Shown here: piece after piece, positions 1 through 64,000 of the stretch
Position numbering within the stretch: position 1 is the stretch's first letter
How the letters are laid out: every line of letters begins with the position of its first letter
Virus record (IMG/VR): IMGVR_UViG_3300030330_003013
Coordinates: 2,669-66,668 of that record
From: a virus
Taxonomy: Duplodnaviria > Caudoviricetes
DNA: 64,000 nucleotides
Strand: one strand, 5' to 3'
Position numbers and translations under genes: made by a program
The notes under the pieces: model-generated
Told to the model about the DNA's origin: nothing
What the model saw: only the letters and a program-made list of their open reading frames with translations
Database searches by the model: none

Positions 1-28
1 AATTATTGACTCAAGCAGATTTTTTAAT

Positions 29-3000
29 ATGAATACTGAATCGAGCGGAGGAAGGCCCGGATATACAACCGGAGGTATGGCTCACTTTGACGACTACGAT
101 ATACCTATTGCCGGAACACCTTATTTGTTAGATGCGTATTACAAAAAAGCAGTATCGAATTACAAAAATAGCGGAACAAGTGTTGATGGAACAACAACTA
201 CTAATTTTGCAAATCACGAAAACCAACTTAAGTTTATCAATGATGCCGCAACGCCTATTAACGATATAGGTTTTGGGGATGATACATTAGAATTAGATGA
301 CGCTACTAACTTTGATTTCGGGGCAACAGACGGATACGGAATAATACTTGCAACTAAAGGAACAGGAAAAGATAGTGAAAAGTATTTGTTTGGTCTTAGG
401 TGGAATACCGTAACCGGTAACACACTAAATAATGTTTATATCAATGACCCAAACCTTACTGCAATTGACCCTCAAGCAATTATTACTTCGTTAGATGAAG
501 ACTCCGCATTATGGTCGAGCGGGTCAAGAATGGATATTGCCCTTAAAAGAGAATTAGGAGACGGTCAAACGCTAAATGAAAATGGATATGACGAAATTGT
601 TGTGTATAACACACCAGCCGCACTATATGGATTTAGAATACTAATGAATGTTGATGGTTATATTGAGTTCAAAAACGGAGGAACATATTATGATAGTGAT
701 AAAATAAGAATGTTGCAAAATATAGCCATAATCAATAATTGGACTAATAACTCCACTTTATCATCTATACAAGATATTAACAATGTTCCACTAACAAGAA
801 ATATGACTACTACAAGAATTGCATATAGTTCCGGTGATACAGAAAACTTCGGTGCTATAACAGATTTAAGAGAAAAGACATTTGCAACAAGTATTCGGGA
901 TATAGTAAATACAAGCGGAGAAGGGTCGGATGGAACAAATATAGTATTTTCTCGTGTAGTGGGAAGAGACGGAAGGTTTGATTACAGACCCTCATATAAT
1001 TCCGGATTTACTTTTACAAGAAATAATATGGTAAATAGTGGATTAAGTGTTGATAGCAGTTCAATTATTACAAATATTAGAGCCTTTTACAATGGCGGTC
1101 AATCATTTGTTGATTACCCTAAACCATCAACAGGAACAGAAGCAAGATGGAAAGTTTTAGATTTGTCTTCTGTAAGAAACAAACAAGAAGCAGAAGCATT
1201 AGCAAAAAGAGAATACCATAAAGTAAAAACTTCAAGTATGTCTGTTAGTGTTAAATTAAATAGAGAAAGCGGAGAAAACAATGTAATGTTAAGTAACGCA
1301 AGATACGGATATATTGGAGATGCCGCTATTGTAGGTTTATACGAAACAGGTAGTGAAAAGTTTGGTTCTTCTTGGACTTCGTTATATGGAGGAATACCAT
1401 TTACAGGGATTGCGAATGCTTTAGATGGAAATACAAATAGCACAGAAGTTACAAATGACTTCACTTTAGTTCCGATGATTGATGGAACAGGTAACTATCC
1501 TTCATCTGCTATGCCGGGTCTTGAAGTTGTATCCGTAGTATCGAGCGTTCAAGCAAATGGTGTCGAGTCGCCTATTTCTTGGGCTTCATCGTCTAATACT
1601 CTAAATTGGTCTATTGCGTTTGGTAGCACCGTAGTTTCACAAGTAATAACATCAGACGGATATTATGAAATTGCATCCGGACCAAATAAAATAACAGTTA
1701 AAATAGATTACTCGGAATTACCGTCTTCGGGAACAACCACTAAATCCTATGCTTATGTTTCATTAGCCGATGCCGATAAAGCATACAATACCTATGGTGC
1801 AAAAAGCATATCTCATGCTTTACAAGTAGTAAGTGTGCCTCCTTCTGTGCCTAAAATAAATGACGAAAACCACGAATTAAGAGTAGGAATTAGTATATCG
1901 GGAGGTAGCACCGCCGATGACGCAAGATTCAAAATCCATCTATTAGATTATGATTTTGCAAATACAGGCTCTCCAGCACAATTTACTGAAACACTAAACA
2001 CTAATGGTTCATCAGAAATAGAAGTATATGGTAATGGGTTTTATGAAATGGATTTCCCTACAAGTTGGGGCGCACCTGCTGGTTCTAAATTAGTTATATC
2101 AGTTAATACAGATTATTTGCGAGATGTAATAAGACAAAGATGCAATAATAAAGTAAAAAATGCTAACAATATTCCGGGCCTTTCAGCATTTGCATCAACC
2201 GATAGCGATTCTATTTTCCCGTTAGGGTTTAGAGAGTTTGCGGAGTATGGCGGTATGTCCGAAGATAGAAATGCTTGGTATGCTCCACGCCTTTTTATTG
2301 TTGATGATATTAAGTATGTTCCTTCGACCTATTGCACAATAACCGATACCCACATTGATTTGTCTTCTCAAAGTATGGTTATACAATCAGTCAGTTGGAG
2401 TCAGAAAGAGAGAGACCATGAAATCGTGTCTCTTTCCTTAGAAAGAAACGAATCAAGATATAAAAAGACTCTTGCAAATGTCTTTCAGAACACAAGTGCT
2501 ACGGGCGGTGTAACACAAGAGGCATCACAACAATTTATGCAAGAAGGTTTGTGGTTAGGTAATTTCAACCAAACACAGGGAATAAATACAGAAGGGGGCT
2601 CAACCACAGACGGCCAAAACATTAACACCTTTTCAACAACGGTAACTCAAATGATGAAGGGTGTAAATGAAACACCAGCCGAAACCACTTCTCCGGAGGG
2701 AGAACACGGTATATTGGGGGTGAAAAGAGTAGGTGTGTCGGCATCGGCCAACCTTTCAATTGATGGCTTCGATGCAATAACAGACGGAAGCGGGGGTGTT
2801 GTTGGTTCGGATGGCTTCGTTCTCAACGGAACATATTGCAACGCAGAAGGACTTGCGGCGACCGGAGTAAAACACGAACAATCTTTCATCGTTAGAATCC
2901 CCTCCGATAGCGCAGACTCTCACATAGAATTACTTGCAAAAGCCAGCCTTGATGGTGATTCGTCAAACTCAACGGCAGTAGTTACAACTAAAGTCGAATC

Positions 3001-3265
3001 TTTAGATAGCGGCGTTAGTGCGACAAGAACAACATCAGTCTCTTACTCAGACACAAATAGAAGTGAATACATATTGTATTCCGGAAAGATAAAAGGTGCA
3101 AATGCGGGTTCTTCTCTCAAGGTAACTCTTTCAAGAACACCGAACACAGGAAGCGATAATGCGACTTACAACGCCCTAAGAATACATACTGTGAGGCTAT
3201 CAACGAGAAGACACACGACTACAAATCCGAGTCAAGCAAAGACTTTCAAGCCTTACTCATCGTAG
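29..3265 (+). CDS. Large virion tail-tip/baseplate-associated protein (probably 5'-truncated by the window edge)
   Basis: 1078-aa S/T/N/G-rich, beta-rich ORF. The frame is open from position 2, so the true start probably lies outside the window. Its character matches the post-tape-measure ORF that runs off the right end (62836->64000). Confidence 0.55.
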   Translation: MNTESSGGRPGYTTGGMAHFDDYDIPIAGTPYLLDAYYKKAVSNYKNSGTSVDGTTTTNFANHENQLKFINDAATPINDIGFGDDTLELDDATNFDFGATDGYGIILATKGTGKDSEKYLFGLRWNTVTGNTLNNVYINDPNLTAIDPQAIITSLDEDSALWSSGSRMDIALKRELGDGQTLNENGYDEIVVYNTPAALYGFRILMNVDGYIEFKNGGTYYDSDKIRMLQNIAIINNWTNNSTLSSIQDINNVPLTRNMTTTRIAYSSGDTENFGAITDLREKTFATSIRDIVNTSGEGSDGTNIVFSRVVGRDGRFDYRPSYNSGFTFTRNNMVNSGLSVDSSSIITNIRAFYNGGQSFVDYPKPSTGTEARWKVLDLSSVRNKQEAEALAKREYHKVKTSSMSVSVKLNRESGENNVMLSNARYGYIGDAAIVGLYETGSEKFGSSWTSLYGGIPFTGIANALDGNTNSTEVTNDFTLVPMIDGTGNYPSSAMPGLEVVSVVSSVQANGVESPISWASSSNTLNWSIAFGSTVVSQVITSDGYYEIASGPNKITVKIDYSELPSSGTTTKSYAYVSLADADKAYNTYGAKSISHALQVVSVPPSVPKINDENHELRVGISISGGSTADDARFKIHLLDYDFANTGSPAQFTETLNTNGSSEIEVYGNGFYEMDFPTSWGAPAGSKLVISVNTDYLRDVIRQRCNNKVKNANNIPGLSAFASTDSDSIFPLGFREFAEYGGMSEDRNAWYAPRLFIVDDIKYVPSTYCTITDTHIDLSSQSMVIQSVSWSQKERDHEIVSLSLERNESRYKKTLANVFQNTSATGGVTQEASQQFMQEGLWLGNFNQTQGINTEGGSTTDGQNINTFSTTVTQMMKGVNETPAETTSPEGEHGILGVKRVGVSASANLSIDGFDAITDGSGGVVGSDGFVLNGTYCNAEGLAATGVKHEQSFIVRIPSDSADSHIELLAKASLDGDSSNSTAVVTTKVESLDSGVSATRTTSVSYSDTNRSEYILYSGKIKGANAGSSLKVTLSRTPNTGSDNATYNALRIHTVRLSTRRHTTTNPSQAKTFKPYSS

Positions 3266-3969
3266 GGTCTTCTTAAGGCCAATATCCTATCAGCAATAGG
3301 CGTATTTACCCCTCTAACCGCCGTTAGAGCCTTTCTATTGGTTCGGGTGAGGAGGAGGGCTTTGAAGCCTCCGAAATGGCTTAAAATGGCCTTAGCCATG
3401 TCTTCCGTAACCCCTGCTATTCCCGTCAAAGCGGCTATACGAGGGTCTGCATGACCGGACTTCCCACGCCTTGCCTTCTTAGGTGCGGATAAAGCATTGG
3501 AGATTTGCATTTGTGTGTGTGAGATACTTAGCCATTCAACAAAGTCTTCCATAGTTGCAAACTCTATGAATCTAATCTTGGGGAATCGGTGGTAAATCAT
3601 CATTTTGTAACTTTTCATGGTTTGTTGCATCTTTATTATCTCTTGAGCAACTACTCTTTTTGCAACTCTTTTCCTAAAATACGGCTTCAACTTTCCACCA
3701 TATACGGCTATTATGGGGTATTCATAAGCCTCGCATAAGTCAGAAAGTTGGTGATTCAATGTCCTCTTTCCCCTCCCCTTACCTGTTATCGAGCGGTAAA
3801 AATCATTTATCTCTTTAGCCTCTATGCCCCATGAACCGAGAACATAATCTCCGGTGGTTAGTCTCCTTACCTTTACGAGCCCGTCATCTTCTAAGTCAGC
3901 ATCACCCATGCGAGCAATCAGACTTTGCAAAACCGAAGCACTTTCTCGGTCATCAGCATAGACCACCAT
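3253..3969 (-). CDS. ERCC4/XPF-family structure-specific endonuclease with C-terminal HhH
   Basis: VYADDRE, GDYVLG and IEAKEINDF match the ERCC4 GDY...ERKxxxD motifs; HhH-like LTGIAGVTEDMAKAIL and VRGVNTPIA. Likely ATG at 3969 (the track uses TTG 3978). Confidence 0.85.
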   Translation of the reverse strand: MVVYADDRESASVLQSLIARMGDADLEDDGLVKVRRLTTGDYVLGSWGIEAKEINDFYRSITGKGRGKRTLNHQLSDLCEAYEYPIIAVYGGKLKPYFRKRVAKRVVAQEIIKMQQTMKSYKMMIYHRFPKIRFIEFATMEDFVEWLSISHTQMQISNALSAPKKARRGKSGHADPRIAALTGIAGVTEDMAKAILSHFGGFKALLLTRTNRKALTAVRGVNTPIADRILALRRPYDE

Positions 3970-4006
3970 TAGTTGCAAATTGTAAAGACGGTATTATGAA
4001 GAGTTC

Positions 4007-4129
4007 TCATATTACGCATCCTTCATCTCCGCAACACGAAGCGATTTTGTTCTTACAATTCAAACAAACCGAAGAACCATGTAATTCAATAAAGCCTCTT
4101 TCACTAAAACAAACCGGACACTTACCCAT
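4007..4129 (-). CDS. 40-aa Cys-rich zinc-finger microprotein (not in ORF track)
   Basis: Manual translation MGKCPVCFSERGFIELHGSSVCLNCKNKIASCCGDEGCVI; GGTGA RBS upstream; fills the gap between neighbouring genes. Confidence 0.65.
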   Translation of the reverse strand: MGKCPVCFSERGFIELHGSSVCLNCKNKIASCCGDEGCVI

Positions 4130-4133
4130 TCAA

Positions 4134-5135
4134 TCACCTGCAATACCAGCACCCCACACCATCACAAAGATTGTTCTTTTTGAACCAAATAGGAGAAGGG
4201 TATCGTTCATACATCATCAATGACTTAACTGCTTTTCGGGTGGTTTGTGGGTTGTAATCCGACCAACCTAACTTACCTATGAATGAGCATATCTCATCCT
4301 CTATCCTATGCAACTCTTCGGATGATAGGTCTTGAGGATGAGAATACCAACGCAGACCAGCCGACATAAATTGAGCAAGGGCTACTCTAACATGATGAGG
4401 GGGATTAGAGACGCTTATTGCTCTTTGTAGGCAGGGGGGCAGGGGAACGGTGGAAGACGCAGTAACGGCGTTAATAGGCATCTTTGTGAGCGTTCTCTCC
4501 TTCGTTTCTTCCTTCCTTCCGTTTTCATTCCACCATGAAATCAAATCAAACAAAACTTCACCGTTCAACTCGCCAAAGAACGGGCATAGTTGGGGGTGTT
4601 CGTTCTGCTTAGGGATTTTGAATCCGAGAGGGTCGCTTGCAAATAATCTTGCAGGTAAAACCACACATCTTTTCTTCCTCTTTGGGTTGTAGGTATTAGG
4701 CACACGAGTTAGTTTCTCCGGATAACCCACACCATCGAGAGAGGATAGACCCTTAGCCATAGCCTTCTCGTAGGTATCAAGTCTATAAGCCCAATCTCTT
4801 CCCCTTACAGGTTTCTGAAAGAGTTGGTGGATATGGAATCCTCTCCCTGTTGCAACTAAACGAACATCACCATCGAGACGGTTGATAAGAGTTGCAACAT
4901 CTTGCTTTACTTCATCCATAGTGTGTTCTTCCGTAGCATCGAAATCCCACCATGCTCTATCCATAACTGCCGTATCATAATCAACTCTTCCATTGTTAAT
5001 TTCATCAAAAGAATACAAACTAATATACACAGACGATAGATTGTTTAATCTGTTTAGGTAATTTTGCAAGTCATTAGGTGTGTTGCAAATAGCCCTTCTA
5101 AGCCCCATTTGTCGGGGGAAGGAGATTAAATCCAT
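4134..5135 (-). CDS. Archaeo-eukaryotic primase; catalytic PriS-like domain fused to a PriL C-terminal-like Cys/His domain
   Basis: AEP motifs WWDFD and TGRGFHIH, plus KLTRVPNTYN. C-terminal LPPCL...HHVRVAL...CDGVGCWYC resembles the PriL Fe-S domain. Likely start MDLISF at 5135 with a GGAG RBS. Confidence 0.85.
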   Translation of the reverse strand: MDLISFPRQMGLRRAICNTPNDLQNYLNRLNNLSSVYISLYSFDEINNGRVDYDTAVMDRAWWDFDATEEHTMDEVKQDVATLINRLDGDVRLVATGRGFHIHQLFQKPVRGRDWAYRLDTYEKAMAKGLSSLDGVGYPEKLTRVPNTYNPKRKKRCVVLPARLFASDPLGFKIPKQNEHPQLCPFFGELNGEVLFDLISWWNENGRKEETKERTLTKMPINAVTASSTVPLPPCLQRAISVSNPPHHVRVALAQFMSAGLRWYSHPQDLSSEELHRIEDEICSFIGKLGWSDYNPQTTRKAVKSLMMYERYPSPIWFKKNNLCDGVGCWYCR

Positions 5136-5293
5136 CAAACAACTCTCCTTGCTATTTCGCCTTTGTATCCGCAAATGAGGCAAGAAGCAGTAACTACTTC
5201 GACAGTAGGAACATCAACGCTTCCGGTTACTTGCACGAAGGTTTCCACATTGGAAAAAGTATCACTATCGCATTCCGGACAAACAACTTTCAT
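5135..5293 (-). CDS. 52-aa zinc-ribbon microprotein (not in ORF track)
   Basis: MKVVCPECDSD...ASCLICGYKG has two CxxC motifs; ATGA and TGATG overlaps with both neighbours. Confidence 0.7.
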   Translation of the reverse strand: MKVVCPECDSDTFSNVETFVQVTGSVDVPTVEVVTASCLICGYKGEIARRVV

Positions 5294-6174
5294 GTAAATG
5301 TAACTCCTGTTATTTCTTCCTCACACGCCATACTATAAGCGCACCATTGAGGGCATCTCCAATCATCCCAATTCATATTCCATTCCTCATTCCTTATCTG
5401 TTGCAAAAACTTGTTGAACGACTCTCTAAATGCGTTAAGGGTTCTTTTATTGACCTTTTCTATCACAGTCATACCGCCGTTTTCGCCAACCCATACGGTT
5501 TTATTCCTTTGTTGCAAGAGTTTGTTTGCAAAAGAGAAGTTATCCGCATCCGGTAACACATAAACAAACTTAGTAGCATCTATATCATCCATGTCTTGCA
5601 AGACCATGTGGTAAAACGCCAACTCCTTTCTCGTTTTAGTTATCTTATTGGCGTTAGTAGTGCCTGTTTTCAACTCAAGTATAGCATATTCATCATCGGG
5701 CGCAATAAGCACCCCATCTATTTTTCCAACGATTACTATGTCGTATTCCTCGTGATAGTAGGTTCTCAAATCCTCGTGTTCGTAGGGCGCAAAATACTCG
5801 ACACCCCAATTATCAAGCCTTTGTTGCTCTAATTCGGCCATTATCTGATACACGCTTCCTTCCTGTTCAAACATAGGATAAAGCGTTTGCTCACCATCCC
5901 ACCTATCATAAAACTCATCGAGGGCATCATGCACTTCCGTTCCTCTTCTCATAGCGGTCGTTTCGGGCTTCTTTATGTCCTTCAACAAAACTCTATCCAT
6001 GAAGTATTGGCGAGGGCAGTATAAATACCCCATATAAGACGATTTAGAGACTCTAAGCACCTTACCCTCTTCGGTTGGGTCATAGGAAGACAAACGCCTC
6101 AATGTCTCCCCATCGGCGCATTTCATACATACGCCCGTTACGGGGTGGATTACGCAATCACACATAGGAATCAC
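5290..6174 (-). CDS. Cas4-like PD-(D/E)XK exonuclease (solo, not CRISPR-linked)
   Basis: YLYCPRQY, GTEVH, GKIDG...ILELKTG and C-terminal RCPQWCAYSMAC give the split four-Cys Fe-S pattern. Confidence 0.85.
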   Translation of the reverse strand: MIPMCDCVIHPVTGVCMKCADGETLRRLSSYDPTEEGKVLRVSKSSYMGYLYCPRQYFMDRVLLKDIKKPETTAMRRGTEVHDALDEFYDRWDGEQTLYPMFEQEGSVYQIMAELEQQRLDNWGVEYFAPYEHEDLRTYYHEEYDIVIVGKIDGVLIAPDDEYAILELKTGTTNANKITKTRKELAFYHMVLQDMDDIDATKFVYVLPDADNFSFANKLLQQRNKTVWVGENGGMTVIEKVNKRTLNAFRESFNKFLQQIRNEEWNMNWDDWRCPQWCAYSMACEEEITGVTFT

Positions 6175-6473
6175 TACTCTTCTTCAAAAGATTTAAGGGT
6201 GGTCTGTTCTTCATCGAATGGCTTTAGACATTGGTTGCAACAATCATCGGTTTCGACACCCTCTATGTTAGGAACAAAAGTGGTTAAATCGCAATCATCA
6301 CAATGTTTAGGCAATAACTTCTCTCTCTCTTTCATATCCGCTAAAGAAAGGTCGGTTAGCGTTTTCATTTCTTGAATGATACCCGCTACAACATGAGATA
6401 GTTGCGCCACCTGTTGCGATAGCATCTCTAATCCTTCTTCGACACCTATTTTATCGCTCATACTTCTCACCAA
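6174..6473 (-). CDS. Coiled-coil + zinc-finger protein with C-terminal PIP-box-like motif
   Basis: CDDC...CNQC; the protein ends QTTLKSFEEE (QxxLxxF). Confidence 0.65.
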   Translation of the reverse strand: MVRSMSDKIGVEEGLEMLSQQVAQLSHVVAGIIQEMKTLTDLSLADMKEREKLLPKHCDDCDLTTFVPNIEGVETDDCCNQCLKPFDEEQTTLKSFEEE

Positions 6474-6496
6474 CTAACATTGTCTAATATACCTTT

Positions 6497-8740
6497 TCAC
6501 AACCAAACATACTCATCAATACCATTTAGGGCGTTTTCTATTGGTTGTATATCCCAATCCATGATTTTGTAATAATCCGCTACTTTCTTTACAATGAATC
6601 GGTTTGTTATTTCCCTATATCCAACTTTTGCAACTCCTTGCAAGTCTTCTTCGGAATCACAAGCAATATACTTACCGTTTTCGTCAAGAGTTACAAGAAA
6701 TCTTGAGCCCTTCCTATATCCCTTCGCCAAATAATCATTAGCCCACGAAGCACCAGCGGATGCGCCACTAAGCACCGAATAATCTTGCAAGTTTCTTTCC
6801 AACTTGCCCTTCATACACAGTCGTTCAAAGGCCACTTCTCCGGACACAATAGAAGTTACTAATTCCACGAGACTCGTTGTGATTTCCTCTTCGCTTTTCT
6901 TTTGCAACAAACCGAATATCACGAGAGCCATAGCCTCTTTCATAACAGGGAACATTCTTTTCTGTTTCAACTCTATTCCTTTGTAGTATTCGATTGGCTC
7001 ATGTGTGCGACCATCAGTCCAAACGACAGAAGCAGCATATCTGTTTTTTGCTTTGAGCAACATACTATCACACCACCTCTCAAACTCAGTTACTATGGGA
7101 GACATGGATTCATTTATTTCGCTCACCAATTGTATAGTCTGTTCGGGGGAATCAGTTTGAACGAAAGCGGAATCGGTGTGAGAATACAGGACATTATGAC
7201 CTCTTTTCTCGCATTCTTTTCTTAGTCTTGCAAGTGTTTCACGAGATGTAAATGTTATTGCCGCCGCTACTGCGGGGTGATAAAGACCATACTTAGAATC
7301 GCCAGCCGCTCCATACAAAGAAGCAACCATAGACTTAGTAGCGAATTGCAAAGCATCGTATCTCTTCCTTTCCTCATCAGTAGTAGCCGCTCTCATTTTC
7401 GATTTGTATTCCTCTCGTAAATTAGTCATGTTATCCATCTGACGCAAAAGGAGGCTCGGCTTTCCTTGCAAAAACTTAGTGCCGTTCCCACAATCCACCC
7501 CGTCTTCGGATAAAGTTTCGTGGCCTATATTGTGAAGAGCCACATTAGAATGATACATGGCCTTTATGTCGAGAATAGCGACATTATCAAAGATACCCGC
7601 CTTTTGAACGGCGGTTATTTCAGCACCTTGATAATCTTCGTAGGTGAATTGCGGCTTAGTAGGTATTTGCAAATTAAACTCCTCATCCCTCAAAGCAAGA
7701 ACAGTTAGCAACTTAGTTATGTGAGGAGTAGTTGCAATATCACACCCTACAATATGTTGTATAGCCGTGTAATGCTCGATAGCGTTATTCACCGAGTTAA
7801 GTTTAGGCAACAAATCAACATCTTTTATTGCGTATGCAAGATATGTTCCAAAGTCGGTGTAGTATGTATCATGCCCGTCTTGCAACTCAACTTTTGTTTC
7901 CCCTAAGACTTCGGATGAGACAGTTGCAAGTGATTTATCGGGAAGTTGCCCGTTCTTAATAATCCAAAGATGAGTAAAGGCGACCATCAAATCAATAACA
8001 TTCACACCTATAATCGGTTGCCTCCAATCAGTAAAGGAATACACTATTTTATTCAAGGGTGATAGAGTCTTAGGGTCAAGGCCGTTATCATTCATCCGCT
8101 CAACAATCTTCTTTATGTCGGCATTTACCACATTCCATCCGGTAATTATATCGGGGTCGTGTTGGTGTAAAAGTTTTGCAAAAGCCGATAGCATTTCCTT
8201 TTCGCTACTAAATGCTAATGCTGGTTTATCTAATTGCAACAAATCTAAACCATCGGGATGATTCTTTAGGGGGAATTGTGAATGAAATCCGGCTTTGTAG
8301 TCCGGATGCGTGAAGAAAATAAAGTGTTCTTTAGTATAGGTATCATAGACCACCATTATTGTTAGTTTTCCGGTGTTGATAGACCATTCGCAATCGAGAT
8401 ACCATGTTCGGTGTTCGTAATTCGGAGGCATTATTTTCTCTTCGGCCAGCACCCTATTTACAAATGGGATATTCGCCTCCCATGTTCGCAAGGAGGGGTT
8501 ATCGCTCCTAAAGTCTCGGATATTTTCGGGTGCGCTGACTGTTACCTTAGTCAATTCTTCGCCATAAACACCTTTGAATCCGTGTTCGGCATTTATTGCC
8601 GAGTTGCAAATATGAGGAGCGTAGTCTTCGGTTGCAACAAAAAAGAAAGGATTGCTTTTGTAAGTCTCCTCTATTCTATTGCGGTTTTCATCACGCCTTC
8701 GCACGATGATTCCATTCCGCCCCCTCCGAGTAACAATCAT
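6497..8740 (-). CDS. polB: Family B DNA polymerase with 3'-5' exonuclease domain
   Basis: ExoI YLDCEW, ExoII ITGWNVVNAD, motif A LDIKAMYHS, motif B KSMVASLYG, motif C YSHTDS, then KAKNRY. Confidence 0.95.
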   Translation of the reverse strand: MIVTRRGRNGIIVRRRDENRNRIEETYKSNPFFFVATEDYAPHICNSAINAEHGFKGVYGEELTKVTVSAPENIRDFRSDNPSLRTWEANIPFVNRVLAEEKIMPPNYEHRTWYLDCEWSINTGKLTIMVVYDTYTKEHFIFFTHPDYKAGFHSQFPLKNHPDGLDLLQLDKPALAFSSEKEMLSAFAKLLHQHDPDIITGWNVVNADIKKIVERMNDNGLDPKTLSPLNKIVYSFTDWRQPIIGVNVIDLMVAFTHLWIIKNGQLPDKSLATVSSEVLGETKVELQDGHDTYYTDFGTYLAYAIKDVDLLPKLNSVNNAIEHYTAIQHIVGCDIATTPHITKLLTVLALRDEEFNLQIPTKPQFTYEDYQGAEITAVQKAGIFDNVAILDIKAMYHSNVALHNIGHETLSEDGVDCGNGTKFLQGKPSLLLRQMDNMTNLREEYKSKMRAATTDEERKRYDALQFATKSMVASLYGAAGDSKYGLYHPAVAAAITFTSRETLARLRKECEKRGHNVLYSHTDSAFVQTDSPEQTIQLVSEINESMSPIVTEFERWCDSMLLKAKNRYAASVVWTDGRTHEPIEYYKGIELKQKRMFPVMKEAMALVIFGLLQKKSEEEITTSLVELVTSIVSGEVAFERLCMKGKLERNLQDYSVLSGASAGASWANDYLAKGYRKGSRFLVTLDENGKYIACDSEEDLQGVAKVGYREITNRFIVKKVADYYKIMDWDIQPIENALNGIDEYVWL

Positions 8741-9024
8741 CTCCTTCCCCTGTCTCTCGTAGGTATATTATGGCGTTTAAGCCAATTGTTGATAGTCATA
8801 GCAGTTACTCCACATTCGGTCGCTATTTCTTCCATAGTCTTCCCTTCTATACAATATGCTTCCTCTAACCATAGTTTGTCCTTGAACATACCTTCCGGCA
8901 ACTTAGCATAGACCATAACGCTAATCCCGTAGTGTTTGTTGCATTCGGGGCAAACATAAGTAGCAGTAGTATTCGGTTGCAAGTTTGCGCTGAATCTGCA
9001 CCCACAGGAACAATCAACTAACAT
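8737..9024 (-). CDS. Zinc-ribbon + HTH DNA-binding protein
   Basis: CSCG...CPEC followed by KTMEEIATECGVTAMTINNWLKRHNIP. Likely start MLVDC at 9024. Confidence 0.75.
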   Translation of the reverse strand: MLVDCSCGCRFSANLQPNTTATYVCPECNKHYGISVMVYAKLPEGMFKDKLWLEEAYCIEGKTMEEIATECGVTAMTINNWLKRHNIPTRDRGRR

Positions 9025-9871
9025 CTTGCTCCACCCTTTTACCCAGCACGATAACGAAGTTATCATCACATTCCTTGCTTCTAAACCCGAAGACGACCAT
9101 GCCGTTAATATCGTGGAAATCGAATATACTCACAATAGTTTCCGAGCCAAAATATCGCAATAAGTCAATGTTCTCCAAACCACCACCAAACTCATAGTCG
9201 GAATCTAAGATTTGCAAGTAATTTTTTTGGTGTATTTTGGTTTCAGTCTTTCCTTTGAGAAAATCACCAGCACTAATATACATACCATCCTTTTTACCGA
9301 CCAACTTAACATGGGGCAAGTTTTGATTGTTCATGGTGTTGGCCTCCAAACCGTTTTGCAAATGTTCTGTTTTGCAAGTAAATACTAATTCGGGGGAATA
9401 TTCTTCTCCCTTTATTGTGGTGTATGAAGGCACAGTAGGTGAGAGATTTATTCTTTCCATAATCTCGCTCGCTTTGTTTAATTGAGCCTTTATCGTAACT
9501 CTTGCACCCGTATATGCAAATGCGTTTGGTGAAGAAAGTAAAGTCGTTTGTTTGCCCTTGCTCTTTATTTGCAACTTTGTAGCATCACTATCTGTGCTAA
9601 GAGTTACAGGGCAACTGTGGTATTTCAAAGCACCAATCACCGCATCTATGTCTGCAATAGCAAACAGTCCGACAGACGAGGATATAACAGGTATCGTTAA
9701 TCTGTGAAGAGTTGTAACTCCATCCTTTACGATGTTATAAGTTACCACCTTATCGCTATCCATCGAGACAATTATACAGGTCTCGCATTGTGCGGTCTTC
9801 TTCTTGCCGATGTATGCTTCTCTCTTATTGGCTTTCAATAGGCTTATCAAATCTGCTCTCTTGATTATCAT
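9014..9871 (-). CDS. Putative DNA sliding clamp (PCNA-like)
   Basis: Size and helix/strand periodicity resemble the two PCNA half-repeats; it lies between PolB and the clamp loader. No hallmark motif was identified, so this is a fold-level inference. Confidence 0.55.
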   Translation of the reverse strand: MIIKRADLISLLKANKREAYIGKKKTAQCETCIIVSMDSDKVVTYNIVKDGVTTLHRLTIPVISSSVGLFAIADIDAVIGALKYHSCPVTLSTDSDATKLQIKSKGKQTTLLSSPNAFAYTGARVTIKAQLNKASEIMERINLSPTVPSYTTIKGEEYSPELVFTCKTEHLQNGLEANTMNNQNLPHVKLVGKKDGMYISAGDFLKGKTETKIHQKNYLQILDSDYEFGGGLENIDLLRYFGSETIVSIFDFHDINGMVVFGFRSKECDDNFVIVLGKRVEQDVS

Positions 9872-10148
9872 GTATATTCACACCCTCCTTTTCCGTATAA
9901 ACCCAATACATAAAACATTGTTGTTTGTTATCGTATTCTCTCCTAATCTCCGGCATACCATGAGCGACTTTGCAAATCCTCACGGAAGAAATACGGGGCT
10001 CGCAGGGGGATACCTTGCGGCGCATCTCTTTGATGGCCGAGACAATGGAGTTAGCCGTCATTGGAGTCTTGCTTTCTTGCAAGACCTCAATTATCCACTT
10101 CTTGACGAAGTGGTTGCGGCGTTTCCCCCTCTTCCCCATTCGATTCAC
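9825..10148 (-). CDS. Winged-helix-like DNA-binding protein
   Basis: Basic; WIIEVLQESKTPMTANSIVSAI...YDNKQQCFMYW resembles a wHTH. Confidence 0.5.
   Translation of the reverse strand: MNRMGKRGKRRNHFVKKWIIEVLQESKTPMTANSIVSAIKEMRRKVSPCEPRISSVRICKVAHGMPEIRREYDNKQQCFMYWVYTEKEGVNIHDNQESRFDKPIESQ
9893..9903 (-). promoter_or_regulatory. Variant promoter GGTTTATACGG
   Basis: One mismatch to the 11-mer; about 22 nt upstream of the clamp-like ATG (9871). Confidence 0.55.
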
Positions 10149-11088
10149 CCCACTTCAAGAAGGGCAACCCAAACCATTCTGCGTTACCGTTGCTGACCTT
10201 TAACACATCATGTGTAGTGCCTAAGTGTTCTTGATTCATACCCTTCATTTCGTTAATGGTGGCTCTCACGACCCATTCATTGTCCTCAAGGGTATTATCT
10301 GCGGCCACACCAGCGGCTATGTCTCCCTCTTTACTAAAGCGAGTTAGCCAAATCTGCTGAGAGAAGAGCCTCTTTGTTCCAGCCTCCCATTCCGGCGTTT
10401 CTCCGACCTTCATTAGACCCTTCTGACCGCCGCCAACATCCATCCATTCCTTTACATCTTTTAGGTGGAAAGTGTAGCCTACAAACGGCACTTGCAACTG
10501 ATGCGCTCTATTGATTACATCTCTATACAATTGATTTCTAACTCGCCATTCGGCTTGATTGAATCTCTCGCCTTCTTCCTTGATGATGCCCCGCTTTAGC
10601 AAAACTTCCGTCATACTAAACTCGCACCACTTTAGGAATGTCGAGCATCCATCAAGAATTACTGCACCAATGTTACCATTTGCAACTTCTTCACCGATAA
10701 GGCGGATATACCACGCCATCTTTTCAACGAGAGCAACCCAATTTGTAGTATTGTCTTCATTGAATAATGAAGCATCCGATTCATCGAAGACAGATATGAT
10801 TCTAATTCTGTGCATCTCATGGGGATAATTAACGAGGATTGACTGTGCCGCTGAGTTATCAACATCAATAATTGCAACTTCCTTATCGGTTATACCGAGA
10901 GCCATTTCAGTTAGAAGACTACTTTTGCAAGTATTCTCCTTGCCTACTGCGGAAATCCTAATGGGGAAATGGTGTTCCCTCCTTTGTGTTAGAAGGTTGG
11001 CGTAATACTCACGCCCATATTGAGTCTCTTCCGCTGGTAATTGTGTGGCGGAGGATTGTTGGGCTTGACCCCAACCCATCATCCCCAC
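10087..11088 (-). CDS. RecA-superfamily P-loop ATPase (Sak4/AAA_24-like recombination protein)
   Basis: Walker A variant GKENTCKSS, IAIIDVD strand, Walker B AVILDG; adjacent to the putative SSB. Confidence 0.65.
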   Translation of the reverse strand: MGMMGWGQAQQSSATQLPAEETQYGREYYANLLTQRREHHFPIRISAVGKENTCKSSLLTEMALGITDKEVAIIDVDNSAAQSILVNYPHEMHRIRIISVFDESDASLFNEDNTTNWVALVEKMAWYIRLIGEEVANGNIGAVILDGCSTFLKWCEFSMTEVLLKRGIIKEEGERFNQAEWRVRNQLYRDVINRAHQLQVPFVGYTFHLKDVKEWMDVGGGQKGLMKVGETPEWEAGTKRLFSQQIWLTRFSKEGDIAAGVAADNTLEDNEWVVRATINEMKGMNQEHLGTTHDVLKVSNGNAEWFGLPFLKWGESNGEEGETPQPLRQEVDN

Positions 11089-12290
11089 CCCTCAATCAAG
11101 GAAGATTCATCCATGTCCGGCTCGACAGGCGCAGTAGCGATAGAGTCCTTAACGAACCAGCCCGTAGGTGTTAGGCGGGAGTCTCCATCCCTACCGACCC
11201 ATGCGCTTCCAACGACCGTTAGGACACTTCCTACTCCGAAGTCCAATAGGTCTTCTTGAGAAGATGGAATCCATAGGTCAATAGGCATTGATAGGGAAGT
11301 GTAGTCCAAATCACCGAGAGATAAGACGAATCCGCCTCTCTCTCGTGGGTCAATGTGTATCACTTCTAAGTCCATGATAACCAAAGCATCCCACTTCCTA
11401 CTCGGCTCAAGAGCCTCAAGGAATGTAGGTATATCTGCAAGAGTTGCAACATGGGTAATATCTAATCCTTCGACTTCCCATGTCGAAGGGTCTCCATTGA
11501 ATATACTTTCAACTTCGTTATCAATTACAAACTCACTAACTCCGTCTTTGAGATACAATTTACTTCCGTCTCTATTAGGCCGAGCGGCGATAGAACCAGC
11601 AGTAAATGTAGGGTATGATGCCCTGCTCATCTTCCCACTTGCAACAATCTGAACGAGTTGCAATTCGTCATCTGTTCCAGCCTTGCGGCCATAGAAATAA
11701 GATGTTCTTTCCGGCTCATTGAGAGGTCTTGCCGCTCCGTAGCGGAAGTTTGCATCCCCGCTGGGGTATGAGGGCATAGTGTTATTCCAAATGAGAGAGA
11801 AAGCCCTTCCACCGGAGATACCCATGCTATTCTTCGGCAAAACTTCCACATCATCTGTTCGTGTGCCTTCGGCAAACGAAGCCTTATTCAAAAGGCTCGG
11901 ATTTGCAAGTCTCGTATATCCACCGTTACCGTTGGGCTCGTAAAACATGATACTTCCGAGAGAGACTAAGTTATTGATACCACTTGCAGGTAATGTCTCT
12001 AACTGCGTAGCCATCTTTTTGTATGATAATTCAGCAAAGTCCTTTGCTCGTGGAACGGACACAAATGCGCCCTCATAATTGATGCAACCGCTTGCGGCCA
12101 GCGAAGCCATCTTCTTTCTAACCATAGTTGCGGCCATACGCAGACAAATTGTATCTGCATCTGACTCAGTTTTACCAGCAGAAATTAGGTTCTCTTTGTG
12201 AGTCGCCTGTGCTTCTGCTAATTCTTTCGACAGTTGCTCAATCGAGCAACCAACATTCTTCGATATTCTTTCTAACATTGTGTTATCCAT
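11079..12290 (-). CDS. Putative OB-fold single-stranded DNA-binding protein (RPA-like)
   Basis: C-terminal OB-like strands (LEVIHIDPRERGGFVLSLGD...GSVLTVVGSAWVG), an acidic tail and an N-terminal helical domain. Confidence 0.55.
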   Translation of the reverse strand: MDNTMLERISKNVGCSIEQLSKELAEAQATHKENLISAGKTESDADTICLRMAATMVRKKMASLAASGCINYEGAFVSVPRAKDFAELSYKKMATQLETLPASGINNLVSLGSIMFYEPNGNGGYTRLANPSLLNKASFAEGTRTDDVEVLPKNSMGISGGRAFSLIWNNTMPSYPSGDANFRYGAARPLNEPERTSYFYGRKAGTDDELQLVQIVASGKMSRASYPTFTAGSIAARPNRDGSKLYLKDGVSEFVIDNEVESIFNGDPSTWEVEGLDITHVATLADIPTFLEALEPSRKWDALVIMDLEVIHIDPRERGGFVLSLGDLDYTSLSMPIDLWIPSSQEDLLDFGVGSVLTVVGSAWVGRDGDSRLTPTGWFVKDSIATAPVEPDMDESSLIEGWG

Positions 12291-12294
12291 TTTC

Positions 12295-13239
12295 TCACCT
12301 TTTGGGGTTATTCTGTCCTAAATCTGTCCTCCCTATAAACCCCGAACATAAAATACGACAGAAGTTCCATACAATTACTTCCGGCATGACCCCATTTATG
12401 AAATCGCGCTCGGATACAATCGCCGCTTCTATCACCGCCATTACGCTTTCGGATTTATTGGAGGGGTGATTAGTTGCAAAATTAAATATTTGCCTAATTA
12501 TCTGACGAGGGTTTCTCCCATCGAACATGGCTACTGCGCTTTCCACATCACGGTCATTAAAGCAGATGCGGAGGAATCTTTCGTAGTCAAAGCCTTCGGA
12601 GTAAAGAGTCTTGGTGTATTTGTCTCTATCTTCCTCGCTCATGTAGGCTATGGCTTGCAAAGCATTGATGCAGTTTCGGAGGTCGCCCGTATGTGCGTGT
12701 ATGATACGATTCAAATGCACATAATCCACCCACCTATCTTCTTTATTCATAATGTAGGTGAGTCTTGCAAGTATAGCCTCATCATCTATGGTATCAAACT
12801 CCATAAGGACACATCTCGACTTCAACCATTGGCTAATTTTGTTAATGTCGTTGCAAGTTAAAATGAACATACAACTCGCATTCTCTATAACCCCCTTTAG
12901 AGCCGATTGCGCCGCATTTGTAAGTTGGTCGGCTTCATCGAGGAAAATAATCATGGCTGGATTATTAGTTGCAACTAATGGTATTACATCTTCTTCAACA
13001 AACTCTATGCCCCGTTGGTTTTTGGTGGATGCGTTAAACTCGTGAATTGTAAATGCTAACTCTCTCGCTAAGGCTCTTGCAACGCTGGTCTTTCCCGTTC
13101 CAGCCTCCGCACTATGGAATAAATAATCCATCTTCGGTTGTCTCTTTAGCCTCGTTACTATTAGGTCTTGCCCGACCACTTCATCAAGCGTTTCCGGTCG
13201 GTATTTTTCACACCAAAGATTATTCCAACCGCCCATCAA
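12295..13239 (-). CDS. rfcS: Replication factor C small subunit (clamp loader)
   Basis: WCEKYRPETLDEVVGQ, GTGKTS, EFNAS, FLDEAD, SRC and GDLRNCINALQ RFC boxes. Confidence 0.93.
   Translation of the reverse strand: MMGGWNNLWCEKYRPETLDEVVGQDLIVTRLKRQPKMDYLFHSAEAGTGKTSVARALARELAFTIHEFNASTKNQRGIEFVEEDVIPLVATNNPAMIIFLDEADQLTNAAQSALKGVIENASCMFILTCNDINKISQWLKSRCVLMEFDTIDDEAILARLTYIMNKEDRWVDYVHLNRIIHAHTGDLRNCINALQAIAYMSEEDRDKYTKTLYSEGFDYERFLRICFNDRDVESAVAMFDGRNPRQIIRQIFNFATNHPSNKSESVMAVIEAAIVSERDFINGVMPEVIVWNFCRILCSGFIGRTDLGQNNPKR
12331..12341 (-). promoter_or_regulatory. Conserved TATA-type promoter GGTTTATAGGG
   Basis: About 41 nt upstream of the SSB ATG (12290), which has a GGTGA RBS. Confidence 0.65.
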
Positions 13240-13789
13240 ATACCCCCTTTATTCGCTCTAATGCCTCAATGAAAGTATCATACTCGTTTAACTCCGAAGT
13301 ATTTATGTGTCTGTCGAAGTGAGTATAATTCAAGTCCTTCTCGCTCTCATGTGCAAGGGCTTCAAGAGTAGCCCCTCGTTCAAATAAGTCATACCTGTCG
13401 CTTTCTAAGCGTATGCACACACCCCTATTCTCAACATACCTTTTCTCATTGAAATATCTCACATCATCAATAATTGCAAAATCATACGCCGATTGCTCTA
13501 TTGCTTTCAGCGTTTTTTTGACCCAATAATCAGCACCATAGAGTTTTCTTTTCAAAGCACCCCATGCTTGCAAAACGGGTCGTAGTTTTTCTTTGTCGCT
13601 CGCAAGCATCTCATCCCATGCCGCTTTCGCTTCCGGAGTATCACAAAAAGCCTGTCTCGCCTCTCTCCTAACTTCATCTGCGAAGGAGAATATCTGACTC
13701 TTAGGGATATGGTCTCTTAATCTGTGTGCGAGAGTTGTTTTCCCGCTTCTCATCGAGCCCGATATACCGATAATCCGTGTGTTTTCCAT
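13220..13789 (-). CDS. Deoxynucleoside monophosphate kinase
   Basis: IGISGSMRSGKTT, SFADEVR, RPVLQAWG and IDDVRYFNE are typical of viral dNMP kinases. Confidence 0.85.
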   Translation of the reverse strand: MENTRIIGISGSMRSGKTTLAHRLRDHIPKSQIFSFADEVRREARQAFCDTPEAKAAWDEMLASDKEKLRPVLQAWGALKRKLYGADYWVKKTLKAIEQSAYDFAIIDDVRYFNEKRYVENRGVCIRLESDRYDLFERGATLEALAHESEKDLNYTHFDRHINTSELNEYDTFIEALERIKGVFDGRLE

Positions 13790-13810
13790 AAGGCTAATGC
13801 GGTTCGTTTT

Positions 13811-13821
13811 CCCTATAAACC
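13811..13821 (-). promoter_or_regulatory. Conserved TATA-type promoter GGTTTATAGGG
   Basis: About 22 nt upstream of the dNMP kinase ATG (13789). Confidence 0.7.
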
Positions 13822-14226
13822 CCTCCTACAATGGAGGCAGGGTTCTTCTCCATCGGGCATCAATCGTTGCCTCCCACATTGAGAACATCGTTGCGCCTGT
13901 GTTCTTTCTGCGCCCGTCATGCACGAGACGGGTCTCGTAAGGGGTATATCTTCTTCGGATTGGATAAGGTCTCTCCTTATGTCGAATACCATGTGTTTTG
14001 TTTTACTACCGTTTAACTTTTCAACAACCGCATAACCAACACATTCTATTTGCACATTTTTTGCAAGAACGGAAGAAAGGGAATTATCGCTCGGCACTTC
14101 TCTTAGAGAGCGTTTATCCGCTAATTCTTTTGCAATTTCAACTCTCGTTAATGCGCCTTTTTCATAGAGAATATCCACGACCATACGGCGTAGCCGCCTG
14201 TTGTTTGCAGACATTAGTTTTTGCAA
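13813..14226 (-). CDS. wHTH protein with C-terminal zinc finger
   Basis: DILYEKGALTRVEIAKEL helix set; C-terminal CSQCG...CLHC. Confidence 0.65.
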   Translation of the reverse strand: MQKLMSANNRRLRRMVVDILYEKGALTRVEIAKELADKRSLREVPSDNSLSSVLAKNVQIECVGYAVVEKLNGSKTKHMVFDIRRDLIQSEEDIPLTRPVSCMTGAERTQAQRCSQCGRQRLMPDGEEPCLHCRRGL

Positions 14227-14241
14227 CTTTATTATGTTATA

Positions 14242-14418
14242 TTATTGGTTTTGAAAGGCCGCCATCCACGCTAAATCCTTCTCGGCCTGTGCTTGCTGTC
14301 TTTCCGCCGCCCCTTGATGCCTCACGACAACCCAAAAGGGAATAGTGAGATACCAACAAATCATCAAAGCAACCCAAAAGCCTACTAAAATAAACATAGC
14401 CAATACTACATTACCCAT
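14242..14418 (-). CDS. 58-aa membrane microprotein (not in ORF track)
   Basis: MGNVVLAMFILVGFWVALMICWYLTIPFWVVVRH...; long hydrophobic N-terminus; fills the gap. Confidence 0.6.
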   Translation of the reverse strand: MGNVVLAMFILVGFWVALMICWYLTIPFWVVVRHQGAAERQQAQAEKDLAWMAAFQNQ

Positions 14419-15059
14419 TTATCCACAACCTTATTCTTTTTCATTCCTTTAGGAATCATATCTCTTCCCTTCTCCCTAACTTCGTTTGCGAATGCAACAT
14501 CGTTTTGCAAAATTGTATCTATGTGCTTATCCGATGAACGCATATCGAGCAATACCTCATCGTCTTTTGCAAGTTTTGCAACAGGTATGTTGTGCGTCTC
14601 ACTATCTATACCGTAAGCGAACAATGAACGGGTGTAAGTATCCGGTAATGTTAGGTTAGATGCCGCAAGTAATCTCCAAAATTGAATATTATCCACGCCT
14701 CCTTTCAATGCTGAAAGCAAGTAGGGGATGGGTGCAGTTGCAAGTCTTTGGTGGATGAAGAGTCTTTGTGGATATTTCTTAATACCGCTAATCAAACGAT
14801 AGAGATTAGTCTTCGGTTTATCTTTCCATGCAACCAATACATCTTCGCTACTTTCAAAACGAGGCTTAGTTTTGCAACAAACAACCATTCTGTAAGGTAT
14901 GTAAGAAGCAAGCGTCTCCGCTTCTTCTTTTGTAAGACTGCCCTCAAGAATATAGGTAACTCCTTCTCTAACAGGCGGCTCGGTAATTCTGCTGCCGAGA
15001 TAAACAACTTCACCCTTCTCATAGTCAGAAGGCTCGTTTGTAAATATCACGCATCCCAC
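14406..15059 (-). CDS. Hypothetical protein in the replication cluster
   Basis: 217-aa ORF with RBS that tiles with its neighbours; no recognised motif. Confidence 0.6.
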   Translation of the reverse strand: MGCVIFTNEPSDYEKGEVVYLGSRITEPPVREGVTYILEGSLTKEEAETLASYIPYRMVVCCKTKPRFESSEDVLVAWKDKPKTNLYRLISGIKKYPQRLFIHQRLATAPIPYLLSALKGGVDNIQFWRLLAASNLTLPDTYTRSLFAYGIDSETHNIPVAKLAKDDEVLLDMRSSDKHIDTILQNDVAFANEVREKGRDMIPKGMKKNKVVDKWVM

Positions 15060-15295
15060 GACTCATTCCTCCTATACACCTTCACGCCTCCCTCATTCTT
15101 AGAAGTTATCTGCCCTTTGTATTCCATCATCGAAAGAAACCTTGAAACAGTATAGACACTAAAGCCGCCTTTGGGTTGGGTGGATTGTTGCAAAGCGAAA
15201 TCGAGTATATCATTCGCTGAAAACCATTCACTTCTCTTCCAATTCTCAACGGCTTTCTTCACCGCCGCTCTCCGATACTTCTTCGCCATCAGCAT
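15047..15295 (-). CDS. Small winged-helix protein
   Basis: WFSANDIL...SVYTVSRFLSMM...GVKVYRR resembles a wHTH. Confidence 0.55.
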   Translation of the reverse strand: MLMAKKYRRAAVKKAVENWKRSEWFSANDILDFALQQSTQPKGGFSVYTVSRFLSMMEYKGQITSKNEGGVKVYRRNESWDA

Positions 15296-15569
15296 ACTCC
15301 TCCGGAGTTATGGAGAAGGGGTCATAGATATAAACCCATTCCATGAATCTCCTCCATTGAGAAGCAGACAGATTCCACATTTCTCTCACGGCGTTTGCCG
15401 ATACCCGATAACGCCCCGAATACCATTGATAGCCGTTGGGTGTGAGCAAGCAAACCAAACCGTCATCGAGCATCTTATCAATGAGTTTAGGATATTCTGA
15501 TTTGGGGATGGGTCTTGCAATTAACTGATTGAAATGCACCCTCCATTTTACGGGCTCACCTGCGCTCAT
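15246..15569 (-). CDS. Hypothetical protein
   Basis: Tiles within the operon with an ATGA overlap. Confidence 0.55.
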   Translation of the reverse strand: MSAGEPVKWRVHFNQLIARPIPKSEYPKLIDKMLDDGLVCLLTPNGYQWYSGRYRVSANAVREMWNLSASQWRRFMEWVYIYDPFSITPEEYADGEEVSESGGEESR

Positions 15570-16189
15570 TCAATCACCTCAAACTCAGCATCAATAGTCG
15601 AGGGTGCTTTCAACGCCGCAAGCCTCAACTCCATAGTGTTCATCAACTGTGGGTGTTCTTGCAAAACATCAACAACCACACCGAGTATCCCTTGCACCTG
15701 TTGGTGTGCAAGCATCAATTGTGAATCAACGCCTATTTCTTTCTTGAGCGTTCCAATCAACTTCAACGACTGATTACCAGCGGCTACTAACTTAGTGGCT
15801 TCGGACAACCATTCTCTCGATATGCCGTCTTGCTCTTTCAACTCCTCCCATTCATCCAGCCATTGTTGGATGCGGGAAAAGACATCTTCGGCCATATCCA
15901 AAGTCGAGATAGCCTCCGACCTTGCTTCCTCTATCTGTTGAGCCTCCTTAGCATCGTAGGTAATATGTTCCTTCATGTGTTCCTCCACGATACCATCCGG
16001 CCAGCCGTGTTTAGATTCAAGGAAGGGAGGGGATTGTGTTCCATTTGCAACTAAAAACTCAAAGTCCTTCCTTTGAGGGTGGTTGCAAAGAGGACATTCG
16101 GGGCTCTCCAAAACCCAACGGAGGGCTTCTAAAACGATGGGGTCTTCCTCGACCTCTATTCGTTGCTCGATAAGCCACTTAGATTTCAC
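15566..16189 (-). CDS. CxxCxH + helical protein, possible terminase small subunit
   Basis: CPLCNHPQRKDFE, followed by an HTH-like segment and long amphipathic helices. Confidence 0.45.
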   Translation of the reverse strand: MKSKWLIEQRIEVEEDPIVLEALRWVLESPECPLCNHPQRKDFEFLVANGTQSPPFLESKHGWPDGIVEEHMKEHITYDAKEAQQIEEARSEAISTLDMAEDVFSRIQQWLDEWEELKEQDGISREWLSEATKLVAAGNQSLKLIGTLKKEIGVDSQLMLAHQQVQGILGVVVDVLQEHPQLMNTMELRLAALKAPSTIDAEFEVIE

Positions 16190-16197
16190 AATAACAC

Positions 16198-16533
16198 CTA
16201 ATATGTATGCTGGTCTGCGTCTATTTCATCCTTGCAAGTAATGCAAATTGTAACTAATGCTTCTGTATCAAAGATACATTCTTCCGGCATAACAACGCTC
16301 TCACACACATAACATTCCTGTGTTTTACTAAGACAGTCCTCACAGTAATACGCATTATCAATCAATTCATCTGTCGAAGGGGAGTTGCAAAAATCACAGG
16401 GCATAGCGTTTAGTATGTCTTCTAACGCATCAACTATTTCCTCTCGGTTAAAATCGGACAGACCAAAATTACCATCTAAATGCTCTTGAAAAACATCGAG
16501 AGCATCCAATACTTGCTCTATTTCATAGACCAT
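16198..16533 (-). CDS. Acidic double zinc-finger protein
   Basis: CDFC...CEDC...CYVC...CITC. Confidence 0.65.
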   Translation of the reverse strand: MVYEIEQVLDALDVFQEHLDGNFGLSDFNREEIVDALEDILNAMPCDFCNSPSTDELIDNAYYCEDCLSKTQECYVCESVVMPEECIFDTEALVTICITCKDEIDADQHTY

Positions 16534-16535
16534 GT

Positions 16536-16811
16536 TTAAGCCTCCTCTCCCTCTTTCTTAACCTTTTGCAAATATTCTTCGTTTATCCCCCACAAACAAA
16601 CATTACTTCCCTTCTCTTTTATTTGCAAAAAACGAGGGTCTGCCGTCATTAGTCTCGCTATTTGTTGTTTAGTGGGTGGGTTTCTGAACCTTCTTTTCTT
16701 GCCTCGTTGTGTTTTTATTTGTATATCAACTTGCATACCATTTATGGGTCTCGCACCATTTTTCCGTATGTGGTGGAAGACGGCATCTATGAATCTCCGG
16801 TGCTTAACCAC
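16536..16811 (-). CDS. Basic wHTH-like protein
   Basis: PTKQQIARLMTADPRF...CLWGI; similar in style to 21232..21537. Confidence 0.55.
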   Translation of the reverse strand: MVKHRRFIDAVFHHIRKNGARPINGMQVDIQIKTQRGKKRRFRNPPTKQQIARLMTADPRFLQIKEKGSNVCLWGINEEYLQKVKKEGEEA

Positions 16812-18103
16812 TAATCTTCACCATCCGGCATACCTATACGGCACATGACTCCTCTTCTCCCACGCTTGCCCGCTACTTGAGGCACATATTCCTTATACCA
16901 ATCTTCACCGATTAGATTCTCTTCAATCCAGCGTTTAGCCTGTTGATAATCGCCGTTTGTAATAGCCCTGCTGATTTCCTTAACTAACTTAGAACGGGGC
17001 ATATCCTCGTTCCAATATGTAGTCTTAATCAGCGCAAGGTCGGCATCCATAACATTCCTTCGCATTTGCAAGGATGAAGCAAGTATTCTTGCAAGTCTTT
17101 CATCAACGCCAACTGTAAGTATTTCACCACCTTTGTAATCCGGTTGCATCATAGCATAACCAATTGCAAGTCTTCTGAATAGGTCGCTCTCAAAGGAACG
17201 AACAGTATCTCTCAAAACCCATTCCTCAAACTCTTCGGTGAATTGCACACCGAGAGGGGGAGTTAGTGTTGCATCCATCATACGGCGAATGAACCATGAG
17301 CGCATTTCAATAGCCGCCGCCGCTAAGTCTGCCCTTTGCGCCGGAGTCATTCGTGCCTGTGCGTTCTGCGCCTTTTTGTATTGCAACTCTAAGCCCCTGT
17401 TCATCTCAATATCAATGATGAAGAACCTTCGGTCAAGTCCGGAGACCAATTCAAACCGAGCAGGTTGTGTTCCAGCCCATACTGTGTAACGAGTATTGTA
17501 TCTAACCCATCCATTTCTCATCCCCTTCTGAACCCTGCCGGAGTCAAGGGAAGTTAGCATTTGATTTTTCATATCCATACTGTGTTCCTTTCGGGTCGCA
17601 TCCGTGATTGATGAAAACTCTTCAAACCCTAAGAAGCCACCACACATCTCTCTTGCAAGTGGGCGACCACCAACATAACCGTCTTCGTTTATACTCCCGA
17701 ACATACCCGCTTCTGTAACGGACTGTGCGCCCATCATTGTTCTAAACCCGACACCGTTGAACCCATCGGGATTCCAAAGGAGACCCGTTCCTTCTGCAAG
17801 AAATAAATCAATCAACACATTCTTTCCCGAACCCTTAGCCCCACGCATGAGTATGTGTATGCGTGTGTCTGCGAGCCTCGACATTGGCGTGTATATTGGG
17901 TCGTTGTCGTGTCTCATCGGACAATCGGGGATAGAGAAGTAGTCATCTATTGGATTCGCTGGGTCGAAATCGCACCGACTACATTTGTTAATCGTATTGA
18001 ATATGTGCGCTCCTATACTACACAAAAAGATAGGCACTTTGTCTTGCACATTAACATAGTGGTTCTTATCGCAGAAATCTTGCAACTCATCGAATATATC
18101 CAT
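16811..18103 (-). CDS. mcm: MCM-family AAA+ helicase (minimal)
   Basis: HILMRGAKGSGKN (Walker A), VTEAGM, FLGFEEFS (Walker B), QKG...YNTRYTVWAGT (presensor-1), SGLDRRF (Arg finger). Confidence 0.75.
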   Translation of the reverse strand: MDIFDELQDFCDKNHYVNVQDKVPIFLCSIGAHIFNTINKCSRCDFDPANPIDDYFSIPDCPMRHDNDPIYTPMSRLADTRIHILMRGAKGSGKNVLIDLFLAEGTGLLWNPDGFNGVGFRTMMGAQSVTEAGMFGSINEDGYVGGRPLAREMCGGFLGFEEFSSITDATRKEHSMDMKNQMLTSLDSGRVQKGMRNGWVRYNTRYTVWAGTQPARFELVSGLDRRFFIIDIEMNRGLELQYKKAQNAQARMTPAQRADLAAAAIEMRSWFIRRMMDATLTPPLGVQFTEEFEEWVLRDTVRSFESDLFRRLAIGYAMMQPDYKGGEILTVGVDERLARILASSLQMRRNVMDADLALIKTTYWNEDMPRSKLVKEISRAITNGDYQQAKRWIEENLIGEDWYKEYVPQVAGKRGRRGVMCRIGMPDGED

Positions 18104-18111
18104 TTTTCCAC

Positions 18112-18879
18112 CTACTCATACGCTATGCCTTTGTAGTCGTTTTTTGCCTGTTTTAGTATTTGAGCAACCACGCCTTCGGCCTCTTTAGTTGCGGCCTCCC
18201 ATTCATCATATAATTCTTTTGCATCATCTAAGTTTATTTTGAGGTTCATAAAGGGCAATAGCCCTACACCATCGGCAAAGGCCGCTTTAATTAGGGGCGT
18301 TTCCACGCTTGCGGAGAAGCACATAACCATGCTTCGCAAATCGTATGCCTTGCAAATATACAATCCCGCATAAACGAACATGGGGATAGTTAATTCTTCG
18401 GGGATTTCCTCGCTCTCGTAAAGACGGCAAGCGGGCTCGTCAGCGAATGCGTCTTCCTTCCACCTAAAATCGGAATACATATCGGTTGTTGCAAATACGA
18501 CTTCGGTAATGTTTCTATATCTAATTAAAGTGCTAATCAATGCGTCTCTAACAATCGGATAACCAAACAACCAATGATTAGAGTTTTCGTGGCTGATTTG
18601 ATGAAGGCCGTTGATAGAAATTAACACCGCATCGGAGTCTTTAGTCTCATAGATATTCACCAAATCATCATCGTTGAATGCCTGTTGCAACGGTTTAACA
18701 TTGAGTAATTTTGAGAAGACATTTCCGACCTTTCTTCCCTCATTGGCTACTGTTCCGAATATGATTGCCGGAACAGGACATGGCTCTTGAGGGGAATAGA
18801 TAATCACCTTAGTTGGTTTGTCCGATGGAGGTTCATACCAAACCATCATACTCTCATTCTTTATTTCCGGCCCTCTCAA
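18112..18879 (-). CDS. Possible PAC2 (proteasome assembly chaperone)-like protein
   Basis: N-terminal AIIFG...GRKVGNVF and C-terminal LKINLDDAKELYDEWEAATKEAEGVV resemble the PAC2 layout; recognised by eye only. Confidence 0.4.
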   Translation of the reverse strand: MRGPEIKNESMMVWYEPPSDKPTKVIIYSPQEPCPVPAIIFGTVANEGRKVGNVFSKLLNVKPLQQAFNDDDLVNIYETKDSDAVLISINGLHQISHENSNHWLFGYPIVRDALISTLIRYRNITEVVFATTDMYSDFRWKEDAFADEPACRLYESEEIPEELTIPMFVYAGLYICKAYDLRSMVMCFSASVETPLIKAAFADGVGLLPFMNLKINLDDAKELYDEWEAATKEAEGVVAQILKQAKNDYKGIAYE

Positions 18880-19216
18880 GTCTTTCCACCTCCCTCAACA
18901 TAAGTGTGGGTAATTTGTTTCGTGGTCGTAATGGGTGCGTGAAGCCCATCCATCTTTTTGCAACTTCGGTTAAGTCTCGATTCATAACTACACCATCCGT
19001 ATAGGTGTGTATGGGCGAAGCCCTCATCTTCTGTATGAAATCGCTTTTGCTTAGTTGCGTAGCCTTATCTCTCGTGCGCCCGCCTTCCGGCTTCCTCGTT
19101 AAGAGTAGTTGGTGCAAATCGGCAACGCCCATAGCACCCTCGTTCTCTTCTATTATTTTATAGGCCGCATCCATAAGATACGCCCCCGTTTGGTTTCTAT
19201 CGCCTCGTGTTCCCAT
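18854..19216 (-). CDS. Hypothetical protein (wHTH-like N-terminus)
   Basis: ORF preceded by the conserved promoter motif at 19238-19248. Confidence 0.6.
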   Translation of the reverse strand: MGTRGDRNQTGAYLMDAAYKIIEENEGAMGVADLHQLLLTRKPEGGRTRDKATQLSKSDFIQKMRASPIHTYTDGVVMNRDLTEVAKRWMGFTHPLRPRNKLPTLMLREVERLERAGNKE

Positions 19217-19237
19217 ACCACTAAGGCCCTTCTTTAT

Positions 19238-19248
19238 CCCTATAAACC
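19238..19248 (-). promoter_or_regulatory. Conserved TATA-type promoter GGTTTATAGGG
   Basis: Identical 11-mer at 12331, 13811 and 19238; about 22 nt upstream of ATG 19216. Confidence 0.7.
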
Positions 19249-19393
19249 TGCATTACTTCCGGCTCAAATCTATTCTTTCTGAAAGAATACAAAGGCGCAG
19301 TAATCTCTTTGGTTAATTCTTTTTATTCACTATGGGATATTTTTCTTAATCCGTTTCCTGTAAATGCCCCATAGGGAATAGAATTATTGCAAC

Positions 19394-19425
19394 AAACCGC
19401 TTTACTGCGAGCCTGTATTTTTTCC
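19394..19425 (+). repeat. Dispersed copy of the 24-bp motif
   Basis: 19404-19425 matches the reverse complement of 39021-39042 at 21/22 positions; 19394-19417 matches 39132-39155 at 22/24. Confidence 0.8.
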
Positions 19426-20112
19426 TACGAGGGGCTGAATCAATTGAATATATTGTAAATATTCCAACTCATCCACTTCCTCTTCAAACATATTTAGTTT
19501 GAATTGGTGGTCTCCGACCGCCTCACACGGCATATCATAGTGTTCTTCGATAAACTCCGCAACGCTTCCTTCCTTTCTTGCAATAACGCCTTTTCGTGGC
19601 CTTACTCCGCCTTCGCCCAAAATCAATATCAGCGATTCTTTGGGGCTCTTGAGAATTGCAAAAACCACATTTTCTCCATCAACAAACTTTAGAGAACAGT
19701 CCATATCCCCCTTCTTTGTAGGCAACAAAAGGATTCTTCTTCGGTTGGCCTTTGCAAAACCGCTTTCTTCAACATCAAAACAAACATATTCCACCTTGCT
19801 TTCCTCTATGATGAATTGCAACTCCTCTATGACTGTGAATTGTTGCACATCAAAGGCATAGCCTTTCATCAATGCGTTCAATTCTGTTCTTCTCAAGCCT
19901 TGATGCAAGCAATCGAGGAAATCCCAAACCGCATTGTAGCCTTGCAAAACTATTTCGTATCCGCCGACTTGCAAAACAATTTGTGGGCTAAAACGCCTCC
20001 TTTTTCTCTCTCCTCTTTGCACTAAACGCCACGCTTGAAAATCTTTGACGATGATGTGTCTTTCCGGTTTTGCAAATAGATGCTTACCGCCTATAAGCAC
20101 CGGATGCCTCAT
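19402..20112 (-). CDS. Hypothetical protein
   Basis: 236-aa ORF with no recognised motif; its stop codon overlaps a copy of the 24-bp motif. Confidence 0.6.
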   Translation of the reverse strand: MRHPVLIGGKHLFAKPERHIIVKDFQAWRLVQRGERKRRRFSPQIVLQVGGYEIVLQGYNAVWDFLDCLHQGLRRTELNALMKGYAFDVQQFTVIEELQFIIEESKVEYVCFDVEESGFAKANRRRILLLPTKKGDMDCSLKFVDGENVVFAILKSPKESLILILGEGGVRPRKGVIARKEGSVAEFIEEHYDMPCEAVGDHQFKLNMFEEEVDELEYLQYIQLIQPLVGKNTGSQ

Positions 20113-20236
20113 ACCCTATACACGCTTACGCCGACATATTAAGCGTTAGGTGCAGACGGCTTACGAGGAATGAAAAACAACACACAATATGTTAAGGAGG
20201 AGGATGACCCGCAAGCCTTCTGCAAACTGTGCTGGA

Positions 20237-20452
20237 TTATCTTTCCTTATCAATAGTTGCAAAACACTTCTTGCATCTCGGTCTTAGGTGCGTGTTCGCA
20301 TCATCCATGAAGTATTCGGGGAATACGGGAGGGTCTTCGTGGTGCGCTTGCACAGGGTATTTGTATCCACAAATTGCAACTGCGCTGAATCCCTCTCTTG
20401 CGTGTAAAACGGGTATCTCACCCTCATAACCCTTGCAAGTATGGGTCGGCAT
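20237..20452 (-). CDS. Small Cys/His zinc-binding protein
   Basis: LH...AICG...RCKKC. Confidence 0.55.
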   Translation of the reverse strand: MPTHTCKGYEGEIPVLHAREGFSAVAICGYKYPVQAHHEDPPVFPEYFMDDANTHLRPRCKKCFATIDKER

Positions 20453-20930
20453 AGAATGTAACTCCGTTGGGGTCTATCGGCGGCTTGATGCCTTCCGGTA
20501 TGTTTAGCAACTCATCTTCCGCATTCGTATATACTTTGCTATGATACTCGCTAAACTCGCTTTCAAGGTTACTCCCCAATAGGTATAGATAGATGAAATG
20601 GGCGGCACTTAGACCGTCTTGCTCATCTTCAATCGCCTTTAGTAGTTGCAACCTAATGTTGGGGGCGTGTTTCCAGCGGCGCATACAATTCAGAATGAAC
20701 CACAAACCTATTTGGTTGCAAAAGTGCTGGTGTGTAGGATTATTTGCAATATCCAATCGCTCATATTCGCCAACCATTCTCGGTGTTCTGAAATAATCTA
20801 ATATTACATACAAGTCATCGGTCTCTTCATCAAACACTAAATGCAACCATGTTTCCGCCGTTCCCCTGTGTGTTAGCATGATTCCGCCATCCTTTTTCTT
20901 TGTAAAATCAAACTTCTTCCATTCGTTCAT
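20424..20930 (-). CDS. Hypothetical early protein
   Basis: Tiles with its neighbours; RBS present. Confidence 0.6.
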   Translation of the reverse strand: MNEWKKFDFTKKKDGGIMLTHRGTAETWLHLVFDEETDDLYVILDYFRTPRMVGEYERLDIANNPTHQHFCNQIGLWFILNCMRRWKHAPNIRLQLLKAIEDEQDGLSAAHFIYLYLLGSNLESEFSEYHSKVYTNAEDELLNIPEGIKPPIDPNGVTFYADPYLQGL

Positions 20931-21127
20931 TCTTTCTCACCTTCGGGGAACATTATTTCTGCGAATATCTCAAAAGTGAGCCACGATATACCTAACTCCG
21001 CATCATGCTTACGGTATGCTTCGTGCAAGACCTCTTTTGCTTGCTCTCTCGTTAGGCGTGGTATATGCAAATGAACATCATCCACACACCAAATGATATG
21101 TATGTCTTCGCCGTCTTCGCTAATCAT
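20927..21127 (-). CDS. Small hypothetical phage protein
   Basis: IIWCVDDV...LTREQAKEVL...HDAELGISW; ATGA overlaps. Confidence 0.6.
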   Translation of the reverse strand: MISEDGEDIHIIWCVDDVHLHIPRLTREQAKEVLHEAYRKHDAELGISWLTFEIFAEIMFPEGEKE

Positions 21128-21231
21128 TGTTTATCCACCCAACCTTCGTAAATATCTCCGTCATCAAATGTTATGCTAATGAGCAAATCCTTTCCATCCC
21201 CGCCGAGTATTTCCACCTTGTAGTCGCTCAT
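21124..21231 (-). CDS. 35-aa acidic microprotein (not in ORF track)
   Basis: MSDYKVEILGGDGKDLLISITFDDGDIYEGWVDKQ; GGGTGA RBS; fills the gap exactly. Confidence 0.5.
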   Translation of the reverse strand: MSDYKVEILGGDGKDLLISITFDDGDIYEGWVDKQ

Positions 21232-21537
21232 TCAATCACCCTTTCCTGTCGGCGGCTTCTCATCGAATATGTCTCTATTTGCAAGACTCCAAATCGTAGC
21301 CCCATGTATGTTGTTGGGGTCTTTCCTTCCCTTGAACGACTTATGGCGTTGCAAGCGGGCGGATAAGTGCCTTGCGGATTGATTGAGGCGTTTGCCGTTG
21401 CGGTAACGGACATTGTTTAGCAACTCGTGTGTAGTGGCCTCGCTTATCATTCCGTCTAAGTATTCGGCGCACCGAATCAACTCCTTATGGCCTTTGTAGC
21501 GGAATATGCTATTACCTGTGCGTTGTCTCCTCGACAT
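21232..21537 (-). CDS. Basic wHTH-like protein
   Basis: EATTHELLNNV...SARHLSARLQRHKSF...TIWSL. Confidence 0.55.
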   Translation of the reverse strand: MSRRQRTGNSIFRYKGHKELIRCAEYLDGMISEATTHELLNNVRYRNGKRLNQSARHLSARLQRHKSFKGRKDPNNIHGATIWSLANRDIFDEKPPTGKGD

Positions 21538-21777
21538 TTACTCATCTCCTTCAAACACTTTACAAGCGTCAAGCCCCAGCATTTGCAATACATCTGATAG
21601 GGCGCATTCAACCGTGAATATCGTTCCGCTAATCATGTGTATATCACACCCGCCGTTGTTGAGAGCCGTAACTGCGCTCACATCGTCTGCTCGTATTAGG
21701 GTGTTGCCGCTATTAGTTGCAAACTCCCCATACACCATTCCTCTTTCTATCACTATTTGTCTTCTCATTTTATCCAT
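21538..21777 (-). CDS. Small beta-rich hypothetical protein
   Basis: NTLIRADDVSAV...CDIHMISGTIFTV is typical of small phage proteins. Confidence 0.55.
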   Translation of the reverse strand: MDKMRRQIVIERGMVYGEFATNSGNTLIRADDVSAVTALNNGGCDIHMISGTIFTVECALSDVLQMLGLDACKVFEGDE

Positions 21778-22259
21778 TCCTTATTGTTTTCTTTATCCCA
21801 ATCTGTTAATGCTTTATCGTTAGATAATTCTTGCAAATCGAGTTTCCATTCGCCCCGCATTGAGCGTATTCCGTGTAACATCATGGCGTGGTTGGCGTGT
21901 TGGAACGCCTCTTCCATACTCCAATTGTTAGTTTTTGCAAGTAGTTGTATTGCTCGGCCACCTCTTCCTGTTGCTAATGCCCTGCCTAAGTGCATTACCT
22001 CGTGGTGGCGGGGGCAAAGTGCAATCAAGCCCCTGTATCGCTGAATCATTTGCAAATCATCATACTCCCACTTCTCATGTGCCTCGACTGCGTGGTTGCG
22101 GCCTTGCGAATGCCCCGTATCCCCGCATATCTCACATACATGACCTGCCTTCTCGTAGCAAGCCTTGCGTAGCCTATCCCATGTCGCAGGGCGTAGCAGG
22201 GTGCGTAGGTTGCTTCCCCAACTATTGCGGGGGATTAACTCAACACTAATCATCACCAC
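21765..22259 (-). CDS. HNH endonuclease-family protein
   Basis: CEICG...VEAHEKWEY...LIALCPRHHEVMH. Confidence 0.8.
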   Translation of the reverse strand: MVMISVELIPRNSWGSNLRTLLRPATWDRLRKACYEKAGHVCEICGDTGHSQGRNHAVEAHEKWEYDDLQMIQRYRGLIALCPRHHEVMHLGRALATGRGGRAIQLLAKTNNWSMEEAFQHANHAMMLHGIRSMRGEWKLDLQELSNDKALTDWDKENNKEWIK

Positions 22260-22966
22260 ACCACCTTTGTATCATCGTAGTCGTCATCGTTGTCTATGTC
22301 GCCCACCTCATCATCGTGGAGGAAAGGCTCGTGATTTGCAAGTATTTCATCAACTGCTTCATCAACTGTTTGTGCGCCCTCGCCCATCTTGAAGGGGATT
22401 CCCGTAGGCTCATCTGCTACTTCAAAATCAAGGCGTAGCAACAAATCAGCCATCCTTATGACTCTCTCATTACCAGCGGTTCTTATTGCATCCATATCCA
22501 TGCCTACAAAGCCTCGCCCATCTAAGACGAAGCCCTCTATACCGGACATAGCCATGCGTGAGACTGCTTGCCCTACTTCGTTACACATACCGTCTCTCGG
22601 ACTATGGCCTTTCGGATAAAAGTCGTCATCGCTCCACCCATAGGTGTTGTTGAAATTAGTTGTTCCTAAATCATCACATAGCATAGATACGCCCTTCCTA
22701 AGTTGTATGACCGCAAGGAAACAGGTAAGGCTCACATTGTTTTCATCGAAAACCGCAAATGCCTTTTCACATACCTTTTGGAAATCATCGAGATAGTCCG
22801 GCATGATAACCGCTTCTGCAAATTGGTTATACTCTATTTTGCCGCCTCGTATTTCTTGCAAACCTAACTCTTCGTCTATGGTTATTTGGCTTCCTATGCA
22901 CCATGCGACAAAACTCGCCGCATCTTCTATCGTCTTTACATCTTCGGGTTTTGGTCTATCATTCAT
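22253..22966 (-). CDS. Acidic hypothetical protein
   Basis: 237-aa ORF with a D/E-rich tail. Confidence 0.6.
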   Translation of the reverse strand: MNDRPKPEDVKTIEDAASFVAWCIGSQITIDEELGLQEIRGGKIEYNQFAEAVIMPDYLDDFQKVCEKAFAVFDENNVSLTCFLAVIQLRKGVSMLCDDLGTTNFNNTYGWSDDDFYPKGHSPRDGMCNEVGQAVSRMAMSGIEGFVLDGRGFVGMDMDAIRTAGNERVIRMADLLLRLDFEVADEPTGIPFKMGEGAQTVDEAVDEILANHEPFLHDDEVGDIDNDDDYDDTKVVW

Positions 22967-23118
22967 TGTATCATCCTCTTCTGTTCTCGCTTTATCCTAC
23001 TGCATCGGCCACAGTTTATTATTCTTCCCATTCGGCCTCTCGACTTCAACACACGGCGGCAGGTTGTGCATTTGTAGGTGTGTATCCCTGCTTGCTCATG
23101 CTTCTTCGTTAGAGCCAT
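22963..23118 (-). CDS. 51-aa basic zinc-finger microprotein (not in ORF track)
   Basis: MALTKKHEQAGIHTYKCTTCRRVLKSRGRMGRIINCGRCSRIKREQKRMIQ; GGGGAGG RBS; ATGA overlap downstream. Confidence 0.65.
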   Translation of the reverse strand: MALTKKHEQAGIHTYKCTTCRRVLKSRGRMGRIINCGRCSRIKREQKRMIQ

Positions 23119-23458
23119 TCTCCATTTCCTCCCCTCTCTTTACTTGCACCTTTTTAATTCCATGTATTATTTCTTCGTCTATCGAGAAATCATCACAACG
23201 GGATAGGATGAAGAATAGTGCTTCTGTTCTTTGGTCTATTTCCCCGCCCATGTTTATGATGTAATAGAAGGTGTCCGGAAGCCCCCACATTTTCATGCTT
23301 ATTTCTGCGGATACATTTCCACCTACGCCTATACGCATATTCGCCCTTCTAACCATCGAGTAACTTCCTTGCAAGAAATCGGTTAGTGATTCAATCTCTT
23401 CCTTTCTCGTGTTGTGTCTGTCGTCAATCTGTATCGTTGTTGTTCGGTTTTTTCTCAT
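23096..23458 (-). CDS. Hypothetical protein
   Basis: Likely start MRKNRT at 23458 (the track extends to 23500). Confidence 0.55.
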   Translation of the reverse strand: MRKNRTTTIQIDDRHNTRKEEIESLTDFLQGSYSMVRRANMRIGVGGNVSAEISMKMWGLPDTFYYIINMGGEIDQRTEALFFILSRCDDFSIDEEIIHGIKKVQVKRGEEMENGSNEEA

Positions 23459-23577
23459 AATAACACCCCCGCTACGGCACACAGGACTACGCCCACACAC
23501 CCCAGCACTATTTGCAAAAGAGCAATTACTCCTTCCATCGAATCTTCGTATATGTCGTTGAATGCGTCAAATATCAT
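23455..23577 (-). CDS. 40-aa membrane microprotein (not in ORF track)
   Basis: MIFDAFNDIYEDSMEGVIALLQIVLGCVGVVLCAVAGVLL; ATGA overlaps on both sides. Confidence 0.55.
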   Translation of the reverse strand: MIFDAFNDIYEDSMEGVIALLQIVLGCVGVVLCAVAGVLL

Positions 23578-23789
23578 AGTCTCAACCTCGCTGGTATTAC
23601 AACAGTCCAATTGCAAGTTTCGCAACAACTTCCTTCCGCTACGGGCTGGGCGTTCTCGCCCTTATCCCAATACATGACTCGCTCGCCATTAGCGTTTGTT
23701 CTATATTTCTTCTCAATTTCACCATCACAAATTACACACTTCATAATCAGTCCTCCTTTCTTTCTCGGCAACCATGCGAGACACACCAT
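23574..23789 (-). CDS. Small zinc-finger phage protein
   Basis: CVICDGEI...NAQPVAEGSCCETCN...VIPARL. Confidence 0.7.
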   Translation of the reverse strand: MVCLAWLPRKKGGLIMKCVICDGEIEKKYRTNANGERVMYWDKGENAQPVAEGSCCETCNWTVVIPARLRL

Positions 23790-23826
23790 CCTATTGAATA
23801 TTTACACTTAGGGCAGATAGCAACGG

Positions 23827-24477
23827 TCATTCGCTCACCCCTTGCAAGTATCCCTGCAACTTTACATCAAACCATTCGGGCATAGGTCGCCCCTTCTCCC
23901 ATGTTGCAAATGCCTTAGAATGATAGTAGCGGCGGTATGCTTTGACGGCCTCATCCCCGCTTGCGTGAGATTTGATGACTCCAACCCAATTCAACACAGG
24001 GTCTCTCATAAGTCCTCTCGGTTTATACTCATGGGGCATAGCCATAGCAAACGGAGTCATACCCGTTCTCTCTATGGGTATCCCTACGCCTTGATACACG
24101 CCTCCCGAATCATCAGCCATGTATGTCTCCGGAATTAGATGTGCAAGTCCATACAATATCTCGATGCCGTTAGCACAGTAATGTTCCTTCCCGAATCGCT
24201 TTGTGTATTCTTCGCATAGAGCCGCACCGTGATGTGCCGCCCATAGGTAATTATCCCTCGTTGTGCCGCACCAAATAGTGCAAGGGTGGAAGTGATAACC
24301 CCCTCGTATCGGCTGGCCTGTGGATTTGGCGACAGGCAATTGTTCGGGTTGTGCGCCATGCTTGATTGCCGCACTTCCTAATTGTTGCAACAATTCAACG
24401 CACATCTTAGGTATGTGCTTATCGCAATACATCTTAGCCGCCTTTATCGGGTCTTCGTCTAACACAAATATGTTCAT
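23827..24477 (-). CDS. Pyrimidine-dimer DNA glycosylase (T4 endonuclease V/DenV-like family)
   Basis: MNIFVLDEDP...CDKHIPKMCVELLQQL...HPCTIW...NYLW...EYTKRF...FAMAMP...AYRRYY. Confidence 0.85.
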   Translation of the reverse strand: MNIFVLDEDPIKAAKMYCDKHIPKMCVELLQQLGSAAIKHGAQPEQLPVAKSTGQPIRGGYHFHPCTIWCGTTRDNYLWAAHHGAALCEEYTKRFGKEHYCANGIEILYGLAHLIPETYMADDSGGVYQGVGIPIERTGMTPFAMAMPHEYKPRGLMRDPVLNWVGVIKSHASGDEAVKAYRRYYHSKAFATWEKGRPMPEWFDVKLQGYLQGVSE

Positions 24478-24614
24478 TCAATCACCTCTTCGTATTGTTT
24501 CACGAGCATTTGCAAGTCTTCTTCCAACCCCGCTCTTTCATCGTCAATATAAGCGAGTTTCAACTGTATTTGCTCTATCCGTAGCAATATTTCTCCTTTC
24601 GTTTCTCCTTCCAT
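24474..24614 (-). CDS. 46-aa coiled-coil microprotein (not in ORF track)
   Basis: MEGETKGEILLRIEQIQLKLAYIDDERAGLEEDLQMLVKQYEEVIE; GAGGTGA RBS. Confidence 0.6.
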   Translation of the reverse strand: MEGETKGEILLRIEQIQLKLAYIDDERAGLEEDLQMLVKQYEEVIE

Positions 24615-24623
24615 CAAATCACC

Positions 24624-24875
24624 TCATGTGTAATTGTAATCCTGTATCTGTATGTCTGTTCCTTCGTCTAAGTCTTCTTCGGTGGCTAACCTGCCCTCGC
24701 CTCGTGCATACTCGCACCCATCTTGATACGGACAGGTGAGCCACACCTGCCCTCGCTTTGGGTAGTGTGAATGAAAGTCGAGTCGGTAATTGCATTCGGG
24801 GCAAAGAATATCGGATTGACCCATACATTCGTCAAAACCTCGCCATGTTAATTCTCTTAGTGTGTAAAATCTCAT
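24624..24875 (-). CDS. Zinc-finger protein
   Basis: CPECN...CPYQDGC. Confidence 0.6.
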   Translation of the reverse strand: MRFYTLRELTWRGFDECMGQSDILCPECNYRLDFHSHYPKRGQVWLTCPYQDGCEYARGEGRLATEEDLDEGTDIQIQDYNYT

Positions 24876-25018
24876 TCAATCACCATCCTTCTTGCAACTC
24901 CGTCATAGATTTCCTGTCTCGCCGCATCCTCGCAACTATCACACCAATATAGGTATCCCCATACTGTCTCTTCGTTTTCTGCTATCTCTCCGCAATATTT
25001 GCAACATTCTTCGCTCAT
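24872..25018 (-). CDS. 48-aa zinc-finger microprotein (not in ORF track)
   Basis: MSEECCKYCGE...YWCDSCED...; ATGA overlaps on both sides. Confidence 0.65.
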   Translation of the reverse strand: MSEECCKYCGEIAENEETVWGYLYWCDSCEDAARQEIYDGVARRMVIE

Positions 25019-25218
25019 TCCTTCATCTCCTTCACAAACGCCTTCTCTCGTGCGGCGATAGTGCGTGGCCTACTCTCAAACCATTCTCTAACCTTCGCCT
25101 CGCTCCACTTCCCGCTCTTATCTGCGTATGTGGCCTTCCACCTGTTGTAACGCTTTCTGATGCGCTCTAAGGCGTGTTTGTCTCGTGCTGGTTGTCTGCT
25201 ATTCCAATTGTTTCCCAT
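25015..25218 (-). CDS. Small basic hypothetical protein
   Basis: Tiles in the early array with a GGAGGAGG RBS. Confidence 0.55.
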   Translation of the reverse strand: MGNNWNSRQPARDKHALERIRKRYNRWKATYADKSGKWSEAKVREWFESRPRTIAAREKAFVKEMKE

Positions 25219-25352
25219 TACTCTCCCTCCTCCACTAATACTAAATCATCCATGTCTATATCACAAAGCCATGAATGGTCGTAATCATCTTTCGTTGTGT
25301 ATAATTTACCATCAACAATATATGTTATGCTCCATAATGCTATGTCGCTCAT
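25218..25352 (-). CDS. 44-aa acidic microprotein (not in ORF track)
   Basis: MSDIALWSITYIVDGKLYTTKDDYDHSWLCDIDMDDLVLVEEGE; fills the gap. Confidence 0.55.
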   Translation of the reverse strand: MSDIALWSITYIVDGKLYTTKDDYDHSWLCDIDMDDLVLVEEGE

Positions 25353-25726
25353 TCAATCAACTCCATTATATCAAGTGCGATTTGTGGCGCATCGTATGCT
25401 CCCTTTCTTTCGATTTCTTCCATACAAAGGTCGGTGATTTCACCGATTCTATGTTGCAACTTTTCGACCTGTTCTAAGAGGTCGGGTGCGCTCATTATGA
25501 GTAATTGGTTTGCGAGGGCGGCATCTATATCCTCCACACCCCAGCGTATATCCGGCGTGTCGAAGTTGATTTTGCAACCCGTTAGACCCCTTGAGGCTTC
25601 TTCCTTCTCATTGTGCGACAGACCTACTGTGCCTGTTAGTCTCAGCGAAGACCATGCGTAGGTGTCGGCAGGGGTATGTCCGTTAAACTTGAGCGTGTTA
25701 ATCATCTTCATGCGCTCACCCTCCAT
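25349..25726 (-). CDS. Hypothetical phage protein
   Basis: GHTP...ANQLLIMSAPDLLE resembles the common phage 'HTPGPW...ANARLIAAAPDLL' family. Confidence 0.6.
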   Translation of the reverse strand: MEGERMKMINTLKFNGHTPADTYAWSSLRLTGTVGLSHNEKEEASRGLTGCKINFDTPDIRWGVEDIDAALANQLLIMSAPDLLEQVEKLQHRIGEITDLCMEEIERKGAYDAPQIALDIMELIE

Positions 25727-26103
25727 GTCTCGGCATTATTTGCAAGTTTATGGTATGAATCACGATTTGCATTTGCTCTCGTAATCCATTCTTGCTTGCG
25801 AGGCACACAAATACCTGTGTCGCAAGCCTCCCATGCACTTGCCCCGCACGAGTTGCAAGCAACTACAAAGTCGAGGATTGGGAAGCCTCTCTCATTTGCA
25901 ATAAGCGAGAAATCGCCATCCGTAGGGAGAGGTGTTGGAGGGGAGGGTTTTGTAAAACTCATGCGTGGCGGCTTGCGTGTGCGGCGAGCATCACCTGCAT
26001 GAGCGGAGGTAAAGACATGACTTTGATGAAGTGCCTCCTCCCCTCCGTTGAGTTTGTTTTGCAATTGTTCTGTTAGTCGTTGTTTCATTTGTTCTGTATC
26101 CAT
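25708..26103 (-). CDS. Hypothetical protein with Cys cluster
   Basis: CNSCG...CDTGIC. Confidence 0.5.
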   Translation of the reverse strand: MDTEQMKQRLTEQLQNKLNGGEEALHQSHVFTSAHAGDARRTRKPPRMSFTKPSPPTPLPTDGDFSLIANERGFPILDFVVACNSCGASAWEACDTGICVPRKQEWITRANANRDSYHKLANNAETWRVSA

Positions 26104-26105
26104 GT

Positions 26106-26462
26106 TCAGTCCTCCTTCAATTTTAGGTCGCTGGCTAAGACATATACTCCGTCTTTCACCTTGCGGCGCACATCTTTAATCGAGCCCTCGTTCAAGAATT
26201 GCAAGAGATAGCGGTTTGTTGTTGTTGAGTAGTTATCCCAATACGGGTCGAATAGCACGACCTGCGTTCCCGCCTGTCCTCCCAGCCTCAAGCGAGCGGC
26301 CACGATTGCATTATACGATTGGAAGATTGTAACTCCTTGCTGGGTGGAGATTTCAAACTGATTCGGAACGGCATTCCCACTTGCGCTTATCATGTTCCTA
26401 ACCCTCGCCATGCCTGTGAATAAGGCATCAATAATTTCTTTTTGGTGTTCAATCATATTCAT
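26106..26462 (-). CDS. Conserved phage hypothetical protein
   Basis: NQFEI...IFQSYNAIVA...DPYWDNYSTTTNRYLLQFL. Confidence 0.65.
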   Translation of the reverse strand: MNMIEHQKEIIDALFTGMARVRNMISASGNAVPNQFEISTQQGVTIFQSYNAIVAARLRLGGQAGTQVVLFDPYWDNYSTTTNRYLLQFLNEGSIKDVRRKVKDGVYVLASDLKLKED

Positions 26463-26821
26463 TCCTCCTCCATTTGTTGCAACTCTTTTCTCACAAACGC
26501 CGTGATTTCACCCATAGCCCTTAGATGTGCGGGTGCATCGGTTTTAGGCACTTGCAAGACTGCATCACCTACAAGCATTTGTTGTATGCAAGAAGCAACG
26601 ACTGCTCTCACATTCGGAAGTAGCCCCATCATCAAGCCCTCTTCATTCACAATAATTTCACTATTCCTGTTTAACTCGTGGTGGGCGTATTCTATGAGCC
26701 CACCTACGGCAGTTTGCAACTGCTTAAGGGTAATATCGTCTGCATCCTTGCCCTCGTGCAAGATGCTAACATCTCGGTCAATATCTGCTGGTATCAGTAG
26801 CCATGTCGTGTCGGTCATCAA
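26459..26821 (-). CDS. DUF3846-like protein
   Basis: TLKQLQTAVGGLIE...IIVNEEGLMMGLLPNVRA...LVGDAVL. Confidence 0.75.
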   Translation of the reverse strand: MMTDTTWLLIPADIDRDVSILHEGKDADDITLKQLQTAVGGLIEYAHHELNRNSEIIVNEEGLMMGLLPNVRAVVASCIQQMLVGDAVLQVPKTDAPAHLRAMGEITAFVRKELQQMEEE

Positions 26822-27079
26822 CTACTCCTCCTCGCTGGTCGGTATATGAACATTGGCTTCAAAATCAACCTTCTCGCAGTATCCACGCCTAAGCCTATCC
26901 GCAAGCCTACGGGCGGCTCGTGTGCTGGTAGCCCTGTATGTGGCGGTTGCGCCTCCGTAGCGAGCGACCACACGGAGACCCTTGCGTCTAACGCTGGTGG
27001 GTATGTTGCTCACGGCTATACTCTCACCCCCATTCTCCCACGAAGTCTTCGTCAAAGTCTTCTTCGTCATCAGTTGCAA
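26822..27079 (-). CDS. Small basic hypothetical protein
   Basis: Tiles in the early array; ends EEE*. Confidence 0.5.
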   Translation of the reverse strand: MQLMTKKTLTKTSWENGGESIAVSNIPTSVRRKGLRVVARYGGATATYRATSTRAARRLADRLRRGYCEKVDFEANVHIPTSEEE

Positions 27080-27683
27080 CTTCTCCCTTTAGCATATTCT
27101 GCAAGTCGCTTTCACCCATGTTCAAGGCCTCTTCTGTCCTCGCCACGCTCTCGTGTAGGGTTTGTCGTATGTGTGGGTTGAGCATAATGTCGTCTCGTAA
27201 TGTCTCGGCATTCTCGGTCGCAGTATCATAGGCGGCTTCCGCACAATACTTTGCAAGTGCGCTAAGATTCTTCTTCATCACTTCTTCGGGATTTCCTTCA
27301 TCCTCGCCGTTGTAAAGTTGCAAATCAACCCATGCACTATATCGGAAGAACAAATCTCCATCAACGGCCATGTGTTGTTCAAGTCTTTTTGCAACTGTGT
27401 CTCGCATGGTTTTAACCATATCTTCGCCTGTTTGGTTCGGTAATGGGTTGTTCATAGCGATAAATGCACCTACGCAAGCCTTAGCCCAGCAATCTTGCAA
27501 GAATACTAAGCCAGCGGGCATACTGATTCTCATATCTTCGGGGTCGAATTGAACACCCGTAGGTATGCTGAACCTGTCGGCCAATATACCTTCACGCATC
27601 CATGTCGTGAAGGCATCGGCCAACGGGGGTTGTGCGCTCGTCTGTATTTTCATCATAACTTCTTTGTCTTCTGTTTCTTTCAT
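27024..27683 (-). CDS. Hypothetical protein
   Basis: 219-aa ORF with an acidic tail. Confidence 0.6.
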   Translation of the reverse strand: MKETEDKEVMMKIQTSAQPPLADAFTTWMREGILADRFSIPTGVQFDPEDMRISMPAGLVFLQDCWAKACVGAFIAMNNPLPNQTGEDMVKTMRDTVAKRLEQHMAVDGDLFFRYSAWVDLQLYNGEDEGNPEEVMKKNLSALAKYCAEAAYDTATENAETLRDDIMLNPHIRQTLHESVARTEEALNMGESDLQNMLKGEVATDDEEDFDEDFVGEWG

Positions 27684-27686
27684 TTT

Positions 27687-27995
27687 TCATTCCTCCTCAT
27701 TTGCAAAAAAGGACTCTATCTGTTTTGTAGCCACCCATGATTGTGTGCCTATGTCTAACGAGATGACGGACACATCTGCGGCCAGCAAATACACCGTTCC
27801 ATCTCTCTTCCATCCATGAGGCGTGGGTGTGCCTATCTCGGCTGAATCTATCACGGCCACCCAATGCCCTCCGTGTTGTTCGGGCAAACGCACCGTCTTA
27901 AAGTCTCGTGTGGGGATGAATACGCCATCCCCCATATCCACGACTCCGCTTCCGTCTGTCGTGCCTGTTGCAAATCCGAATATGTCTTCGTTCAT
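27687..27995 (-). CDS. Hypothetical protein
   Basis: GAGGAGGAATGA junction. Confidence 0.55.
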   Translation of the reverse strand: MNEDIFGFATGTTDGSGVVDMGDGVFIPTRDFKTVRLPEQHGGHWVAVIDSAEIGTPTPHGWKRDGTVYLLAADVSVISLDIGTQSWVATKQIESFFANEEE

Positions 27996-28267
27996 TCCTC
28001 CTCACCTCTCGCTGGTCTAATCAAAAGTCCGTATTTGTTATACACAAAACCAGCCCTCTCCTTAACCATTCTTGCAAGTCTCATTTCCTCCGCCGTTCCC
28101 CTAAATCGGGCATCGAGCGGTTTGTCGGTGTATCTTTGCGTTAATTGCTGATTGACTAAATACAGAATATCACGTCCGTTCAACTCGTGCGGGTCGCCTG
28201 TGTATGTCGAGGAGAAGAAAATATCCACCTCTTCATCGAAGTCAATTGAATTATATCGGAGTCTCAT
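27992..28267 (-). CDS. Hypothetical protein
   Basis: ATGA overlaps. Confidence 0.55.
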   Translation of the reverse strand: MRLRYNSIDFDEEVDIFFSSTYTGDPHELNGRDILYLVNQQLTQRYTDKPLDARFRGTAEEMRLARMVKERAGFVYNKYGLLIRPARGEEE

Positions 28268-28851
28268 GCGCTCACCTCCACATCAAGGTCATTCACATCA
28301 TATCCGTCATCATCCAACCACATGACTTCGCCTTCCTCAACTCTTCGGAATACGAACCATTGACCGTCTAACTTAGAGACCCAAATGCCGTTCTCCTTTA
28401 GGTCGGCCTTATTCTCTCTCCAATAATCCCAAAACGCCTCGTTAGGGTGTGCATACCACATAGTCTGACGGTTATTCATGTGCATATAGAAGTCATCTCC
28501 CAAACCAATGTCGAAGTAGGGCTCGACCTTCTTTCGTGGGGTCTCGGAATACTTGATGCGTATGTTAGCATTTGCAAATCCACGAGCCAATGTGCGCTCT
28601 CGTAGGTCTTCGGCTTTTGCAATTGCTTCGTTTAGTGTGTATGAAAGGTTCTGAACAAAACTACTTCTGCACCATACCGCAAACTTACCCGCTTTGTATG
28701 GGTGTGGTTTGACGAACACTTGGTCTTGATAGAGGGTATAGAACACCTCCTTTTCGCCTGTGCGACATACCCACAGGGTTTGATACCAGCCCGCCTCTTC
28801 GGGTCTCCTTCCGTTTGCATCCGCCCAATCGTATAATGTATCCATGTTCAA
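28264..28851 (-). CDS. Hypothetical phage protein (aromatic-rich)
   Basis: 195-aa ORF; ATGA overlaps. Confidence 0.6.
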   Translation of the reverse strand: MNMDTLYDWADANGRRPEEAGWYQTLWVCRTGEKEVFYTLYQDQVFVKPHPYKAGKFAVWCRSSFVQNLSYTLNEAIAKAEDLRERTLARGFANANIRIKYSETPRKKVEPYFDIGLGDDFYMHMNNRQTMWYAHPNEAFWDYWRENKADLKENGIWVSKLDGQWFVFRRVEEGEVMWLDDDGYDVNDLDVEVSA

Positions 28852-29471
28852 TCCCTCCTGTAAATGTAGTAGGTCTCCCCGCTCGTGGGTATCTCGATTT
28901 CCTCACCGTCATAAGTTGCAAGAAAATGCGCCGCACCGTCTGTTTGGATAGCGTCATCCACGAGTCTTCGTAGCGTGGGCTCTTGCGGGTGTTGGAGCAT
29001 TTGATAGATTATGTTTGCATGACCGAGCGGTTGCAACAATTTGATGACTTCTGCATCAACGGCGGTGTAATTTGCAACAAAAGAAGGCACGAAATGGTGA
29101 AGACTCTCTCGTATTTCATCCATCACATGAGCGAAGACATCATCATCGCCCCTGCATATCACATAATCCGCACCATACGGTTGCTTCGGCACATACTCGA
29201 TTCTGTGGTTGCCTGTGTGTGGATGGATTGAGTATTTCCTGTCCTCAAAACAGTCTTGCAAATTGCATTCCTTTACGAAGTTTCTCTTGCTGATTTCGAC
29301 TGCATCTGCGGGGAAATATTTGCGCTTTCTCGGATTCATTCTTTGCACTAAGTATGACTCACATAGGGCAATCGCCTCGTGCAAGACGGGGTGTGAGCGG
29401 ATGAATGCCGCAACATCGGCATCCTCATCCGTCAGAAAAGTTGCATTTCCATAGTTATTTGCTGGCTTCAT
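28848..29471 (-). CDS. Conserved phage hypothetical protein
   Basis: C-terminal VDDAIQTDGAAHFLATYDGEE matches a recurring phage motif (D.I..DG.GHFL..YDGEE). Confidence 0.65.
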   Translation of the reverse strand: MKPANNYGNATFLTDEDADVAAFIRSHPVLHEAIALCESYLVQRMNPRKRKYFPADAVEISKRNFVKECNLQDCFEDRKYSIHPHTGNHRIEYVPKQPYGADYVICRGDDDVFAHVMDEIRESLHHFVPSFVANYTAVDAEVIKLLQPLGHANIIYQMLQHPQEPTLRRLVDDAIQTDGAAHFLATYDGEEIEIPTSGETYYIYRRD

Positions 29472-29867
29472 TCATTCACCTCCCAGCGTATCATCCACGC
29501 AGTCAAACATACGAGAGCGGATAGCCTGTAAGCGCATACCTTGAGTCGCTTTGTCGGGGTCGTCATCAGCCATATTTGCAACTTTGTCGAGTTGTTCAAA
29601 GTAGTCCTCAACATGATGTGCAAGTAGTCTGCGGCCATTCTGCGCCTTGCCTAACGCAGTCGTGAGAGAGGCAACTTGCAAAACCATTTCATCGTAGGCT
29701 TCGGCTTTCTCCCTCCTTATGCGGCGTAGGCTCTTGCCCGCTTCCACTACGGGCTCGATAGACGCAGGGGAAGAATCCTCCTCCACGCCTACCGCTTTCT
29801 TCAATCGGTTCGTTAGGTCATCCATCGTTGGGCTCGTCATTGTCCTCACCATCTCGTCTCCCTCCAC
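29472..29867 (-). CDS. Coiled-coil hypothetical protein
   Basis: Helical heptad character; RBS present. Confidence 0.55.
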   Translation of the reverse strand: MEGDEMVRTMTSPTMDDLTNRLKKAVGVEEDSSPASIEPVVEAGKSLRRIRREKAEAYDEMVLQVASLTTALGKAQNGRRLLAHHVEDYFEQLDKVANMADDDPDKATQGMRLQAIRSRMFDCVDDTLGGE

Positions 29868-30082
29868 AGTATATGAAGTAATCCGCCGAAAACGGACAAC
29901 TCATGCGGGAGTAGGGGGGTGTGTGTATGCGGGTGGTGCGCCCGACCCCTCAAAATTAGGCCGGACAACACCTCCTTTTCGTGGGTCAAAATTGTCTCGT
30001 CTCGGTTCTCCTTTCGGTGCTTGCGCTGGCCGGAGAGTCTGCTCATACGCAAGGCGTTCTCGTGGGTGTGCATCTGAATCAC
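29846..30082 (-). CDS. Small His-rich hypothetical protein (frame ambiguous with 29901..30164)
   Basis: Fills the gap, but a competing frame exists. Confidence 0.3.
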   Translation of the reverse strand: MIQMHTHENALRMSRLSGQRKHRKENRDETILTHEKEVLSGLILRGRAHHPHTHTPLLPHELSVFGGLLHILWRETRW

Positions 30083-30084
30083 AC

Positions 30085-30300
30085 CTACTCATCAAACACA
30101 ATGCGCTCAAAGCAAGTGTCGCATAGGTATTGGGTGAAGAGTTTGAGCCGACCACTATTTGCAAGTCTTAATTCGGTGCGCCAAAGGTTGAGGGCGGAAT
30201 GAACCGCATCCGGCCCAGCAACGGGAGCGGGTCTCGCTCCGCATTCGCCACACGCCTTCGGGAAAGACTTGCAACAACCGCAAGTGATTTCCTCGCTCAT
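30085..30300 (-). CDS. Zinc-finger protein
   Basis: CGCC...CGECG...CDTC. Confidence 0.6.
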   Translation of the reverse strand: MSEEITCGCCKSFPKACGECGARPAPVAGPDAVHSALNLWRTELRLANSGRLKLFTQYLCDTCFERIVFDE

Positions 30301-30578
30301 TCCTCCTCACCTCCCTTGATTATGCGGGAGATATTTGCAATATCCGCCTCATCAATTGACTCGCCACGAATAGCCGCATCTCTCATGTGTAGGATTTCTT
30401 CGGTCAGCCTTACGACTGTCTGTCTGTCTGATACTCCTTCGTTGTAAAGGAGACAGGCGAGGAGAGCGTTTGCATGAACCTCACGCTCGCTCTCATCTCC
30501 GGATAGAAGGGTGGAGATAACATCAACCACCGCTTCTGTCGGGAGAGTTACAAACTCTTGCAAGTCTTCGCCTAACAT
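30297..30578 (-). CDS. Helical hypothetical protein
   Basis: Tiles in the array; ends EEE*. Confidence 0.55.
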   Translation of the reverse strand: MLGEDLQEFVTLPTEAVVDVISTLLSGDESEREVHANALLACLLYNEGVSDRQTVVRLTEEILHMRDAAIRGESIDEADIANISRIIKGGEEE

Positions 30579-31522
30579 TGTTCCATCACCTCCTCGATTG
30601 CAGTTACTACTGCATCAACGGCCTTTTCCACTTGTTGCCGAACATTATTGTTTCGTGGTATGTGATTGACTGCGCTGAAAGCATCACAACCGAGAATAGT
30701 TGCAAGTGTCTCACAAAACGCTTTGTCCGGATTTAGTGTTCTTCCAGCACCGCTGGATGATACATTCGATGCCCTTCTTGCCGCTAAGGAACGGGCGGAG
30801 AAGGTAACATTCCTCCAAACCCATGAGGACATGGCCGAAGCCGCTTGATACAGGTTGAAAACCTCATCCGCCGCTTTGATGCGAGTTACTGCGACTGAGC
30901 CGTTGCCGTTGTATGCAACATCTTCTGAATATGCTAAAGCATATATCTCGACCATGTATCCTTGCTCCTCAAGGATTTCAGCGGCGGCTAAAGCCGCACT
31001 TGCACGAATCGAATTGATTTCGGGGTCAATATTGGCGAGAGAGTTAGTCGGCACGAAGAGGGCTACAACTTCTTGCTTCATGCGAACCCGCCTCTTGCTT
31101 CTGAATGGACTCTCGCCATTGAACAGGCGTTCCATTGAGATTCCATTAACTACTCGTGGAGCATCAGTCCAGCATCGAATGCTTCCCATAATTTCAGAAT
31201 GAAATTGTGAAAGCGCATCGAGCATCTTTCCTTCGTGTTCCTTTACGGCTTTAGCGTCTCTCTCGTGTCCGACTCCATCTCGGCCTTCGTCTTTGACGAC
31301 CTTTGGATTTGCAATTCTTCCATAGAAGTCAAGTTGGGAGCGAGTCATATTTGTAATATCTTCGATATTCTCATGCTTCTCTCCATATTCTATGGAACGA
31401 ATCATGGCTGAATGGCTTGGAGCATAGATGAAATCTATCGGCCGGCTTCGCTGGTGCTTGAACCATCCGGTTCTGACTCCGTTTTCATCGGTTGAATCAT
31501 TGTTCAGCATTTCTCGTCTCAC
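30572..31522 (-). CDS. vWA-like partner of MoxR-type AAA ATPase (CobT-like)
   Basis: C-terminal strand-helix pattern VVALFVPTNSLANI...AALAAAEILEEQGYMVEIYA; directly downstream of the AAA gene. The MIDAS motif looks degenerate. Confidence 0.6.
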   Translation of the reverse strand: MRREMLNNDSTDENGVRTGWFKHQRSRPIDFIYAPSHSAMIRSIEYGEKHENIEDITNMTRSQLDFYGRIANPKVVKDEGRDGVGHERDAKAVKEHEGKMLDALSQFHSEIMGSIRCWTDAPRVVNGISMERLFNGESPFRSKRRVRMKQEVVALFVPTNSLANIDPEINSIRASAALAAAEILEEQGYMVEIYALAYSEDVAYNGNGSVAVTRIKAADEVFNLYQAASAMSSWVWRNVTFSARSLAARRASNVSSSGAGRTLNPDKAFCETLATILGCDAFSAVNHIPRNNNVRQQVEKAVDAVVTAIEEVMEQC

Positions 31523-31560
31523 CTCCTGTAAATTGAGGGGGCGAGTCCGAGTCTTACGAC

Positions 31561-33387
31561 TCAGACCGCGCCTCCAATTGGTGTGGTGATTGGCTCAACA
31601 CCCGCTGGAATCAGCGAAGCCGATTCCTCCCATGAATTGAGACCACCGATACGATTTGCAACAACTTGCCTCTTCGACTCGTCATTGAAAGGAACAATCC
31701 AGCGAGCAACGATTGAAGGCATTGTCCAACCGGAATGAGCAAGGCTCATACCGACTTCTAATGCTCTATAACTCATTGGGATTCCCATTCGGGAAGAGTC
31801 GGCCAAATCTTTCAACTCATTGAACGAGTCGAAGACTTCCTGTGGAGTTGCTGGCTCACCTGCTGGGCTCTCTTCCGCCTCAACCTTTCCAGCATTGGAA
31901 AGACCGCAGATATGAGCCATGATTCGGTTAGAATGACCGAATGCGACAAAGCCTCCAGCGAATCGGTCAAGAAGCGAAGCGTCTTGCTTTTGAGCCGCCG
32001 CAAATCGAGGGGATTTTGCAAATCCCGTAGTGTTTGCCGCCGCCACGATGTAGCAATCCTTGCTAACCGGAATGACCTCGCCTGTAACCGGATTTACAAG
32101 TTGTCTCGATGCTAAAACTCCGTTTAGCAAAGTTGCAACTGCTGGGTCGGCTTTATCCAATTCATCAACAAAGGCTACGCCGCCATTGATTAGAACAGTA
32201 GTCAGACCGCTCATATTCCATTCGTTGTCTGAATTGAGGGAGTATTTGACTCGACCAATCAAGTCGCCTTTCTCCATATCTGCGAAGCAGATAACCTCTT
32301 TGAAGTCATGTTCTTTAGATAGCAAACCCACTTCTTGAAGAAGTGCATGGAACATCTGAGCGGCATGAGACTTGCCTGTTCCAGCATCTCCGGTCATCAA
32401 GACCGGATTAGGGAAGCCACGAGTTGCAAGACCAGCAGTCATAATCCCTAACGCAGTAGGGAAGTGAGGATGATAGACACTTCCGGATTTTGCAACTATT
32501 TGCTGACCCTTGATTACTTCAAGGGTTCTGACCGGAGCGAAGGACTTGCTAAACTGTTCGATTACACCGCTTGCGGTTTCGTGAGCAATCCTTCTTACGG
32601 TCTCCTCGTCAATTGCTTTTCCAGCAATATTCTGAATCAACTCGATAAGTTGGCCTTCTGCACCACCTACGGTGGTAGATTTTACAACCTTCGGTTGGGT
32701 CTTTGGTTCAACAACCTTCGGTTGAGGAGTTGGCTCAACCTTTGGTTGTGCTAAGATAACCGAGTTGGAATTGAAGGATTGCATTTCCCTCCTTGCTTCT
32801 GCTGAATAAAACGCATCAGAAGAGGCTGGCTGACTCCATGAATGGGCTCTATCAGCCAAACTGAGGAAGTCCAGCAACTCAGTTAATCCGAAGTATAGGT
32901 GAAGGTATGAAATGACCTTTCCTGTTTCTTCTGACGGAGTTTTGGAAGCCTTATGGCTTCTATAAGCACCGATGGCGTAGCCATTTCGGATTCCACATTC
33001 AAAGTGAAGCCACTTTGAGTATCGGTTTCCAAAGATAGCACTATCACCGTTGCTTAGGAAGTTTGCAACTTCTCTTCCCTTCATGGCTTCGCCACAACAA
33101 GGGCAATCAGAATCTTGGTGGCCTTTGGCTCGATAGATATTCGCTCCACCCAATCTTTTGATTCGCCGCCTAACTTCGTTAATTTCGCTATCAGTAATCG
33201 CAAACGACTTTGATACGGAGAGAGTTGCAAGTCCTACAATAGAGAGGACTGTGCTTATCTCCGCACTAAAGCCGCTAACCACTACTCCGAAGAGTAGTAA
33301 AGCGGCAACTACTACTCCTACGGCATTCATTATTCCGGCATCTCCTAAATCAGTCAATCTCGACCTCATCACCCTTGTCGGAGGCAC
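31561..33387 (-). CDS. MoxR/CbbQ/CobS-like AAA+ ATPase with N-terminal TM and zinc-finger extension
   Basis: Walker A GDAGTGKS, Walker B FVDELD, AAANT, QDASLLDRF. The N-terminus has two hydrophobic segments and CPCC...WLHFEC. Probable start ATG 33369. Confidence 0.85.
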   Translation of the reverse strand: MPPTRVMRSRLTDLGDAGIMNAVGVVVAALLLFGVVVSGFSAEISTVLSIVGLATLSVSKSFAITDSEINEVRRRIKRLGGANIYRAKGHQDSDCPCCGEAMKGREVANFLSNGDSAIFGNRYSKWLHFECGIRNGYAIGAYRSHKASKTPSEETGKVISYLHLYFGLTELLDFLSLADRAHSWSQPASSDAFYSAEARREMQSFNSNSVILAQPKVEPTPQPKVVEPKTQPKVVKSTTVGGAEGQLIELIQNIAGKAIDEETVRRIAHETASGVIEQFSKSFAPVRTLEVIKGQQIVAKSGSVYHPHFPTALGIMTAGLATRGFPNPVLMTGDAGTGKSHAAQMFHALLQEVGLLSKEHDFKEVICFADMEKGDLIGRVKYSLNSDNEWNMSGLTTVLINGGVAFVDELDKADPAVATLLNGVLASRQLVNPVTGEVIPVSKDCYIVAAANTTGFAKSPRFAAAQKQDASLLDRFAGGFVAFGHSNRIMAHICGLSNAGKVEAEESPAGEPATPQEVFDSFNELKDLADSSRMGIPMSYRALEVGMSLAHSGWTMPSIVARWIVPFNDESKRQVVANRIGGLNSWEESASLIPAGVEPITTPIGGAV

Positions 33388-33954
33388 ACCTACTTAAGAC
33401 TCTTACTTCGCATAATGCACACCGTCTGAGTTTTGACTTGCAAATTGTTATTTCCGAATACCCAAAAATTATCAGCAATTTTCCAAACAATACTCCGTAG
33501 TATTGTTTGGTAAATCACATACGGATACATTGTGGCTGGATTTACAATCCATCCACAACACAGACGGAGGCCTGTGTAATCTCCTATTGAAGATATGAAG
33601 CAAAAATCTTCGATTTATTGCTTATATCCGCGTGGATTTGCGCGCAAGTCCTCCGAAAAATCGGCAGTCATTTGGAGGCGTATATGAGGCACATATCAAG
33701 GACTTCGCAAAGAGACTTCTGATGACTCTCCCTGCGTGAAGTCCGGTGCGCGAGTTGATTGATTTTCTAAGACCGAATCGGCCTAATATCCGGACTACGG
33801 TATCAACTCGTTGATACCTATTGACTATATTAGCCGGACAATTTTGCTTGGTGGTTATTACATAACCAACTGCTGAATCCAAAAAATTGCAGAAGATTCT
33901 TCGCCTTATCTTGACTTAATCTCCGATTACTGTTTGATAAGCAAAAAAAGAGTT

Positions 33955-33991
33955 GGAGGAGGCCAACAGTCGAAGACTGCCGACCCCCTCC
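33955..33991 (-). terminator. Stem-loop followed by a T-tract on the - strand; candidate terminator downstream of 34058..34915
   Basis: GGAGG...CAGTC-GAA-GACTG...CCTCC, preceded on + by AAAAAAA (33943-33949). Confidence 0.5.
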
Positions 33992-34057
33992 GGATTTGCA
34001 ACTTTTCCCTAACTTGATTTTACCTCCTTATTCGATTTCCAATCTTCGATTGAACCC

Positions 34058-34915
34058 TCAATAATTTCCCGAATCGAGGATATATTGGGTCTCTCGATAA
34101 ACTCGGTTAATTCCCTTCCTAACGAAGTTAAAATCCGAATCGGAAGAGTTGGTGAAATCCAGCATAGTCTCAAGACTAACCTTCATTTGGAATCCTATCC
34201 AATCTTTAGCGAGATATTCTTCCTCCATTGAGTCGGCTATCTCCTCTAAGGAGGAGATATTTTCCTTAATGTCTCCTTGATATAGAGCATCAAAGAACCT
34301 TGACCTCAATTCTTTGAATTGAACCTTAGCCTTTACTGACTCCAAATAGGAGTCAATGTCGTCTAAGTCAAGGCTTAGATTCTCTAAGACCTCGATAATC
34401 CACAACCTCTTGATTTCAGAAGTAGGGAGATATATCTCCCTCGACTCCTTGAAATCCCAAATGGCTCTTTGAGACTCGGTTACACCGAGTCTCATGGCTT
34501 TGGTTTGGTTATTGACGAAAACTGATGTTTCAAAACAAAACGAAGTTTTGTTCTCGTCATCAACTTCAATCCAGCAACCGATATATCGGTTGTTTTCGGC
34601 GGCTTCGGTTCTTACTGAATCCAATTTTGATAGGAAAACTTCCCGTAGGGAAGAAGCCCCATCAAAGGGATATTCACCATGTCCGGTGTTCAAGGCTACT
34701 GCGTAGCCTTGAGACCAATTCCGAATCTCCATAGAGATTGGGTCAATGGTCGCCCCACCTTCTGATAGCAAGTGCTGAATCAAAGATTCAGCATCCTCCA
34801 TCAGAAAATCTCCGAAGGTGATGTTCCTTTTAGGAACATCCTCCTCAGACACAGGATGCCTTACGGCATCCTGTGCAGTCGTTCTTTCTGCATCATCATT
34901 CACATTTTGCTTCAT
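34058..34915 (-). CDS. Acidic hypothetical protein (hairpin-saturated gene)
   Basis: 285-aa ORF with an AGGAGG RBS; no recognised family. Confidence 0.65.
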   Translation of the reverse strand: MKQNVNDDAERTTAQDAVRHPVSEEDVPKRNITFGDFLMEDAESLIQHLLSEGGATIDPISMEIRNWSQGYAVALNTGHGEYPFDGASSLREVFLSKLDSVRTEAAENNRYIGCWIEVDDENKTSFCFETSVFVNNQTKAMRLGVTESQRAIWDFKESREIYLPTSEIKRLWIIEVLENLSLDLDDIDSYLESVKAKVQFKELRSRFFDALYQGDIKENISSLEEIADSMEEEYLAKDWIGFQMKVSLETMLDFTNSSDSDFNFVRKGINRVYRETQYILDSGNY

Positions 34916-34986
34916 GCTTTTTCCTCCTGTTTTTATTAACTAAGTCTCCAAAAAAAAAATCAAAATCGCTTGACTGCGGCTTTGTT

Positions 34987-35541
34987 TTACTCATCCAACT
35001 CCAACATTAGCAACCCTAATTCAGCAACCAACTCAACCGCTGAAAATGACGCTGTTTCGCTGATTTCGTGATGTTCCCAGCCATCTAATTCCGACCATTC
35101 CATAAACTCCATTTCGGTCTCAAGAATGAAGGACTGCGACACTATTGCTGATGTTGAATAGACCTCATATTCTCCGCTGATATTCCGGACAGTTGCAAAT
35201 ATCTTCAATTTCTCATCCGGCTCAACATCGGCTGGAATTACTGAGGTCATGGATAGGATTTCCGGCGAATATACTCCTTCGGAGTATAGATTCTCAACGG
35301 TGGGTAATCCAACATCCATTTTTGACGCTGGATAGAAAGTGAAGTGAAGATTGGAAGAAAAATTGCTCTCAATCCACACCTCTTTTTCTGACGGGAAGAC
35401 CCCGTAGGGGTCTTCATTCTCCGCATTCTCGGTTCGGTCTTCACGCTCGTTTCTATGGTAGGACACCATGACCTCGACTAAAGGTCTGAAAAGTAAAGGT
35501 TTCCTTCTTGCAAATAGGCTCGCAGTCCATCGTTTTTGCAA
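34987..35541 (-). CDS. Acidic hypothetical protein
   Basis: 184-aa ORF from TTG; a likely internal ATG (MVSYH) lies near 35469. Confidence 0.55.
   Translation of the reverse strand: MQKRWTASLFARRKPLLFRPLVEVMVSYHRNEREDRTENAENEDPYGVFPSEKEVWIESNFSSNLHFTFYPASKMDVGLPTVENLYSEGVYSPEILSMTSVIPADVEPDEKLKIFATVRNISGEYEVYSTSAIVSQSFILETEMEFMEWSELDGWEHHEISETASFSAVELVAELGLLMLELDE
35514..35535 (-). repeat. Dispersed copy of the 24-bp motif
   Basis: The - strand reads AAACGATGGACTGCGAGCCTAT. Confidence 0.65.
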
Positions 35542-35710
35542 CTTTTAGGGCTTTGAGATTTGCAACTTTTTGAGGCCAAAAATGACGGGGCTGGCGGCCC
35601 ATGCTACACGCCAACCCCCTCTCGTAATTTTTTTATTTTTTTATAGAAAAACCTATATATTTTATAAATCTTAGATAATCTTAATAAAACAGAAGGAATT
35701 AGTCTTATTT

Positions 35711-36034
35711 ATGCCTAAGAACCGACAATTGCAAGATGTAATAATGGGCCACCACATTAGAGACGGAGAAGTCGAAGCAACAGACCTCGCTTCAGCCGTA
35801 ACTGATGTATTAGCAGACTATGCTGTGGAAGTAACTACCGCTGGTGGTAGTGCTACCGAAGCACTAACTGTAGCCGGTGTAACTACTGCATCTAAGATTA
35901 TCGCAACCCTAAAGGATGACGGAAGCAACAATGTAACCATCAAGACCGCAAAGGCCACCGGTGCAAACACCGTAACAGTAGTGTTTTCCGGAGACCCTTC
36001 CAATGATGCAATCGTTGCTATCCTTGCATTCTAA
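35711..36034 (+). CDS. Small A/T/V-rich virion structural-like protein (decoration or fibre)
   Basis: Beta-rich composition; AT-rich TATA-like upstream region (TTTATAAA 35661-35668); converges on terL. Confidence 0.6.
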   Translation: MPKNRQLQDVIMGHHIRDGEVEATDLASAVTDVLADYAVEVTTAGGSATEALTVAGVTTASKIIATLKDDGSNNVTIKTAKATGANTVTVVFSGDPSNDAIVAILAF

Positions 36035-37536
36035 GGTCTGAACGATACAAACTTACCATTAGTGGTCGGATTACGAGGCGTAGCCTTTCCTTTCCAACTA
36101 TTAAGTGATACTCCCGCTGATACCATAGGGGTGTTAGAGGAAGAAGTAATGTTTTGGAATTGGTCTATTGCGTGTGCGAGAGCCATAACTATATCGTTAT
36201 GTCTTCCCTTATCAACAATTACTCCGCTATCCCAAGCGTGAGTTTCTAATTCTTGCAACAATTCATTTACTATTGTTCTCGTTTCATGGTCTCCGTAGGG
36301 GAATACGATTTTACCCTGTTCAAACCATGCTCGCATTCTCATTAGAAGACCTTGCTTTAGAACCCTGTTTGATACGGGGCTGGGTCTGTAGTCAATATTC
36401 GCACCCATGTTTTGCAACAAAGACTGATAGAGTCTTTGGAATCCAGCAGACTCCGCCGCAAAGATAGGGTTTTTGTAAGTAGTGCAAAGTCTAATTATTT
36501 CATGTGCTTGTTTGCTCGGCTCAAAATCATTTCTGCGCCATATATCAACAAGATGCAAGAATCCTTCTTTATCTTGTCTCATAACAACCATAACAGAATA
36601 GTCCTTACCTATACCATGCGAGGGGTCAAACCCAATAACATATCTGCCTTCATGTAACTTTTCTTTCTCTAATACAGATTCCATCCCTAAGTGTTTTCTT
36701 GTAAGGTGTTGGGGAAATACGGCGGAGGCATCATCAACTACACGACATAAATACTCTTGAGAGAATGCTAATTCACCCATAGCCTGTCTTTGCTCAAGCA
36801 AGAAGTTAATCGGTCTAAACTCCGGCCATAACGCTATGGCCTCTATTTCTTCGGGGTTCTTAGCCCATTCATCATAATTTAATACGCTTCCTTTCTTCCA
36901 TGAAGCCCACGCTTCATTTTCAAGCATTTCTGTGTGGTATAAGTCTGTAAGAGAAAGTGGCGTTCCAACAACAAAAATAGATGTTTCGGGGGAAAGCATA
37001 GGTGTTAGTTTTTTTCTAAACCATTGTCTAATATCATCATCGGTTTTATCGCCGCCATCATCTAACACATCGTCAAGAATGATTCTTGCGGGGTGTTCTC
37101 CACGAATAGCAGAACCAACAGACGATGCCTTAATCCATGAACCATTGGTTAGTTGCAACTTCCATTTGTTACTTTTAGACTCATCAATCATTCGGGATAA
37201 CTCCGGATGCCTTTTTAGGTCATCTTTGATTTCTTCAAGACGATTAGCGGCTAAGTCTTTGCTGGCGGAAAATAACCATGTAGTAAAAGGTTTGTTACGC
37301 CATCGTTCAAATAGCAGACTGTGTAAAGCCTTGACTCTTAGCGTGGTGGATTTGGAATGGTCTCGTGGTGCAATCAATAAAACACGATGCACACTTTTAC
37401 CCTGTCTATCATTGAATAGGTCAAACCATTCTCCTATATGGTTGCCCCATGTGTAACCCAACCATTCATAGAAGTGTTTATGGTCGTATCTGCTTCTTTG
37501 CAGATTAAAGTTAGTTAGTAAGTCATTTCCTTTCAT
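36031..37536 (-). CDS. terL: Terminase large subunit
   Basis: LIAPRDHSKST (Walker A), IRGEHP, IILDD (Walker B), VGTP, IGFDPSHG and DIVMALA nuclease motifs. Confidence 0.95.
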   Translation of the reverse strand: MKGNDLLTNFNLQRSRYDHKHFYEWLGYTWGNHIGEWFDLFNDRQGKSVHRVLLIAPRDHSKSTTLRVKALHSLLFERWRNKPFTTWLFSASKDLAANRLEEIKDDLKRHPELSRMIDESKSNKWKLQLTNGSWIKASSVGSAIRGEHPARIILDDVLDDGGDKTDDDIRQWFRKKLTPMLSPETSIFVVGTPLSLTDLYHTEMLENEAWASWKKGSVLNYDEWAKNPEEIEAIALWPEFRPINFLLEQRQAMGELAFSQEYLCRVVDDASAVFPQHLTRKHLGMESVLEKEKLHEGRYVIGFDPSHGIGKDYSVMVVMRQDKEGFLHLVDIWRRNDFEPSKQAHEIIRLCTTYKNPIFAAESAGFQRLYQSLLQNMGANIDYRPSPVSNRVLKQGLLMRMRAWFEQGKIVFPYGDHETRTIVNELLQELETHAWDSGVIVDKGRHNDIVMALAHAIDQFQNITSSSNTPMVSAGVSLNSWKGKATPRNPTTNGKFVSFRP

Positions 37537-37777
37537 CTGTTACACCTAATGGGTCGCCGCCTACAAACATAGGAAATCCGGTCCATTCTGCGAGAAAATC
37601 AACGAGAGATTCAACATTTGACCTATCGAGAATAATACTTGCAATTTCATAATCGTCTATCTCTAAACAGAATACTAAATTATCTGTATTATCTAACATA
37701 GTGCCTACTATAAACTCTTCGCAATCGGAAGTCCATGTTTCAGAAATTAAAAAGTCATCAACCATATTACTCACCAT
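37523..37777 (-). CDS. Small acidic hypothetical protein
   Basis: Tiles between terL and the phosphoesterase gene. Confidence 0.55.
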   Translation of the reverse strand: MVSNMVDDFLISETWTSDCEEFIVGTMLDNTDNLVFCLEIDDYEIASIILDRSNVESLVDFLAEWTGFPMFVGGDPLGVTDERK

Positions 37778-38960
37778 TTAATACACGAAGGGTCTCTAAC
37801 CCATCTCTCAAATCAGAAAAGACTTGAATGTGTCTTGCATCGGGGGATAATATGACTAAGGGGCAGGTTGCTCGTTCTTTTTGGAAACCAATCATTTCGG
37901 AATAACCATCTATGATTTTGTAACTTCCCGGCCTTACCGCCCATCTCTCAAGACCATGCCGTGTAAAGTTTTCAATAACGGGTGTATGGTGATGACCTAC
38001 TACTCCTATATCAAAATCGGACTCGCCATCCTCCCACATCTTCTTAACTACACGAGAAGGATTGATGTTTGAGTTACCCCTGCGCTTATGTCGTATAGCA
38101 AAGTTATACGGTATCTTACCGTTCATTATTCTAATGTTTAACTCATGGGGATGATACAGAATGTTTCTATCAAGCACTTGGCGGCTTAGTGGGTCGTAAT
38201 CAGTCATGCCGCTGGTCCATAGGTCGTGATTACCAGCAACTACTGCAAGAATCTTATCTTCAAACATTGATAGGTAGTGGTCGCAAAGTTTCCATTGAAC
38301 GCTCGGTGGAATTGTTGCTTTCATACTCGGTCGTGGTTTGTCTATTACAAAGTTGTCTATGAAGTCGCCAGCGTGTATAGCGTAACAGTTAGGAGTATTT
38401 GCAACTAATTCAGCATCCTCACGCATTCGCTCGTGGTCGGTGTATTTGTTTCCGATATGTTGGTCGCTCGCAAGAGCGATACCGAGATACTTACCGCCCT
38501 CAAATGTTATTTCAGCCCATCTTGCATTTTCTGCCTTTCGTATGTTTTCGCCTGTTGCGGTTTCGATAGCATCCCATACATCGGCTATTTGAGTCGGCTC
38601 ACCACCAAAAGTAGTAGTGATGAAGTTAGGTCGTTGCTTCTTTTTGATTAAGCCCTTAACCTTAGCATCATGTATTCTCATCTCCCATGCTTTCATTGTT
38701 ATTTCGGGCCTTCGTGCGTGTAACTCAATAGCAAGAGAACGCCATGTGCCTTCCCATTCATCGGGCAATTCTTCGTATGGGTCTTCTATCAAAAAGTCAA
38801 TTTCACCAAACTCATGTTGATACCTTTCAACACGCTTCTTCCATGTTGGGTATTTAACCGAAGGGTCAATACCATGCAGATACTTAGCAAACTGTGCGGA
38901 GTTTGGAAAAGTATTTGCAACTTTCAGATGTTCATTGATGAGGTCATATACTCGGCTCAT
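37767..38960 (-). CDS. Calcineurin-like metallophosphoesterase with duplicated N-terminal helical module
   Basis: SDQHIG, HAGDFID, VAGNHD, IRHK and VGHHH motifs. Confidence 0.85.
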   Translation of the reverse strand: MSRVYDLINEHLKVANTFPNSAQFAKYLHGIDPSVKYPTWKKRVERYQHEFGEIDFLIEDPYEELPDEWEGTWRSLAIELHARRPEITMKAWEMRIHDAKVKGLIKKKQRPNFITTTFGGEPTQIADVWDAIETATGENIRKAENARWAEITFEGGKYLGIALASDQHIGNKYTDHERMREDAELVANTPNCYAIHAGDFIDNFVIDKPRPSMKATIPPSVQWKLCDHYLSMFEDKILAVVAGNHDLWTSGMTDYDPLSRQVLDRNILYHPHELNIRIMNGKIPYNFAIRHKRRGNSNINPSRVVKKMWEDGESDFDIGVVGHHHTPVIENFTRHGLERWAVRPGSYKIIDGYSEMIGFQKERATCPLVILSPDARHIQVFSDLRDGLETLRVLNGE

Positions 38961-39018
38961 AAAATACCCTAACCATTACTGTGTTATAATCATTCTTTCA
39001 AAATGGATTCAATTATGT

Positions 39019-39165
39019 CCGGAAAAAATACAGGCTTGCAGTCTATCGTTTTTTTTATTAATTCTAATCACTATAAGAGTTTTTTTTAGGTTCTAATCTT
39101 AAATACCTTATAGGAAATAAAACTAATACAAAAACCGTTATACTGCGAGCCTGTAATATTTCCGG
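39019..39165. repeat. 24-bp imperfect inverted repeat flanking an AT-rich spacer at the strand-switch
   Basis: CCGGAAAAAATACAGGCTTGCAGT (39019-39042) versus ACTGCGAGCCTGTAATATTTCCGG (39142-39165): 4 mismatches. Confidence 0.8.
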
Positions 39166-39222
39166 AAACAAATAGACAGAAACAGAATTAAATACGAGTC
39201 TTGATAAATCATTTAATATATT

Positions 39223-39513
39223 TTGCGGAACATGGATGAATCAACATTAGCGGTAATGGCGAGATTGGACCTTGTAAGAGATGATGTTAGCGATATGAAA
39301 GTAGAAATGAGAGAACACACGAAGGCTCATCATTCGCATTCACAAAGATTGCTTTCCGTTGAAAATAGCGTGAAAAATATAGAAGAAAGCCAAGATATGA
39401 TAATGAATGGACCAATATACAGTCTCGATAGGTTCATAACAAAGCGAGTAGCGCAAGTAACAGGTGGGTCGGGAATCCTACTATATGTGTTATATCGTCT
39501 GATTTTGGGCTAA
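39223..39513 (+). CDS. Coiled-coil protein with C-terminal TM helix (lysis/holin-like candidate)
   Basis: Heptad-rich N-terminus; hydrophobic GGSGILLYVLYRLILG C-terminus. Confidence 0.6.
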   Translation: MRNMDESTLAVMARLDLVRDDVSDMKVEMREHTKAHHSHSQRLLSVENSVKNIEESQDMIMNGPIYSLDRFITKRVAQVTGGSGILLYVLYRLILG

Positions 39514-39545
39514 AGTTAATTAAATAGCAAATATCTGTCGAAAAT

Positions 39546-40940
39546 ATGGGTATATTCGATAGATTCCGGCCACAACCTAAAAAGCCGGAAATTGACTTCT
39601 CTCGTGCGTGGGCGGGTGCGAGACGGGCAGACTCCAGCGAAAACCCTTTGCTGGTTAAAGCCGCCGCCGGTCTAACAGACATAATGGAAAACACAGACAA
39701 ACTACGGGCTAACTCAAACTACGAGACTAAGTTTGACCGATATGACGATATGGTTAATTACGACCCCGAACTAAACGGTGCGGTTCGTGCAGTATCACTA
39801 ACTGCGAACAATTACACTATCAACTATCGAAACGCAAAGAACGCAACTATCCGAGAAGCAATCAGACTTTTAGTTGAAGAAACTCTTGACTTTGATGATT
39901 TGTTAATCAATGGTATGCGCTCACTAATGGTTTATGGGAACGACATAAACAAATTGGTCGGAAGAACAGGAGTAGGTATAGAAGATGTGCAATCATTACC
40001 TGTGGCTCAAATTACAATTACCGATGGAAGGCCAAGCACACAAACAACCGACAGACTAAACCCAATCATCGAAGCAACCGATTATATTCTTCGTGAAGGA
40101 GACTCCACAGAAGAAAGATTTAGCGCAGATGAAATACTACATATTAGAATAGACTATCGGAGTTATTGGTTTTTGGATAACGAAAACCGCCAAACATACG
40201 GTGTATGGGGTGCATCTCGTTTTTCCTCACTTGAACAGGCTATCCGTGTAAAATACAACACCATGAACCACAGATTAGCATTAGAAGAATCCATGACTAA
40301 ACAATTCATTACAATTGATAGGTCAGCCATAGAACACATATCAGACCCCGAAGAACAAAAGGCGAGACTCACATACATTATGGATGAAGTAGTAAAGACC
40401 CTTGAATCGCTACGAGGAGACCAAATACCTGTTTTCCCCGATTACATCAAGATTCACCACACCGACACAAGAAACACAATACCCGATAATACTTCGTTTT
40501 TGGATACAGTAAATGCAGATATTGCCGCAGTATTGCAAGTGCCGAGAGTTGCAGCGGGTCAAGAGCGGGGCTCAACATTTGCGGCAACCTACAATGCTAA
40601 TGTTTGGGCCTTGACTGCTATACGCAGACTGCAACAGGTTTTGGTTCAAGCAACAACAGACTTATTTTCAAAGCATCTTGAGTTATTAGGTATTGAACAC
40701 CAAAGAAAAGACCTTCCTCGATTAGAGTTTGAGCCTGTGGAAGACGAATCCCCAACAGTTAAGATGCAAAGAGCAGCACTCGGTTATAATGCTGGTATCC
40801 TTGACTTAAACCAATCATTAGAGATTTTGAACGAACCTACTATTGGAAGAAAAGGAAATGAGCGCAAAACTCAAACATCAAACACCACAGGAAGGTTAGA
40901 ACGCCGAGATTCCCAGCCCGGTGTTGAAGATGATTCTTGA
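39546..40940 (+). CDS. Portal protein
   Basis: 464 aa; LMVYGN, FSADEILHIR, YGVWGASRF and IAAVLQVP portal-like motifs; first large gene of the head module. Confidence 0.85.
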   Translation: MGIFDRFRPQPKKPEIDFSRAWAGARRADSSENPLLVKAAAGLTDIMENTDKLRANSNYETKFDRYDDMVNYDPELNGAVRAVSLTANNYTINYRNAKNATIREAIRLLVEETLDFDDLLINGMRSLMVYGNDINKLVGRTGVGIEDVQSLPVAQITITDGRPSTQTTDRLNPIIEATDYILREGDSTEERFSADEILHIRIDYRSYWFLDNENRQTYGVWGASRFSSLEQAIRVKYNTMNHRLALEESMTKQFITIDRSAIEHISDPEEQKARLTYIMDEVVKTLESLRGDQIPVFPDYIKIHHTDTRNTIPDNTSFLDTVNADIAAVLQVPRVAAGQERGSTFAATYNANVWALTAIRRLQQVLVQATTDLFSKHLELLGIEHQRKDLPRLEFEPVEDESPTVKMQRAALGYNAGILDLNQSLEILNEPTIGRKGNERKTQTSNTTGRLERRDSQPGVEDDS

Positions 40941-41415
40941 AAGTGTAATTTTGATAGTAGCATTGATAAGTCGCCTATCTAATTTTAGACCCATGAGGCG
41001 TAGGCTAAAAATGAGCAACCCGAATGAGTATCTAATGCTCGCCTTCGGATTTATGGTCGTAATTATGTGGGTTATGATTGCTGCTACTGCATCATATTAC
41101 TCAATCGTTGAAGAAAGAGATATTAGCGATAGTCAATTAACAGTTATCGGATTACTCGGTGGTCCAGCACTACTAATCATTACATCTGTTCTTGACCTAT
41201 TCAAAAGCAAAGAAGGTGCTAAGATTAATATTTTGCCGGACCAATTATCAAGTGATGTTGCTTCCGCAGAAGCAGTCGAGGGCCACAGCCGAATGCTTGA
41301 GGAAATGAAGTTAAAGCATGACCTCGACATGGAAAAGATGCAGAAACAACACAGTCTCGACATGGAGGCATTCCAAATTACTAACGGTAAGAAAGGCGCA
41401 AAGAAAGGTGAGTAG
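40921..41415 (+). CDS. Two-TM membrane protein with charged tail
   Basis: LMLAFGFMVVIMWVMIAA and LTVIGLLGGPALLIITSVL; likely start MSNPNE. Confidence 0.65.
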   Translation: MLKMILESVILIVALISRLSNFRPMRRRLKMSNPNEYLMLAFGFMVVIMWVMIAATASYYSIVEERDISDSQLTVIGLLGGPALLIITSVLDLFKSKEGAKINILPDQLSSDVASAEAVEGHSRMLEEMKLKHDLDMEKMQKQHSLDMEAFQITNGKKGAKKGE

Positions 41416-41417
41416 TT

Positions 41418-41723
41418 ATGGCTCTCACAATTAGTCTTGATACCGGAATTGGTGTATCGTTTAATACGGCACACGCAGTAATAAAAGAGTTTGTAATGAA
41501 CAAAATATATGACGAAGAGGGAAATAAATCCTTTGTTATTACCTATTCCGGCCTAATTTATGTTGATGTCGCAAAATATACTGCAAACAAAGCACCTGTA
41601 AGTGGTTTTAATTTTCAATTTAACCTTGATGTAACAGATGAAGCAGACCAACACAACTTGCTAAAACAATGTTATACACATCTTAAAACTCAAGATGGTT
41701 TTACAGAAGGAGTTGATGCTTGA
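41418..41723 (+). CDS. Small virion-associated hypothetical protein
   Basis: GGTGA RBS; beta-rich; C-terminal CYTHLK motif common in phage proteins. Confidence 0.6.
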   Translation: MALTISLDTGIGVSFNTAHAVIKEFVMNKIYDEEGNKSFVITYSGLIYVDVAKYTANKAPVSGFNFQFNLDVTDEADQHNLLKQCYTHLKTQDGFTEGVDA

Positions 41724-41859
41724 TGAATAGTATATTTTGTTCCTTTTGCACACTTGGAAATTGTATAGATTGTGAAATCATAACGGATGGTGAGTAAGTG
41801 GTGTATGACGGCCACCCTATATGGGTGTCCGTTCTCCGCTTTTTTGGGGTGATTATCTA

Positions 41860-42198
41860 ATGTGGGAATACCAAGCAGAAATCTTGCGAGTCGTTGATGG
41901 CGACACGGTGGATGCCCGCATTGATTTGGGATTCAAGGTTCATTACAATGTTCGTGTAAGGTTGCATGGTTTGAATGCGCCGGAATCACGGACACGAGAT
42001 AAAGAAGAGAAAATAAGGGGTCTTGCCGCTAAAGAACGACTTGAACAATTAGTCGGCGGTAAAACCGTTGTTTTGAAATCACATGGCGTAGGTAAGTTTG
42101 GAAGATGTTTGGGCGAATTAAAGGTTGGTTCAACAAATGTTAATGCTACGCTTATTGAAGAAGGCCATGCGGTTGAGTATTTTGGGGGTAAAAGATAA
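41860..42198 (+). CDS. Thermonuclease (SNase-like)
   Basis: RVVDGDTVDA, VRLHGLNAPE, GKFGRCLG and LIEEGHA; likely start MWEY at 41860. Confidence 0.9.
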   Translation: MWEYQAEILRVVDGDTVDARIDLGFKVHYNVRVRLHGLNAPESRTRDKEEKIRGLAAKERLEQLVGGKTVVLKSHGVGKFGRCLGELKVGSTNVNATLIEEGHAVEYFGGKR

Positions 42199-44693
42199 TG
42201 CCTACACGAAGAGAAGGTGAAGAAAGAGAAGACTTCATTTCCCGTTGTATGTCTGATGATAAAATGAATACTGAATATCCGGAAAGAGACCAAAGATTTG
42301 CAATTTGCAACTCTTATGCTGATGATAAAGCGGTTGAGGCTTTGCAATACGGAAAACCTAAAAAAAATGACCCTCGTAAAACTCCAGCAAAACCCAGCGA
42401 AAGAAGAAAGGGCTCAAAGAAAAACAAAAAGGATTCTGCAAGTAAGCCCAATAAATCTATAAAAATAAGTAAAGAAACAGAAGCCCGAATCCGAAAGTTA
42501 ATGACTGAAAGTAATAAAAAAAACAAAGGACCAAAAGCAAGCATGGGTATGCTAAAGTCTGTTTTCCGCAGGGGTGCTGGTGCTTTCAGTAATACCCATG
42601 CTCCTAATATGTCTCGCACAGGTTGGGGGATTGCAAGAGTAAAAGCGTTTTTATATCTCATGCGTAATGGAAGACCAAGTAATCCTAATTATAAACAGGA
42701 TAACGACCTTTTGCCTAAATCGCATAAAAGAAAATCAAACAGTAAGGCCGGTGAAGAAATGGAAGAATATGAAGATTGGGCGGTTGTTGAAAGCAAAATG
42801 GAAGATTATTTATTCATAACACCGGAAGGCGCACAAAAGAAATCCGAAGAAATAGGGTTTGATGGCGAAATCCACGAATCCACATTAGCAGACGGAACAA
42901 AACTATACTCTCCGGCAAAAACCGAAGAAGAGTTTATTGAATGGTATCGTGAAAACGACCCCGATGCGGAAGAAGAGTTAAGTGCGGCAGAATATCAAGG
43001 CCGCAAGGTAAAACTTAACAAACCGTTTAGAACACCTAAAGAATCAAAGAAGTTTGGCGTTTATACAAAAAATGAAAAGGGTAATGTTGTTCTTGTAAGA
43101 TTTGGCGACCCTAACATGGAAATTAAAAGAGATGACCCCGAAAGGAGAAAATCTTTCCGCTCACGCCATAATTGCAAATCTCCCGGCCCAAAATGGAAGG
43201 CTCGCTATTGGTCTTGTAAAATGTGGGAAAGGGGGAAATCAGTAACAGATTATACTTCCTCCGAGCAACATATTTATGAAACGGAGGAAAACTTGCAAAG
43301 CATGGGTTGTGGTTGTGGTTGTGATGGCTCAGATGATAAGGCTATTGCAGAAGAAATGACTAAAGATATGTTTAGCACACCCGAAGAGGCAAGAAAACGA
43401 GCCGAAGAATTGGGTTGCAACTCTATTCATAGCATGGAACAGGATGGAAAAAGAATCTATATGCCGTGTCGCACACACGAGGAATACGATTCTAAAAAGG
43501 ATAATGATAACACAGTCGAAGGTTATAAAGAGGGAGATTCTTGCCCTCCGGGTCAAGAAATGAGAGGTGGTTCTTGCAAACCAATAGCAGTAACTCTTGA
43601 AATTGATATTACTTCTATTGAAACCAGCGTTGTTGCGGAAGATGGAAAGTCCGTTGTAACAATAAAGGGTATTGCATTCCACGAGGGATACAACAAAAAC
43701 AGATGGTCTATTAGTGCAGACCTTGCTGAATCAGTAGCAAGTGCTATGATTAACTCGGATATTACACTAAATCACCCTGCCGTAAAGAACGGCAGATTTA
43801 CACGAAATATGGATGGCGGCGTTGATGAGGCCGTTGTTGGTGTGGTTACTGATGCTTATGTTAATTACACCGGAGAAGACACATTTGAAGTCCATTTCGC
43901 AGGTGATGTTCTAAGAGAAGAATTGTTTGCTTCTTTAGAGTCCGGACTTTGGTTAAGAGAAGGATACGGAGTAAGCATCGGTGGAACAGGTATTCCGGAT
44001 GAAACATTGGAAGCAGAAGATGGAAGACCAATGTATGCTTTCAATACTAACTTTAATTTCGACCATTTGGCTATTGTGCATAAACCAGCCTATGATAGAG
44101 CGAAAATAACTTCTGTCGAAAAGAAAGAGAAGGAGATTTCCGCTACGGTTATATATGGGAGAAATAATCCAATGGTGTCGAAAACAGGTGAATTACCTAT
44201 GAGCGAAGAAAATACAGTTATTGCAAATGAAGAAGACACTCACGATGTCGAGGCTCTTATTGCTGAGAAGGTTCTCCTTGAGGCTCGTGTTGCTGAGTTT
44301 GAAAGAATTGAGCAAGAGAAGGCCGAAAGCGAGCGCACATCTCTTGTTGAGAAAGCATCAGAATTGGGAATGAAGGGCCATGAGGACCTTTCAACAGACA
44401 CCCTAAACGGTTTGATTGCTTCATGGGAGGAATCCCATGTTGAGGAAACCCCAATTGTTGATATGAAGCCTGTAAAGGCATCAACACCGGATGAAGAAGA
44501 GTCTCCATCCGTTCCTACTGCAAACAATGGCGCAGTAGTTGCTAATTTCTTGAACAAAGAAAGAATTGAAACTCCCGAAGCAGATTATGAGAGGGCTTAC
44601 AATATGTGGGTATCCGCATGGAACAGAACCCTATCACGCTCCGAGAGCGACTTCCGAGCGAAGTCATTTGAAGAAGTTAGAGGTGATTATTGA
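42198..44693 (+). CDS. Prohead protease/scaffold polyprotein with multiple N-terminal accessory domains
   Basis: C-terminal half GIAFHEGYNKN...ITLNHP...VSIGG...DHLAIVHKPAY, then a coiled-coil scaffold; directly upstream of the decoration and capsid genes. Confidence 0.75.
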   Translation: MPTRREGEEREDFISRCMSDDKMNTEYPERDQRFAICNSYADDKAVEALQYGKPKKNDPRKTPAKPSERRKGSKKNKKDSASKPNKSIKISKETEARIRKLMTESNKKNKGPKASMGMLKSVFRRGAGAFSNTHAPNMSRTGWGIARVKAFLYLMRNGRPSNPNYKQDNDLLPKSHKRKSNSKAGEEMEEYEDWAVVESKMEDYLFITPEGAQKKSEEIGFDGEIHESTLADGTKLYSPAKTEEEFIEWYRENDPDAEEELSAAEYQGRKVKLNKPFRTPKESKKFGVYTKNEKGNVVLVRFGDPNMEIKRDDPERRKSFRSRHNCKSPGPKWKARYWSCKMWERGKSVTDYTSSEQHIYETEENLQSMGCGCGCDGSDDKAIAEEMTKDMFSTPEEARKRAEELGCNSIHSMEQDGKRIYMPCRTHEEYDSKKDNDNTVEGYKEGDSCPPGQEMRGGSCKPIAVTLEIDITSIETSVVAEDGKSVVTIKGIAFHEGYNKNRWSISADLAESVASAMINSDITLNHPAVKNGRFTRNMDGGVDEAVVGVVTDAYVNYTGEDTFEVHFAGDVLREELFASLESGLWLREGYGVSIGGTGIPDETLEAEDGRPMYAFNTNFNFDHLAIVHKPAYDRAKITSVEKKEKEISATVIYGRNNPMVSKTGELPMSEENTVIANEEDTHDVEALIAEKVLLEARVAEFERIEQEKAESERTSLVEKASELGMKGHEDLSTDTLNGLIASWEESHVEETPIVDMKPVKASTPDEEESPSVPTANNGAVVANFLNKERIETPEADYERAYNMWVSAWNRTLSRSESDFRAKSFEEVRGDY

Positions 44694-45145
44694 TGACTTA
44701 TCCACTACCACGAAATATTGAATTAGAAGACAGCACAGTTGTTTATGGAACAGGAAAGATTTTGAAGGTTGGTTCAACTGCTAACCACGCTGACCTTTCA
44801 ACCGCAGCATCAGTTGCTATCGGAATTACAACTGCTTCATCCAGCAGGTCCGGTGCAGACCACACACTTACTACCACAGGGGCAACAGTTTCTTACTATC
44901 CTCTCGGTGGAGTTTTGATGGTTCAATGTGCAGCGGCAGCCACTTTTGACTTTGGCGACACCGTATATGTCGGTGCAGACGGTCTTGCAACATCAACCGC
45001 AGGTTCTAATAAGAAACTCGGACTATATGTTGGCGATTCCGCACACGCCGCTACTGCCCTTTCCGCCCCACTTTCGGGAGACACCGCATCCGCAACAGAA
45101 GGTGCGTTAATCCCTGTTGATACACACGGAGCGGCAATTGCTTGA
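44690..45145 (+). CDS. Capsid cement/decoration protein (DUF2190-like)
   Basis: AIGITT...FDFGDTVYVGADGLAT...KLGLY; lies between protease and MCP. Confidence 0.7.
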   Translation: MMTYPLPRNIELEDSTVVYGTGKILKVGSTANHADLSTAASVAIGITTASSSRSGADHTLTTTGATVSYYPLGGVLMVQCAAAATFDFGDTVYVGADGLATSTAGSNKKLGLYVGDSAHAATALSAPLSGDTASATEGALIPVDTHGAAIA

Positions 45146-45154
45146 GGTGATTAA

Positions 45155-46057
45155 ATGAGTAAAACATTAGATGAGATTTTGAATGTGCAAGCGGCTGACG
45201 GACCTTTTGGACCGGGAAACGCAGTAATGGAACAAACCCTAAGAGACTTCATCCAACTACAATCAACTTTGATTGCGGTTGGAACACAGGTTGTGGGTGT
45301 TAGAACAGTTGATTGGCTAACTTTTAAGTGGTATTCCGGTGTTGATGGAACATTTACTTACCCTGTGGATGATAACGCAGTAGTCGAGCCAACACACATT
45401 GGAACTGCTAACTACGAAGTATCTCTAAAGAAGGGTCAAGGCCGAACAATCTTCCTTGATTCAACCCTACTTCGTGGAGAGTCCTTTGAAACTCTTGACC
45501 GACAACAGTTGGCTATCGTGCGAAACAGGGCAGACATCATTGATGACCTAATCCTTGAGACTTTGATTGATGGTGCAGGGCAGTCTGTTGCCGTTGCATC
45601 CGGTAAGGAATGGGATACTGCGGCAGAAGACGCAGAATCCAATGTTCTTTCCGCTATGGATAAGATTTTTGAGAACGGTCGAGTTAGTGGTGATGAGGCA
45701 GTTGTCCTTATCGTTCCAGCGAAACTACGAAGTGTCCTACTAAACACAACTCTATATGGAAATGTAGTTGAGTCTCTTGCAGACCACCTACGCCGAGTTG
45801 CAAACCTAACTGTTCTATACAGTCGCAACTCCCGTCTTGCAGACACCGCACTTCTATTAGTGCCGGGTGCTGAGACTGCTGAGTTCTTCCAATACAACGG
45901 ACCGGGCTTCATGGAGACAGAATTGACTCGTATTCCGGGCGTTGGTTTTGATTGGATTCTAAGCGGCTACATGGGTTGTGTAATTCACGAACACCAAGAT
46001 GGAGCAGCAAGCGGTAAGAACAACAGGATTTGTAAAATCACTAACATAGCCGCTTAA
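45155..46057 (+). CDS. Major capsid protein (HK97 fold)
   Basis: 300 aa; gene position; KKGQGRTIF...DLILETLIDGA...VVLIVP pattern typical of archaeal tailed-virus MCPs. Confidence 0.8.
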   Translation: MSKTLDEILNVQAADGPFGPGNAVMEQTLRDFIQLQSTLIAVGTQVVGVRTVDWLTFKWYSGVDGTFTYPVDDNAVVEPTHIGTANYEVSLKKGQGRTIFLDSTLLRGESFETLDRQQLAIVRNRADIIDDLILETLIDGAGQSVAVASGKEWDTAAEDAESNVLSAMDKIFENGRVSGDEAVVLIVPAKLRSVLLNTTLYGNVVESLADHLRRVANLTVLYSRNSRLADTALLLVPGAETAEFFQYNGPGFMETELTRIPGVGFDWILSGYMGCVIHEHQDGAASGKNNRICKITNIAA

Positions 46058-46072
46058 GTGTGGTGATGTTAG

Positions 46073-46375
46073 ATGCTTAACGAAGACTTTGCGCTTTCGT
46101 ATGCGGCAAGAAAACTCGGAAGGAGTCTTTCTGACGAAGAAGTAAGCCTTGTTCTCACGCTTCCGGATAGGAAAGCGATTAGAGAATGGGCTTACGGTCT
46201 TCGTGATTCCACATTAGTTGTTGATGAGGCTATGCCTAAGAAAGAAGTAAAGATAGAAAAGGAAAGTGAATTAGATGAGCAAGAAAAGCAAAGCAAGCCT
46301 AACAAGGGAATTAAGAAAAAGAAATATACCAATACCCCAAAATCCAACGATAAAGAATCTTCAACATCGGCTTGA
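46073..46375 (+). CDS. Hypothetical protein
   Basis: GGTGA RBS; its last 101 nt overlap the next ORF. Confidence 0.5.
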   Translation: MLNEDFALSYAARKLGRSLSDEEVSLVLTLPDRKAIREWAYGLRDSTLVVDEAMPKKEVKIEKESELDEQEKQSKPNKGIKKKKYTNTPKSNDKESSTSA

Positions 46376-46592
46376 TTATTGGGAAAGTGGAAGCGGTTGG
46401 CTTATTAGAAGAGTTAGACCTGCTCGTAATTCTCCATTCCCCGAATTAGAGCATAAAACCCTATATTGGTTGCCGAATGGCCGCCTTGCCCGACAAGTTG
46501 TTAAATCGGGAGAGTTCTTTTCAATGGGAAGATACCCTATTCCACCGGAAGGGGTCGCTATATTTGATATAGCCTTCGATGAAGAAGAATGA
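46275..46592 (+). CDS. Protein with N-terminal HeH/SAP-like motif
   Basis: SKASLTRELRKRNIPIPQNPTIKNLQHRL. Confidence 0.55.
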   Translation: MSKKSKASLTRELRKRNIPIPQNPTIKNLQHRLDYWESGSGWLIRRVRPARNSPFPELEHKTLYWLPNGRLARQVVKSGEFFSMGRYPIPPEGVAIFDIAFDEEE

Positions 46593-46601
46593 GATGATTA
46601 A

Positions 46602-46991
46602 ATGGCCGTTACAACTGCTCAAATCCGAGACCTGTTGAATAGACCGAGAGGACTTAACGATGCTACTATCTCAGAATATATTACCATAAGAACCGCAGAA
46701 GTAAATAAAGTTGCAAGAAATGACTCTTACAATGTAGGCACTAATGCGGTTACAGACACACTTAAAGAATCTGCTATTAAGGCATTAGTATGTTGCGACT
46801 GTCTGCGAGTTCTCGTTGATACCGCCCCAATGTATGTGCCGGAGAATGAGTTTAGGCAACAGGATATTAGATTTAGAAGTCAATTAGAGACTATGCAGAA
46901 ACAAGCCGACAACCTATTGTCTATGATAACGGAGGCTGGTGGTTCAGCCTTTAATTCCACGCAGACGGGTTCAAGGCTTGAGGTGTCCTAA
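46602..46991 (+). CDS. Head-tail connector/adaptor protein
   Basis: MAVTTAQIRDLL...ISEYI is typical of gp6/gp15-like adaptors; gene position fits. Confidence 0.6.
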   Translation: MAVTTAQIRDLLNRPRGLNDATISEYITIRTAEVNKVARNDSYNVGTNAVTDTLKESAIKALVCCDCLRVLVDTAPMYVPENEFRQQDIRFRSQLETMQKQADNLLSMITEAGGSAFNSTQTGSRLEVS

Positions 46992-48145
46992 TGGGTAATT
47001 GGGCTTGGACTAATGGAACAGGAGACGCTTCTGCCGCTACTGTTGGTAATTGGGAGGGGTTTGACGGGAGTAGCGGCACTCCATCCTCAAGCGACTTAAC
47101 AAGTGGAGATTTGTTTTTTAACGATAAATCCAATAGCAATTGCAATTTTAATTTAACTTCTTGTAAATCTATTAGTGTTACATCGGCATATACCGGAACA
47201 ATTGAAATACAAGTAAATGTAAGTTTAGAGTTTGCAAGTTTCAAAAGCGGAACATTATCGGCGGGTTCTGCAAAAACACTTTCATTTAGTAATGGAAGCA
47301 ACCTTAGTAGCGAATCAACATTTGTTGAGTTTGGTGATGCCTTTTCTTATACATCAAGCCAAAGACAAAACATAACCTTTGAAATAACTAATACTCAATC
47401 AACGGCCATAAAATTAAGTGATGGTCTTTATCCAAAGGTAACTTTAGTTAGTGGTAAGTTTTCAACTCAATATGTAACTCCTAATTCAAGTATTACAAAC
47501 GGTAAAGTGGATTTGTATTCATTAGTTGCAAATAGTGGTGCAAGTTTTGAAAAAGTTGCAATAAATACTATCAGCGTTAATGATAAAGATAAGCACTTTT
47601 ATTTGAAAACAAGCACACTAACTATCAATACTGCTACATTCCATTGTGGTGAATCAAAATGGACTTTACAGGGAAGCACAAGTGCCGCAACAGAATTACC
47701 ATTTTTCAATTCCACAATAACCACATTTAGAATGAGAAACTTAATACTCGATAATGAATCGGGCGCAGGTTCAATGTTCAAAATACCATCGGGCGCAAAC
47801 ATGACTCTTGACTCCCTAACAATAAATCAAGGTGTCGTATTACTTGCTACGGCTGGTGGAATAATAAGATGTTCTTCAAAACCAACAATAAAAGGTTCGT
47901 GGGGGTTTGTTGAAACTTCGGAGGGTATTTATTTACCAAAAGATGAAGAGTATTTGTTAGGTGTAAATCAAGGAGGAACAGGATTAACAAGTGTTGGTTC
48001 AGCCGGTCAAGTGTTAAAATCCGATGGAACAGGTCTTTATTGGGATACAACAAGTGCTGGTTCTTCATCAGTAATTGATATTGGACCATTAACTTCCTCC
48101 TCAACTGTATATTCAAAGGTTGTTTTTGGTAGCCTAACGGTTTAA
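46991..48145 (+). CDS. Virion structural protein (beta-helix/fibre-like)
   Basis: WAWTNGTGD...VGNW N-terminus; S/T-rich repeated strands; LGVNQGGTGLTS fibre motif. Confidence 0.6.
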   Translation: MGNWAWTNGTGDASAATVGNWEGFDGSSGTPSSSDLTSGDLFFNDKSNSNCNFNLTSCKSISVTSAYTGTIEIQVNVSLEFASFKSGTLSAGSAKTLSFSNGSNLSSESTFVEFGDAFSYTSSQRQNITFEITNTQSTAIKLSDGLYPKVTLVSGKFSTQYVTPNSSITNGKVDLYSLVANSGASFEKVAINTISVNDKDKHFYLKTSTLTINTATFHCGESKWTLQGSTSAATELPFFNSTITTFRMRNLILDNESGAGSMFKIPSGANMTLDSLTINQGVVLLATAGGIIRCSSKPTIKGSWGFVETSEGIYLPKDEEYLLGVNQGGTGLTSVGSAGQVLKSDGTGLYWDTTSAGSSSVIDIGPLTSSSTVYSKVVFGSLTV

Positions 48146-48171
48146 TAAGAGTAGTGATGTGGTGATGTTGT

Positions 48172-51100
48172 ATGCCGATAAGTGATAGCCGAAACCTATT
48201 CACGGACACCGAATCAAATAGAATCGGTGTAACTCCGGATGGGGCGCAACTTTTCCGAGACACTTCAAGTGGTATGGTTTTCGTTGGTGATGGAACAAAT
48301 CTTGGAGGACACGCAATAGATGTAAGACCTCCAAAAGACATTACCGGAACAACACATACCCTCGTTAGAGAAGACGAAGGAAAAACATTAGTTGTAAATA
48401 ATGCAAGCGGTTGCACTATTACTGTTCCCCCCGAATCATCAGTTGATTGGCCTACAGGATATACAGAAATTAAACTATTCAATAAGGGTGCTGGAGATAT
48501 TACTATTGCCGCTGGAAGTGGAGTAACAGTAAGTGGTGAAACTACAATTGTTCAAAATGAACACGGTATTATCAAAAGTATATCTGCTGATTCTTGGATT
48601 TCTGTTCTGTCGAGAAACGCAACAGGTCCGATAGGACCGACCGGCCCAGCCGGTCCGACAGGACCAACAGGGGCTACAGGTCCTACCGGTCCGACAGGGG
48701 CTACAGGTCCTACCGGTCCTACCGGACCGCAAGGAGATGAGGGAGATGCTGGGCCAACCGGACCTACAGGTCCAACCGGACCTACAGGTTCAACCGGACC
48801 TACAGGAAGCACAGGGGCAACAGGACCACCCGGAAGCACAGGGCCTACAGGCGCAAGGGGTAACAGAATCGGTCCGGAATATGTGTTTAGCACTACAACT
48901 ACTGATGCTGACCCAACTGATGCTAAAGTTAGATTTAATAATTCCACTTTTTCCTCAATAAGTAAAATCTATATTGATGATGAATCAAGAGGAGGAATAG
49001 ACCAACAAGCGTGGTATAGAACATGGGATGATTCAACCTCAACAAACAAAGGAACACTTGTTTTTGATTCAGCAGATTCGGATACTGACGCACCAATAAT
49101 TTTTACAGTAACAGGAGTAACAGAAGCAACAGGATACTTCAAAATAGATGTAACCCCGCTTTCCGGTTCTATCCCTTCTAATGATGCGGCCATAGTAGCA
49201 GAATATACTCCAAGTGGTAATGTTGGAACAACAGGACCTACAGGACCTACAGGACCGGCTGGACCTACAGGGCCTACAGGACCTACGGGTTCAACAGGGC
49301 CGACCGGACCACAAGGAACGGCTGCCGGATTTGGAACGCCTACTGCTTCAACCGGACCGGTTGGTGTTACAGCAAGCGGGCCGGATACGGCAAAGGTGTT
49401 TGCCTTTTCTATCCCTCAAGGTGCTACGGGGGATACAGGCCCAACAGGCCCAACAGGCCCAACAGGACCTCAAGGAACGGCGGCGGGTTTCGGAACACCT
49501 ACCGCAACTACAGGTCCGGTGGGAGTTACCGCAAGTGGTCCGGATACTGCTAAGGTATTTGCATTTAGCATACCTCAAGGTGCTACAGGCTCAACCGGAC
49601 CGACAGGACCGACAGGACCGACCGGTCCGGATGGTCCTACAGGTCCTACAGGACCTACAGGCTCAACAGGAACGGCGGCTGGCTTTGGAACACCTACCGT
49701 TTCTTCCGGCCCTCTTGCTATCACTTCAAGCGGGCCGGATACCGCCAAAATATTCGCTTTTACAATTCCTTCGGGCGATACAGGACCAACCGGCCCTGCC
49801 GGTCCTACCGGCCCTACCGGTCCAACAGGTCCTACGGGTTCAACAGGACCTACAGGACCGGATGGTCCGGATGGTCCAACAGGCCCTACGGGTGCAGCAG
49901 CAGGGTTTGGAACACCTACGGCTACCACCGGTCCTATCGGCGTTACTTCATCCGGTCCGGATACATCTAAAGTTTTTGCCTTTTCCATACCTGCTGGTGC
50001 AACAGGGCCAACAGGTCCAACAGGGCCAACAGGTCCAACAGGTCCAACCGGTGCAGATTCAACGGTTGCTGGGCCTCCCGGTCCTACAGGACCTACAGGA
50101 CCGGCTGGACCTACGGGTTCAACGGGGGCAACAGGTCCTACCGGACCTACAGGACCGGCTGGAAGCACAGGACCGGAAGGTTTAGTGTGGGAAGGAAATT
50201 GGGCTACTTCGACTTCGTATCAAGTGGATGATGCGGTGTATTATACGGTTGAAGAATCATCATATATTTGTATTCAAGCACATACCTCTTCCGGTTCTAT
50301 ACTACCTACTAACACTTCTTATTGGAGTCTTTTGGCGGCTCAAGGAGATACCGGACCTACAGGTCCTACCGGACCTGCTGGACCTACAGGTCCTACCGGA
50401 CCAACAGGCCCTACCGGTCCTACGGGTGCTGATTCAACAGTAGCCGGACCAACAGGCCCGACAGGACCTACAGGCCCGACAGGACCAAGCGGTCCTACAG
50501 GACCGGCTGGAAGTGATGGAGGAACAGGACCGACAGGACCAGCCGCAGGGTTTGGAACGCCTACAGCAACTACAGGCCCTATTGGTGTAACCTCAAGTGG
50601 GCCGGATACGGCTAAAGTCTTTGCTTTTTCAATACCTGCTGGCGCAACCGGTCCAACAGGACCTACAGGGCCTACAGGCCCTACAGGTCCGGCAGGTGAG
50701 GATGGTTCAGATGGTGCTACAGGACCAACCGGACCGACCGGACCAACAGGCTCAACGGGAAGTGCCGCTGGATTCGGCACTCCAACCGCCAGCACCGGAC
50801 CAATCGGTGTTACCGCAAGTGGTCCGGATACAGCAAAAGTCTTTGCCTTTTCTATTCCAGCAGGTGCTACCGGACCAGCAGGGCCAACCGGACCTGCTGG
50901 ACCTACCGGACCTACCGGACCTGCTGGACCTACCGGACCAGCAGGTGATGACGGTTCAGATGGAGCAACCGGACCGACCGGACCTACAGGTCCAACCGGA
51001 CCTACCGGACCTGCGGGTTCAACAGGACCGACAGGACCGACCGGAACAGCGGCAGGTTTCGGCACACCTACTGCTACTACCGGTTCAATAGGTGTAACGG

Positions 51101-52536
51101 CCTCCGGACCGGATACAGCAAAAGTGTTTGCGTTTTCTATACCTGCGGGAGACACCGGACCTACAGGTCCAACAGGTCCAACAGGTCCGACAGGACCAGC
51201 AGGGCCACCCGGACCTACAGGGCCAGCGGGTAGTGATGGTTCAGACGGCTCGGATGGTTCAGATGGTGCGGCGGCGGGATTCGGAACGCCGACCGCCAGC
51301 ACAGGGCCGATAGGAGTTACTGCTTCCGGTCCAGCCACCGCAAAAGTATTTGCTTTCTCTATACCGGCGGGTGCAACAGGACCAGCAGGGCCGACAGGCC
51401 CAACCGGTCCAACAGGCCCTACCGGACCTGCTGGTTCGACCGGTCCGACAGGACCAAGTGGGGTTGCGGGCGGCATAGATGATTTAACGGATGGAAAATC
51501 CGGTGGAACAGATTTCACAGGGAGTTTGTTATTAGGCCACCAAACCACAGGAACATTAAGTAGTGCGGTGTATAACACAGGTGTTGGTATTACCACTTTA
51601 GATGCTTTATCAAGCGGAACGAATAACACCGCTATGGGGTGGGCCGCCGGAACGGCAATATCAACAGCAACAGATGGTGTGTTTATTGGAAAACAGGCCG
51701 GAACGACTAATAGCACAGATAGTAGGGTTGTCGCTATTGGTTCTTCTGCTGGTAAAAATATAGGATTCGGTTCAACCGCAGTTGGTTTTTGGTCTGGGAT
51801 TTGGTCTTTGGCTACTAACTCAGTTTGTATTGGTTATGGGGCTGGTGCAAGAGGAACGTCTGATGCTACGAAAAATGTATTCATAGGAGATATGCCTACT
51901 TATGGCGGTGATGGAACATTTGAGGGAGATTACAATATCGGTATTGGCGATAGTGCTATGTATGCAATCAATGGAAGTGCTAACTATAATATAGGTATTG
52001 GAAGACAGGCTCTTTATACACCCGATGATGGTTCAGACTACAACACAGGCATAGGCTACCGAGCCGCTTACTTGGTTAGTAGCGGGGATAAGAACATCTG
52101 CATTGGAACAGAATCGGGCGATAATATCACCACAGGGTCGAACAACCTTGTAATTGGTAGCGGTGATGTTTCTGACCCTACAGGAGACGACCAATTATTG
52201 ATAACTTCCGGTGATGGTGGAGTTACTTGGTTTAAGGGGAATGCTAACGGATTAGTAGCAAATAAAATTAGTGTAGTAGCCATAACAACCACAACAACAC
52301 TAACTGACGAACAATCGGGCTCGTATGTGTATGTAACAGGTAGTGGTGCGCCCACCCTACCTGCAACCGCAGAAGTAGGCCAACAATACACTATCATTAA
52401 CAACACAGGTTCAGATTTAACACCCGGATTGGGAACAAGCAACAGTAGCATTCCGAGTAGCCACACCGCCATATCTGATGATGCAGCGAGAACCTATGTT
52501 GCGGTTGCCGCGAATACATGGTTCTTTGTGGGGTGA
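48172..52536 (+). CDS. Collagen-like fibre/adhesin protein
   Basis: Long Gly-Pro-Thr triplet runs interrupted by eight ~35-aa globular repeats; one CBM5/12-like insert (WEGNW...YQVDDAVYY...YICIQAHTS...YW); C-terminal N-T-A-x-G beta-roll repeats. Confidence 0.9.
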
Positions 52537-52540
52537 TTAA

Positions 52541-53122
52541 GTGGCTTCAATTAACTTAGGTGTTGTTGGTTGTATAGCCGCAAGCGCAAGTAGTGGTGGT
52601 TCTGCACCAACAGGCGTTAGTATTGCAGAAGCCGCAAGTAGCGGTCAAAATAATGCGTTTAAGGTTACTGATGTTAACCCCGATTTAATGACCGTTGATT
52701 ATTCCGATTGGTCGAGCGCAACGAGCGAATCTTTTGGAACGCAACTTGAAAAAGAAGTTAGTTCGGGTGATTTAGGAGATTTCGACACTTATGGAACTAT
52801 AACTATGGATATTTTTGCTTATTGTCGAGCAACAGGGGCTACATCTTTTTCATGGTCCGGTTCAGTTTATGCTGATAACTTCGGCACAGGTAGTGGCGAC
52901 CCAACCGGTTCTGTTAGTGGTGCTGGTGGTGCAGGTCAAGACGGAACAGGCGCAGGTGGTGTAGGTGTTAGGTTTGTAATAACTCCGGGTTCGGGTAGGG
53001 GTGGTGCTATGAATTGGCCTACAAACGGAAAATACATTATTTTCAAATTAACAGCAACGGCTACTAATTCAAATGGTAGCACTACTGCTGATTTATACTT
53101 AAAATATTCATTTACAGGTTGA
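52541..53122 (+). CDS. G/S/T-rich virion protein
   Basis: Composition and position next to the fibre gene. Confidence 0.55.
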   Translation: MASINLGVVGCIAASASSGGSAPTGVSIAEAASSGQNNAFKVTDVNPDLMTVDYSDWSSATSESFGTQLEKEVSSGDLGDFDTYGTITMDIFAYCRATGATSFSWSGSVYADNFGTGSGDPTGSVSGAGGAGQDGTGAGGVGVRFVITPGSGRGGAMNWPTNGKYIIFKLTATATNSNGSTTADLYLKYSFTG

Positions 53123-53126
53123 TAAT

Positions 53127-53669
53127 ATGAAAATAAATGTTAATATTCCCGCTGGTGTGTCCGGTGATTTTGAAATAGCCCACTACACTAAAGACACGAC
53201 TGATAATAGGTGGCCTCTTTATTTGCTTCATACCAATGAGGCTTATGATAATTATACTGTATTATTAAAAAAAGGCTACAGTATGCCGTTAATGCAAGAC
53301 TCAGAAGCAGAATACAACGACCACCAATGGTTGTGGGATAATGCAGAAGGAGATGTAATTATTGGCGGGTTAGGCGTTGGTTTAGTTAATCATGTTTTGA
53401 TAGATAATCCGAATATTACATCAATTACTATTGTTGAAAAGTATCAAGATGTAATAGATTTAGTATGGGATAACTGCGCTAAAGACGAGCGTTTTAATCT
53501 AATACACGCAGACATAGAAACATGGGAAATACCTACCGATAGTCAATGGGATATTGGCTTCTTCGATACATGGATTTCAAATGATGATTGGGATTTAGAC
53601 GAATACAAAAATAATATGATAGAAAAATATGGTCCTTATATTACAAAAATAAATGGTTGGTGTTGGTAA
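53127..53669 (+). CDS. Class I SAM-dependent methyltransferase (spermidine-synthase-like fold)
   Basis: VIIGGLGVGL (motif I), ITIVEK (motif II), LIHADI and WDIGFFDTW. Confidence 0.85.
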   Translation: MKINVNIPAGVSGDFEIAHYTKDTTDNRWPLYLLHTNEAYDNYTVLLKKGYSMPLMQDSEAEYNDHQWLWDNAEGDVIIGGLGVGLVNHVLIDNPNITSITIVEKYQDVIDLVWDNCAKDERFNLIHADIETWEIPTDSQWDIGFFDTWISNDDWDLDEYKNNMIEKYGPYITKINGWCW

Positions 53670-54261
53670 GTTTATTAGGAAAGAAAAACTACCACATATC
53701 ATGGAACACCCAAATTGGTTACTATACGAAGGAGTCCTTAGCGAAGAAGATTGCAAGCGTTGGATTGACTTAGGCCGACAAGCACCAAAGCAAGAGGCTA
53801 AAACATTTAGAACCGGCGAAGGCGAGTCTGATGCTCACCGCAAAACAGACATTAGATGGCTTCCTAATGTTGGGCCATACACCGAAATGCACGACTTTTT
53901 AATGAAAGTTGCTATGGATGCTAATAAAAGATTCGGTCTTACTCTTACAGAATTACCGCCATTACAATTTACCGAGTATTCAGATGTAGGCCACCACTAC
54001 GGAATGCACCACGATATAGATTGGAACAGGCAAGACGGCAAGCACAGAAAATTGAGTATTGTCGTGCAACTGACCGACCCCGAAGATTACGAGGGAGGAG
54101 TATTGTCTTTTGCACACACACAAAACCCCGACCCCGAAGCACTAATTAAGCGAGGTTCTATCATTTGCTTCCCTTCTTATTTAGAACACGGAGTATCCCC
54201 TATAACATCGGGTTCAAGAACAAGTCTTGTAGGGTGGTTTGAAGGACCACGCTGGCGATAG
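53653..54261 (+). CDS. 2OG-Fe(II) oxygenase (prolyl-hydroxylase-like)
   Basis: QFTEY...GMHHD...RKLSIVVQL...YEGG...FPSYLEHGVSPITSGSRTSLVGW (HxD...H...R); likely start MEHPNW at 53701. Confidence 0.9.
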   Translation: MVGVGKFIRKEKLPHIMEHPNWLLYEGVLSEEDCKRWIDLGRQAPKQEAKTFRTGEGESDAHRKTDIRWLPNVGPYTEMHDFLMKVAMDANKRFGLTLTELPPLQFTEYSDVGHHYGMHHDIDWNRQDGKHRKLSIVVQLTDPEDYEGGVLSFAHTQNPDPEALIKRGSIICFPSYLEHGVSPITSGSRTSLVGWFEGPRWR

Positions 54262-54291
54262 TTTGACTAAGCATTACTCCTTAATGTTAAT

Positions 54292-54654
54292 GTGTCTAAC
54301 AATAGAGAGTCGGTGGGTATTCTTTTTGCATTAGTGGTAACTATAATACTTCTTACACCTTACATACCACATGGCCCATCAGACGGAATTGTTAATCCTT
54401 TTTCTTGCAAAAAAATAGAAGGGGCAGTCGTATTGAAGGAACACGATAAAGAAGGACATAAATTGTATGTTGAGTATTTTGTTGCTGATGAATGGGAAGG
54501 AAGCATAGTCTATGTATCCAATAATACTTATCATTCTTTTGAGGAAGGGGATACTTACGAGCAGATAGTTTGCGACATTTTTGAATACGAAAATATCTTG
54601 CAACAAATCGAAGACTTGCAAAATATAGGTATTTTAATACCGCATAACGGTTAA
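54292..54654 (+). CDS. Membrane-anchored hypothetical protein
   Basis: N-terminal TM VGILFALVVTIILLTPY. Confidence 0.55.
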   Translation: MSNNRESVGILFALVVTIILLTPYIPHGPSDGIVNPFSCKKIEGAVVLKEHDKEGHKLYVEYFVADEWEGSIVYVSNNTYHSFEEGDTYEQIVCDIFEYENILQQIEDLQNIGILIPHNG

Positions 54655-54691
54655 AAGGCGCACAAATAGTAGTTTGATTAGTGGTGAGTAG

Positions 54692-54871
54692 GTGAGAGAA
54701 GGTAAGATAGTATTCACACCCCCCGAAAGATGTTATACACGAGTTATATTGGAAGAAACTCCACATGGCTTCAAGGTATATCGAGTAGGTGAGGAGAGAC
54801 CCTTTACAGTCATTCCCCATTCGTCAATTAGACAAATAGAATATAAGGAAAGTGAAATAAATGCAAGATAA
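54692..54871 (+). CDS. 59-aa microprotein (GTG start; not in ORF track)
   Basis: MREGKIVFTPPERCYTRVILEETPHGFKVYRVGEERPFTVIPHSSIRQIEY...; GGTGA RBS; fills the gap. Confidence 0.55.
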   Translation: MREGKIVFTPPERCYTRVILEETPHGFKVYRVGEERPFTVIPHSSIRQIEYKESEINAR

Positions 54872-55217
54872 TAATACAACTGCTGAATGTTTGGTTGATT
54901 GCTTAGAAGAGTCATCCGGACTATTAGATGAATTAGAAATTATATTGGTTGCTGGGTTAGCGTTACTCGGTATTGCGGCGTGGGCTCTTAATAAATACAA
55001 AACCCTTAACGCAGACGGCAAGATAACTCTTGACGAAATCCTTGATTCTGCGGATGAGGTTAAGGAAAAAGCCGCAGAAGCAAAGGCAGAATTAAAAACT
55101 ATTGAAGATGCTTTAGAATCCCGTAGCGTAGCAGAATTAAAGGAAATGCTAAAGGAAAAGGGATTAAAAGTATCCGGCAAGAAGTCTGAGTTAATTGAAA
55201 GACTAAAGAATAACTGA
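54861..55217 (+). CDS. Membrane protein with C-terminal SAP domain
   Basis: TM IILVAGLALLGIAAWAL; DGKITLDEI; SAP motif SVAELKEMLKEKGLKVSGKKSELIERL. Confidence 0.8.
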   Translation: MQDNNTTAECLVDCLEESSGLLDELEIILVAGLALLGIAAWALNKYKTLNADGKITLDEILDSADEVKEKAAEAKAELKTIEDALESRSVAELKEMLKEKGLKVSGKKSELIERLKNN

Positions 55218-55227
55218 GTTGGTTTAG

Positions 55228-55767
55228 ATGGCGTATTATTGTTCTGTTGCTGATGTAGGGCAAAGACTCGGCCTCGATTCTGCACAAAGAACAAGGGCAA
55301 ATAGCCGTATTACAAGTGTTATACGCAGGGCTACAATAAAAATAGACCAAATCTTTAGAGATTATGGAAGAGATGCACCATCAAGAGAAATAGCATCCAC
55401 CACATTAAATGGTGCTATATCAGCCAACGCAACCACAATCACATTAACTTCCGCATCTTCATTTAGTAGTGCTGGTAATGGTAATGTGGATGGAGATTCC
55501 TTTTCATGGACCGGCAAATCCTCTAATGACTTAACAGGTGTTACCGGCATTTCATTCGACCATCTATCCGGAGTTACTGTCGAAGAAGGAGAGTTTGCTC
55601 ATGTGCTTAGAGAGATATGTGCTGACCTTGCTTCTTCTTATTATTTACAAGACGATTCTGTATTTCAAGAAGGCGGTATGAGAGATGGTGGCCTAAGAAG
55701 CAATACTTTAGGGTCAAGAGGCAAAGAGAATCTTTATCGCCTTGCTCATCTCGGAAGTGTTGATTGA
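55228..55767 (+). CDS. Head-tail adaptor-like protein with inserted beta domain
   Basis: MAYYCSVADV...LREICADLASSYY gp6-like frame; insert TTLNGAISANATTITLTSASSF. Confidence 0.6.
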   Translation: MAYYCSVADVGQRLGLDSAQRTRANSRITSVIRRATIKIDQIFRDYGRDAPSREIASTTLNGAISANATTITLTSASSFSSAGNGNVDGDSFSWTGKSSNDLTGVTGISFDHLSGVTVEEGEFAHVLREICADLASSYYLQDDSVFQEGGMRDGGLRSNTLGSRGKENLYRLAHLGSVD

Positions 55768-56522
55768 TGCCGTATATTCGCCAACTTGCACCATATACTC
55801 CTCGTTCCGGAGGCGGCAGGGATAGTAAAGGTTCAGCCGTTCAGTTTAGAGTAGGGTATTACGATAGAGGTTTAATAGATGCCTTAAAAGGCTTAAAAAC
55901 ACAATTCGATACAAGAAAATGGTTGCAAAATGAGATATACGCATTTCTAAAAGTTGATGTTATACCGGACACAAAAGACAAATTACAAGATAAACAACCG
56001 GAAACATTCAACAAAATACTACCACCAACAAGAAAGTTTAAGCAATCTAAGAGTATATACAGAAGAGTTGCTGATTCTCTCGATGCAGAAATTGATGGTG
56101 ATGTGGTAAAGGCAGGTTCTAAACCTTTCCCCTTTGGTGTAACAGGACAAAGACAAGACCCCAACACGAAAAAAACTATTGCTCAAATAGTTAAAAGAGG
56201 TATGAGGTCGTTTATGTATAAGAAAAGTGGTGGAAGGAAATACAATAGGTCTTTACCACCTACTGTAAGGTCTTCAATAAAATACGGCCATAAGATAAAG
56301 AGTAACCCACCTAAGAAAACAAAAATGGCTCAACCTACTTACGGTGTATTTTCTTCAATAGGAATGCAAAGAGCGAGAAAGCATCCGGGCTTTAAAGGTC
56401 GCCAAAGGTTTGATTATGTGGAATATATGTCTAAGAGTATAAGAGGCGATAGGTTCAAGAAACACATGGTCTCAAGAATTGAGTTTTTGGGTGGTATTTA
56501 CGGATTTAAGGAGAGGGTATAA
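55764..56522 (+). CDS. Basic neck/tail-completion protein
   Basis: Highly basic; C-terminal KHPGFKGRQRFDY is typical of HK97 gp10-like proteins; gene position fits. Confidence 0.55.
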   Translation: MMPYIRQLAPYTPRSGGGRDSKGSAVQFRVGYYDRGLIDALKGLKTQFDTRKWLQNEIYAFLKVDVIPDTKDKLQDKQPETFNKILPPTRKFKQSKSIYRRVADSLDAEIDGDVVKAGSKPFPFGVTGQRQDPNTKKTIAQIVKRGMRSFMYKKSGGRKYNRSLPPTVRSSIKYGHKIKSNPPKKTKMAQPTYGVFSSIGMQRARKHPGFKGRQRFDYVEYMSKSIRGDRFKKHMVSRIEFLGGIYGFKERV

Positions 56523-57595
56523 TGGGAGTATCGGCAAGAAATCACTATTGGACTTCAAGAACAAACTTAGCAGACCCAACAAACCCAAATGGTGCGGCTA
56601 ATGAAGCATGGGCTCTTAATAGTGGTTCGGGTAGTGGTGGTTCTGCAAATAATGATAATTGGAGAGTTACAAACCAAATATGGAAAGTTGCAAAGGGAGA
56701 CAGCAATACGCTTCTTGCAAGTTTTAAGATAGTTGCAAAACCCGATACATCAGAAATGGTAATGGCTATTGATAACGGAACACATAGAGCAGAAGTGCAA
56801 ATAACATCTTCTCTTGATTCTATAAGTTTAGTCGGTTCTTCGACTGCTACTAAGTCCGATTTAGATTTAGATGTATCAGAATACGCATCAGTTCCGGTTC
56901 TGTTAAGACTAACTTTAGATTCAAGCGGCAACGCAAGGCTCTATATTGATGAAATTATAGAAGATGACGATGCAAGCACACATTATTTATCCGTAACCGC
57001 ATCTTCATCCACCAGCGAAGGTGTTTATTGGGGCAATACAACAGGAACATTAGATTGGTCTATCGTTTATCACACATCACAAGGGGCTTATTCTCCCGAT
57101 GAATTAGATATAAGCGATTTTATCAACTTTGCATTTGTTAGAACCGCATTGAAGATTATAGAGGTTCTAAAGGATTCAAAGAGATTCTATTTGAAAAACC
57201 ATGTAACCGATTCTGCTATCATATATGGTTATGACCTATCAAGCAATATGGTTAGTAGGCTTAATCCACCAACAGTCCATGTAGTTACAACTACTGCTAC
57301 TTCACCGGAGTTTAATACATTATCCGGCGCAAGAACAGACCAAGATTATTCGATAGATGTTTATGTTACTACACGAGGAACAGATTACAGAAACGCATAT
57401 CGTTTAGGTTTATCTATAATGGGAGAGGTATTTGATGAATTATACACCAATACGGGCTTAGATTCCGGAATTGATAGCCTTATTGGATACAATTTGATAT
57501 TCGACACAAAAATGGATGATGACGAAACTATTTGTGTGCATCAACTTAACTTAACCTACATGAAAAAGGTAAATATGACCCGCCGAGAGGTATGA
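56522..57595 (+). CDS. Tail terminator-like protein with N-terminal beta-sandwich domain
   Basis: Immediately before the tail tube gene; C-terminal PTVHV...YSIDVYV...LGLSIMGEVFDEL pattern. Confidence 0.55.
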   Translation: MGVSARNHYWTSRTNLADPTNPNGAANEAWALNSGSGSGGSANNDNWRVTNQIWKVAKGDSNTLLASFKIVAKPDTSEMVMAIDNGTHRAEVQITSSLDSISLVGSSTATKSDLDLDVSEYASVPVLLRLTLDSSGNARLYIDEIIEDDDASTHYLSVTASSSTSEGVYWGNTTGTLDWSIVYHTSQGAYSPDELDISDFINFAFVRTALKIIEVLKDSKRFYLKNHVTDSAIIYGYDLSSNMVSRLNPPTVHVVTTTATSPEFNTLSGARTDQDYSIDVYVTTRGTDYRNAYRLGLSIMGEVFDELYTNTGLDSGIDSLIGYNLIFDTKMDDDETICVHQLNLTYMKKVNMTRREV

Positions 57596-57644
57596 GAACC
57601 GTTAAATATCACTATTTATGTAGTAAATCCGTAGGGGATATACC

Positions 57645-58706
57645 ATGACTACATTTGCAAATAGATATGTTTCCGTTGCCGTTGAACACGCCTTCGGAGA
57701 CGCACAAGCCGTTGATGCTTACGGAGAAGTTGATGAAGAATCATTTAATGAGACTTTTGATGTTTTACAAAGACCGGATATGAACAGATATGGGGCTCAG
57801 AAAGCCGTTGATTCAAAGCACTATGCTTCGGGTTCTTTTTCTATGCCTCTTCAACCGGACCAATTCACCATGATTTGTCTTCATGGTATTATGGGAACAC
57901 ATACTCCGGGCGGAACGGCTGGTGTTGATGATAAATTAGAAGAATTATCCACCGGTGAATTGCCCTCATACACATTTAGAATCGGAAGAGACGACCAAGA
58001 ATATACTTTTGCAGGTCAAGTTATCGAATCTATTAGCGTATCATCATCTGTAGGAGAATACGCTATGATGACCGTTAATACTACCGGATGCAAAGCACAA
58101 CACAAAGCATCTGATGGTTCAACTATTGCTTTAACTGCTGGTCTCGGAACACCATCTTATACATACACCGGAGATGCGGCACACTTCGTAGGTGCTTATG
58201 TTAATTTTGAAGACCTTGCAACAACTTCTGCTTACTCAAAGTTAGTGCAATCAATTGACTTTGAAATAAGCACTAATAGAGATATGGATAACTCATATAC
58301 TCTCGGTTCTGATACTTGCGTTAGAGCCCCACCTATGCAACTAAGAGAAATTAGCGGTTCGATTACATTTAGCAAAGCGGTTCTTGCGGCTGATGTATCC
58401 GTTGATGAACCGGACTTTGCTGATTTGTTAGGAAGCGGCTCTTTCCATCATGGAACAGCATCAAACCCCGCAATTTCAGTATTATTCCAAGTTGATACCA
58501 ATAACAAAATACGATTTGATTTCTTCAAGGTTCATTATGACGCACCACAAACTAATGTTAGTGGTCGTGATACCCAAACAATGACTGTTGGTTTTACCGG
58601 ACTTTACGATGAAACAACAACAGATATGATGGAGATTTTGTTTAGTAGTGAAGACACTACACTTAAAGGCAGCGGCGCGACAGACATAGATAGTTTGTCC
58701 TCGTGA
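57645..58706 (+). CDS. Major tail tube protein
   Basis: LPSYTFRIG...FAGQVIESISVS...REISGSIT...SGRDTQTMTVGFTG; precedes the chaperone and tape measure genes. Confidence 0.75.
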   Translation: MTTFANRYVSVAVEHAFGDAQAVDAYGEVDEESFNETFDVLQRPDMNRYGAQKAVDSKHYASGSFSMPLQPDQFTMICLHGIMGTHTPGGTAGVDDKLEELSTGELPSYTFRIGRDDQEYTFAGQVIESISVSSSVGEYAMMTVNTTGCKAQHKASDGSTIALTAGLGTPSYTYTGDAAHFVGAYVNFEDLATTSAYSKLVQSIDFEISTNRDMDNSYTLGSDTCVRAPPMQLREISGSITFSKAVLAADVSVDEPDFADLLGSGSFHHGTASNPAISVLFQVDTNNKIRFDFFKVHYDAPQTNVSGRDTQTMTVGFTGLYDETTTDMMEILFSSEDTTLKGSGATDIDSLSS

Positions 58707-58749
58707 TTAGTATAGATTAGATTTAGTATAGAATAGAGTTGAGAAAAGT

Positions 58750-59103
58750 ATGCCCGTATTGCAAAAAGAAATAGAATTAGATGATGGAAAAAAAATCCTC
58801 GTGCGCCAAGCATCGGGGATGGAACGCATTGAAATAGAGGCTCGTCAAGCACGAGTCTTTAGAAAGGTTCGTCATTTCGGACCGAATCCTATGGAATGGA
58901 CCGATGAACAACAGGAAGAGTTTGCTGATTTGATAGATGAAGCAGACGCAGGGCCAACTTCTCAAATGAGAGATTGGATTCCAAATTGTATTCTCTCAGA
59001 AGGCGTTGATATAAATACACTTACAAGTGCCGAGTTACAAAAGTTACTCTCCTTTGTTAGAGGAGACGATGAGGAGGGTGGAATCCCTTTATCGAGTTCC
59101 TAA
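58750..59103 (+). CDS. Tail assembly chaperone (G-like)
   Basis: Lies between tail tube and tape measure; ends at a slippery site. Confidence 0.75.
   Translation: MPVLQKEIELDDGKKILVRQASGMERIEIEARQARVFRKVRHFGPNPMEWTDEQQEEFADLIDEADAGPTSQMRDWIPNCILSEGVDINTLTSAELQKLLSFVRGDDEEGGIPLSSS
59085..59091 (+). other. Programmed -1 frameshift heptamer C-CCT-TTA
   Basis: XXXYYYZ heptamer in frame, three codons before the stop codon; the -1 frame is open 59073-59381. Confidence 0.8.
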
Positions 59104-59381
59104 TAGTAGCCCCCGCATTATGTTCGACATTTAAAGGCGTTCTTCCGAGCGATTTAAGGTTGAAATATGGAGATGCAGGGGGGAGACATTTGTTGGAAAT
59201 AGATTTAGCGGTTGCAGGTGAAATAGCAGATAGAATCACCGAACAAACAGAAGAAAGCCGCAATTCCCCCGCCGCACAATCCCGCAAAGCACGAAAGGCC
59301 GTTGAGAAACGGCAACGAATGGGTGCTAAAGGCTTAGGGGAATTGTTAAAAGACACCTTCGATAATAAAGAAGGTGAGTAA
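59091..59381 (+). CDS. Frameshifted extension of the tail chaperone (GT-like)
   Basis: The -1 frame reads FIEFLIVAPALCSTFKGVLPSDLRLKYG...; no ATG near its beginning. Confidence 0.7.
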   Translation: MEFLIVAPALCSTFKGVLPSDLRLKYGDAGGRHLLEIDLAVAGEIADRITEQTEESRNSPAAQSRKARKAVEKRQRMGAKGLGELLKDTFDNKEGE

Positions 59382-59383
59382 CG

Positions 59384-62300
59384 ATGGCTTCGCGGACCGG
59401 CTCGGCACGAGTATTCTTTGAGATTGTAGGTCAATTTCAAGCCGAAAGGCTACTTAAAGATGCAGATTCCGCCGCAGTAGTTACAAAAGCAATTTGGCTG
59501 GATGCGGCAGGTGGTATCGTTGAAGCCTTTGAGTTTGCCTTTGATGGTATTAGAGACCTTGTTGAAGAAAATATAGAATCATTCAAGGCATACGAAGAAC
59601 AACTAATACAGGTAAGAAAGTTTTATCAAGGTTCAGAAGAAGACATTATGAAGTTTGCTGATGCTTCAATGTATCTCGGAGAAACCTTTGCGTTTAGCGG
59701 TGCAGAAGCATTGAAAGCCGCCGCTCAAATGGCCCAAATGAAAACTGTTTTAGGAAGCCCCGAAGCGGTTATTGCCGGAACAGAAATGGGTTTGCTTTTT
59801 GCTGAAATAGGTAATATGGATACTCAACTTGCTATGAAGCGTATGACGAGCCTAATGCAACAAACCGGATTTGCTTTAGGTGGTTTAACTCAAGCACAGT
59901 ATGATAATCTCGATGCTCATACCCAAGCACAAGTGGTAATGAGTAACACAATGAGAGTATTAGACCAACTTAACACAATCGAAAACTCTTCTGTTGCGAC
60001 AATGGAAGACATGACTTTCGTTCTAAACCAATTCTCGGCACAGGGTAATTTGGCCGGAGAATCAATGGCGAGTATGGCGGCATTTGCCGCTATCTTGCTT
60101 GAGGCCGGTGAAGAAACAAGTAGGGCCGGAACAGGTCTAAGAATGATTTATTCAAGATTAGCAGTTGATGGAGGAGACGCTTCCGAAGCAATTGCAGAAG
60201 TCGTGCCTCATTTAGATGCAACTACTGTATCCACCATGTCTTTAAGTGGAGTTCTTGATGAGTTAATACCTTATTATGTTCAACTATCAGATATTGAAAA
60301 GGTTAGATTAACACAAGCAATAGCCGGTAATAGGCACTATGTAAAGTTGCAAAAAGTTATTGAGAACCACGAAAGATATATTACATTAACCGGTATGGCT
60401 TATTCCGGAACATACGGGGCAGTTGAAGAGTTTGAGAATCGTCAAGAATCTATGAAGTTTAAGATAGATAAAGCCAATGCTTTGATTGAAAATCAAAGGG
60501 CTTTAGTCGGTGATAATTTAGCAAAAGCCTATGTTAAATCATTAGAACCACAATATCAATTCTTGAAATTATTGGAAAAAAGCACCGATGAGTCCAATAA
60601 GTATTCTGCATCATTGGGTGGTCTTGAGGTAAGTGTAAAGGACACACTTGAAAATATTTTGCTTCTTGGTGCGGCAGTTGAACAACTTAGTTTGCCGCTA
60701 AACTTTGCTATGGGTCTCGGAAACATACTTATTTCCGCTCAAGCCTTTGGTGCAATCAATAGACAAACGAGGGAATTGCAATCTTTCCACACAGAAGCCT
60801 ATGGCCGTAGGGTCTATATGATGGAACAAGAAAAGCAAATGAAATTAGCAAGTTTATTTGATATAGAACAGGCAAGCAAAACTTCTTATGATGCTATGAT
60901 GCAAAGAACCCAACGACAATATGCAATTAACCTTACTAATTCAAAAAGAAATAAATTAAGGGTGCAACAATTAAAACTGCAAAATAAAGAGTTAGAAAAA
61001 CAAGTATTATTATTGGATATGACTAAATCTAAAGATGTAGTGAAAAGTGTTCAATTACAAAAAGAAATACAAGGAAATAAAGATTTAATAGAAATAGGAA
61101 TGCAAAAATCACAAATGCAACTCGCTGAATATCAAACACAAAAGGCTATTTTTCAACAAAGAAACGCTTATGAAAAAGGAATGCAAGCCTATTACAAATT
61201 AAGCATAGGACAAAGAGCGAACCAAGTAAAACAGCAAAAGGCGTTAAGTGGAGCAATTCAAAATACATACAATAATATGGCTAATGAAGTAGTTGTGTTT
61301 AGGGCTTTAACGGAAGAAGAAAGAAAAAGTATAGTTACAAGGGCTCAAGCAAACCAAGTTCAAGCAACAAACATTCAACTTAGATTAAGCGAGATGAGAA
61401 TAAAACTACAAACCGCTAAATTAACCGATGAGGAAAGAGAAGCATTATTAGGGCTTATTGCTGTGGAAGAAGAACATCTAAGAAACTTAGGCGAAGAAAT
61501 AGCAAAAGATGAGATTTTGTTACACGCCGATGAACAAAGAATAAAAAACATAAGGCGAGAAGCACAGGAAGCAACCGTATTAGGACAGGTTATGGATAAT
61601 TTACATGGTTCAAGAGAAGCACATCAAAGAACAATGAGAAATGCAGTATCCATAGGAACAGGTCTATTAGGTATTTATAGTATGACTGCTAAATCGGCAA
61701 GAGATATGGAAGCCGCTATGTATGGTATAATTATAGCACAGGGTCTTTATCAAACCGCTATGTTTATTTCAAAGAAAAGAACCGATGGTTATACTGCAAG
61801 TGTAATTATGGCTCAAATGGCTACTAATATTTTTTATGGCGCAATAGTAGCAGTTGTTGCTTATATGGGTGGTAAAGCACTTGCGAATGCGCTTAACCTA
61901 AGTAGTGCTTTTGATGATTTGTCTTCAAGCACAGAAGAGATGACTAATAATTTCGGTGATTTTGAAAGTGTGTTAAAAGAGTTATCAATGAAAGGAGAAG
62001 AAAGCGTTTTAGGTAATATAGTCGAAGCAAGTTATAACGATTTACGAAATAGTGAAGAAGTTGCAAAAAATGCTCAAGCGGTATTAGAAAATCAAATAAC
62101 TACATACGATGATTTAATGAAAGCACACGACCCCGAATCTGCTGAATATAAATCCGCTCAAGTATCTCACGCTATCGCTCTTCAGAAAAAGAAAGAGGTT
62201 GATGCAATAGTTGATGCTCATAAAGGTGCTGATGGTATATATGCTCAATATGTTGAAGACACAATAAATGAAGTTGATAAACTAAATTATGAGATGACTT

Positions 62301-62839
62301 CGGCTTATGCTAACAGAATGGCCGACTTAACTCAGTATTTTGGTTATAGTGAGGCAGATGCGGAGGCAATAGTTGATAGAGAAGGAATAGCGAGATATGT
62401 GGTTGAGTATGCGGATGGAACGGGTGCTATATTTAAGACGCATGAAGAAATGGAAGCAGATAGACAAAGGGTAACTCAAGAATCTAATGCTAAAATTATA
62501 GAAGATGGCGAAGCATTAGCGGCTTCTTATGAGTCATTGTATGGAACAGTATTAAGTGCAGTTTATGCCGCTGATTCGGAAATATCCGGTTTAGTTAGTG
62601 GCTCATTAGAACAAATGAACGAGTTTGCAAGCGCAAGAGAAGAATTGTTTTTCGGAAGTCAAGCAAACTTTCAAGGGGCAATATACAAACAAATTACACA
62701 AGGGGGAGTTGAAAGTGTTTTGCATAGAGTTGAAATTATACAACATAACCACTTTAACGGTATGACTTTACCGGAAATGGTAAGCCAAGTTACAGAAGGA
62801 GTAATAGTTGAGATGAGAGGACAAGGTGTGCCGATATGA
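59384..62839 (+). CDS. Tail tape measure protein
   Basis: 1151 aa, helical and Ala-rich; TP901-like TMP core, coiled coils and hydrophobic segments. Confidence 0.9.
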   Translation: MASRTGSARVFFEIVGQFQAERLLKDADSAAVVTKAIWLDAAGGIVEAFEFAFDGIRDLVEENIESFKAYEEQLIQVRKFYQGSEEDIMKFADASMYLGETFAFSGAEALKAAAQMAQMKTVLGSPEAVIAGTEMGLLFAEIGNMDTQLAMKRMTSLMQQTGFALGGLTQAQYDNLDAHTQAQVVMSNTMRVLDQLNTIENSSVATMEDMTFVLNQFSAQGNLAGESMASMAAFAAILLEAGEETSRAGTGLRMIYSRLAVDGGDASEAIAEVVPHLDATTVSTMSLSGVLDELIPYYVQLSDIEKVRLTQAIAGNRHYVKLQKVIENHERYITLTGMAYSGTYGAVEEFENRQESMKFKIDKANALIENQRALVGDNLAKAYVKSLEPQYQFLKLLEKSTDESNKYSASLGGLEVSVKDTLENILLLGAAVEQLSLPLNFAMGLGNILISAQAFGAINRQTRELQSFHTEAYGRRVYMMEQEKQMKLASLFDIEQASKTSYDAMMQRTQRQYAINLTNSKRNKLRVQQLKLQNKELEKQVLLLDMTKSKDVVKSVQLQKEIQGNKDLIEIGMQKSQMQLAEYQTQKAIFQQRNAYEKGMQAYYKLSIGQRANQVKQQKALSGAIQNTYNNMANEVVVFRALTEEERKSIVTRAQANQVQATNIQLRLSEMRIKLQTAKLTDEEREALLGLIAVEEEHLRNLGEEIAKDEILLHADEQRIKNIRREAQEATVLGQVMDNLHGSREAHQRTMRNAVSIGTGLLGIYSMTAKSARDMEAAMYGIIIAQGLYQTAMFISKKRTDGYTASVIMAQMATNIFYGAIVAVVAYMGGKALANALNLSSAFDDLSSSTEEMTNNFGDFESVLKELSMKGEESVLGNIVEASYNDLRNSEEVAKNAQAVLENQITTYDDLMKAHDPESAEYKSAQVSHAIALQKKKEVDAIVDAHKGADGIYAQYVEDTINEVDKLNYEMTSAYANRMADLTQYFGYSEADAEAIVDREGIARYVVEYADGTGAIFKTHEEMEADRQRVTQESNAKIIEDGEALAASYESLYGTVLSAVYAADSEISGLVSGSLEQMNEFASAREELFFGSQANFQGAIYKQITQGGVESVLHRVEIIQHNHFNGMTLPEMVSQVTEGVIVEMRGQGVPI

Positions 62840-64000
62840 GAACCACATCAAATACACTTAACATTTGGCTTGCCGGATATTATGATGATTTTATGTCTTG
62901 TAGGTCTGTTCCCGATGATAGCAACGCTTCAACTGTAAGAGATATAGACCATACCGCAACACATCACGGAAACCCAATGAACGGAGAAGCAACACTTAAT
63001 CCCCGTTATAGATACTCATTACCCGACAGGTCTCAACTTGCAACTTATGAAAGTGCAAATGATAATCTTACAGCAGATGTATTTTTTGCAACTTCTTCTG
63101 TTGCAACTATTTCTAATTCGGGGATACACGAATGGCTTACCCTCGACACAATACGAAGAGGTTATAATAATTGGGAAGGGCGAGCGCAGTTGCAATATCC
63201 GGATTCAAGGCGTGGCTCAAGGCAACGATTTAATGGGGCGGCTGGTGATTCCTACGAGGCTTTTGTAAATGGACACGATACAAGAGGCGTTTATTACGCT
63301 CCTCTCGGAGACATTGATTCCACTATGGGAAGGTCTCGTGTTATATCAAGGGCCGCTCGTGATAGCAATTCGACAATGTATATCGGTGCTGGTTCTCACC
63401 AGCAAGCAGAAAGAGCCGGTCATACTACTACTCATTCAATATCTCTTGCAAGTATTTTATCCGGCGAAAGAACAGACAAAACTACTACATCATCGGGGGC
63501 AAATAGAGGAAATGCAAGAAAGCATCTATACCCTCTTCGTTCTCCCGCAGGGCAACCGTTTTTAATATCAAAACTCCATCAAAAGGAAACTAATACTTCC
63601 GGAGGGAATAGATATAGGATTCTAAACTATGATGGTAAGATGCAGTTTTCCGGACTCGGTGATACATTTAACATACGAATGGCCTCGCATACATTTGGTG
63701 ATTGGGCGGGGCAACAATACACACTAAAAATAGGTTATCCGAAATCGGGTGGGTTTAATAAATCCACACAAACATTTAGTGGAACACCAGCAATAACAGT
63801 TAATATACCTATAAGTGATTTAACAAGTGGTAATTTAGAAATAGATACCTATACCTATGGAAATAATAATAATTATTGGGATGATATAGATATAGTTATG
63901 GACTTTACCGCTCAAACATACAAAGTGTATATTGACGGCACACAATTAGGAGGAACGGGCTCTATGGCTGGAAGTTACCAGCCCGATGATATATTCGGGT
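62836..64000 (+). CDS. Tail-tip/baseplate protein, 3'-truncated (not in ORF track because there is no stop)
   Basis: ATGA overlap with the TMP stop; MRTTSNTLNIWLAGYYDDF... stays open to the window end (388 codons). Confidence 0.7.
   Translation, partial: MRTTSNTLNIWLAGYYDDFMSCRSVPDDSNASTVRDIDHTATHHGNPMNGEATLNPRYRYSLPDRSQLATYESANDNLTADVFFATSSVATISNSGIHEWLTLDTIRRGYNNWEGRAQLQYPDSRRGSRQRFNGAAGDSYEAFVNGHDTRGVYYAPLGDIDSTMGRSRVISRAARDSNSTMYIGAGSHQQAERAGHTTTHSISLASILSGERTDKTTTSSGANRGNARKHLYPLRSPAGQPFLISKLHQKETNTSGGNRYRILNYDGKMQFSGLGDTFNIRMASHTFGDWAGQQYTLKIGYPKSGGFNKSTQTFSGTPAITVNIPISDLTSGNLEIDTYTYGNNNNYWDDIDIVMDFTAQTYKVYIDGTQLGGTGSMAGSYQPDDIFG

Follow-up and report, generated by a model that had tools for sequence, protein, structure and literature searches.

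Genome-wide excess of the palindrome TTGCAA in a magrovirus-like tailed virus and its clade, with a recognition word as a tentative reading

Why does a tailed virus carry one six-base palindrome about ten times more often than its base composition predicts? In the window (the whole 64-kb stretch of DNA analysed here), TTGCAA occurs 208 times against 19.3 copies expected from composition, and it ranks first of the 4096 hexamers by count, by order-0 z-score and by order-3 z-score, a rank that it also holds in a relative, G005. The genome-wide over-representation claimed in an earlier note on this DNA is therefore borne out, and is stronger than was claimed: the positions quoted there (3555, 3973, 4850 and 5401) all carry the word, and its estimate of about 30 copies in 3.5-9.0 kb, where about 2 were predicted, compares with exactly 30 copies against 1.7 expected by composition.

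The genome to which the window belongs (G000) is complete (66.7 kb, estimated completeness 100%, about 85 genes) and has the gene set of a magrovirus-like tailed virus, with PolB, an RFC-like ATPase, nucleases, TerL and tail genes. Its kin come from marine metagenomes; the best named relatives of its PolB are haloarchaeal tailed viruses, at 24% identity, and the RFC-like protein is nearest to those of Thermoplasmata. These features fit, by description rather than genome to genome, the published account of magroviruses as head-tail viruses of 65-100 kb that infect Marine Group II archaea and have an archaeal-type replisome and a halovirus-like PolB (PMC5434244). The replication or early arm (3253..34000, genes on the minus strand) includes an ERCC4 nuclease (3253-3978), a PD-(D/E)XK nuclease (5290-6174), PolB (6497-8740), the RFC-like ATPase (12295-13239) and an AAA_5 ATPase (31561-33387); most proteins of this arm have no match in Pfam, PHROG or NCBIfam. 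The packaging and structural arm (34000..64000, assigned to neither strand) holds TerL (36031-37536), the tail tube protein (57645-58706) and the tape measure protein (59384-62839).

Scored against Markov- and codon-aware null models, as the earlier note had proposed, the excess persists. Expectations for the window rise from 19.3 copies (mononucleotide) to 27.9 (order 1), 55 (order 2) and 95 (order 3), leaving an excess of 10.8-fold over the mononucleotide model, 3.8-fold at order 2 and 2.2-fold at order 3. The 195 coding copies compare with 58±6 under a synonymous-codon shuffle (z 22), 30±5 under codon permutation and 73±5 under a synonymous shuffle in which all absent hexamers are forbidden. 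Loss of the excess under models of 4- to 5-mers or codons had been named as the outcome that would count against it: the codon nulls keep the excess, and the order-4 model, which expects 184 copies, is circular and uninformative, because the TTGCA and TGCAA counts on which it draws stem mostly from TTGCAA itself.

The pattern belongs to the DNA rather than to the encoded proteins. Coding copies fall in all three reading-frame phases (71/100/24), and coding and non-coding DNA carry the word at equal density (3.25/kb and 3.2/kb), which, with the z of the synonymous shuffle, upholds the earlier statement that the word lies in all frames and in intergenic DNA and is not an amino-acid effect. It is also close to saturation: 191 of the 294 positions at which it is synonymously possible are filled (65%), and 137 of 179 in the replication arm (77%). 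Leu-Gln is encoded as TTGCAA in 67 of 90 cases, when TTG makes up only 24% of Leu codons, and the dipeptide is itself over-represented 1.95-fold. The preference extends beyond the core to W-B-TTGCAA-V-W, with A[G/C]TTGCAA[G/C]T, a 10-bp dyad, as the best form; the flanks are dyad-symmetric, W occupies -2/+2 in 84-89% of copies, and the probability that XYTTG continues as TTGCAA is 0.30 when XY is AG and 0.02 when it is GA, with contexts ordered in the same way in G005. This symmetric rule is common to G000 and G005 despite the one-strand genes of the dense arm. The flanks first reported, (A/G/C)TTGCAA(A/C/G), need correction: the 5' neighbour is T, G or C, and A is disfavoured.

Copies are unevenly spread, as had been noticed, with 152 sites in the replication arm (5.0/kb across 3.25-34 kb) and 48 in the structural arm (1.6/kb), where the word still stands at 2.6-3.1 times its synonymous-shuffle expectation. 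Two small ORFs and a fibre gene with collagen repeats (48172-52536, GC 0.50-0.55) lie in the longest stretch free of TTGCAA (47557..53750, plus strand); because the synonymous expectation for the fibre gene is only 0.6, composition and repeats account for most of this gap. A second (33997..35192, minus strand) contains the ORF at 34058-34915, which the earlier note had rightly found free of the word and of which none of the four relatives compared has a homologue; the gap fits recently acquired DNA that would not yet have gained the word.

A possible source of the excess is the loss of everything else. Nearly all other short palindromes are purged from G000, which has no GATC, CTAG, AGCT or GTAC and lacks 513 hexamers, so that some 500 forbidden hexamers might funnel codon and dipeptide choice into TTGCAA. 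TGGCA, TGCCA, ATGCAT, CTGCAG and GTGCAC, all of them purged, surround the word, and the ban on absent hexamers does lift the synonymous expectation from 58 to 73. But this constrained null still fails by about 25 standard deviations, the tolerated palindrome CAATTG is not enriched (26 seen, 29.5 expected), and relatives purged to the same degree (455-539 absent hexamers) lack TTGCAA altogether, with no other genome-wide word in its place; we consider a by-product of the purge very improbable. Avoidance of restriction sites is known from phages and archaeal viruses (PMC6286503) and explains both the purged background of G000 and why its relatives lack TTGCAA, but such avoidance removes words and leaves the tenfold excess unexplained. 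The sets of purged 4-mers differ among L180, L181, G005 and G000, whereas the TTGCAA trait stays constant.

Comparison with relatives shows that the sites are conserved and confined to one clade. In a relative at 75% DNA identity, 49 of 72 TTGCAA sites (68%) are retained. Other hexamers, or flanking ones in the same phase, are retained at 20-23%, and TTGCAA stands at the top of 129 hexamers. In the PolB tree, a single clade with 100% support unites seven TTGCAA-rich rows (3.2-5.0/kb) with two that are rich in the one-letter variant TTGCTA (4.1-4.3/kb); the 42 remaining rows have 0-0.2 TTGCAA/kb, and about 76 related loci outside both word-bearing clades, when pooled, hold 9 copies against 311 expected. 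TTGCTA is asymmetric, is not purged elsewhere, is retained at 87% versus 56%, and occurs in both orientations (123 forward, 101 reverse, mixed in every 5-kb bin); 17 of 113 aligned TTGCAA sites coincide exactly with TTGCTA/TAGCAA in the sister genome. A test for compensatory turnover of TTGCAA sites was not significant. The palindrome purge, the relatives that purge TTGCAA and the sister clade with TTGCTA, which form the decisive context, went unmentioned in the earlier note.

Mere tolerance of a word yields no excess, because the relative G004 has 21 copies of TTGCAA where 21 are expected, and the tolerated words GTAC, ACGT and CGCG are only at or below expectation in G005. This bears on the proposal that an unrecognised viral or host methyltransferase frees TTGCAA from restriction and that methyl-dependent functions then select for copies. 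Such a mechanism has a precedent in haloarchaeal tailed viruses, in which GATC reaches 6.5-11/kb where a Dam methyltransferase is encoded and is absent from genomes without one (PMC8651126); these too are archaeal tailed viruses in which one word is frequent or purged among related genomes, and the relatives of G000 purge TTGCAA as though a TTGCAA-specific restriction enzyme were common. Those viruses, though, encode the writer and show a modest excess (some 2-3-fold by our own estimate), whereas for TTGCAA the writer is undetected, the excess is about tenfold and synonymous positions are nearly saturated. The earlier note had seen no DNA methyltransferase gene, and neither Pfam scans of about 70 ORFs of G000, including all of at least 150 aa, nor six-frame searches with PF01555, PF02086, PF00145 and PF02384 found one in this complete genome, although a very divergent or a host enzyme is possible; nor does any (D/N/S)PP(Y/F/W) protein of G000 have a credible motif I. 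The sole methyltransferase in the clade (G005:46847-47641, PF01555, E 6.6e-35) is lacking in G000, which shows the same excess as G005, and G005 keeps its tolerated words at or below expectation despite it. Since, moreover, TTGCTA is asymmetric and unpurged elsewhere, and losses of TTGCAA sites show no clear excess of C-to-T changes, we regard methylation as an unlikely, if still serious, explanation.

The earlier note had also likened the word to HIP1 (GCGATCGC), whose function has been debated for thirty years. HIP1 is a highly iterated palindrome of cyanobacterial chromosomes (PMC5861425, PMC4390886) and has been tied to orphan methyltransferases (PMC4390886), a tie that speaks for methylation here too. 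The likeness holds for the pattern, a short palindrome far above expectation at the DNA level, in all coding frames as well as in spacers, at sites that are better conserved than the background. It does not extend to the word or to a writer: HIP1 is an 8-mer of a cellular chromosome and TTGCAA the 6-bp core of a motif in a 67-kb virus, with no cognate methyltransferase detected, purged by close relatives and replaced in the sister lineage by an asymmetric one-letter variant. Because it is a different word in a viral genome of 66.7 kb, TTGCAA is an analogue of HIP1 rather than a member of it.

Among the four roles that the earlier note listed (a modification self-mark, a binding site for a packaging or chromatin protein, a Chi-like recombination signal and a site-directed mutational bias), the data single out none, but they disfavour mutational bias and fit a Chi-like role poorly. 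Dcm/Vsr repair bias is established for CCWGG, and such a bias has also been proposed for HIP1; a Vsr-type or template-directed conversion could drive near-cognate words towards TTGCAA with no benefit to the virus. A strong and constant bias would equally give near-saturation and conserved sites, and is inseparable from selection on sequence data alone. A Vsr-type bias is nevertheless disfavoured, because the deamination neighbours TTGTAA and TTACAA are undepleted, at 1.5-1.7 times expectation (36 seen against 24 expected and 45 against 26; other one-off neighbours stand at 1.1-1.9 times expectation) and G000 has no match to Vsr (PF03852). Furthermore, TTGCAA sites arise from precursors several letters away, Leu-Gln is enriched at the protein level, and the flank rule extends to 10 bp, all of which make conversion bias improbable.

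Chi and the uptake words DUS/USS resemble TTGCAA as genome-wide, selected, density-dependent words that mark DNA for a protein machine. They are cellular, asymmetric and strand-skewed, with RecBCD/AddAB and ComP as readers, unlike TTGCAA, which is palindromic and viral and has only a putative reader. A Chi-like word would make a helicase-nuclease, whether viral (PD-(D/E)XK, ERCC4, DP1-like) or of the host, stop degrading DNA and turn to recombination or repair, and dense copies would thereby protect linear viral DNA. Several nucleases are indeed encoded in G000, the excess is similar in size to that of Chi, and a recent study connects HIP1 with recombination in transformation (bioRxiv 10.1101/2024.09.10.611283). 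Set against this are the palindromic form of TTGCAA, the absence of orientation bias in the asymmetric TTGCTA, and a density of 5/kb. We know of no Chi that approaches such a density, and give this role little chance.

Copies in the replication arm are spaced at about 200 bp, which resembles the length of archaeal Okazaki fragments, and the template words of primases differ among related phages. Magroviruses encode a primase (PMC5434244). If this viral archaeo-eukaryotic primase started primers at TTGCAA, a dense supply on both strands could speed lagging-strand synthesis. The analysis of spacing suggested in the earlier note does find regularity, but saturation of the possible positions largely explains it (P 0.07). 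TTGCTA, moreover, shows no strand switch, the same replisome genes occur in clades that lack any such word, and a 10-bp dyad flank rule is unexpected for single-strand recognition, so that a priming signal appears even less probable than a Chi-like or conversion origin.

Could the word be a signature shared with the host, as the earlier note had suggested checking? In 401 genomes of Thermoplasmatota, the candidate host phylum, from which the actual host may be missing, no comparable signal was found: density peaks at 1.7/kb, and the five richest genomes show TTGCAA at only 1.07-1.39 times the order-3 expectation, at ranks 16-926 and without the flank rule. It is possible that a reader or writer is encoded by the host. 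The reader most probably comes from the virus itself, since the trait follows viral descent, whereas the sets of avoided restriction sites change between lineages.

We therefore favour, tentatively and as somewhat short of an even prospect, the view that TTGCAA is a selected, vertically inherited recognition word, the 10-bp dyad A[G/C]TTGCAA[G/C]T, read on double-stranded viral DNA by a putative and probably viral protein. The ancestor of the TTGCAA clade and its sister would have gained or retuned a sequence-specific protein, after which every position able to take TTGCAA without harm to the encoded protein would have been pushed towards it, with TTGCTA assuming the same role in the sister clade. 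The benefit would depend on density: we infer that the word marks viral DNA as self, so that it is shielded from nucleases or preferentially recruits viral machinery. A Zn-ribbon and helix-turn-helix protein adjoining PolB (8737..9069, minus strand; Pfam HTH_23 1.6e-5) has the one clear sequence-specific DNA-binding fold that the searches turned up, and is a weak candidate for the reader: it is conserved in every clade, also where no word is iterated, and in the TTGCTA clade its recognition helix is slightly different. Among the genomes compared, only those of the two clades that bear a motif have a staphylococcal-nuclease homologue (41821..42198, plus strand; Pfam SNase 2.4e-12), which may be linked to the word. 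Other clade-restricted genes encode a PolD-DP1-like phosphoesterase, a kinase-like protein and several dark ORFs, but all of these track the word through one phylogenetic event only.

A more specific form of the recognition-word reading, which we hold to be possible but rather doubtful, is that TTGCAA is a private, evolvable and saturated identity word by which a viral protein tells viral from host DNA. A nuclease of the virus, for instance the SNase homologue, could then break down cellular DNA and leave the viral genome intact, or incoming DNA could be shielded; the word and its reader would evolve together, with sister lineages differing by the switch of a single letter (TTGCAA and TTGCTA).

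If true, identity words of this kind would give viruses a self/non-self system of a new class. Cells are known to carry iterated identity words (HIP1, Chi and uptake sequences); here a signal of that kind occurs in a virus of 67 kb. A clade with the word, a sister with a one-letter variant and many relatives that purge the word provide three natural contrasts, which leave a few dozen small genes in which to look for the reader, supply a built-in control for specificity and so make the proposal testable at the bench. More broadly, selection acts for or against almost every short palindrome in these abundant ocean viruses, which bears on host defence in the uncultured Marine Group II archaea and on the prediction of hosts from k-mers.

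If the abundance of TTGCAA reflected base composition, the window would be expected to hold 19 copies, and Markov models of order 1, 2 and 3 raise this expectation to 28, 55 and 95; we found 208. The word is the most frequent hexamer, more than two-fold ahead of the next, and ranks first by z-score at both order 0 and order 3. The earlier note had given four positions, all correct, and its estimate of about 30 copies between 3.5 and 9.0 kb proved exact (30 found, where composition predicts fewer than two). Under the 4- to 5-mer Markov test that it had put forward as a possible refutation, the order-4 model predicts 184 copies (observed/expected ratio 1.13), but this null is uninformative and cannot refute the excess, because its inputs are the frequencies of TTGCA and TGCAA, pentamers that lie mostly within motif copies. 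Synonymous-codon nulls leave the excess in place: across the 80 ORFs that we called (93% of the window), 195 coding copies were observed, as against 58±6 when synonymous codons were shuffled within genes (z = 22) and 30±5 when codons were permuted, and the excess is thus confirmed.

Copies occur in all three codon phases (71, 100 and 24, each three to four times its own expectation) and are as dense in coding (3.25/kb) as in non-coding DNA (3.2/kb). Window-wide, 191 of the 294 positions at which the word is synonymously possible are filled (65%); Leu-Gln is encoded as TTGCAA in 67 of 90 cases when TTG supplies only 24% of Leu codons, and the dipeptide is itself 1.95-fold over-represented at the protein level. 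Because the excess extends over all phases and equally over coding and non-coding DNA, and because so many synonymous positions are filled, the signal acts on DNA and is near saturation, which in turn suggests a benefit that grows with density. Saturation reaches 77% (137/179) in the replication arm (3253–34000) and about 47% elsewhere, a difference that fits either a stronger need in the replication arm or a younger, exchanged structural module. A role of TTGCAA as a priming signal we regard as highly improbable.

The flanks of TTGCAA are dyad-symmetric, with A or T at −2/+2 in 84–89% of copies, A disfavoured at −1 and T disfavoured at +1, such that the preferred extended form is A[G/C]TTGCAA[G/C]T. 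The fraction of XYTTG sequences that continue to TTGCAA ranges from 0.30 (AG) and 0.29 (AC) down to 0.02 (GA), and the ranking of XY contexts is identical in G005, a TTGCAA-rich relative. A longer palindrome or hairpin around the site was ruled out (17 fully palindromic 10-mers versus 24 expected). In the dense arm, neighbouring copies lie 202 bp apart on average, at sub-Poisson intervals (CV 0.77), the evenness arising mostly from the saturation of possible positions (P = 0.07); the periodicity analysis suggested in the earlier note yielded no convincing period. A second palindrome, TCCGGA, is also enriched in the window (43 versus 11 expected; 39 versus 17.7 after synonymous shuffling, z = 5.5), in part through collagen-repeat words such as ACCGGACC, for example inside 48172–52536.

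In a relative at 75% DNA identity, 49 of 72 TTGCAA sites (68%) are unchanged, compared with 23% of all hexamers and 20% of same-phase hexamers 9–18 bp away, which makes TTGCAA the best conserved of the 129 hexamers with enough copies. Gains and losses of sites are balanced (23 versus 25), and compensatory turnover between relatives amounts to a trend only (P = 0.07–0.23).

Among close kin (PolB 81–99% identical; at least eight independent assemblies), TTGCAA is the top hexamer in every case, at 3.2–5.0/kb. Of four complete genomes from more distant kin, three have no copy and the fourth (G004) has 21, as many as chance predicts. In 974 kb of partly redundant sequence from 76 loci that belong to neither motif clade, we counted nine copies where 311 were expected, and TTGCAA therefore belongs there to the purged words. 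TTGCAA is missing altogether from a sister clade (PolB 65% identical), which instead carries (G)TTGCTA(A); with its complement, this word occurs 224 times in 71 kb (206 coding copies versus 64±7 after synonymous shuffling) and is densest in the replication arm. The orientations of TTGCTA are intermingled along the sister genome; a Chi-like word, as the earlier note had also considered, is improbable. When the two clades are aligned, 17 of 113 TTGCAA sites fall exactly on a sister TTGCTA/TAGCAA, several-fold above any other one-off word, and within the sister clade, at 90% identity, TTGCTA/TAGCAA is kept in 87% of cases as against 56% overall. Identity to the sister clade is 75–87% for structural proteins versus 50–65% for replication proteins. 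In a PolB tree (a quick IQ-TREE search, with SH-aLRT as its only support), seven TTGCAA rows and two TTGCTA rows form one clade with 100% support, outside of which lie the 42 rows with neither word.

We rejected AAATTTGTAGC as a third iterated word in G003 and G004, since it forms a local array within a 7–10 kb small-ORF region (about 75–85 copies of AAATTTGTAGC(ATA), at ~45.8–53.0 kb in G003, locus L079, and ~63.8–71.8 kb in G004, locus L084). Some copies are 15-bp tandem arrays and some belong to the 16-bp palindrome GCTACAAATTTGTAGC, with a recurrence every 400–450 bp, an arrangement that resembles an operator or iteron system serving the early region. In the PolB neighbourhoods of distant kin (L006, L013, L036, L041, L009, L054), the octamer GACCCCGA (often TGACCCCGAA) occurs 4–6 times per 22 kb, against 0.1–0.2 expected; it is common to several clades whose DNA is otherwise little alike and could be a conserved regulatory word.

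The most striking context of the TTGCAA excess, absent from the earlier note, is an extreme purge of other words. The window contains no GATC, CTAG, AGCT or GTAC, each expected 241 times, and only two ACGT and eight CGCG; of the 64 hexamer palindromes, 47 do not occur, and in all 513 hexamers are missing from both strands, compared with 0.45 after synonymous shuffling. Also missing are many 5-mers and asymmetric words equal to classic Type II/IIS sites (e.g., CCWGG, GTSAC, CASTG, TGSCA, GGNNCC, GTNNAC, CCNNGG, RAATTY, RCATGY, RGCGCY, CYCGRG, CTGAAG, CTGGAG, GCAATG, ACTGG and GGGAC), and the list of purged words resembles an inventory of such sites. TTGCAA has moved in the opposite direction from the purged palindromes. 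Neither iterated words nor a purge of palindromes in magroviruses came up in full-text literature searches.

One possible explanation is that the excess is a by-product of this purge. Such an origin is extremely improbable and we reject it: when all hexamers missing from the window are barred from the synonymous shuffle, only 73±5 copies are expected, and no comparable word exists in relatives that have purged as heavily. Mere tolerance of TTGCAA is likewise rejected, in that G004 tolerates the word yet stays at the chance level. Nor does tolerance through a methyltransferase account for it: G005 (L074–L076, the record of L067) encodes an N6/N4 methyltransferase (46847–47641; PF01555, E = 6.6e-35), inserted between orthologues of the window genes at 16811–18103 and 18112–18879 and without counterpart in G000 (the genome carrying the window), yet the restored counts of GTAC (102), ACGT (60) and CGCG (58) do not exceed expectation there. 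Nearly every family member examined is essentially free of GATC and AGCT (the exception, L003, has 12 and 7), and other purged 4-mers vary among close relatives: L180 tolerates CTAG, G005 and L181 tolerate GTAC and ACGT, and G000 tolerates none of the three. That the TTGCAA excess is constant while the purged 4-mers differ among lineages points to a determinant carried by the virus and not by the host.

A copied host signature was not found in 401 Thermoplasmatota genomes, although the real host may lie outside this sample: the highest TTGCAA density is 1.7/kb, and the five richest genomes show order-3 excesses of only 1.07–1.39-fold, ranks of 16–926 and no flank rule. A PolB search of GTDB genomes recovered no provirus or host link. 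Five Thermoplasmatota genomes with GC contents of 33–37% (G181, G011, G082, G064 and G166; L158–L177) strongly deplete ACGT (0–30 versus about 245), as well as GTAC, CTAG, GATC, TCGA and many hexamer palindromes, a set with some of the same words as that purged in the virus family; these organisms may be related to the hosts, or may simply have restriction systems in common with them.

Among published systems, cyanobacterial HIP1 comes closest: it is over-represented 15–300-fold, under selection and linked to orphan methyltransferases (PMC5861425, PMC4390886). Within archaeal viruses, the nearest parallel is the way in which GATC abundance goes with a virus-encoded Dam methyltransferase (PMC8651126). 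Both parallels, including the HIP1 likeness drawn in the earlier note, hold for the pattern but not for the enzyme, and the interpretation in that note is supported in part. As that note had claimed, G000 has no detectable DNA methyltransferase in Pfam searches of about 70 ORFs, PHROGs and NCBIfam searches of 10 dark ORFs, six-frame searches or a scan for (D/N/S)PP(Y/F/W) motifs, and a methylation-linked iterated word is accordingly an unlikely explanation. The ORF at 53127–53669 has no methyltransferase match in Pfam (best HipA_2, E = 0.015); it adjoins a 2OG-Fe(II) oxygenase (53653–54261, E = 4.7e-16) that fits a collagen prolyl hydroxylase. Conversion bias is improbable, and repair of the Vsr type is rejected: the deamination neighbours of TTGCAA, which such repair would deplete, stand at 1.5–1.7 times expectation, and a six-frame search of G000 found no Vsr gene. 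New in the present case, relative to both analogues, are the total purge of the word in relatives and its one-letter variant in the sister clade.

The window represents 96% of a 66,668-bp contig (CheckV completeness 100%). Because this contig both starts and ends in what is probably one very long ORF downstream of the tape measure gene (window 62836–63999 and 1–3265, with G000:1–2668, locus L178; ~2,357 aa, without a Pfam domain in any part, against 2,329 aa for the orthologue in the sister-clade genome G001), the assembly represents a complete but permuted genome with its break inside that gene. It encodes a tailed-virus set (PolB, an RFC-like clamp loader, AAA_5, PD-(D/E)XK, ERCC4 and SNase-type proteins, a PolD-DP1-like phosphoesterase, TerL, tail tube and tape measure proteins and a collagen-repeat fibre) that agrees with the published description of magroviruses (PMC5434244); the DP1-like gene adjoins packaging genes, recalling magrovirus group C. 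Relatives derive from marine metagenomes, including Tara Oceans and IMG samples, the best PolB matches with a name come from haloarchaeal tailed viruses (24% identity), and the RFC-like protein is nearest to Thermoplasmata. The RFC-like protein encoded on a 61-kb contig of an 'Opitutales bacterium' MAG (L085, CAXXDF010000003.1) shares 44% identity with the viral protein along its entire length and is far nearer to it than any cellular archaeal match; L085 is probably a related archaeal virus contig misbinned into a bacterial MAG.

Searches of Pfam, PHROGs and NCBIfam gave no match for most proteins of the replication arm. In a comparison of five genomes, roughly 15 viral ORFs were confined to the two motif clades, among them those for an SNase homologue (41821–42198), the PolD-DP1-like metallophosphoesterase (37767–38960), a (d)NMP-kinase-like protein (13220–13789), a 236-aa protein (19402–20112) with homologues in only three close kin and no return from the ESM Atlas, a His/Cys-rich 164-aa protein (21765–22259) and a basic 91-aa protein (16536–16811). 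The first three could form a module for host-DNA degradation and nucleotide salvage. A basic 252-aa protein has a tail-completion-like match in the ESM Atlas. The Zn-ribbon and HTH protein that adjoins PolB (8737–9069), conserved family-wide, is a weak candidate for the reader of TTGCAA.

Our tentative reading, held at somewhat less than even confidence, is that TTGCAA is a selected recognition word, read by a protein inherited with the virus and serving as a density-dependent self-mark. The site would be recognized on duplex DNA, and its copies may shield viral DNA or recruit viral machinery.

Follow-up and report, generated by a model that had tools for sequence, protein, structure and literature searches.

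The DNA considered here comes from marine metagenomes and belongs to a viral genome of 66,668 bp with overlapping ends. Most of this genome is covered by the 64,000-nt window, the whole stretch that was analysed and to which all positions below refer. The genome encodes a PolB, an RFC-like clamp loader ATPase, a PD-(D/E)XK nuclease, TerL, and tail tube and tape measure proteins; the combination of PolB, RFC-like, TerL and tail genes therefore marks a tailed virus with archaeal-type replication genes. Its host is probably a marine archaeon, and a search of GTDB for the host gave no match. Relatives of the virus have genomes of 61-72 kb. The Magrovirales, viruses of Poseidoniales, are characterised by PolB, a clamp loader, a head-tail module and genomes of 90-110 kb (PMC12999244); the present virus has PolB, the RFC-like ATPase, TerL and the tape measure protein, and at 66.7 kb it falls below that size range. 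GATC and CTAG are wholly absent from the genome, making host defence pressure evident. The locus of interest extends from the terminase gene into a set of early genes and comprises the following features:

30330 to 35620, no strand: hairpin array in its full extent of about 5.3 kb, with 40 perfect stems (arms of at least 6 bp, loops of 3-4 nt)
30572 to 31522, minus strand: vWA-like partner gene (DUF7192), the last hairpin-enriched gene in the genome
31561 to 33387, minus strand: MoxR-like AAA ATPase gene (AAA_5), conserved in the clade and hairpin-enriched
33281 to 35415, no strand: dense core of long perfect stems (arms 7-12 bp), holding the repeats listed in a preliminary description and four more
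33388 to 34057, no strand: non-coding spacer with hairpins, including a terminator-like stem and T tract at 33955-33991 (minus strand)
34058 to 34915, minus strand: ORF285, an early gene for an acidic protein of 285 aa, with evenly spaced stems
34987 to 35541, minus strand: first early ORF, acidic (35 D/E versus 14 K/R), with two long stems inside
35609 to 35621, minus strand: junction motif GAGGGGGTTGGCG (consensus GAGGTGGTTGGCG), family-wide, right behind which hairpin density switches on
35627 to 35652, no strand: A/T tract, located ahead of the junction motif in every relative in which that motif was detected
35711 to 36034, plus strand: late gene of 107 aa, on the hairpin-free side of the junction
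36031 to 37536, minus strand: terminase large subunit, outside the array and the landmark for aligning relatives

The early proteins say little about function. ORF 34987-35541 has no family match, and comparison with relatives suggests that the real product is a 162-aa protein starting from a later Met; searching the early ORFs for an A1/A2 family match was equally negative. Residues ~45-165 of ORF285 form a widespread uncharacterised phage domain, whose confident model (pLDDT 89) matches uncharacterised phage proteins only, with a best PDB Z score of 4.3. A likeness to SAM lyase was considered for this middle domain and rejected, the Z scores of 3.9 and 3.2 being too weak. With 12 non-synonymous against 10 synonymous codon changes, ORF285 tolerates many amino-acid changes. 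The coding sequence for the middle domain holds 7 hairpins in the marine virus versus 0-1 in 7 outgroup homologs, and the AAA and vWA genes carry 1-12 hairpins per kb in hairpin viruses versus 0-2 in a hairpin-less subclade. Because these homologs are hairpin-poor outside the hairpin viruses, the array is not driven by the proteins it overlies.

How unusual is the array itself? All the inverted repeats of the preliminary description were recovered, each at its position or at most 1 bp from it. The repeat placed at 34471-34493 is present, although its true limits are 34470-34494, with 11-bp arms, and those at 34424-34441 and 34575-34592 exist but are 18-bp perfect palindromes that fold as 7-bp stems with a TATA loop; if only loops of 3 nt or more are allowed, seven of the nine repeats in ORF 34058-34915 keep arms of at least 8 bp. 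The four additional core stems lie at 33281-33298, 33483-33510, 33799-33818 and 33852-33868. That such a density is far above chance had been a rough estimate and is now secure: the nine repeats with arms of at least 8 bp in ORF 34058-34915 compare with a mean of 0.40 in synonymous-codon shuffles (maximum 3; n=300) and of 0.09 in dinucleotide shuffles, the segment 33390-35420 holds 13 versus 0.25 in shuffles, and DNA folding of 34400-34900 gives z = -12.8. This segment, to which the array had initially been confined, turned out to be too narrow, as the AAA and vWA genes are also enriched and a plateau of ~5.3 kb runs from 35,620 to ~30,330. From 35,620 downwards, successive kilobases contain 9, 9, 7, 6, 6 and 3 stems of at least 6 bp, then ~0-1, and the array is the sole such zone in the genome.

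The claim that the loops follow a common pattern stood in its main part: among stems with arms of at least 6 bp in 30,300-35,620, 19 of 26 triloops read GNA on either strand, versus 17% expected (p = 3e-10), with TAAG, TATA and AAATA loops as exceptions. In the other 58.7 kb of the window, the count is 3 of 20, and stems with DNA-type loops are nearly missing from the genome outside the array. Hairpin centres are evenly spaced in ORF285 (p = 0.0015), as they are in gene 106 of the cultured halovirus HRTV-7 (p = 0.004) and in one relative (L146; p = 0.004), even spacing being significant in just 3 of 17 tests. Abutting hairpins are depleted and the median spacing is 34-58 bp; no helical (10.5-bp) phasing of the hairpin centres was found.

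Several observations place this structure in DNA rather than RNA, which answers the folding and loop comparison proposed in the preliminary description. The pooled hairpins (n=779) comprise 404 triloops and 323 tetraloops. GNA makes up 221 of the 404 triloops (sense strand 93, antisense strand 128), with a split of 42 versus 56 in non-coding DNA (p = 0.19). The 323 tetraloops include 80 TTTA/TAAA and 42 CTTG/CAAG, as against 11 GNRA and 14 UNCG; GNA, TTTA and CTTG are known stable DNA mini-loops. The first mismatch past the stem is G-T in 170 cases and A-C in 168, leaving no G-U bias, and both strands fold equally. Such strand symmetry is understandable because a cruciform needs a good loop on one strand only. 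The closing pair is C-G in 71% of GNA loops, the arrangement needed for extrusion of the phage N4 hairpin at a superhelical density of -0.035 (PMC4496689).

Is it structure or sequence that is conserved? Aligning 60 dereplicated relatives anchored on terL, we found an array directly downstream of terL in 21, reaching 17-21 stems per kb in some, over unrelated genes or non-coding DNA and with unrelated stem sequences; non-coding leaders are filled with hairpins as well (L091). Pooled density is 0-0.3 per kb before the junction, 9-10 for 2.5 kb after it and ~2 by 6-7 kb, so that the array fades over 5-8 kb, and each complete hairpin genome has a single such zone. An A/T tract followed by GAGGTGGTTGGCG sits at the junction across the virus family. 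Substitutions amount to 2.5% in stems versus 6.6% outside, and the comparisons, made among kin and thus not independent, yielded 143 compensated pairs, 53 fully compensated hairpin comparisons and 5 loop inversions. Examples of stem change are found at 34850-34875 (four compensated pairs in relative L098), 35270-35288 and 35395-35415. The compensatory changes, together with the relatives carrying unrelated stems, bear out the initial proposal that structure and not sequence is being selected. The loop inversions show that base pairing within these repeats does take place in DNA, at any rate while it is being replicated or repaired. As for homologs without stems, which had been named as a check, 21 relatives have the array and a nested subclade of six has no hairpins. 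In a quick, midpoint-rooted TerL tree, all 21 hairpin viruses fall within one clade of 28 that includes this subclade; since kin share traits, the 21 are few independent events. Among 10 near-complete genomes, no gene followed the trait perfectly by occurring in every hairpin virus and in no hairpin-less one, and gene content offered no candidate for a viral partner protein of the hairpins. The closest gene correlate, a grouping around ORF285 (4/5 hairpin versus 0/5 hairpin-less genomes), rests on weak links.

What do the hairpin-less viruses carry instead? From the same junction, their subclade shows a gradient of the motif ACTGCG (9.1 versus 1.2 per kb, in both orientations), with 13-23 copies in the first 2 kb of five genomes and a shape similar to that of the hairpin gradient. 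A preferred AA-CG element lies ten bases, or one helical turn, upstream of ACTGCG, the full bipartite form being less common. Hairpins and ACTGCG were mutually exclusive in the ten genomes compared, and the subclade also lacks the acidic first ORFs. Outgroup viruses, in turn, have TTACA-type arrays at the same junction. With hairpin, ACTGCG and TTACA arrays all at one place, we conclude that this end always carries a dense signal array, of which hairpins are one dialect.

Cultured haloviruses indicate what kind of place this is. HRTV-7 has a 340-bp terminal repeat (PMC3950731), which we confirmed in its sequence record. It carries 10-11 stems per kb at 0.7-1.45 kb from its early end, in the first gene, where 17 stems compare with 1.4 in synonymous shuffles and with ~1 stem per kb elsewhere (62 kb examined), and its loops are those of the marine array (C-GAA-G, C-GGA-G, GTAA and CTTG). 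Its close kin HSTV-2 and HCTV-6 agree: in all three, a density of 10-13 stems per kb is confined to the neighbourhood of the early end, 0.7-1.5 kb from the terminus and beyond the 340-bp terminal repeat. These Mincapvirus haloviruses (Hafunaviridae) thus share stems, loops, density, terminal position and an acidic first early gene with the marine virus. Their array differs in spanning ~1 kb instead of the 2-8 kb of marine viruses, and their GAA loops lean to the sense strand, unlike those of the marine array. HRTV-7 gene 106 has no detectable homolog in the marine virus and PolB identity is ~24%; the two arrays are therefore convergent or very old. HF2, HRTV-5 and Hardygib1 show a weaker enrichment in the first 3 kb, without GNA loops; in HF2, 0-3 kb is the immediate-early region (PMC7230728). 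The hairpin signature is absent from T5, N4, T7, HVTV-1 (both ends) and HCTV-1 (first 4 kb).

When opened at the junction, the marine genome takes on the HF2/HRTV-7 layout: a non-coding end, acidic first genes, small early genes, a replication block, converging late genes, and terL near the other end. By this likeness, the junction is quite probably the early terminus and physical end of the genome, and the motif at 35609-35621 is a candidate terminase cut site or start of a terminal repeat. No accumulation of contig ends was seen at the junction, and a phage collection searched for nanopore virion genomes of the marine virus family yielded none. Unitig depth in two runs was 115.7 over 34951-36642 against 75-85, and 10.6 over 33757-36056 against 4.5-7.3; of the other runs one was flat and one noisy, and since contig depth cannot rank places, these values carry no weight in our reading. 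The preliminary description had envisaged a leading region of an archaeal virus. In view of the cultured Mincapvirus termini, an archaeal-type tailed virus most likely has its early, leading end here, and by analogy with T5, T7 and N4 this end would enter the cell first.

What could such an array be for? Our leading, if still tentative, explanation is that its mini-cruciforms, extrudable by supercoiling, act as a signal for docking at the early end of the genome, probably the first to enter. Inverted repeats, short and perfect, crowd the first 5 kb, and the mini-loops that close them are the most stable ones in DNA; with the entering end still topologically held by the virion, negative supercoiling from host gyrase or from transcription of the first genes would flip these repeats into small cruciforms, much as the single promoter hairpins of phage N4 are extruded by supercoiling during constrained injection (PMC4496689). 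A DNA-binding factor, of host or virus, would then dock along this shape-coded track and secure the incoming end, pull it in or open it. We infer extrusion in vivo and the docking role, as well as the choice of cruciforms over single-stranded DNA as the acting form. Several points speak against this explanation: contig ends show no pile-up at the junction, no gene tracks the hairpins perfectly, helical phasing is lacking and even spacing is significant in few tests, the 21 viruses are few independent events, template switching acts in the array and can itself perfect stems, and a linear end that is free would be expected to lose its supercoils unless something constrains it.

An unlikely but still serious alternative is a passive shield, in which an unwound or resected end snaps into nuclease-resistant mini-hairpins on both strands, stalling degradation by host helicase-nucleases or making the fragments ill suited as CRISPR spacers or Argonaute guides. 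This idea accounts equally well for the strand symmetry, the DNA-type loops and the fall in density away from the end. Likewise, d(GNA) mini-hairpins resist exonuclease, the median spacing of 34-58 bp corresponds to roughly one hairpin per spacer length, and the missing GATC and CTAG sites betray host defence pressure. The swap for a plain duplex motif in the sister subclade, however, points to recognition by a protein.

Rather less probable is a mutational scar: an end that is repeatedly single-stranded, by strand displacement that starts at a terminal-repeat nick or by repeat duplication, would have its quasi-palindromes perfected by template switching without any benefit. Loop inversions and three to five simultaneous compensated pairs are template-switch signatures, ORF285 is tolerant of amino-acid changes, and a nick site is annotated at the repeat border of HF2 (PMC7230728). 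Set against this, the nested subclade with the same layout lost all hairpins and gained a similar motif gradient, HRTV-7 has its array at a single end and beyond the terminal repeat, and abutting hairpins are depleted, with even spacing in some genes. It is mainly because hairpins were replaced by a motif gradient that we prefer a selected role in recognition over a scar.

A replication signal, that is, a lagging-strand or priming zone exposed at the start of rolling-circle replication like a plasmid single-strand origin, seems improbable. Although it would suit the sharp start at a conserved junction and the concatemers and nick site of HF2 (PMC7230728), one displaced strand would be expected, yet stable loops are found on both. 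A further point against it is that known single-strand origins span a few hundred bases and have long imperfect stems.

The structured pre-early mRNA of the preliminary description, thought of as serving stability, translation pacing or escape from RNA-targeting defence, has become very improbable: hairpins in early genes would indeed fold in RNA, but RNA tetraloops are rare and triloops dominate, the sense strand has no G-U bias, both strands fold alike, non-coding DNA is equally dense, and an Rfam search gave no match. Single-stranded promoters of the N4 or Frpo type, also raised there, are scarcely credible, even if the loops and their closing pairs obey the rule for N4 extrusion: no conserved bases flank the stems, dozens of sites lie inside ORFs in both orientations, the genome has neither a multi-subunit RNA polymerase gene nor a large ORF with a polymerase match, and N4 itself has one such hairpin per several kb. 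A PF00940 search found no match in the genome, its control likewise giving no signal, and a scan that left out archaeal promoters counted 3 sigma-70-like sites versus 8 expected. Finally, assembly artefact or chance is ruled out by the shuffles, the relatives, the cultured viruses and independent assemblies, in which, as in unitigs of other runs, the same stems recur.

Returning to the docking array, a still more speculative generalization is that the first genes of archaeal tailed viruses are overwritten, for kilobases, with an entry code of docking sites that can take the form of DNA shape or of a sequence motif and is read by a factor promoting or safeguarding entry of the genome. If true, marine and hypersaline lineages would have a cis-acting genome element of a new class, able to switch between a structure and a sequence dialect. 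DNA entry and free-end protection are almost unknown in archaeal tailed viruses. The array provides a marker of the early terminus that can be read from the sequence of uncultured marine viruses, shows DNA structure overriding codon choice across several genes, and offers, in the loss of hairpins and gain of a motif, a natural experiment. Its function is directly testable, as the same array is contained in one 0.76-kb gene of the cultured viruses HRTV-7, HSTV-2 and HCTV-6.

Lastly, how does the array relate to known structure-coded DNA? The preliminary description knew of no precedent in archaeal tailed viruses, and we likewise found none in the literature searched, most subscription papers lying outside its scope; hairpins go unmentioned in the halovirus and Poseidoniales-virus literature searched, and a tree-of-life survey of inverted repeats does not treat phage termini. 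The N4 early promoters similarly place short C-GNA-G stems, extruded by supercoiling, at the first-injected end (PMC4496689). They are three in number, intergenic, fixed in strand, endowed with conserved recognition bases and served by a virion polymerase, whereas the stems of the marine array number in the tens, occupy genes with their loops on either strand and lack conserved flanks, and the search for a polymerase gave none. Frpo and ssi elements, too, are structure-coded signals in first-transferred DNA beside early genes, but in them a small number of long, imperfect stems recreate -35/-10 boxes on the one strand that is transferred; the marine stems are short, perfect, strand-symmetric and intragenic. 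The first-step-transfer DNA of T5, with its injection-stop signal, is also repeat-rich, enters first and holds pre-early genes, yet its stems do not exceed 4 per kb and include none of the C-GNA-G type, and the left end of T7 is negative as well. Streptomyces telomeres pack palindromes with GCA loops (sheared G-A) at a linear end, where they dock Tap/Tpg. They extend over <200 nt, are conserved in sequence, form a single 3' overhang and replicate from a terminal protein; the marine array extends over kilobases, is sequence-free and overprints genes. At DGR targets, a hairpin/cruciform with stems of 7-10 bp matters by structure and not by sequence, and its extrusion needs negative supercoiling (PMC3240598), but there is one per target, with a GRNA tetraloop on a fixed strand, and a reverse transcriptase cassette is needed; among the marine ORFs examined, none was noticed to encode a reverse transcriptase. 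The parts are thus known from N4 promoters, DGR target hairpins (PMC3240598), plasmid leading regions and Streptomyces telomeres; what has no counterpart in the literature searched is a strand-symmetric array that overprints genes for kilobases at the early end of archaeal tailed viruses and can give way to an array of sequence motifs.

The junction just past terL, where the hairpin array begins, carries an A/T tract and a motif that are kept across viruses down to ~57% TerL identity. This is a candidate site for packaging or cutting throughout the virus family:

window 35609-35652: A/T tract plus GAGGTGGTTGGCG

In the nested subclade without hairpins, ACTGCG instead forms a gradient over the first 2-5 kb past terL (loci L117, L122, L133, L145, L148 and L150; genomes G006-G009 and G011), with AA-CG preferred upstream, one helical turn off, an arrangement resembling a duplex site for protein binding. 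The same position in outgroup viruses (loci L157, L159, L162 and L021; genome G014) is occupied by dense GTTACA/TTACAA/ATTACA arrays, 1-5 kb past terL and reaching ~60 matches per kb in L162. The 87-kb record FUFK010041292.1, source of L149/L150, contains two terL copies and is probably an over-assembled circle.

Several hairpin viruses also have long non-coding tracts of alternating purine-pyrimidine (CA/TG/CG-rich) upstream of the AAA gene, which may be Z-DNA-forming, supercoil-responsive DNA:

L116:14700-16100
L130:14300-14600
G010/G012: ~2.9-4.3 kb from the junction

The weak 6-bp inverted repeats at window 48500-51100 stem from Gly-Pro-Thr collagen codons (GGTCC/GGACC) and do not belong to the array. 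GATC, CTAG and TGCGCA are absent from the whole genome under study (G000). TTGCAA is in excess there, the early arm holding ~5-15 copies in every 2 kb; this over-representation is lineage-specific, shared with L085 and absent in L033, L086, L116 and L130.

Within ORF285, one domain lies fused between short acidic modules; it is common in actinophages and other tailed viruses, and solved structures gave no clear fold match:

window 34403-34780 (-): uncharacterised 120-aa alpha/beta domain

Among cultured Mincapvirus haloviruses, C-GNA-G hairpins, apparently not reported there before, saturate the first early gene about every 34 bp:

HRTV-7: KC292021 67,600-68,400 (L177:10600-11400)
HSTV-2: L180:8570-9350
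HCTV-6: L184, last 2 kb

Follow-up and report, generated by a model that had tools for sequence, protein, structure and literature searches.

What is the role of the intergenic DNA from which the two gene arms of this virus diverge? For the abundant uncultured tailed viruses of marine archaea we know of nothing experimental on the layout of gene expression or on the start of replication, and the locus, described in the original prediction as a pair of inverted 24-bp boxes around an AT-rich spacer, had been proposed to be either an origin of the virus or a late-gene switch acting in both directions. We analysed it within the window, by which we mean the whole stretch of 64,000 nt, comprising positions 2669-66668 of a virus record 66,668 bp long; the full record is called G000 here, and its coordinates minus 2668 are those of the window (the left box at the strand switch, for example, lies at G000 41691-41728). 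With a probability that we put at about 0.6, the locus is a transcription-control region composed of two mirror copies of a virus-specific intergenic repeat of ~60 bp.

A palindrome between two divergent gene arms

The genome is tightly packed, a greedy ORF map leaving 15 gaps of at least 60 nt. The arms diverge as had been described, with a minus-strand ORF starting at 38960 and the first plus-strand ORF at 39223 (TTG); the likelier start of the latter is the ATG at 39232, which is kept in all 8 aligned relatives. Leftward, minus-strand genes run from 38960 down to 3253. The two arms include the following genes:

37767-38960, minus strand: metallophosphoesterase / SbcD-Mre11-like exonuclease, first gene of the leftward operon
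between the phosphoesterase and the large terminase, minus strand: 84-aa gene
36031-37536, minus strand: large terminase, third gene of the leftward operon
31561-33387, minus strand: AAA_5/MoxR-like ATPase, weakly MCM-like
12295-13239, minus strand: RFC small-subunit homologue (E 2e-35 to archaeal RFC)
6497-8740, minus strand: family B DNA polymerase
elsewhere in the minus-strand arm: PD-(D/E)XK nuclease, ERCC4 nuclease and many small genes
39232-39513, plus strand: first rightward gene, 93-96 aa (PHROG 1863, unassigned role)
39546-40940, plus strand: 464-aa gene, second gene of the rightward arm

The rightward arm also encodes a staphylococcal-nuclease homologue, cement and decoration proteins, a collagen-like tail fibre, a minor tail protein and a tape-measure protein. 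The 464-aa protein is without a match in Pfam, PHROG, NCBIfam or PDB sequences, and that it is the portal is a guess from gene position alone. The RFC small subunit, the family B polymerase and the ERCC4 nuclease are replication genes of archaeal type, and since the polymerase is closest to those of haloarchaeal tailed viruses (23-25% identity), we treat the virus as infecting a marine archaeon; on gene affinities only, it is probably a tailed virus of such an archaeon, and uncultured. The single relative of the 464-aa protein among species genomes lies on a 4,256-nt contig of a bin labelled Rhodobiaceae; this contig is most likely mis-binned viral DNA and says nothing about the host. The 4 kb around the strand switch gave no nucleotide match among cultured phage and virus records. 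The ATPase, previously taken for an MCM-like helicase, does bear a weak likeness to MCM, but its match to AAA_5 is much stronger (1.2e-17 against 1.1e-6 in the profile scores), and its matches in the PDB are midasin, NorQ and MCM2 (E 1.5e-4 to 6e-3). The statement that the virus has no recognisable Orc1/Cdc6 was borne out, in that none of the 58 Pfam-scanned proteins matches such a family.

At the strand switch itself, the inverted 24-nt boxes are real, lying at 39019-39042 and 39142-39165 with 21 of 24 positions complementary, as is the very AT-rich 99-bp spacer between them (39043-39141; 21.2% G+C against 43.4% for the window). Their description as a 24-bp pair nevertheless understates the length of the repeat: the arms extend over 65 nt each (39013-39077 and 39107-39171), are 78% complementary and enclose a centre of 29 nt. 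We refer to the resulting palindrome as element A:

39013-39171: element A, 159-bp imperfect palindrome at the strand switch
39023-39060, plus strand: A-left box, with an A-rich stretch, GCAGT (39038-39042), N4, CG, T8 and a TATA-like tail pointing right (inward)
39071-39077, plus strand: inner motif CTATAAG of the left unit, at +33 to +39 from GCAGT
39107-39113, minus strand: inner motif of the right unit (CTTATAG on the plus strand)
39123-39161, minus strand: A-right box, with ACTGC at 39142-39146 on the plus strand and a T-rich tail pointing left (inward)

Each 65-nt arm thus amounts to a complete unit, and those at A are in facing orientation. Element A is the longest of the 8 inverted repeats listed for the window, the remaining 7 being located in the collagen-repeat gene (6) and at 52.7 kb (one). 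Across 8 relatives, a footprint of the whole gap is mirror-symmetric well past the palindrome. The 24-mer, with up to 3 mismatches, has 3 matches in the window where 0.00 would be expected, a count that none of 100 shuffles reached, and the third of these sites (19404-19427) lies within a second, similar palindrome, designated locus B.

Copies, direction and conservation of the box

The element is not unique to the strand switch: two further loci, B and C, carry the same box. Altogether, the ~35-nt box (A-rich, GCAGT-N4-CG, T-rich tail) occurs in six copies at three loci of the 66.7-kb genome, and all six lie within or border the genome's few non-coding gaps. The core pattern GCAGTNNNNCGNTTT has 5 matches where 0.15 are expected, and 0 of 100 shuffles reached 5. 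The boxes at C were located by means of a profile of the palindrome arms. The copies outside element A are:

~19282-19423: locus B palindrome, between two co-directional minus-strand genes
19282-19321, plus strand: B-left box, the degenerate partner, with its tail running into the upstream gene in antisense
19391-19423, minus strand: B-right box, strong, overlapping the stop codon of a 236-aa gene and with its tail toward a 120-aa gene
34956-34989, minus strand: C-left box, directly after a 184-aa ORF
35512-35545, plus strand: C-right box, with its tail toward the plus-strand 107-aa gene at 35711-36034

The 120-aa gene after locus B opens the replication block. The C-left box is followed by runs of T4 and T10, an AGGAGG and the ATG of a 285-aa gene, with 62 nt from GCAGT to ATG. 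A consensus derived from 56 aligned boxes of this genome and its relatives consists, in order, of an A-rich stretch, cGCAGTAnAnCG and a T-rich tail, TTTtTTtATT; within cGCAGTAnAnCG, the GCAGT and the CG are nearly invariant. In elements of the window type, TTCTATTCnCTATAGGGTATTT follows at a fixed distance after the tail, the copy in the window reading CTATAAG. The spacing between tail and inner motif shows almost no indels in 11 aligned elements, and the inner motif ends ~24-26 nt past the centre of the tail. Such a distance from tail to inner motif equals that from TATA box to transcription start in archaeal promoters.

Related sequences were collected with two queries, the phosphoesterase, which gave 31 related loci, and the 464-aa protein, which gave 328 related stretches; the analysis kept the best 80 of these. 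The expectation that the element is conserved was confirmed in five fuller-length records, G001-G005, where boxes occur at the corresponding three loci, with the weaker member of some pairs in G001 and G003 passing a looser threshold only. The layout in these five records has A at the strand switch, C ~3.5 kb off, past the terminase, and B 17-20 kb off. Two of them, G002 and G004, carry exact end repeats of 119 and 123 nt and are most likely circular assemblies. Among the best 80 of the 328 stretches, 58 have at least one box (E of at most 0.05) within 700 nt upstream of the 464-aa gene. The orientation of the boxes varies considerably across these 80 loci: the tails point inward, as in the window, in 8, and outward, directly before the 464-aa gene, in 35, a flipped polarity that was confirmed by eye in L086, L100 and L113. 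A single box is found with its tail toward the 464-aa gene in 11 loci and in the opposite sense in 3, and two direct boxes occur in one. No box was found in 22, including five (L062, L069, L076, L085 and L091) with scant upstream DNA or a failed coordinate estimate. In the flipped clade a 490-aa gene replaces the phosphoesterase, and the order of terminase operon, element and 464-aa gene is retained.

The direction of the units was tested on 31 non-redundant boxes, with GCAGT as the anchor; the target was an ORF that opens with ATG, encodes 60 aa or more, and starts on the matching strand at most 220 nt away. Following the tail, a co-oriented ORF start is reached within this distance from 30 of the 31 boxes, compared with 20 of 30 in the opposite direction, and the distances from GCAGT to the start cluster at ~52-65, 90-97 and 181-216 nt. 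Since a divergent gap offers a co-oriented gene either way, only the cases at B and C-left inform direction. In these non-divergent cases (B-right in G000, G002 and G003, and C-left), the well-kept box faces the downstream gene, the lone exception to the rule that the tail points to a gene being the degenerate partner at locus B of G002. An alignment of locus B from five genomes shows the same asymmetry within the palindrome: the arm facing the downstream gene retains the box, the tail and CTATAGG; the opposite arm retains a weak box and the tail, and has lost CTATAGG in 4 of the 5. From the core to the nearest start, the distance is 78-102 nt in the window type, compared with 90-97 nt in the flipped type.

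Closer to the genes, a further pair of blocks is conserved:

39202-39209, plus strand: proximal TATA-like octamer TGATAAAT, with the ATG at 39232 lying 30 nt downstream
38983-38990, minus strand: mirror octamer ATTATAAC, with the phosphoesterase ATG (38960) lying 30 nt downstream

In most of 8 aligned relatives the first of these is represented by a conserved block, GTGATAWATC, after which the conserved ATGGATGA belonging to the first plus-strand gene follows at ~30 nt. Its counterpart on the other side, CCTTATnAA, is likewise conserved in relatives ~30 nt before the phosphoesterase start, and the gene that comes first after locus B is preceded, at 30 nt, by an invariant block of similar kind, TATAAACC. 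The first genes are without a good ribosome-binding sequence, and internal genes have AGGAGG-like ones; given this lack and the 30-nt distance, the proximal blocks look like TATA boxes for leaderless messages. Either, then, there would be two promoters per first gene, or the units would regulate the proximal promoters. The similar core-to-start distance in both polarity classes fits units that act as regulatory sites, and the asymmetry of the arms at locus B fits the option of two promoters.

Probable transcription control and its alternatives

How could such units act? In the transcription-control reading that we favour, the order within the unit (an A-rich stretch, GCAGT-N4-CG, a T-rich TATA-like tail, and CTATAGG or CTATAAG ~34 nt past GCAGT) would be that of an archaeal-type promoter, with GCAGT-N4-CG as an upstream motif on the BRE side, read by a viral or host factor, the T-rich tail as the TATA box, and CTATAGG as the start-site region. 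If the tail is indeed the TATA box, an archaeal start would be expected just past 39071-39077. The two units at A would then fire toward and across each other, from predicted starts at ~39080 rightward and ~39105 leftward, giving leaders of ~125-150 nt from each unit to the gene on the far side, and they might occlude one another. The same unit also heads the other main blocks, at B before the replication block, and at C around the 184-aa gene, before the 285-aa and 107-aa genes. Alternatively, the boxes could dock a regulator of the proximal TATA-like elements 30 nt upstream of the first genes, which would produce leaderless messages. That the unit itself is a promoter is a tentative proposal, to which we would give roughly one chance in three, and that the boxes serve solely as an operator or upstream site is more doubtful, at about one in four. 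The direction assigned to the putative promoter follows from motif order and distances alone. No sequencing run on record as RNA contained the region, and contigs from four runs contributed a few short pieces of low depth in the flanking genes and none across 38.8-39.6 kb, a result that weighs neither way. Two observations speak against a promoter unit: the units at A face each other ~25 nt apart, with leaders that would be unusually long for an archaeal virus, and the conserved proximal TATA-like blocks already resemble working promoters. The 35 flipped relatives, with their similar distance to the start, fit a docking site that is indifferent to orientation as well as they fit a promoter. 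As for the earlier choice between an origin and a bidirectional late-gene switch, transcription control describes the locus better and an origin was favoured by no test; since the box also heads the replication block, the term late-gene switch is too narrow.

Promoters and terminators of bacterial type were also sought. The sigma-70 sites found in the gap numbered 3 where 2.3 are expected, and the terminators found 0 where 0.2 are, and this candidate was dropped, as was a small terminator hairpin within the box (CGC...GCG followed by T's), the third pair of which is unconserved across the 56 aligned boxes. The sequence CACTATAG resembles promoters of single-subunit RNA polymerases; a T7-like promoter was rejected, with no RNA polymerase family found among 58 Pfam-scanned and 41 PHROG-scanned proteins.

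The capacity of element A to fold was assessed at the level of both DNA and RNA. The region folds far better than expected, with z = -5.35 as DNA and z = -6.7 (plus strand) and -7.2 (minus strand) as RNA, 0 of 200 shuffles being as good in each case. The hairpin of the window's own sequence was further imposed on 11 aligned elements, a procedure that biases the pair counts toward the hairpin. Under it, 76.8% of the cells pair, compared with 73.1 +/- 0.9% after shuffling and ~42% when the partner is slid, covariation is 0.164 against 0.118 shuffled, and 19 pairs are changed on both sides against 14.1 +/- 2.0 shuffled, all of these pairing figures being inflated because the structure comes from one sequence and the sequences are related. 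RNAalifold on a MAFFT alignment recovered just a 7-bp inner stem and a 3-bp stem, and not the full hairpin. The mismatches within the dyad are without strand bias (G.T 32, A.C 24), which fits duplication at the DNA level better than a selected RNA hairpin. From these sequence comparisons we conclude that the dyad symmetry is conserved at the level of DNA and that a selected RNA hairpin is poorly supported; some pairing, or gene conversion, between the arms is possible.

The most substantial alternative is the one raised originally, namely that the boxes bind a viral initiator, that the interior with its 21% G+C unwinds, and that replication proceeds bidirectionally along the gene arms, or, as a possible hybrid, that transcription from the units primes replication, as it does at the origins of T4 and T7. 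The inverted boxes around very AT-rich DNA invite such a reading; the element is conserved in relatives, and with no recognisable Orc1/Cdc6 another initiator is conceivable. Among 100-bp windows, the interior of A also ranks third from the bottom of the genome in stability (-107.6; mean -133.3, sd 7.8). In G001, G002 and G003, A or B is found among the 8 windows of lowest stability, and in G004 B alone is; the least stable DNA of the genome, however, lies elsewhere, at 35621, beside the C-right box. Low stability of the A interior fits an unwinding element and promoter-rich intergenic DNA equally. The cumulative GC skew does turn at 39 kb, as an origin would predict, with its minimum in the 38-39 kb bin, but its sign tracks gene orientation throughout the window and is positive over the plus-strand gene at 1-3000 too, so that replication and transcription are inseparable by skew, which carries no independent weight. 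An origin is further difficult to reconcile with a box present at three loci per genome, with a polarity toward the spacer that is reversed in 35 related loci and a single box in 11, with the decay of one arm at locus B, and with boxes at C that lie ~500 nt apart and whose weaker left match in G001-G004 (at the looser threshold only) is in direct orientation. Its neighbours, moreover, are a phosphoesterase-terminase operon and the structural arm, and not a replication initiator. We therefore regard an origin at A as unlikely, at something like one chance in six. One could also speculate, at odds slightly longer than these, that GCAGT-N4-CG is the recognition site of a new replication initiator in an archaeal virus lacking Orc1/Cdc6, and that the three loci are origins or promoter-origin hybrids, the latter opening and priming their 21% G+C interior by transcription from the facing units; if true, this would explain why the box loci rank among the least stable DNA.

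The remaining alternatives turn on the palindrome as a structure. It might form a cruciform, or a pac-like or DNA-entry signal bound by the terminase, and the surroundings lend this some appeal: the element heads the operon with the large terminase and sits between the terminase operon and the head genes, the order of terminase operon, element and 464-aa gene persists in distant relatives without the phosphoesterase, the predicted hairpin is highly stable, and two relatives assemble as circles, fitting headful packaging. On the other hand, a genome should have a single pac site and here three loci carry the box, the single or flipped boxes of relatives would yield a different hairpin, the arms are just 78% complementary, and no pile-up of contig ends at the element was noticed by eye among the related loci, a comparison made with no null model. 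On balance, a packaging or structural signal seems improbable. Less probable again is that the gap holds a structured non-coding RNA hairpin or was the landing site of a selfish miniature inverted-repeat element. The RNA fold scores, the presence of two similar palindromes in one genome and the pairs changed on both sides could all be cited for one or the other. Against the RNA, no Rfam 15 family was found at its gathering score (the 8 matches at E of at most 1 reach at best 39.9 bits against 144, and are to plant miRNA hairpins except for one to the sar antisense RNA, 20.2 bits against 43), G.U is not in excess over A.C (32 against 24), and the consensus fold retains only the inner 7-bp stem. 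Against a miniature element, copies are found at 2-3 loci only, and the three syntenic positions are constant across viruses whose flanking proteins are ~60% identical, which argues against recent insertion.

Relation to known systems

Archaeal origins consist of inverted ORB or mini-ORB boxes around an AT-rich unwinding element beside orc1/cdc6. Element A resembles them in its inverted, asymmetric ~35-bp boxes ~100 bp apart with 21% G+C between, and differs in that there is no orc1/cdc6 nearby or among the scanned proteins, in that polarity varies among relatives, and in its occurrence at three loci per genome, one with a decaying partner box; according to the original prediction, the box also departs from the canonical ORB. 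Another point of comparison is provided by the PeSL cassettes of T4-type phages, in which sigma-70 promoters and short stem-loops recur in many copies between small early genes. The likeness here is that of a repeated intergenic cassette, combining a putative promoter with dyad-symmetric DNA at the borders of gene blocks; the present element differs in having three loci, archaeal-type motifs and 65-nt arms.

The closest described system is the set of intergenic repeats of the halovirus HF2 (PMC8707807). These are 58-bp and 29-bp repeats with upstream, TATA and start-site blocks, the TATA lying at -26; all 9 of the repeats tested had promoter activity, their positions are conserved genus-wide, they head an 18-kb polymerase transcript and a 35-kb morphogenesis transcript, and one of them, IR12c, located where the coding strand changes, shows activity either way. 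HF2 and this virus have in common several short intergenic repeats that are conserved in position and sequence among relatives, a copy at a strand switch, and units of three conserved blocks, spread over ~58 bp, that head the replication and structural blocks, a likeness of layout for which we claim no sequence similarity (PMC8707807). The HF2 repeats described there are single units, in contrast to the two facing units that form a 159-bp palindrome here, and this virus also stands apart through a polarity that is reversed in a sister clade and through its additional TATA-like blocks near the genes; promoter activity was measured for HF2, whereas here we infer it (PMC8707807). Searched by term, the magrovirus paper (PMC5434244) makes no mention of inverted or terminal repeats, promoters or palindromes, and the Poseidoniales virus paper (PMC11706807) none of promoters, inverted repeats, a replication origin, intergenic DNA or palindromes. 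No description of this box was found in the literature searched.

For viruses of this kind, a strand switch with inverted repeats and AT-rich DNA is thus insufficient for calling an origin. The sequence of the box offers a bait for the factor that reads it, for which a 110-aa HTH protein encoded at 8737-9069 is one candidate, and the 159-bp palindrome of two units is a compact test object for archaeal promoters that face each other. As a box that heads gene blocks, it can help to delimit transcription units when the hundreds of related metagenomic contigs are annotated.

The surroundings of the GCAGT boxes at locus C

At locus C, two copies of the GCAGT box, the repeat of about 35 nt found at loci A, B and C, lie around a short acidic reading frame:

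34956-34989, minus strand, C-left box
34987-35541, minus strand, 184-aa acidic ORF, with a C box on either side
35512-35545, plus strand, C-right box

The two boxes around this ORF are inverted in the present genome and in its close relative G005, and in the other four fuller-length related records (G001-G004) locus C holds a weaker left-hand match that is direct in orientation and about 500 nt off. Because the listed TTG start of the 184-aa ORF overlaps the C-right box, the real start probably lies further inside the frame. Next to the C-right box, at window positions 35621-35720, the genome reaches its lowest stability, with G+C of 19% over 100 bp and 10% over 60 bp; this stretch precedes a plus-strand gene of 107 aa, and a GC-rich dyad (about 35584-35600) stands directly upstream of it. 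In G004, the least stable window is found at the equivalent spot.

A separate observation concerns the gap 33883-34057, which holds an imperfect GC-rich hairpin on the minus strand (about 33945-33992), with the tip CAGTC-TTC-GACTG and a run of seven T directly after it. The hairpin with its T run has the appearance of a terminator, while the tip is similar to a condensed GCAGT box pair.

A dispersed 11-mer

When up to one mismatch was allowed, the 11-mer AAAGTTGCAAA was found 35 times across the window, against 2.6 copies expected, and none of 100 shuffles contained as many. Example copies are:

33995-34005, 11-mer copy
35535-35545, 11-mer copy
35559-35569, 11-mer copy
38914-38924, 11-mer copy

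The copies are mostly co-oriented with the genes: by our own count, 18 of the 23 in the minus arm lie on the minus strand, and 9 of the 12 in the plus arm on the plus strand. Since G005 has 29 copies and G001-G004 only 1-3, the 11-mer is a lineage-specific motif.

Structural genes, the window start and a binned relative

The structural arm includes the following genes:

48172-52536, plus strand, 1,454-aa tail-fibre-like protein whose sequence includes 10 stretches of collagen triple helix (Pfam, E 1.9e-56)
53127-54261, plus strand, methyltransferase-like gene and 2OG-Fe(II) oxygenase-like gene

The tail-fibre-like protein also has a weak carbohydrate-binding module, and its repeats account for six of the seven other inverted repeats listed for the window. 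A paper on viruses of Poseidoniales (PMC11706807) reports that the genes of one such virus include both a 2OG-Fe(II) oxygenase and a metallophosphoesterase.

After the tape-measure gene comes a single uninterrupted reading frame, 1,975 aa or longer, that spans the window start, from positions 3-2666 of sequence L115 on into window positions 2-3265 (plus strand). Its 1,078-aa window part had no match in Pfam or PHROG. If the genome is circular, the frame may be a continuation of the 3'-open ORF 62836-63999.

Among species genomes, the sole relative of the 464-aa protein encoded at 39546-40940 (plus strand) was on a 4,256-nt contig (L135) in a bin labelled Rhodobiaceae bacterium; this contig is probably viral and was placed in the bin in error.
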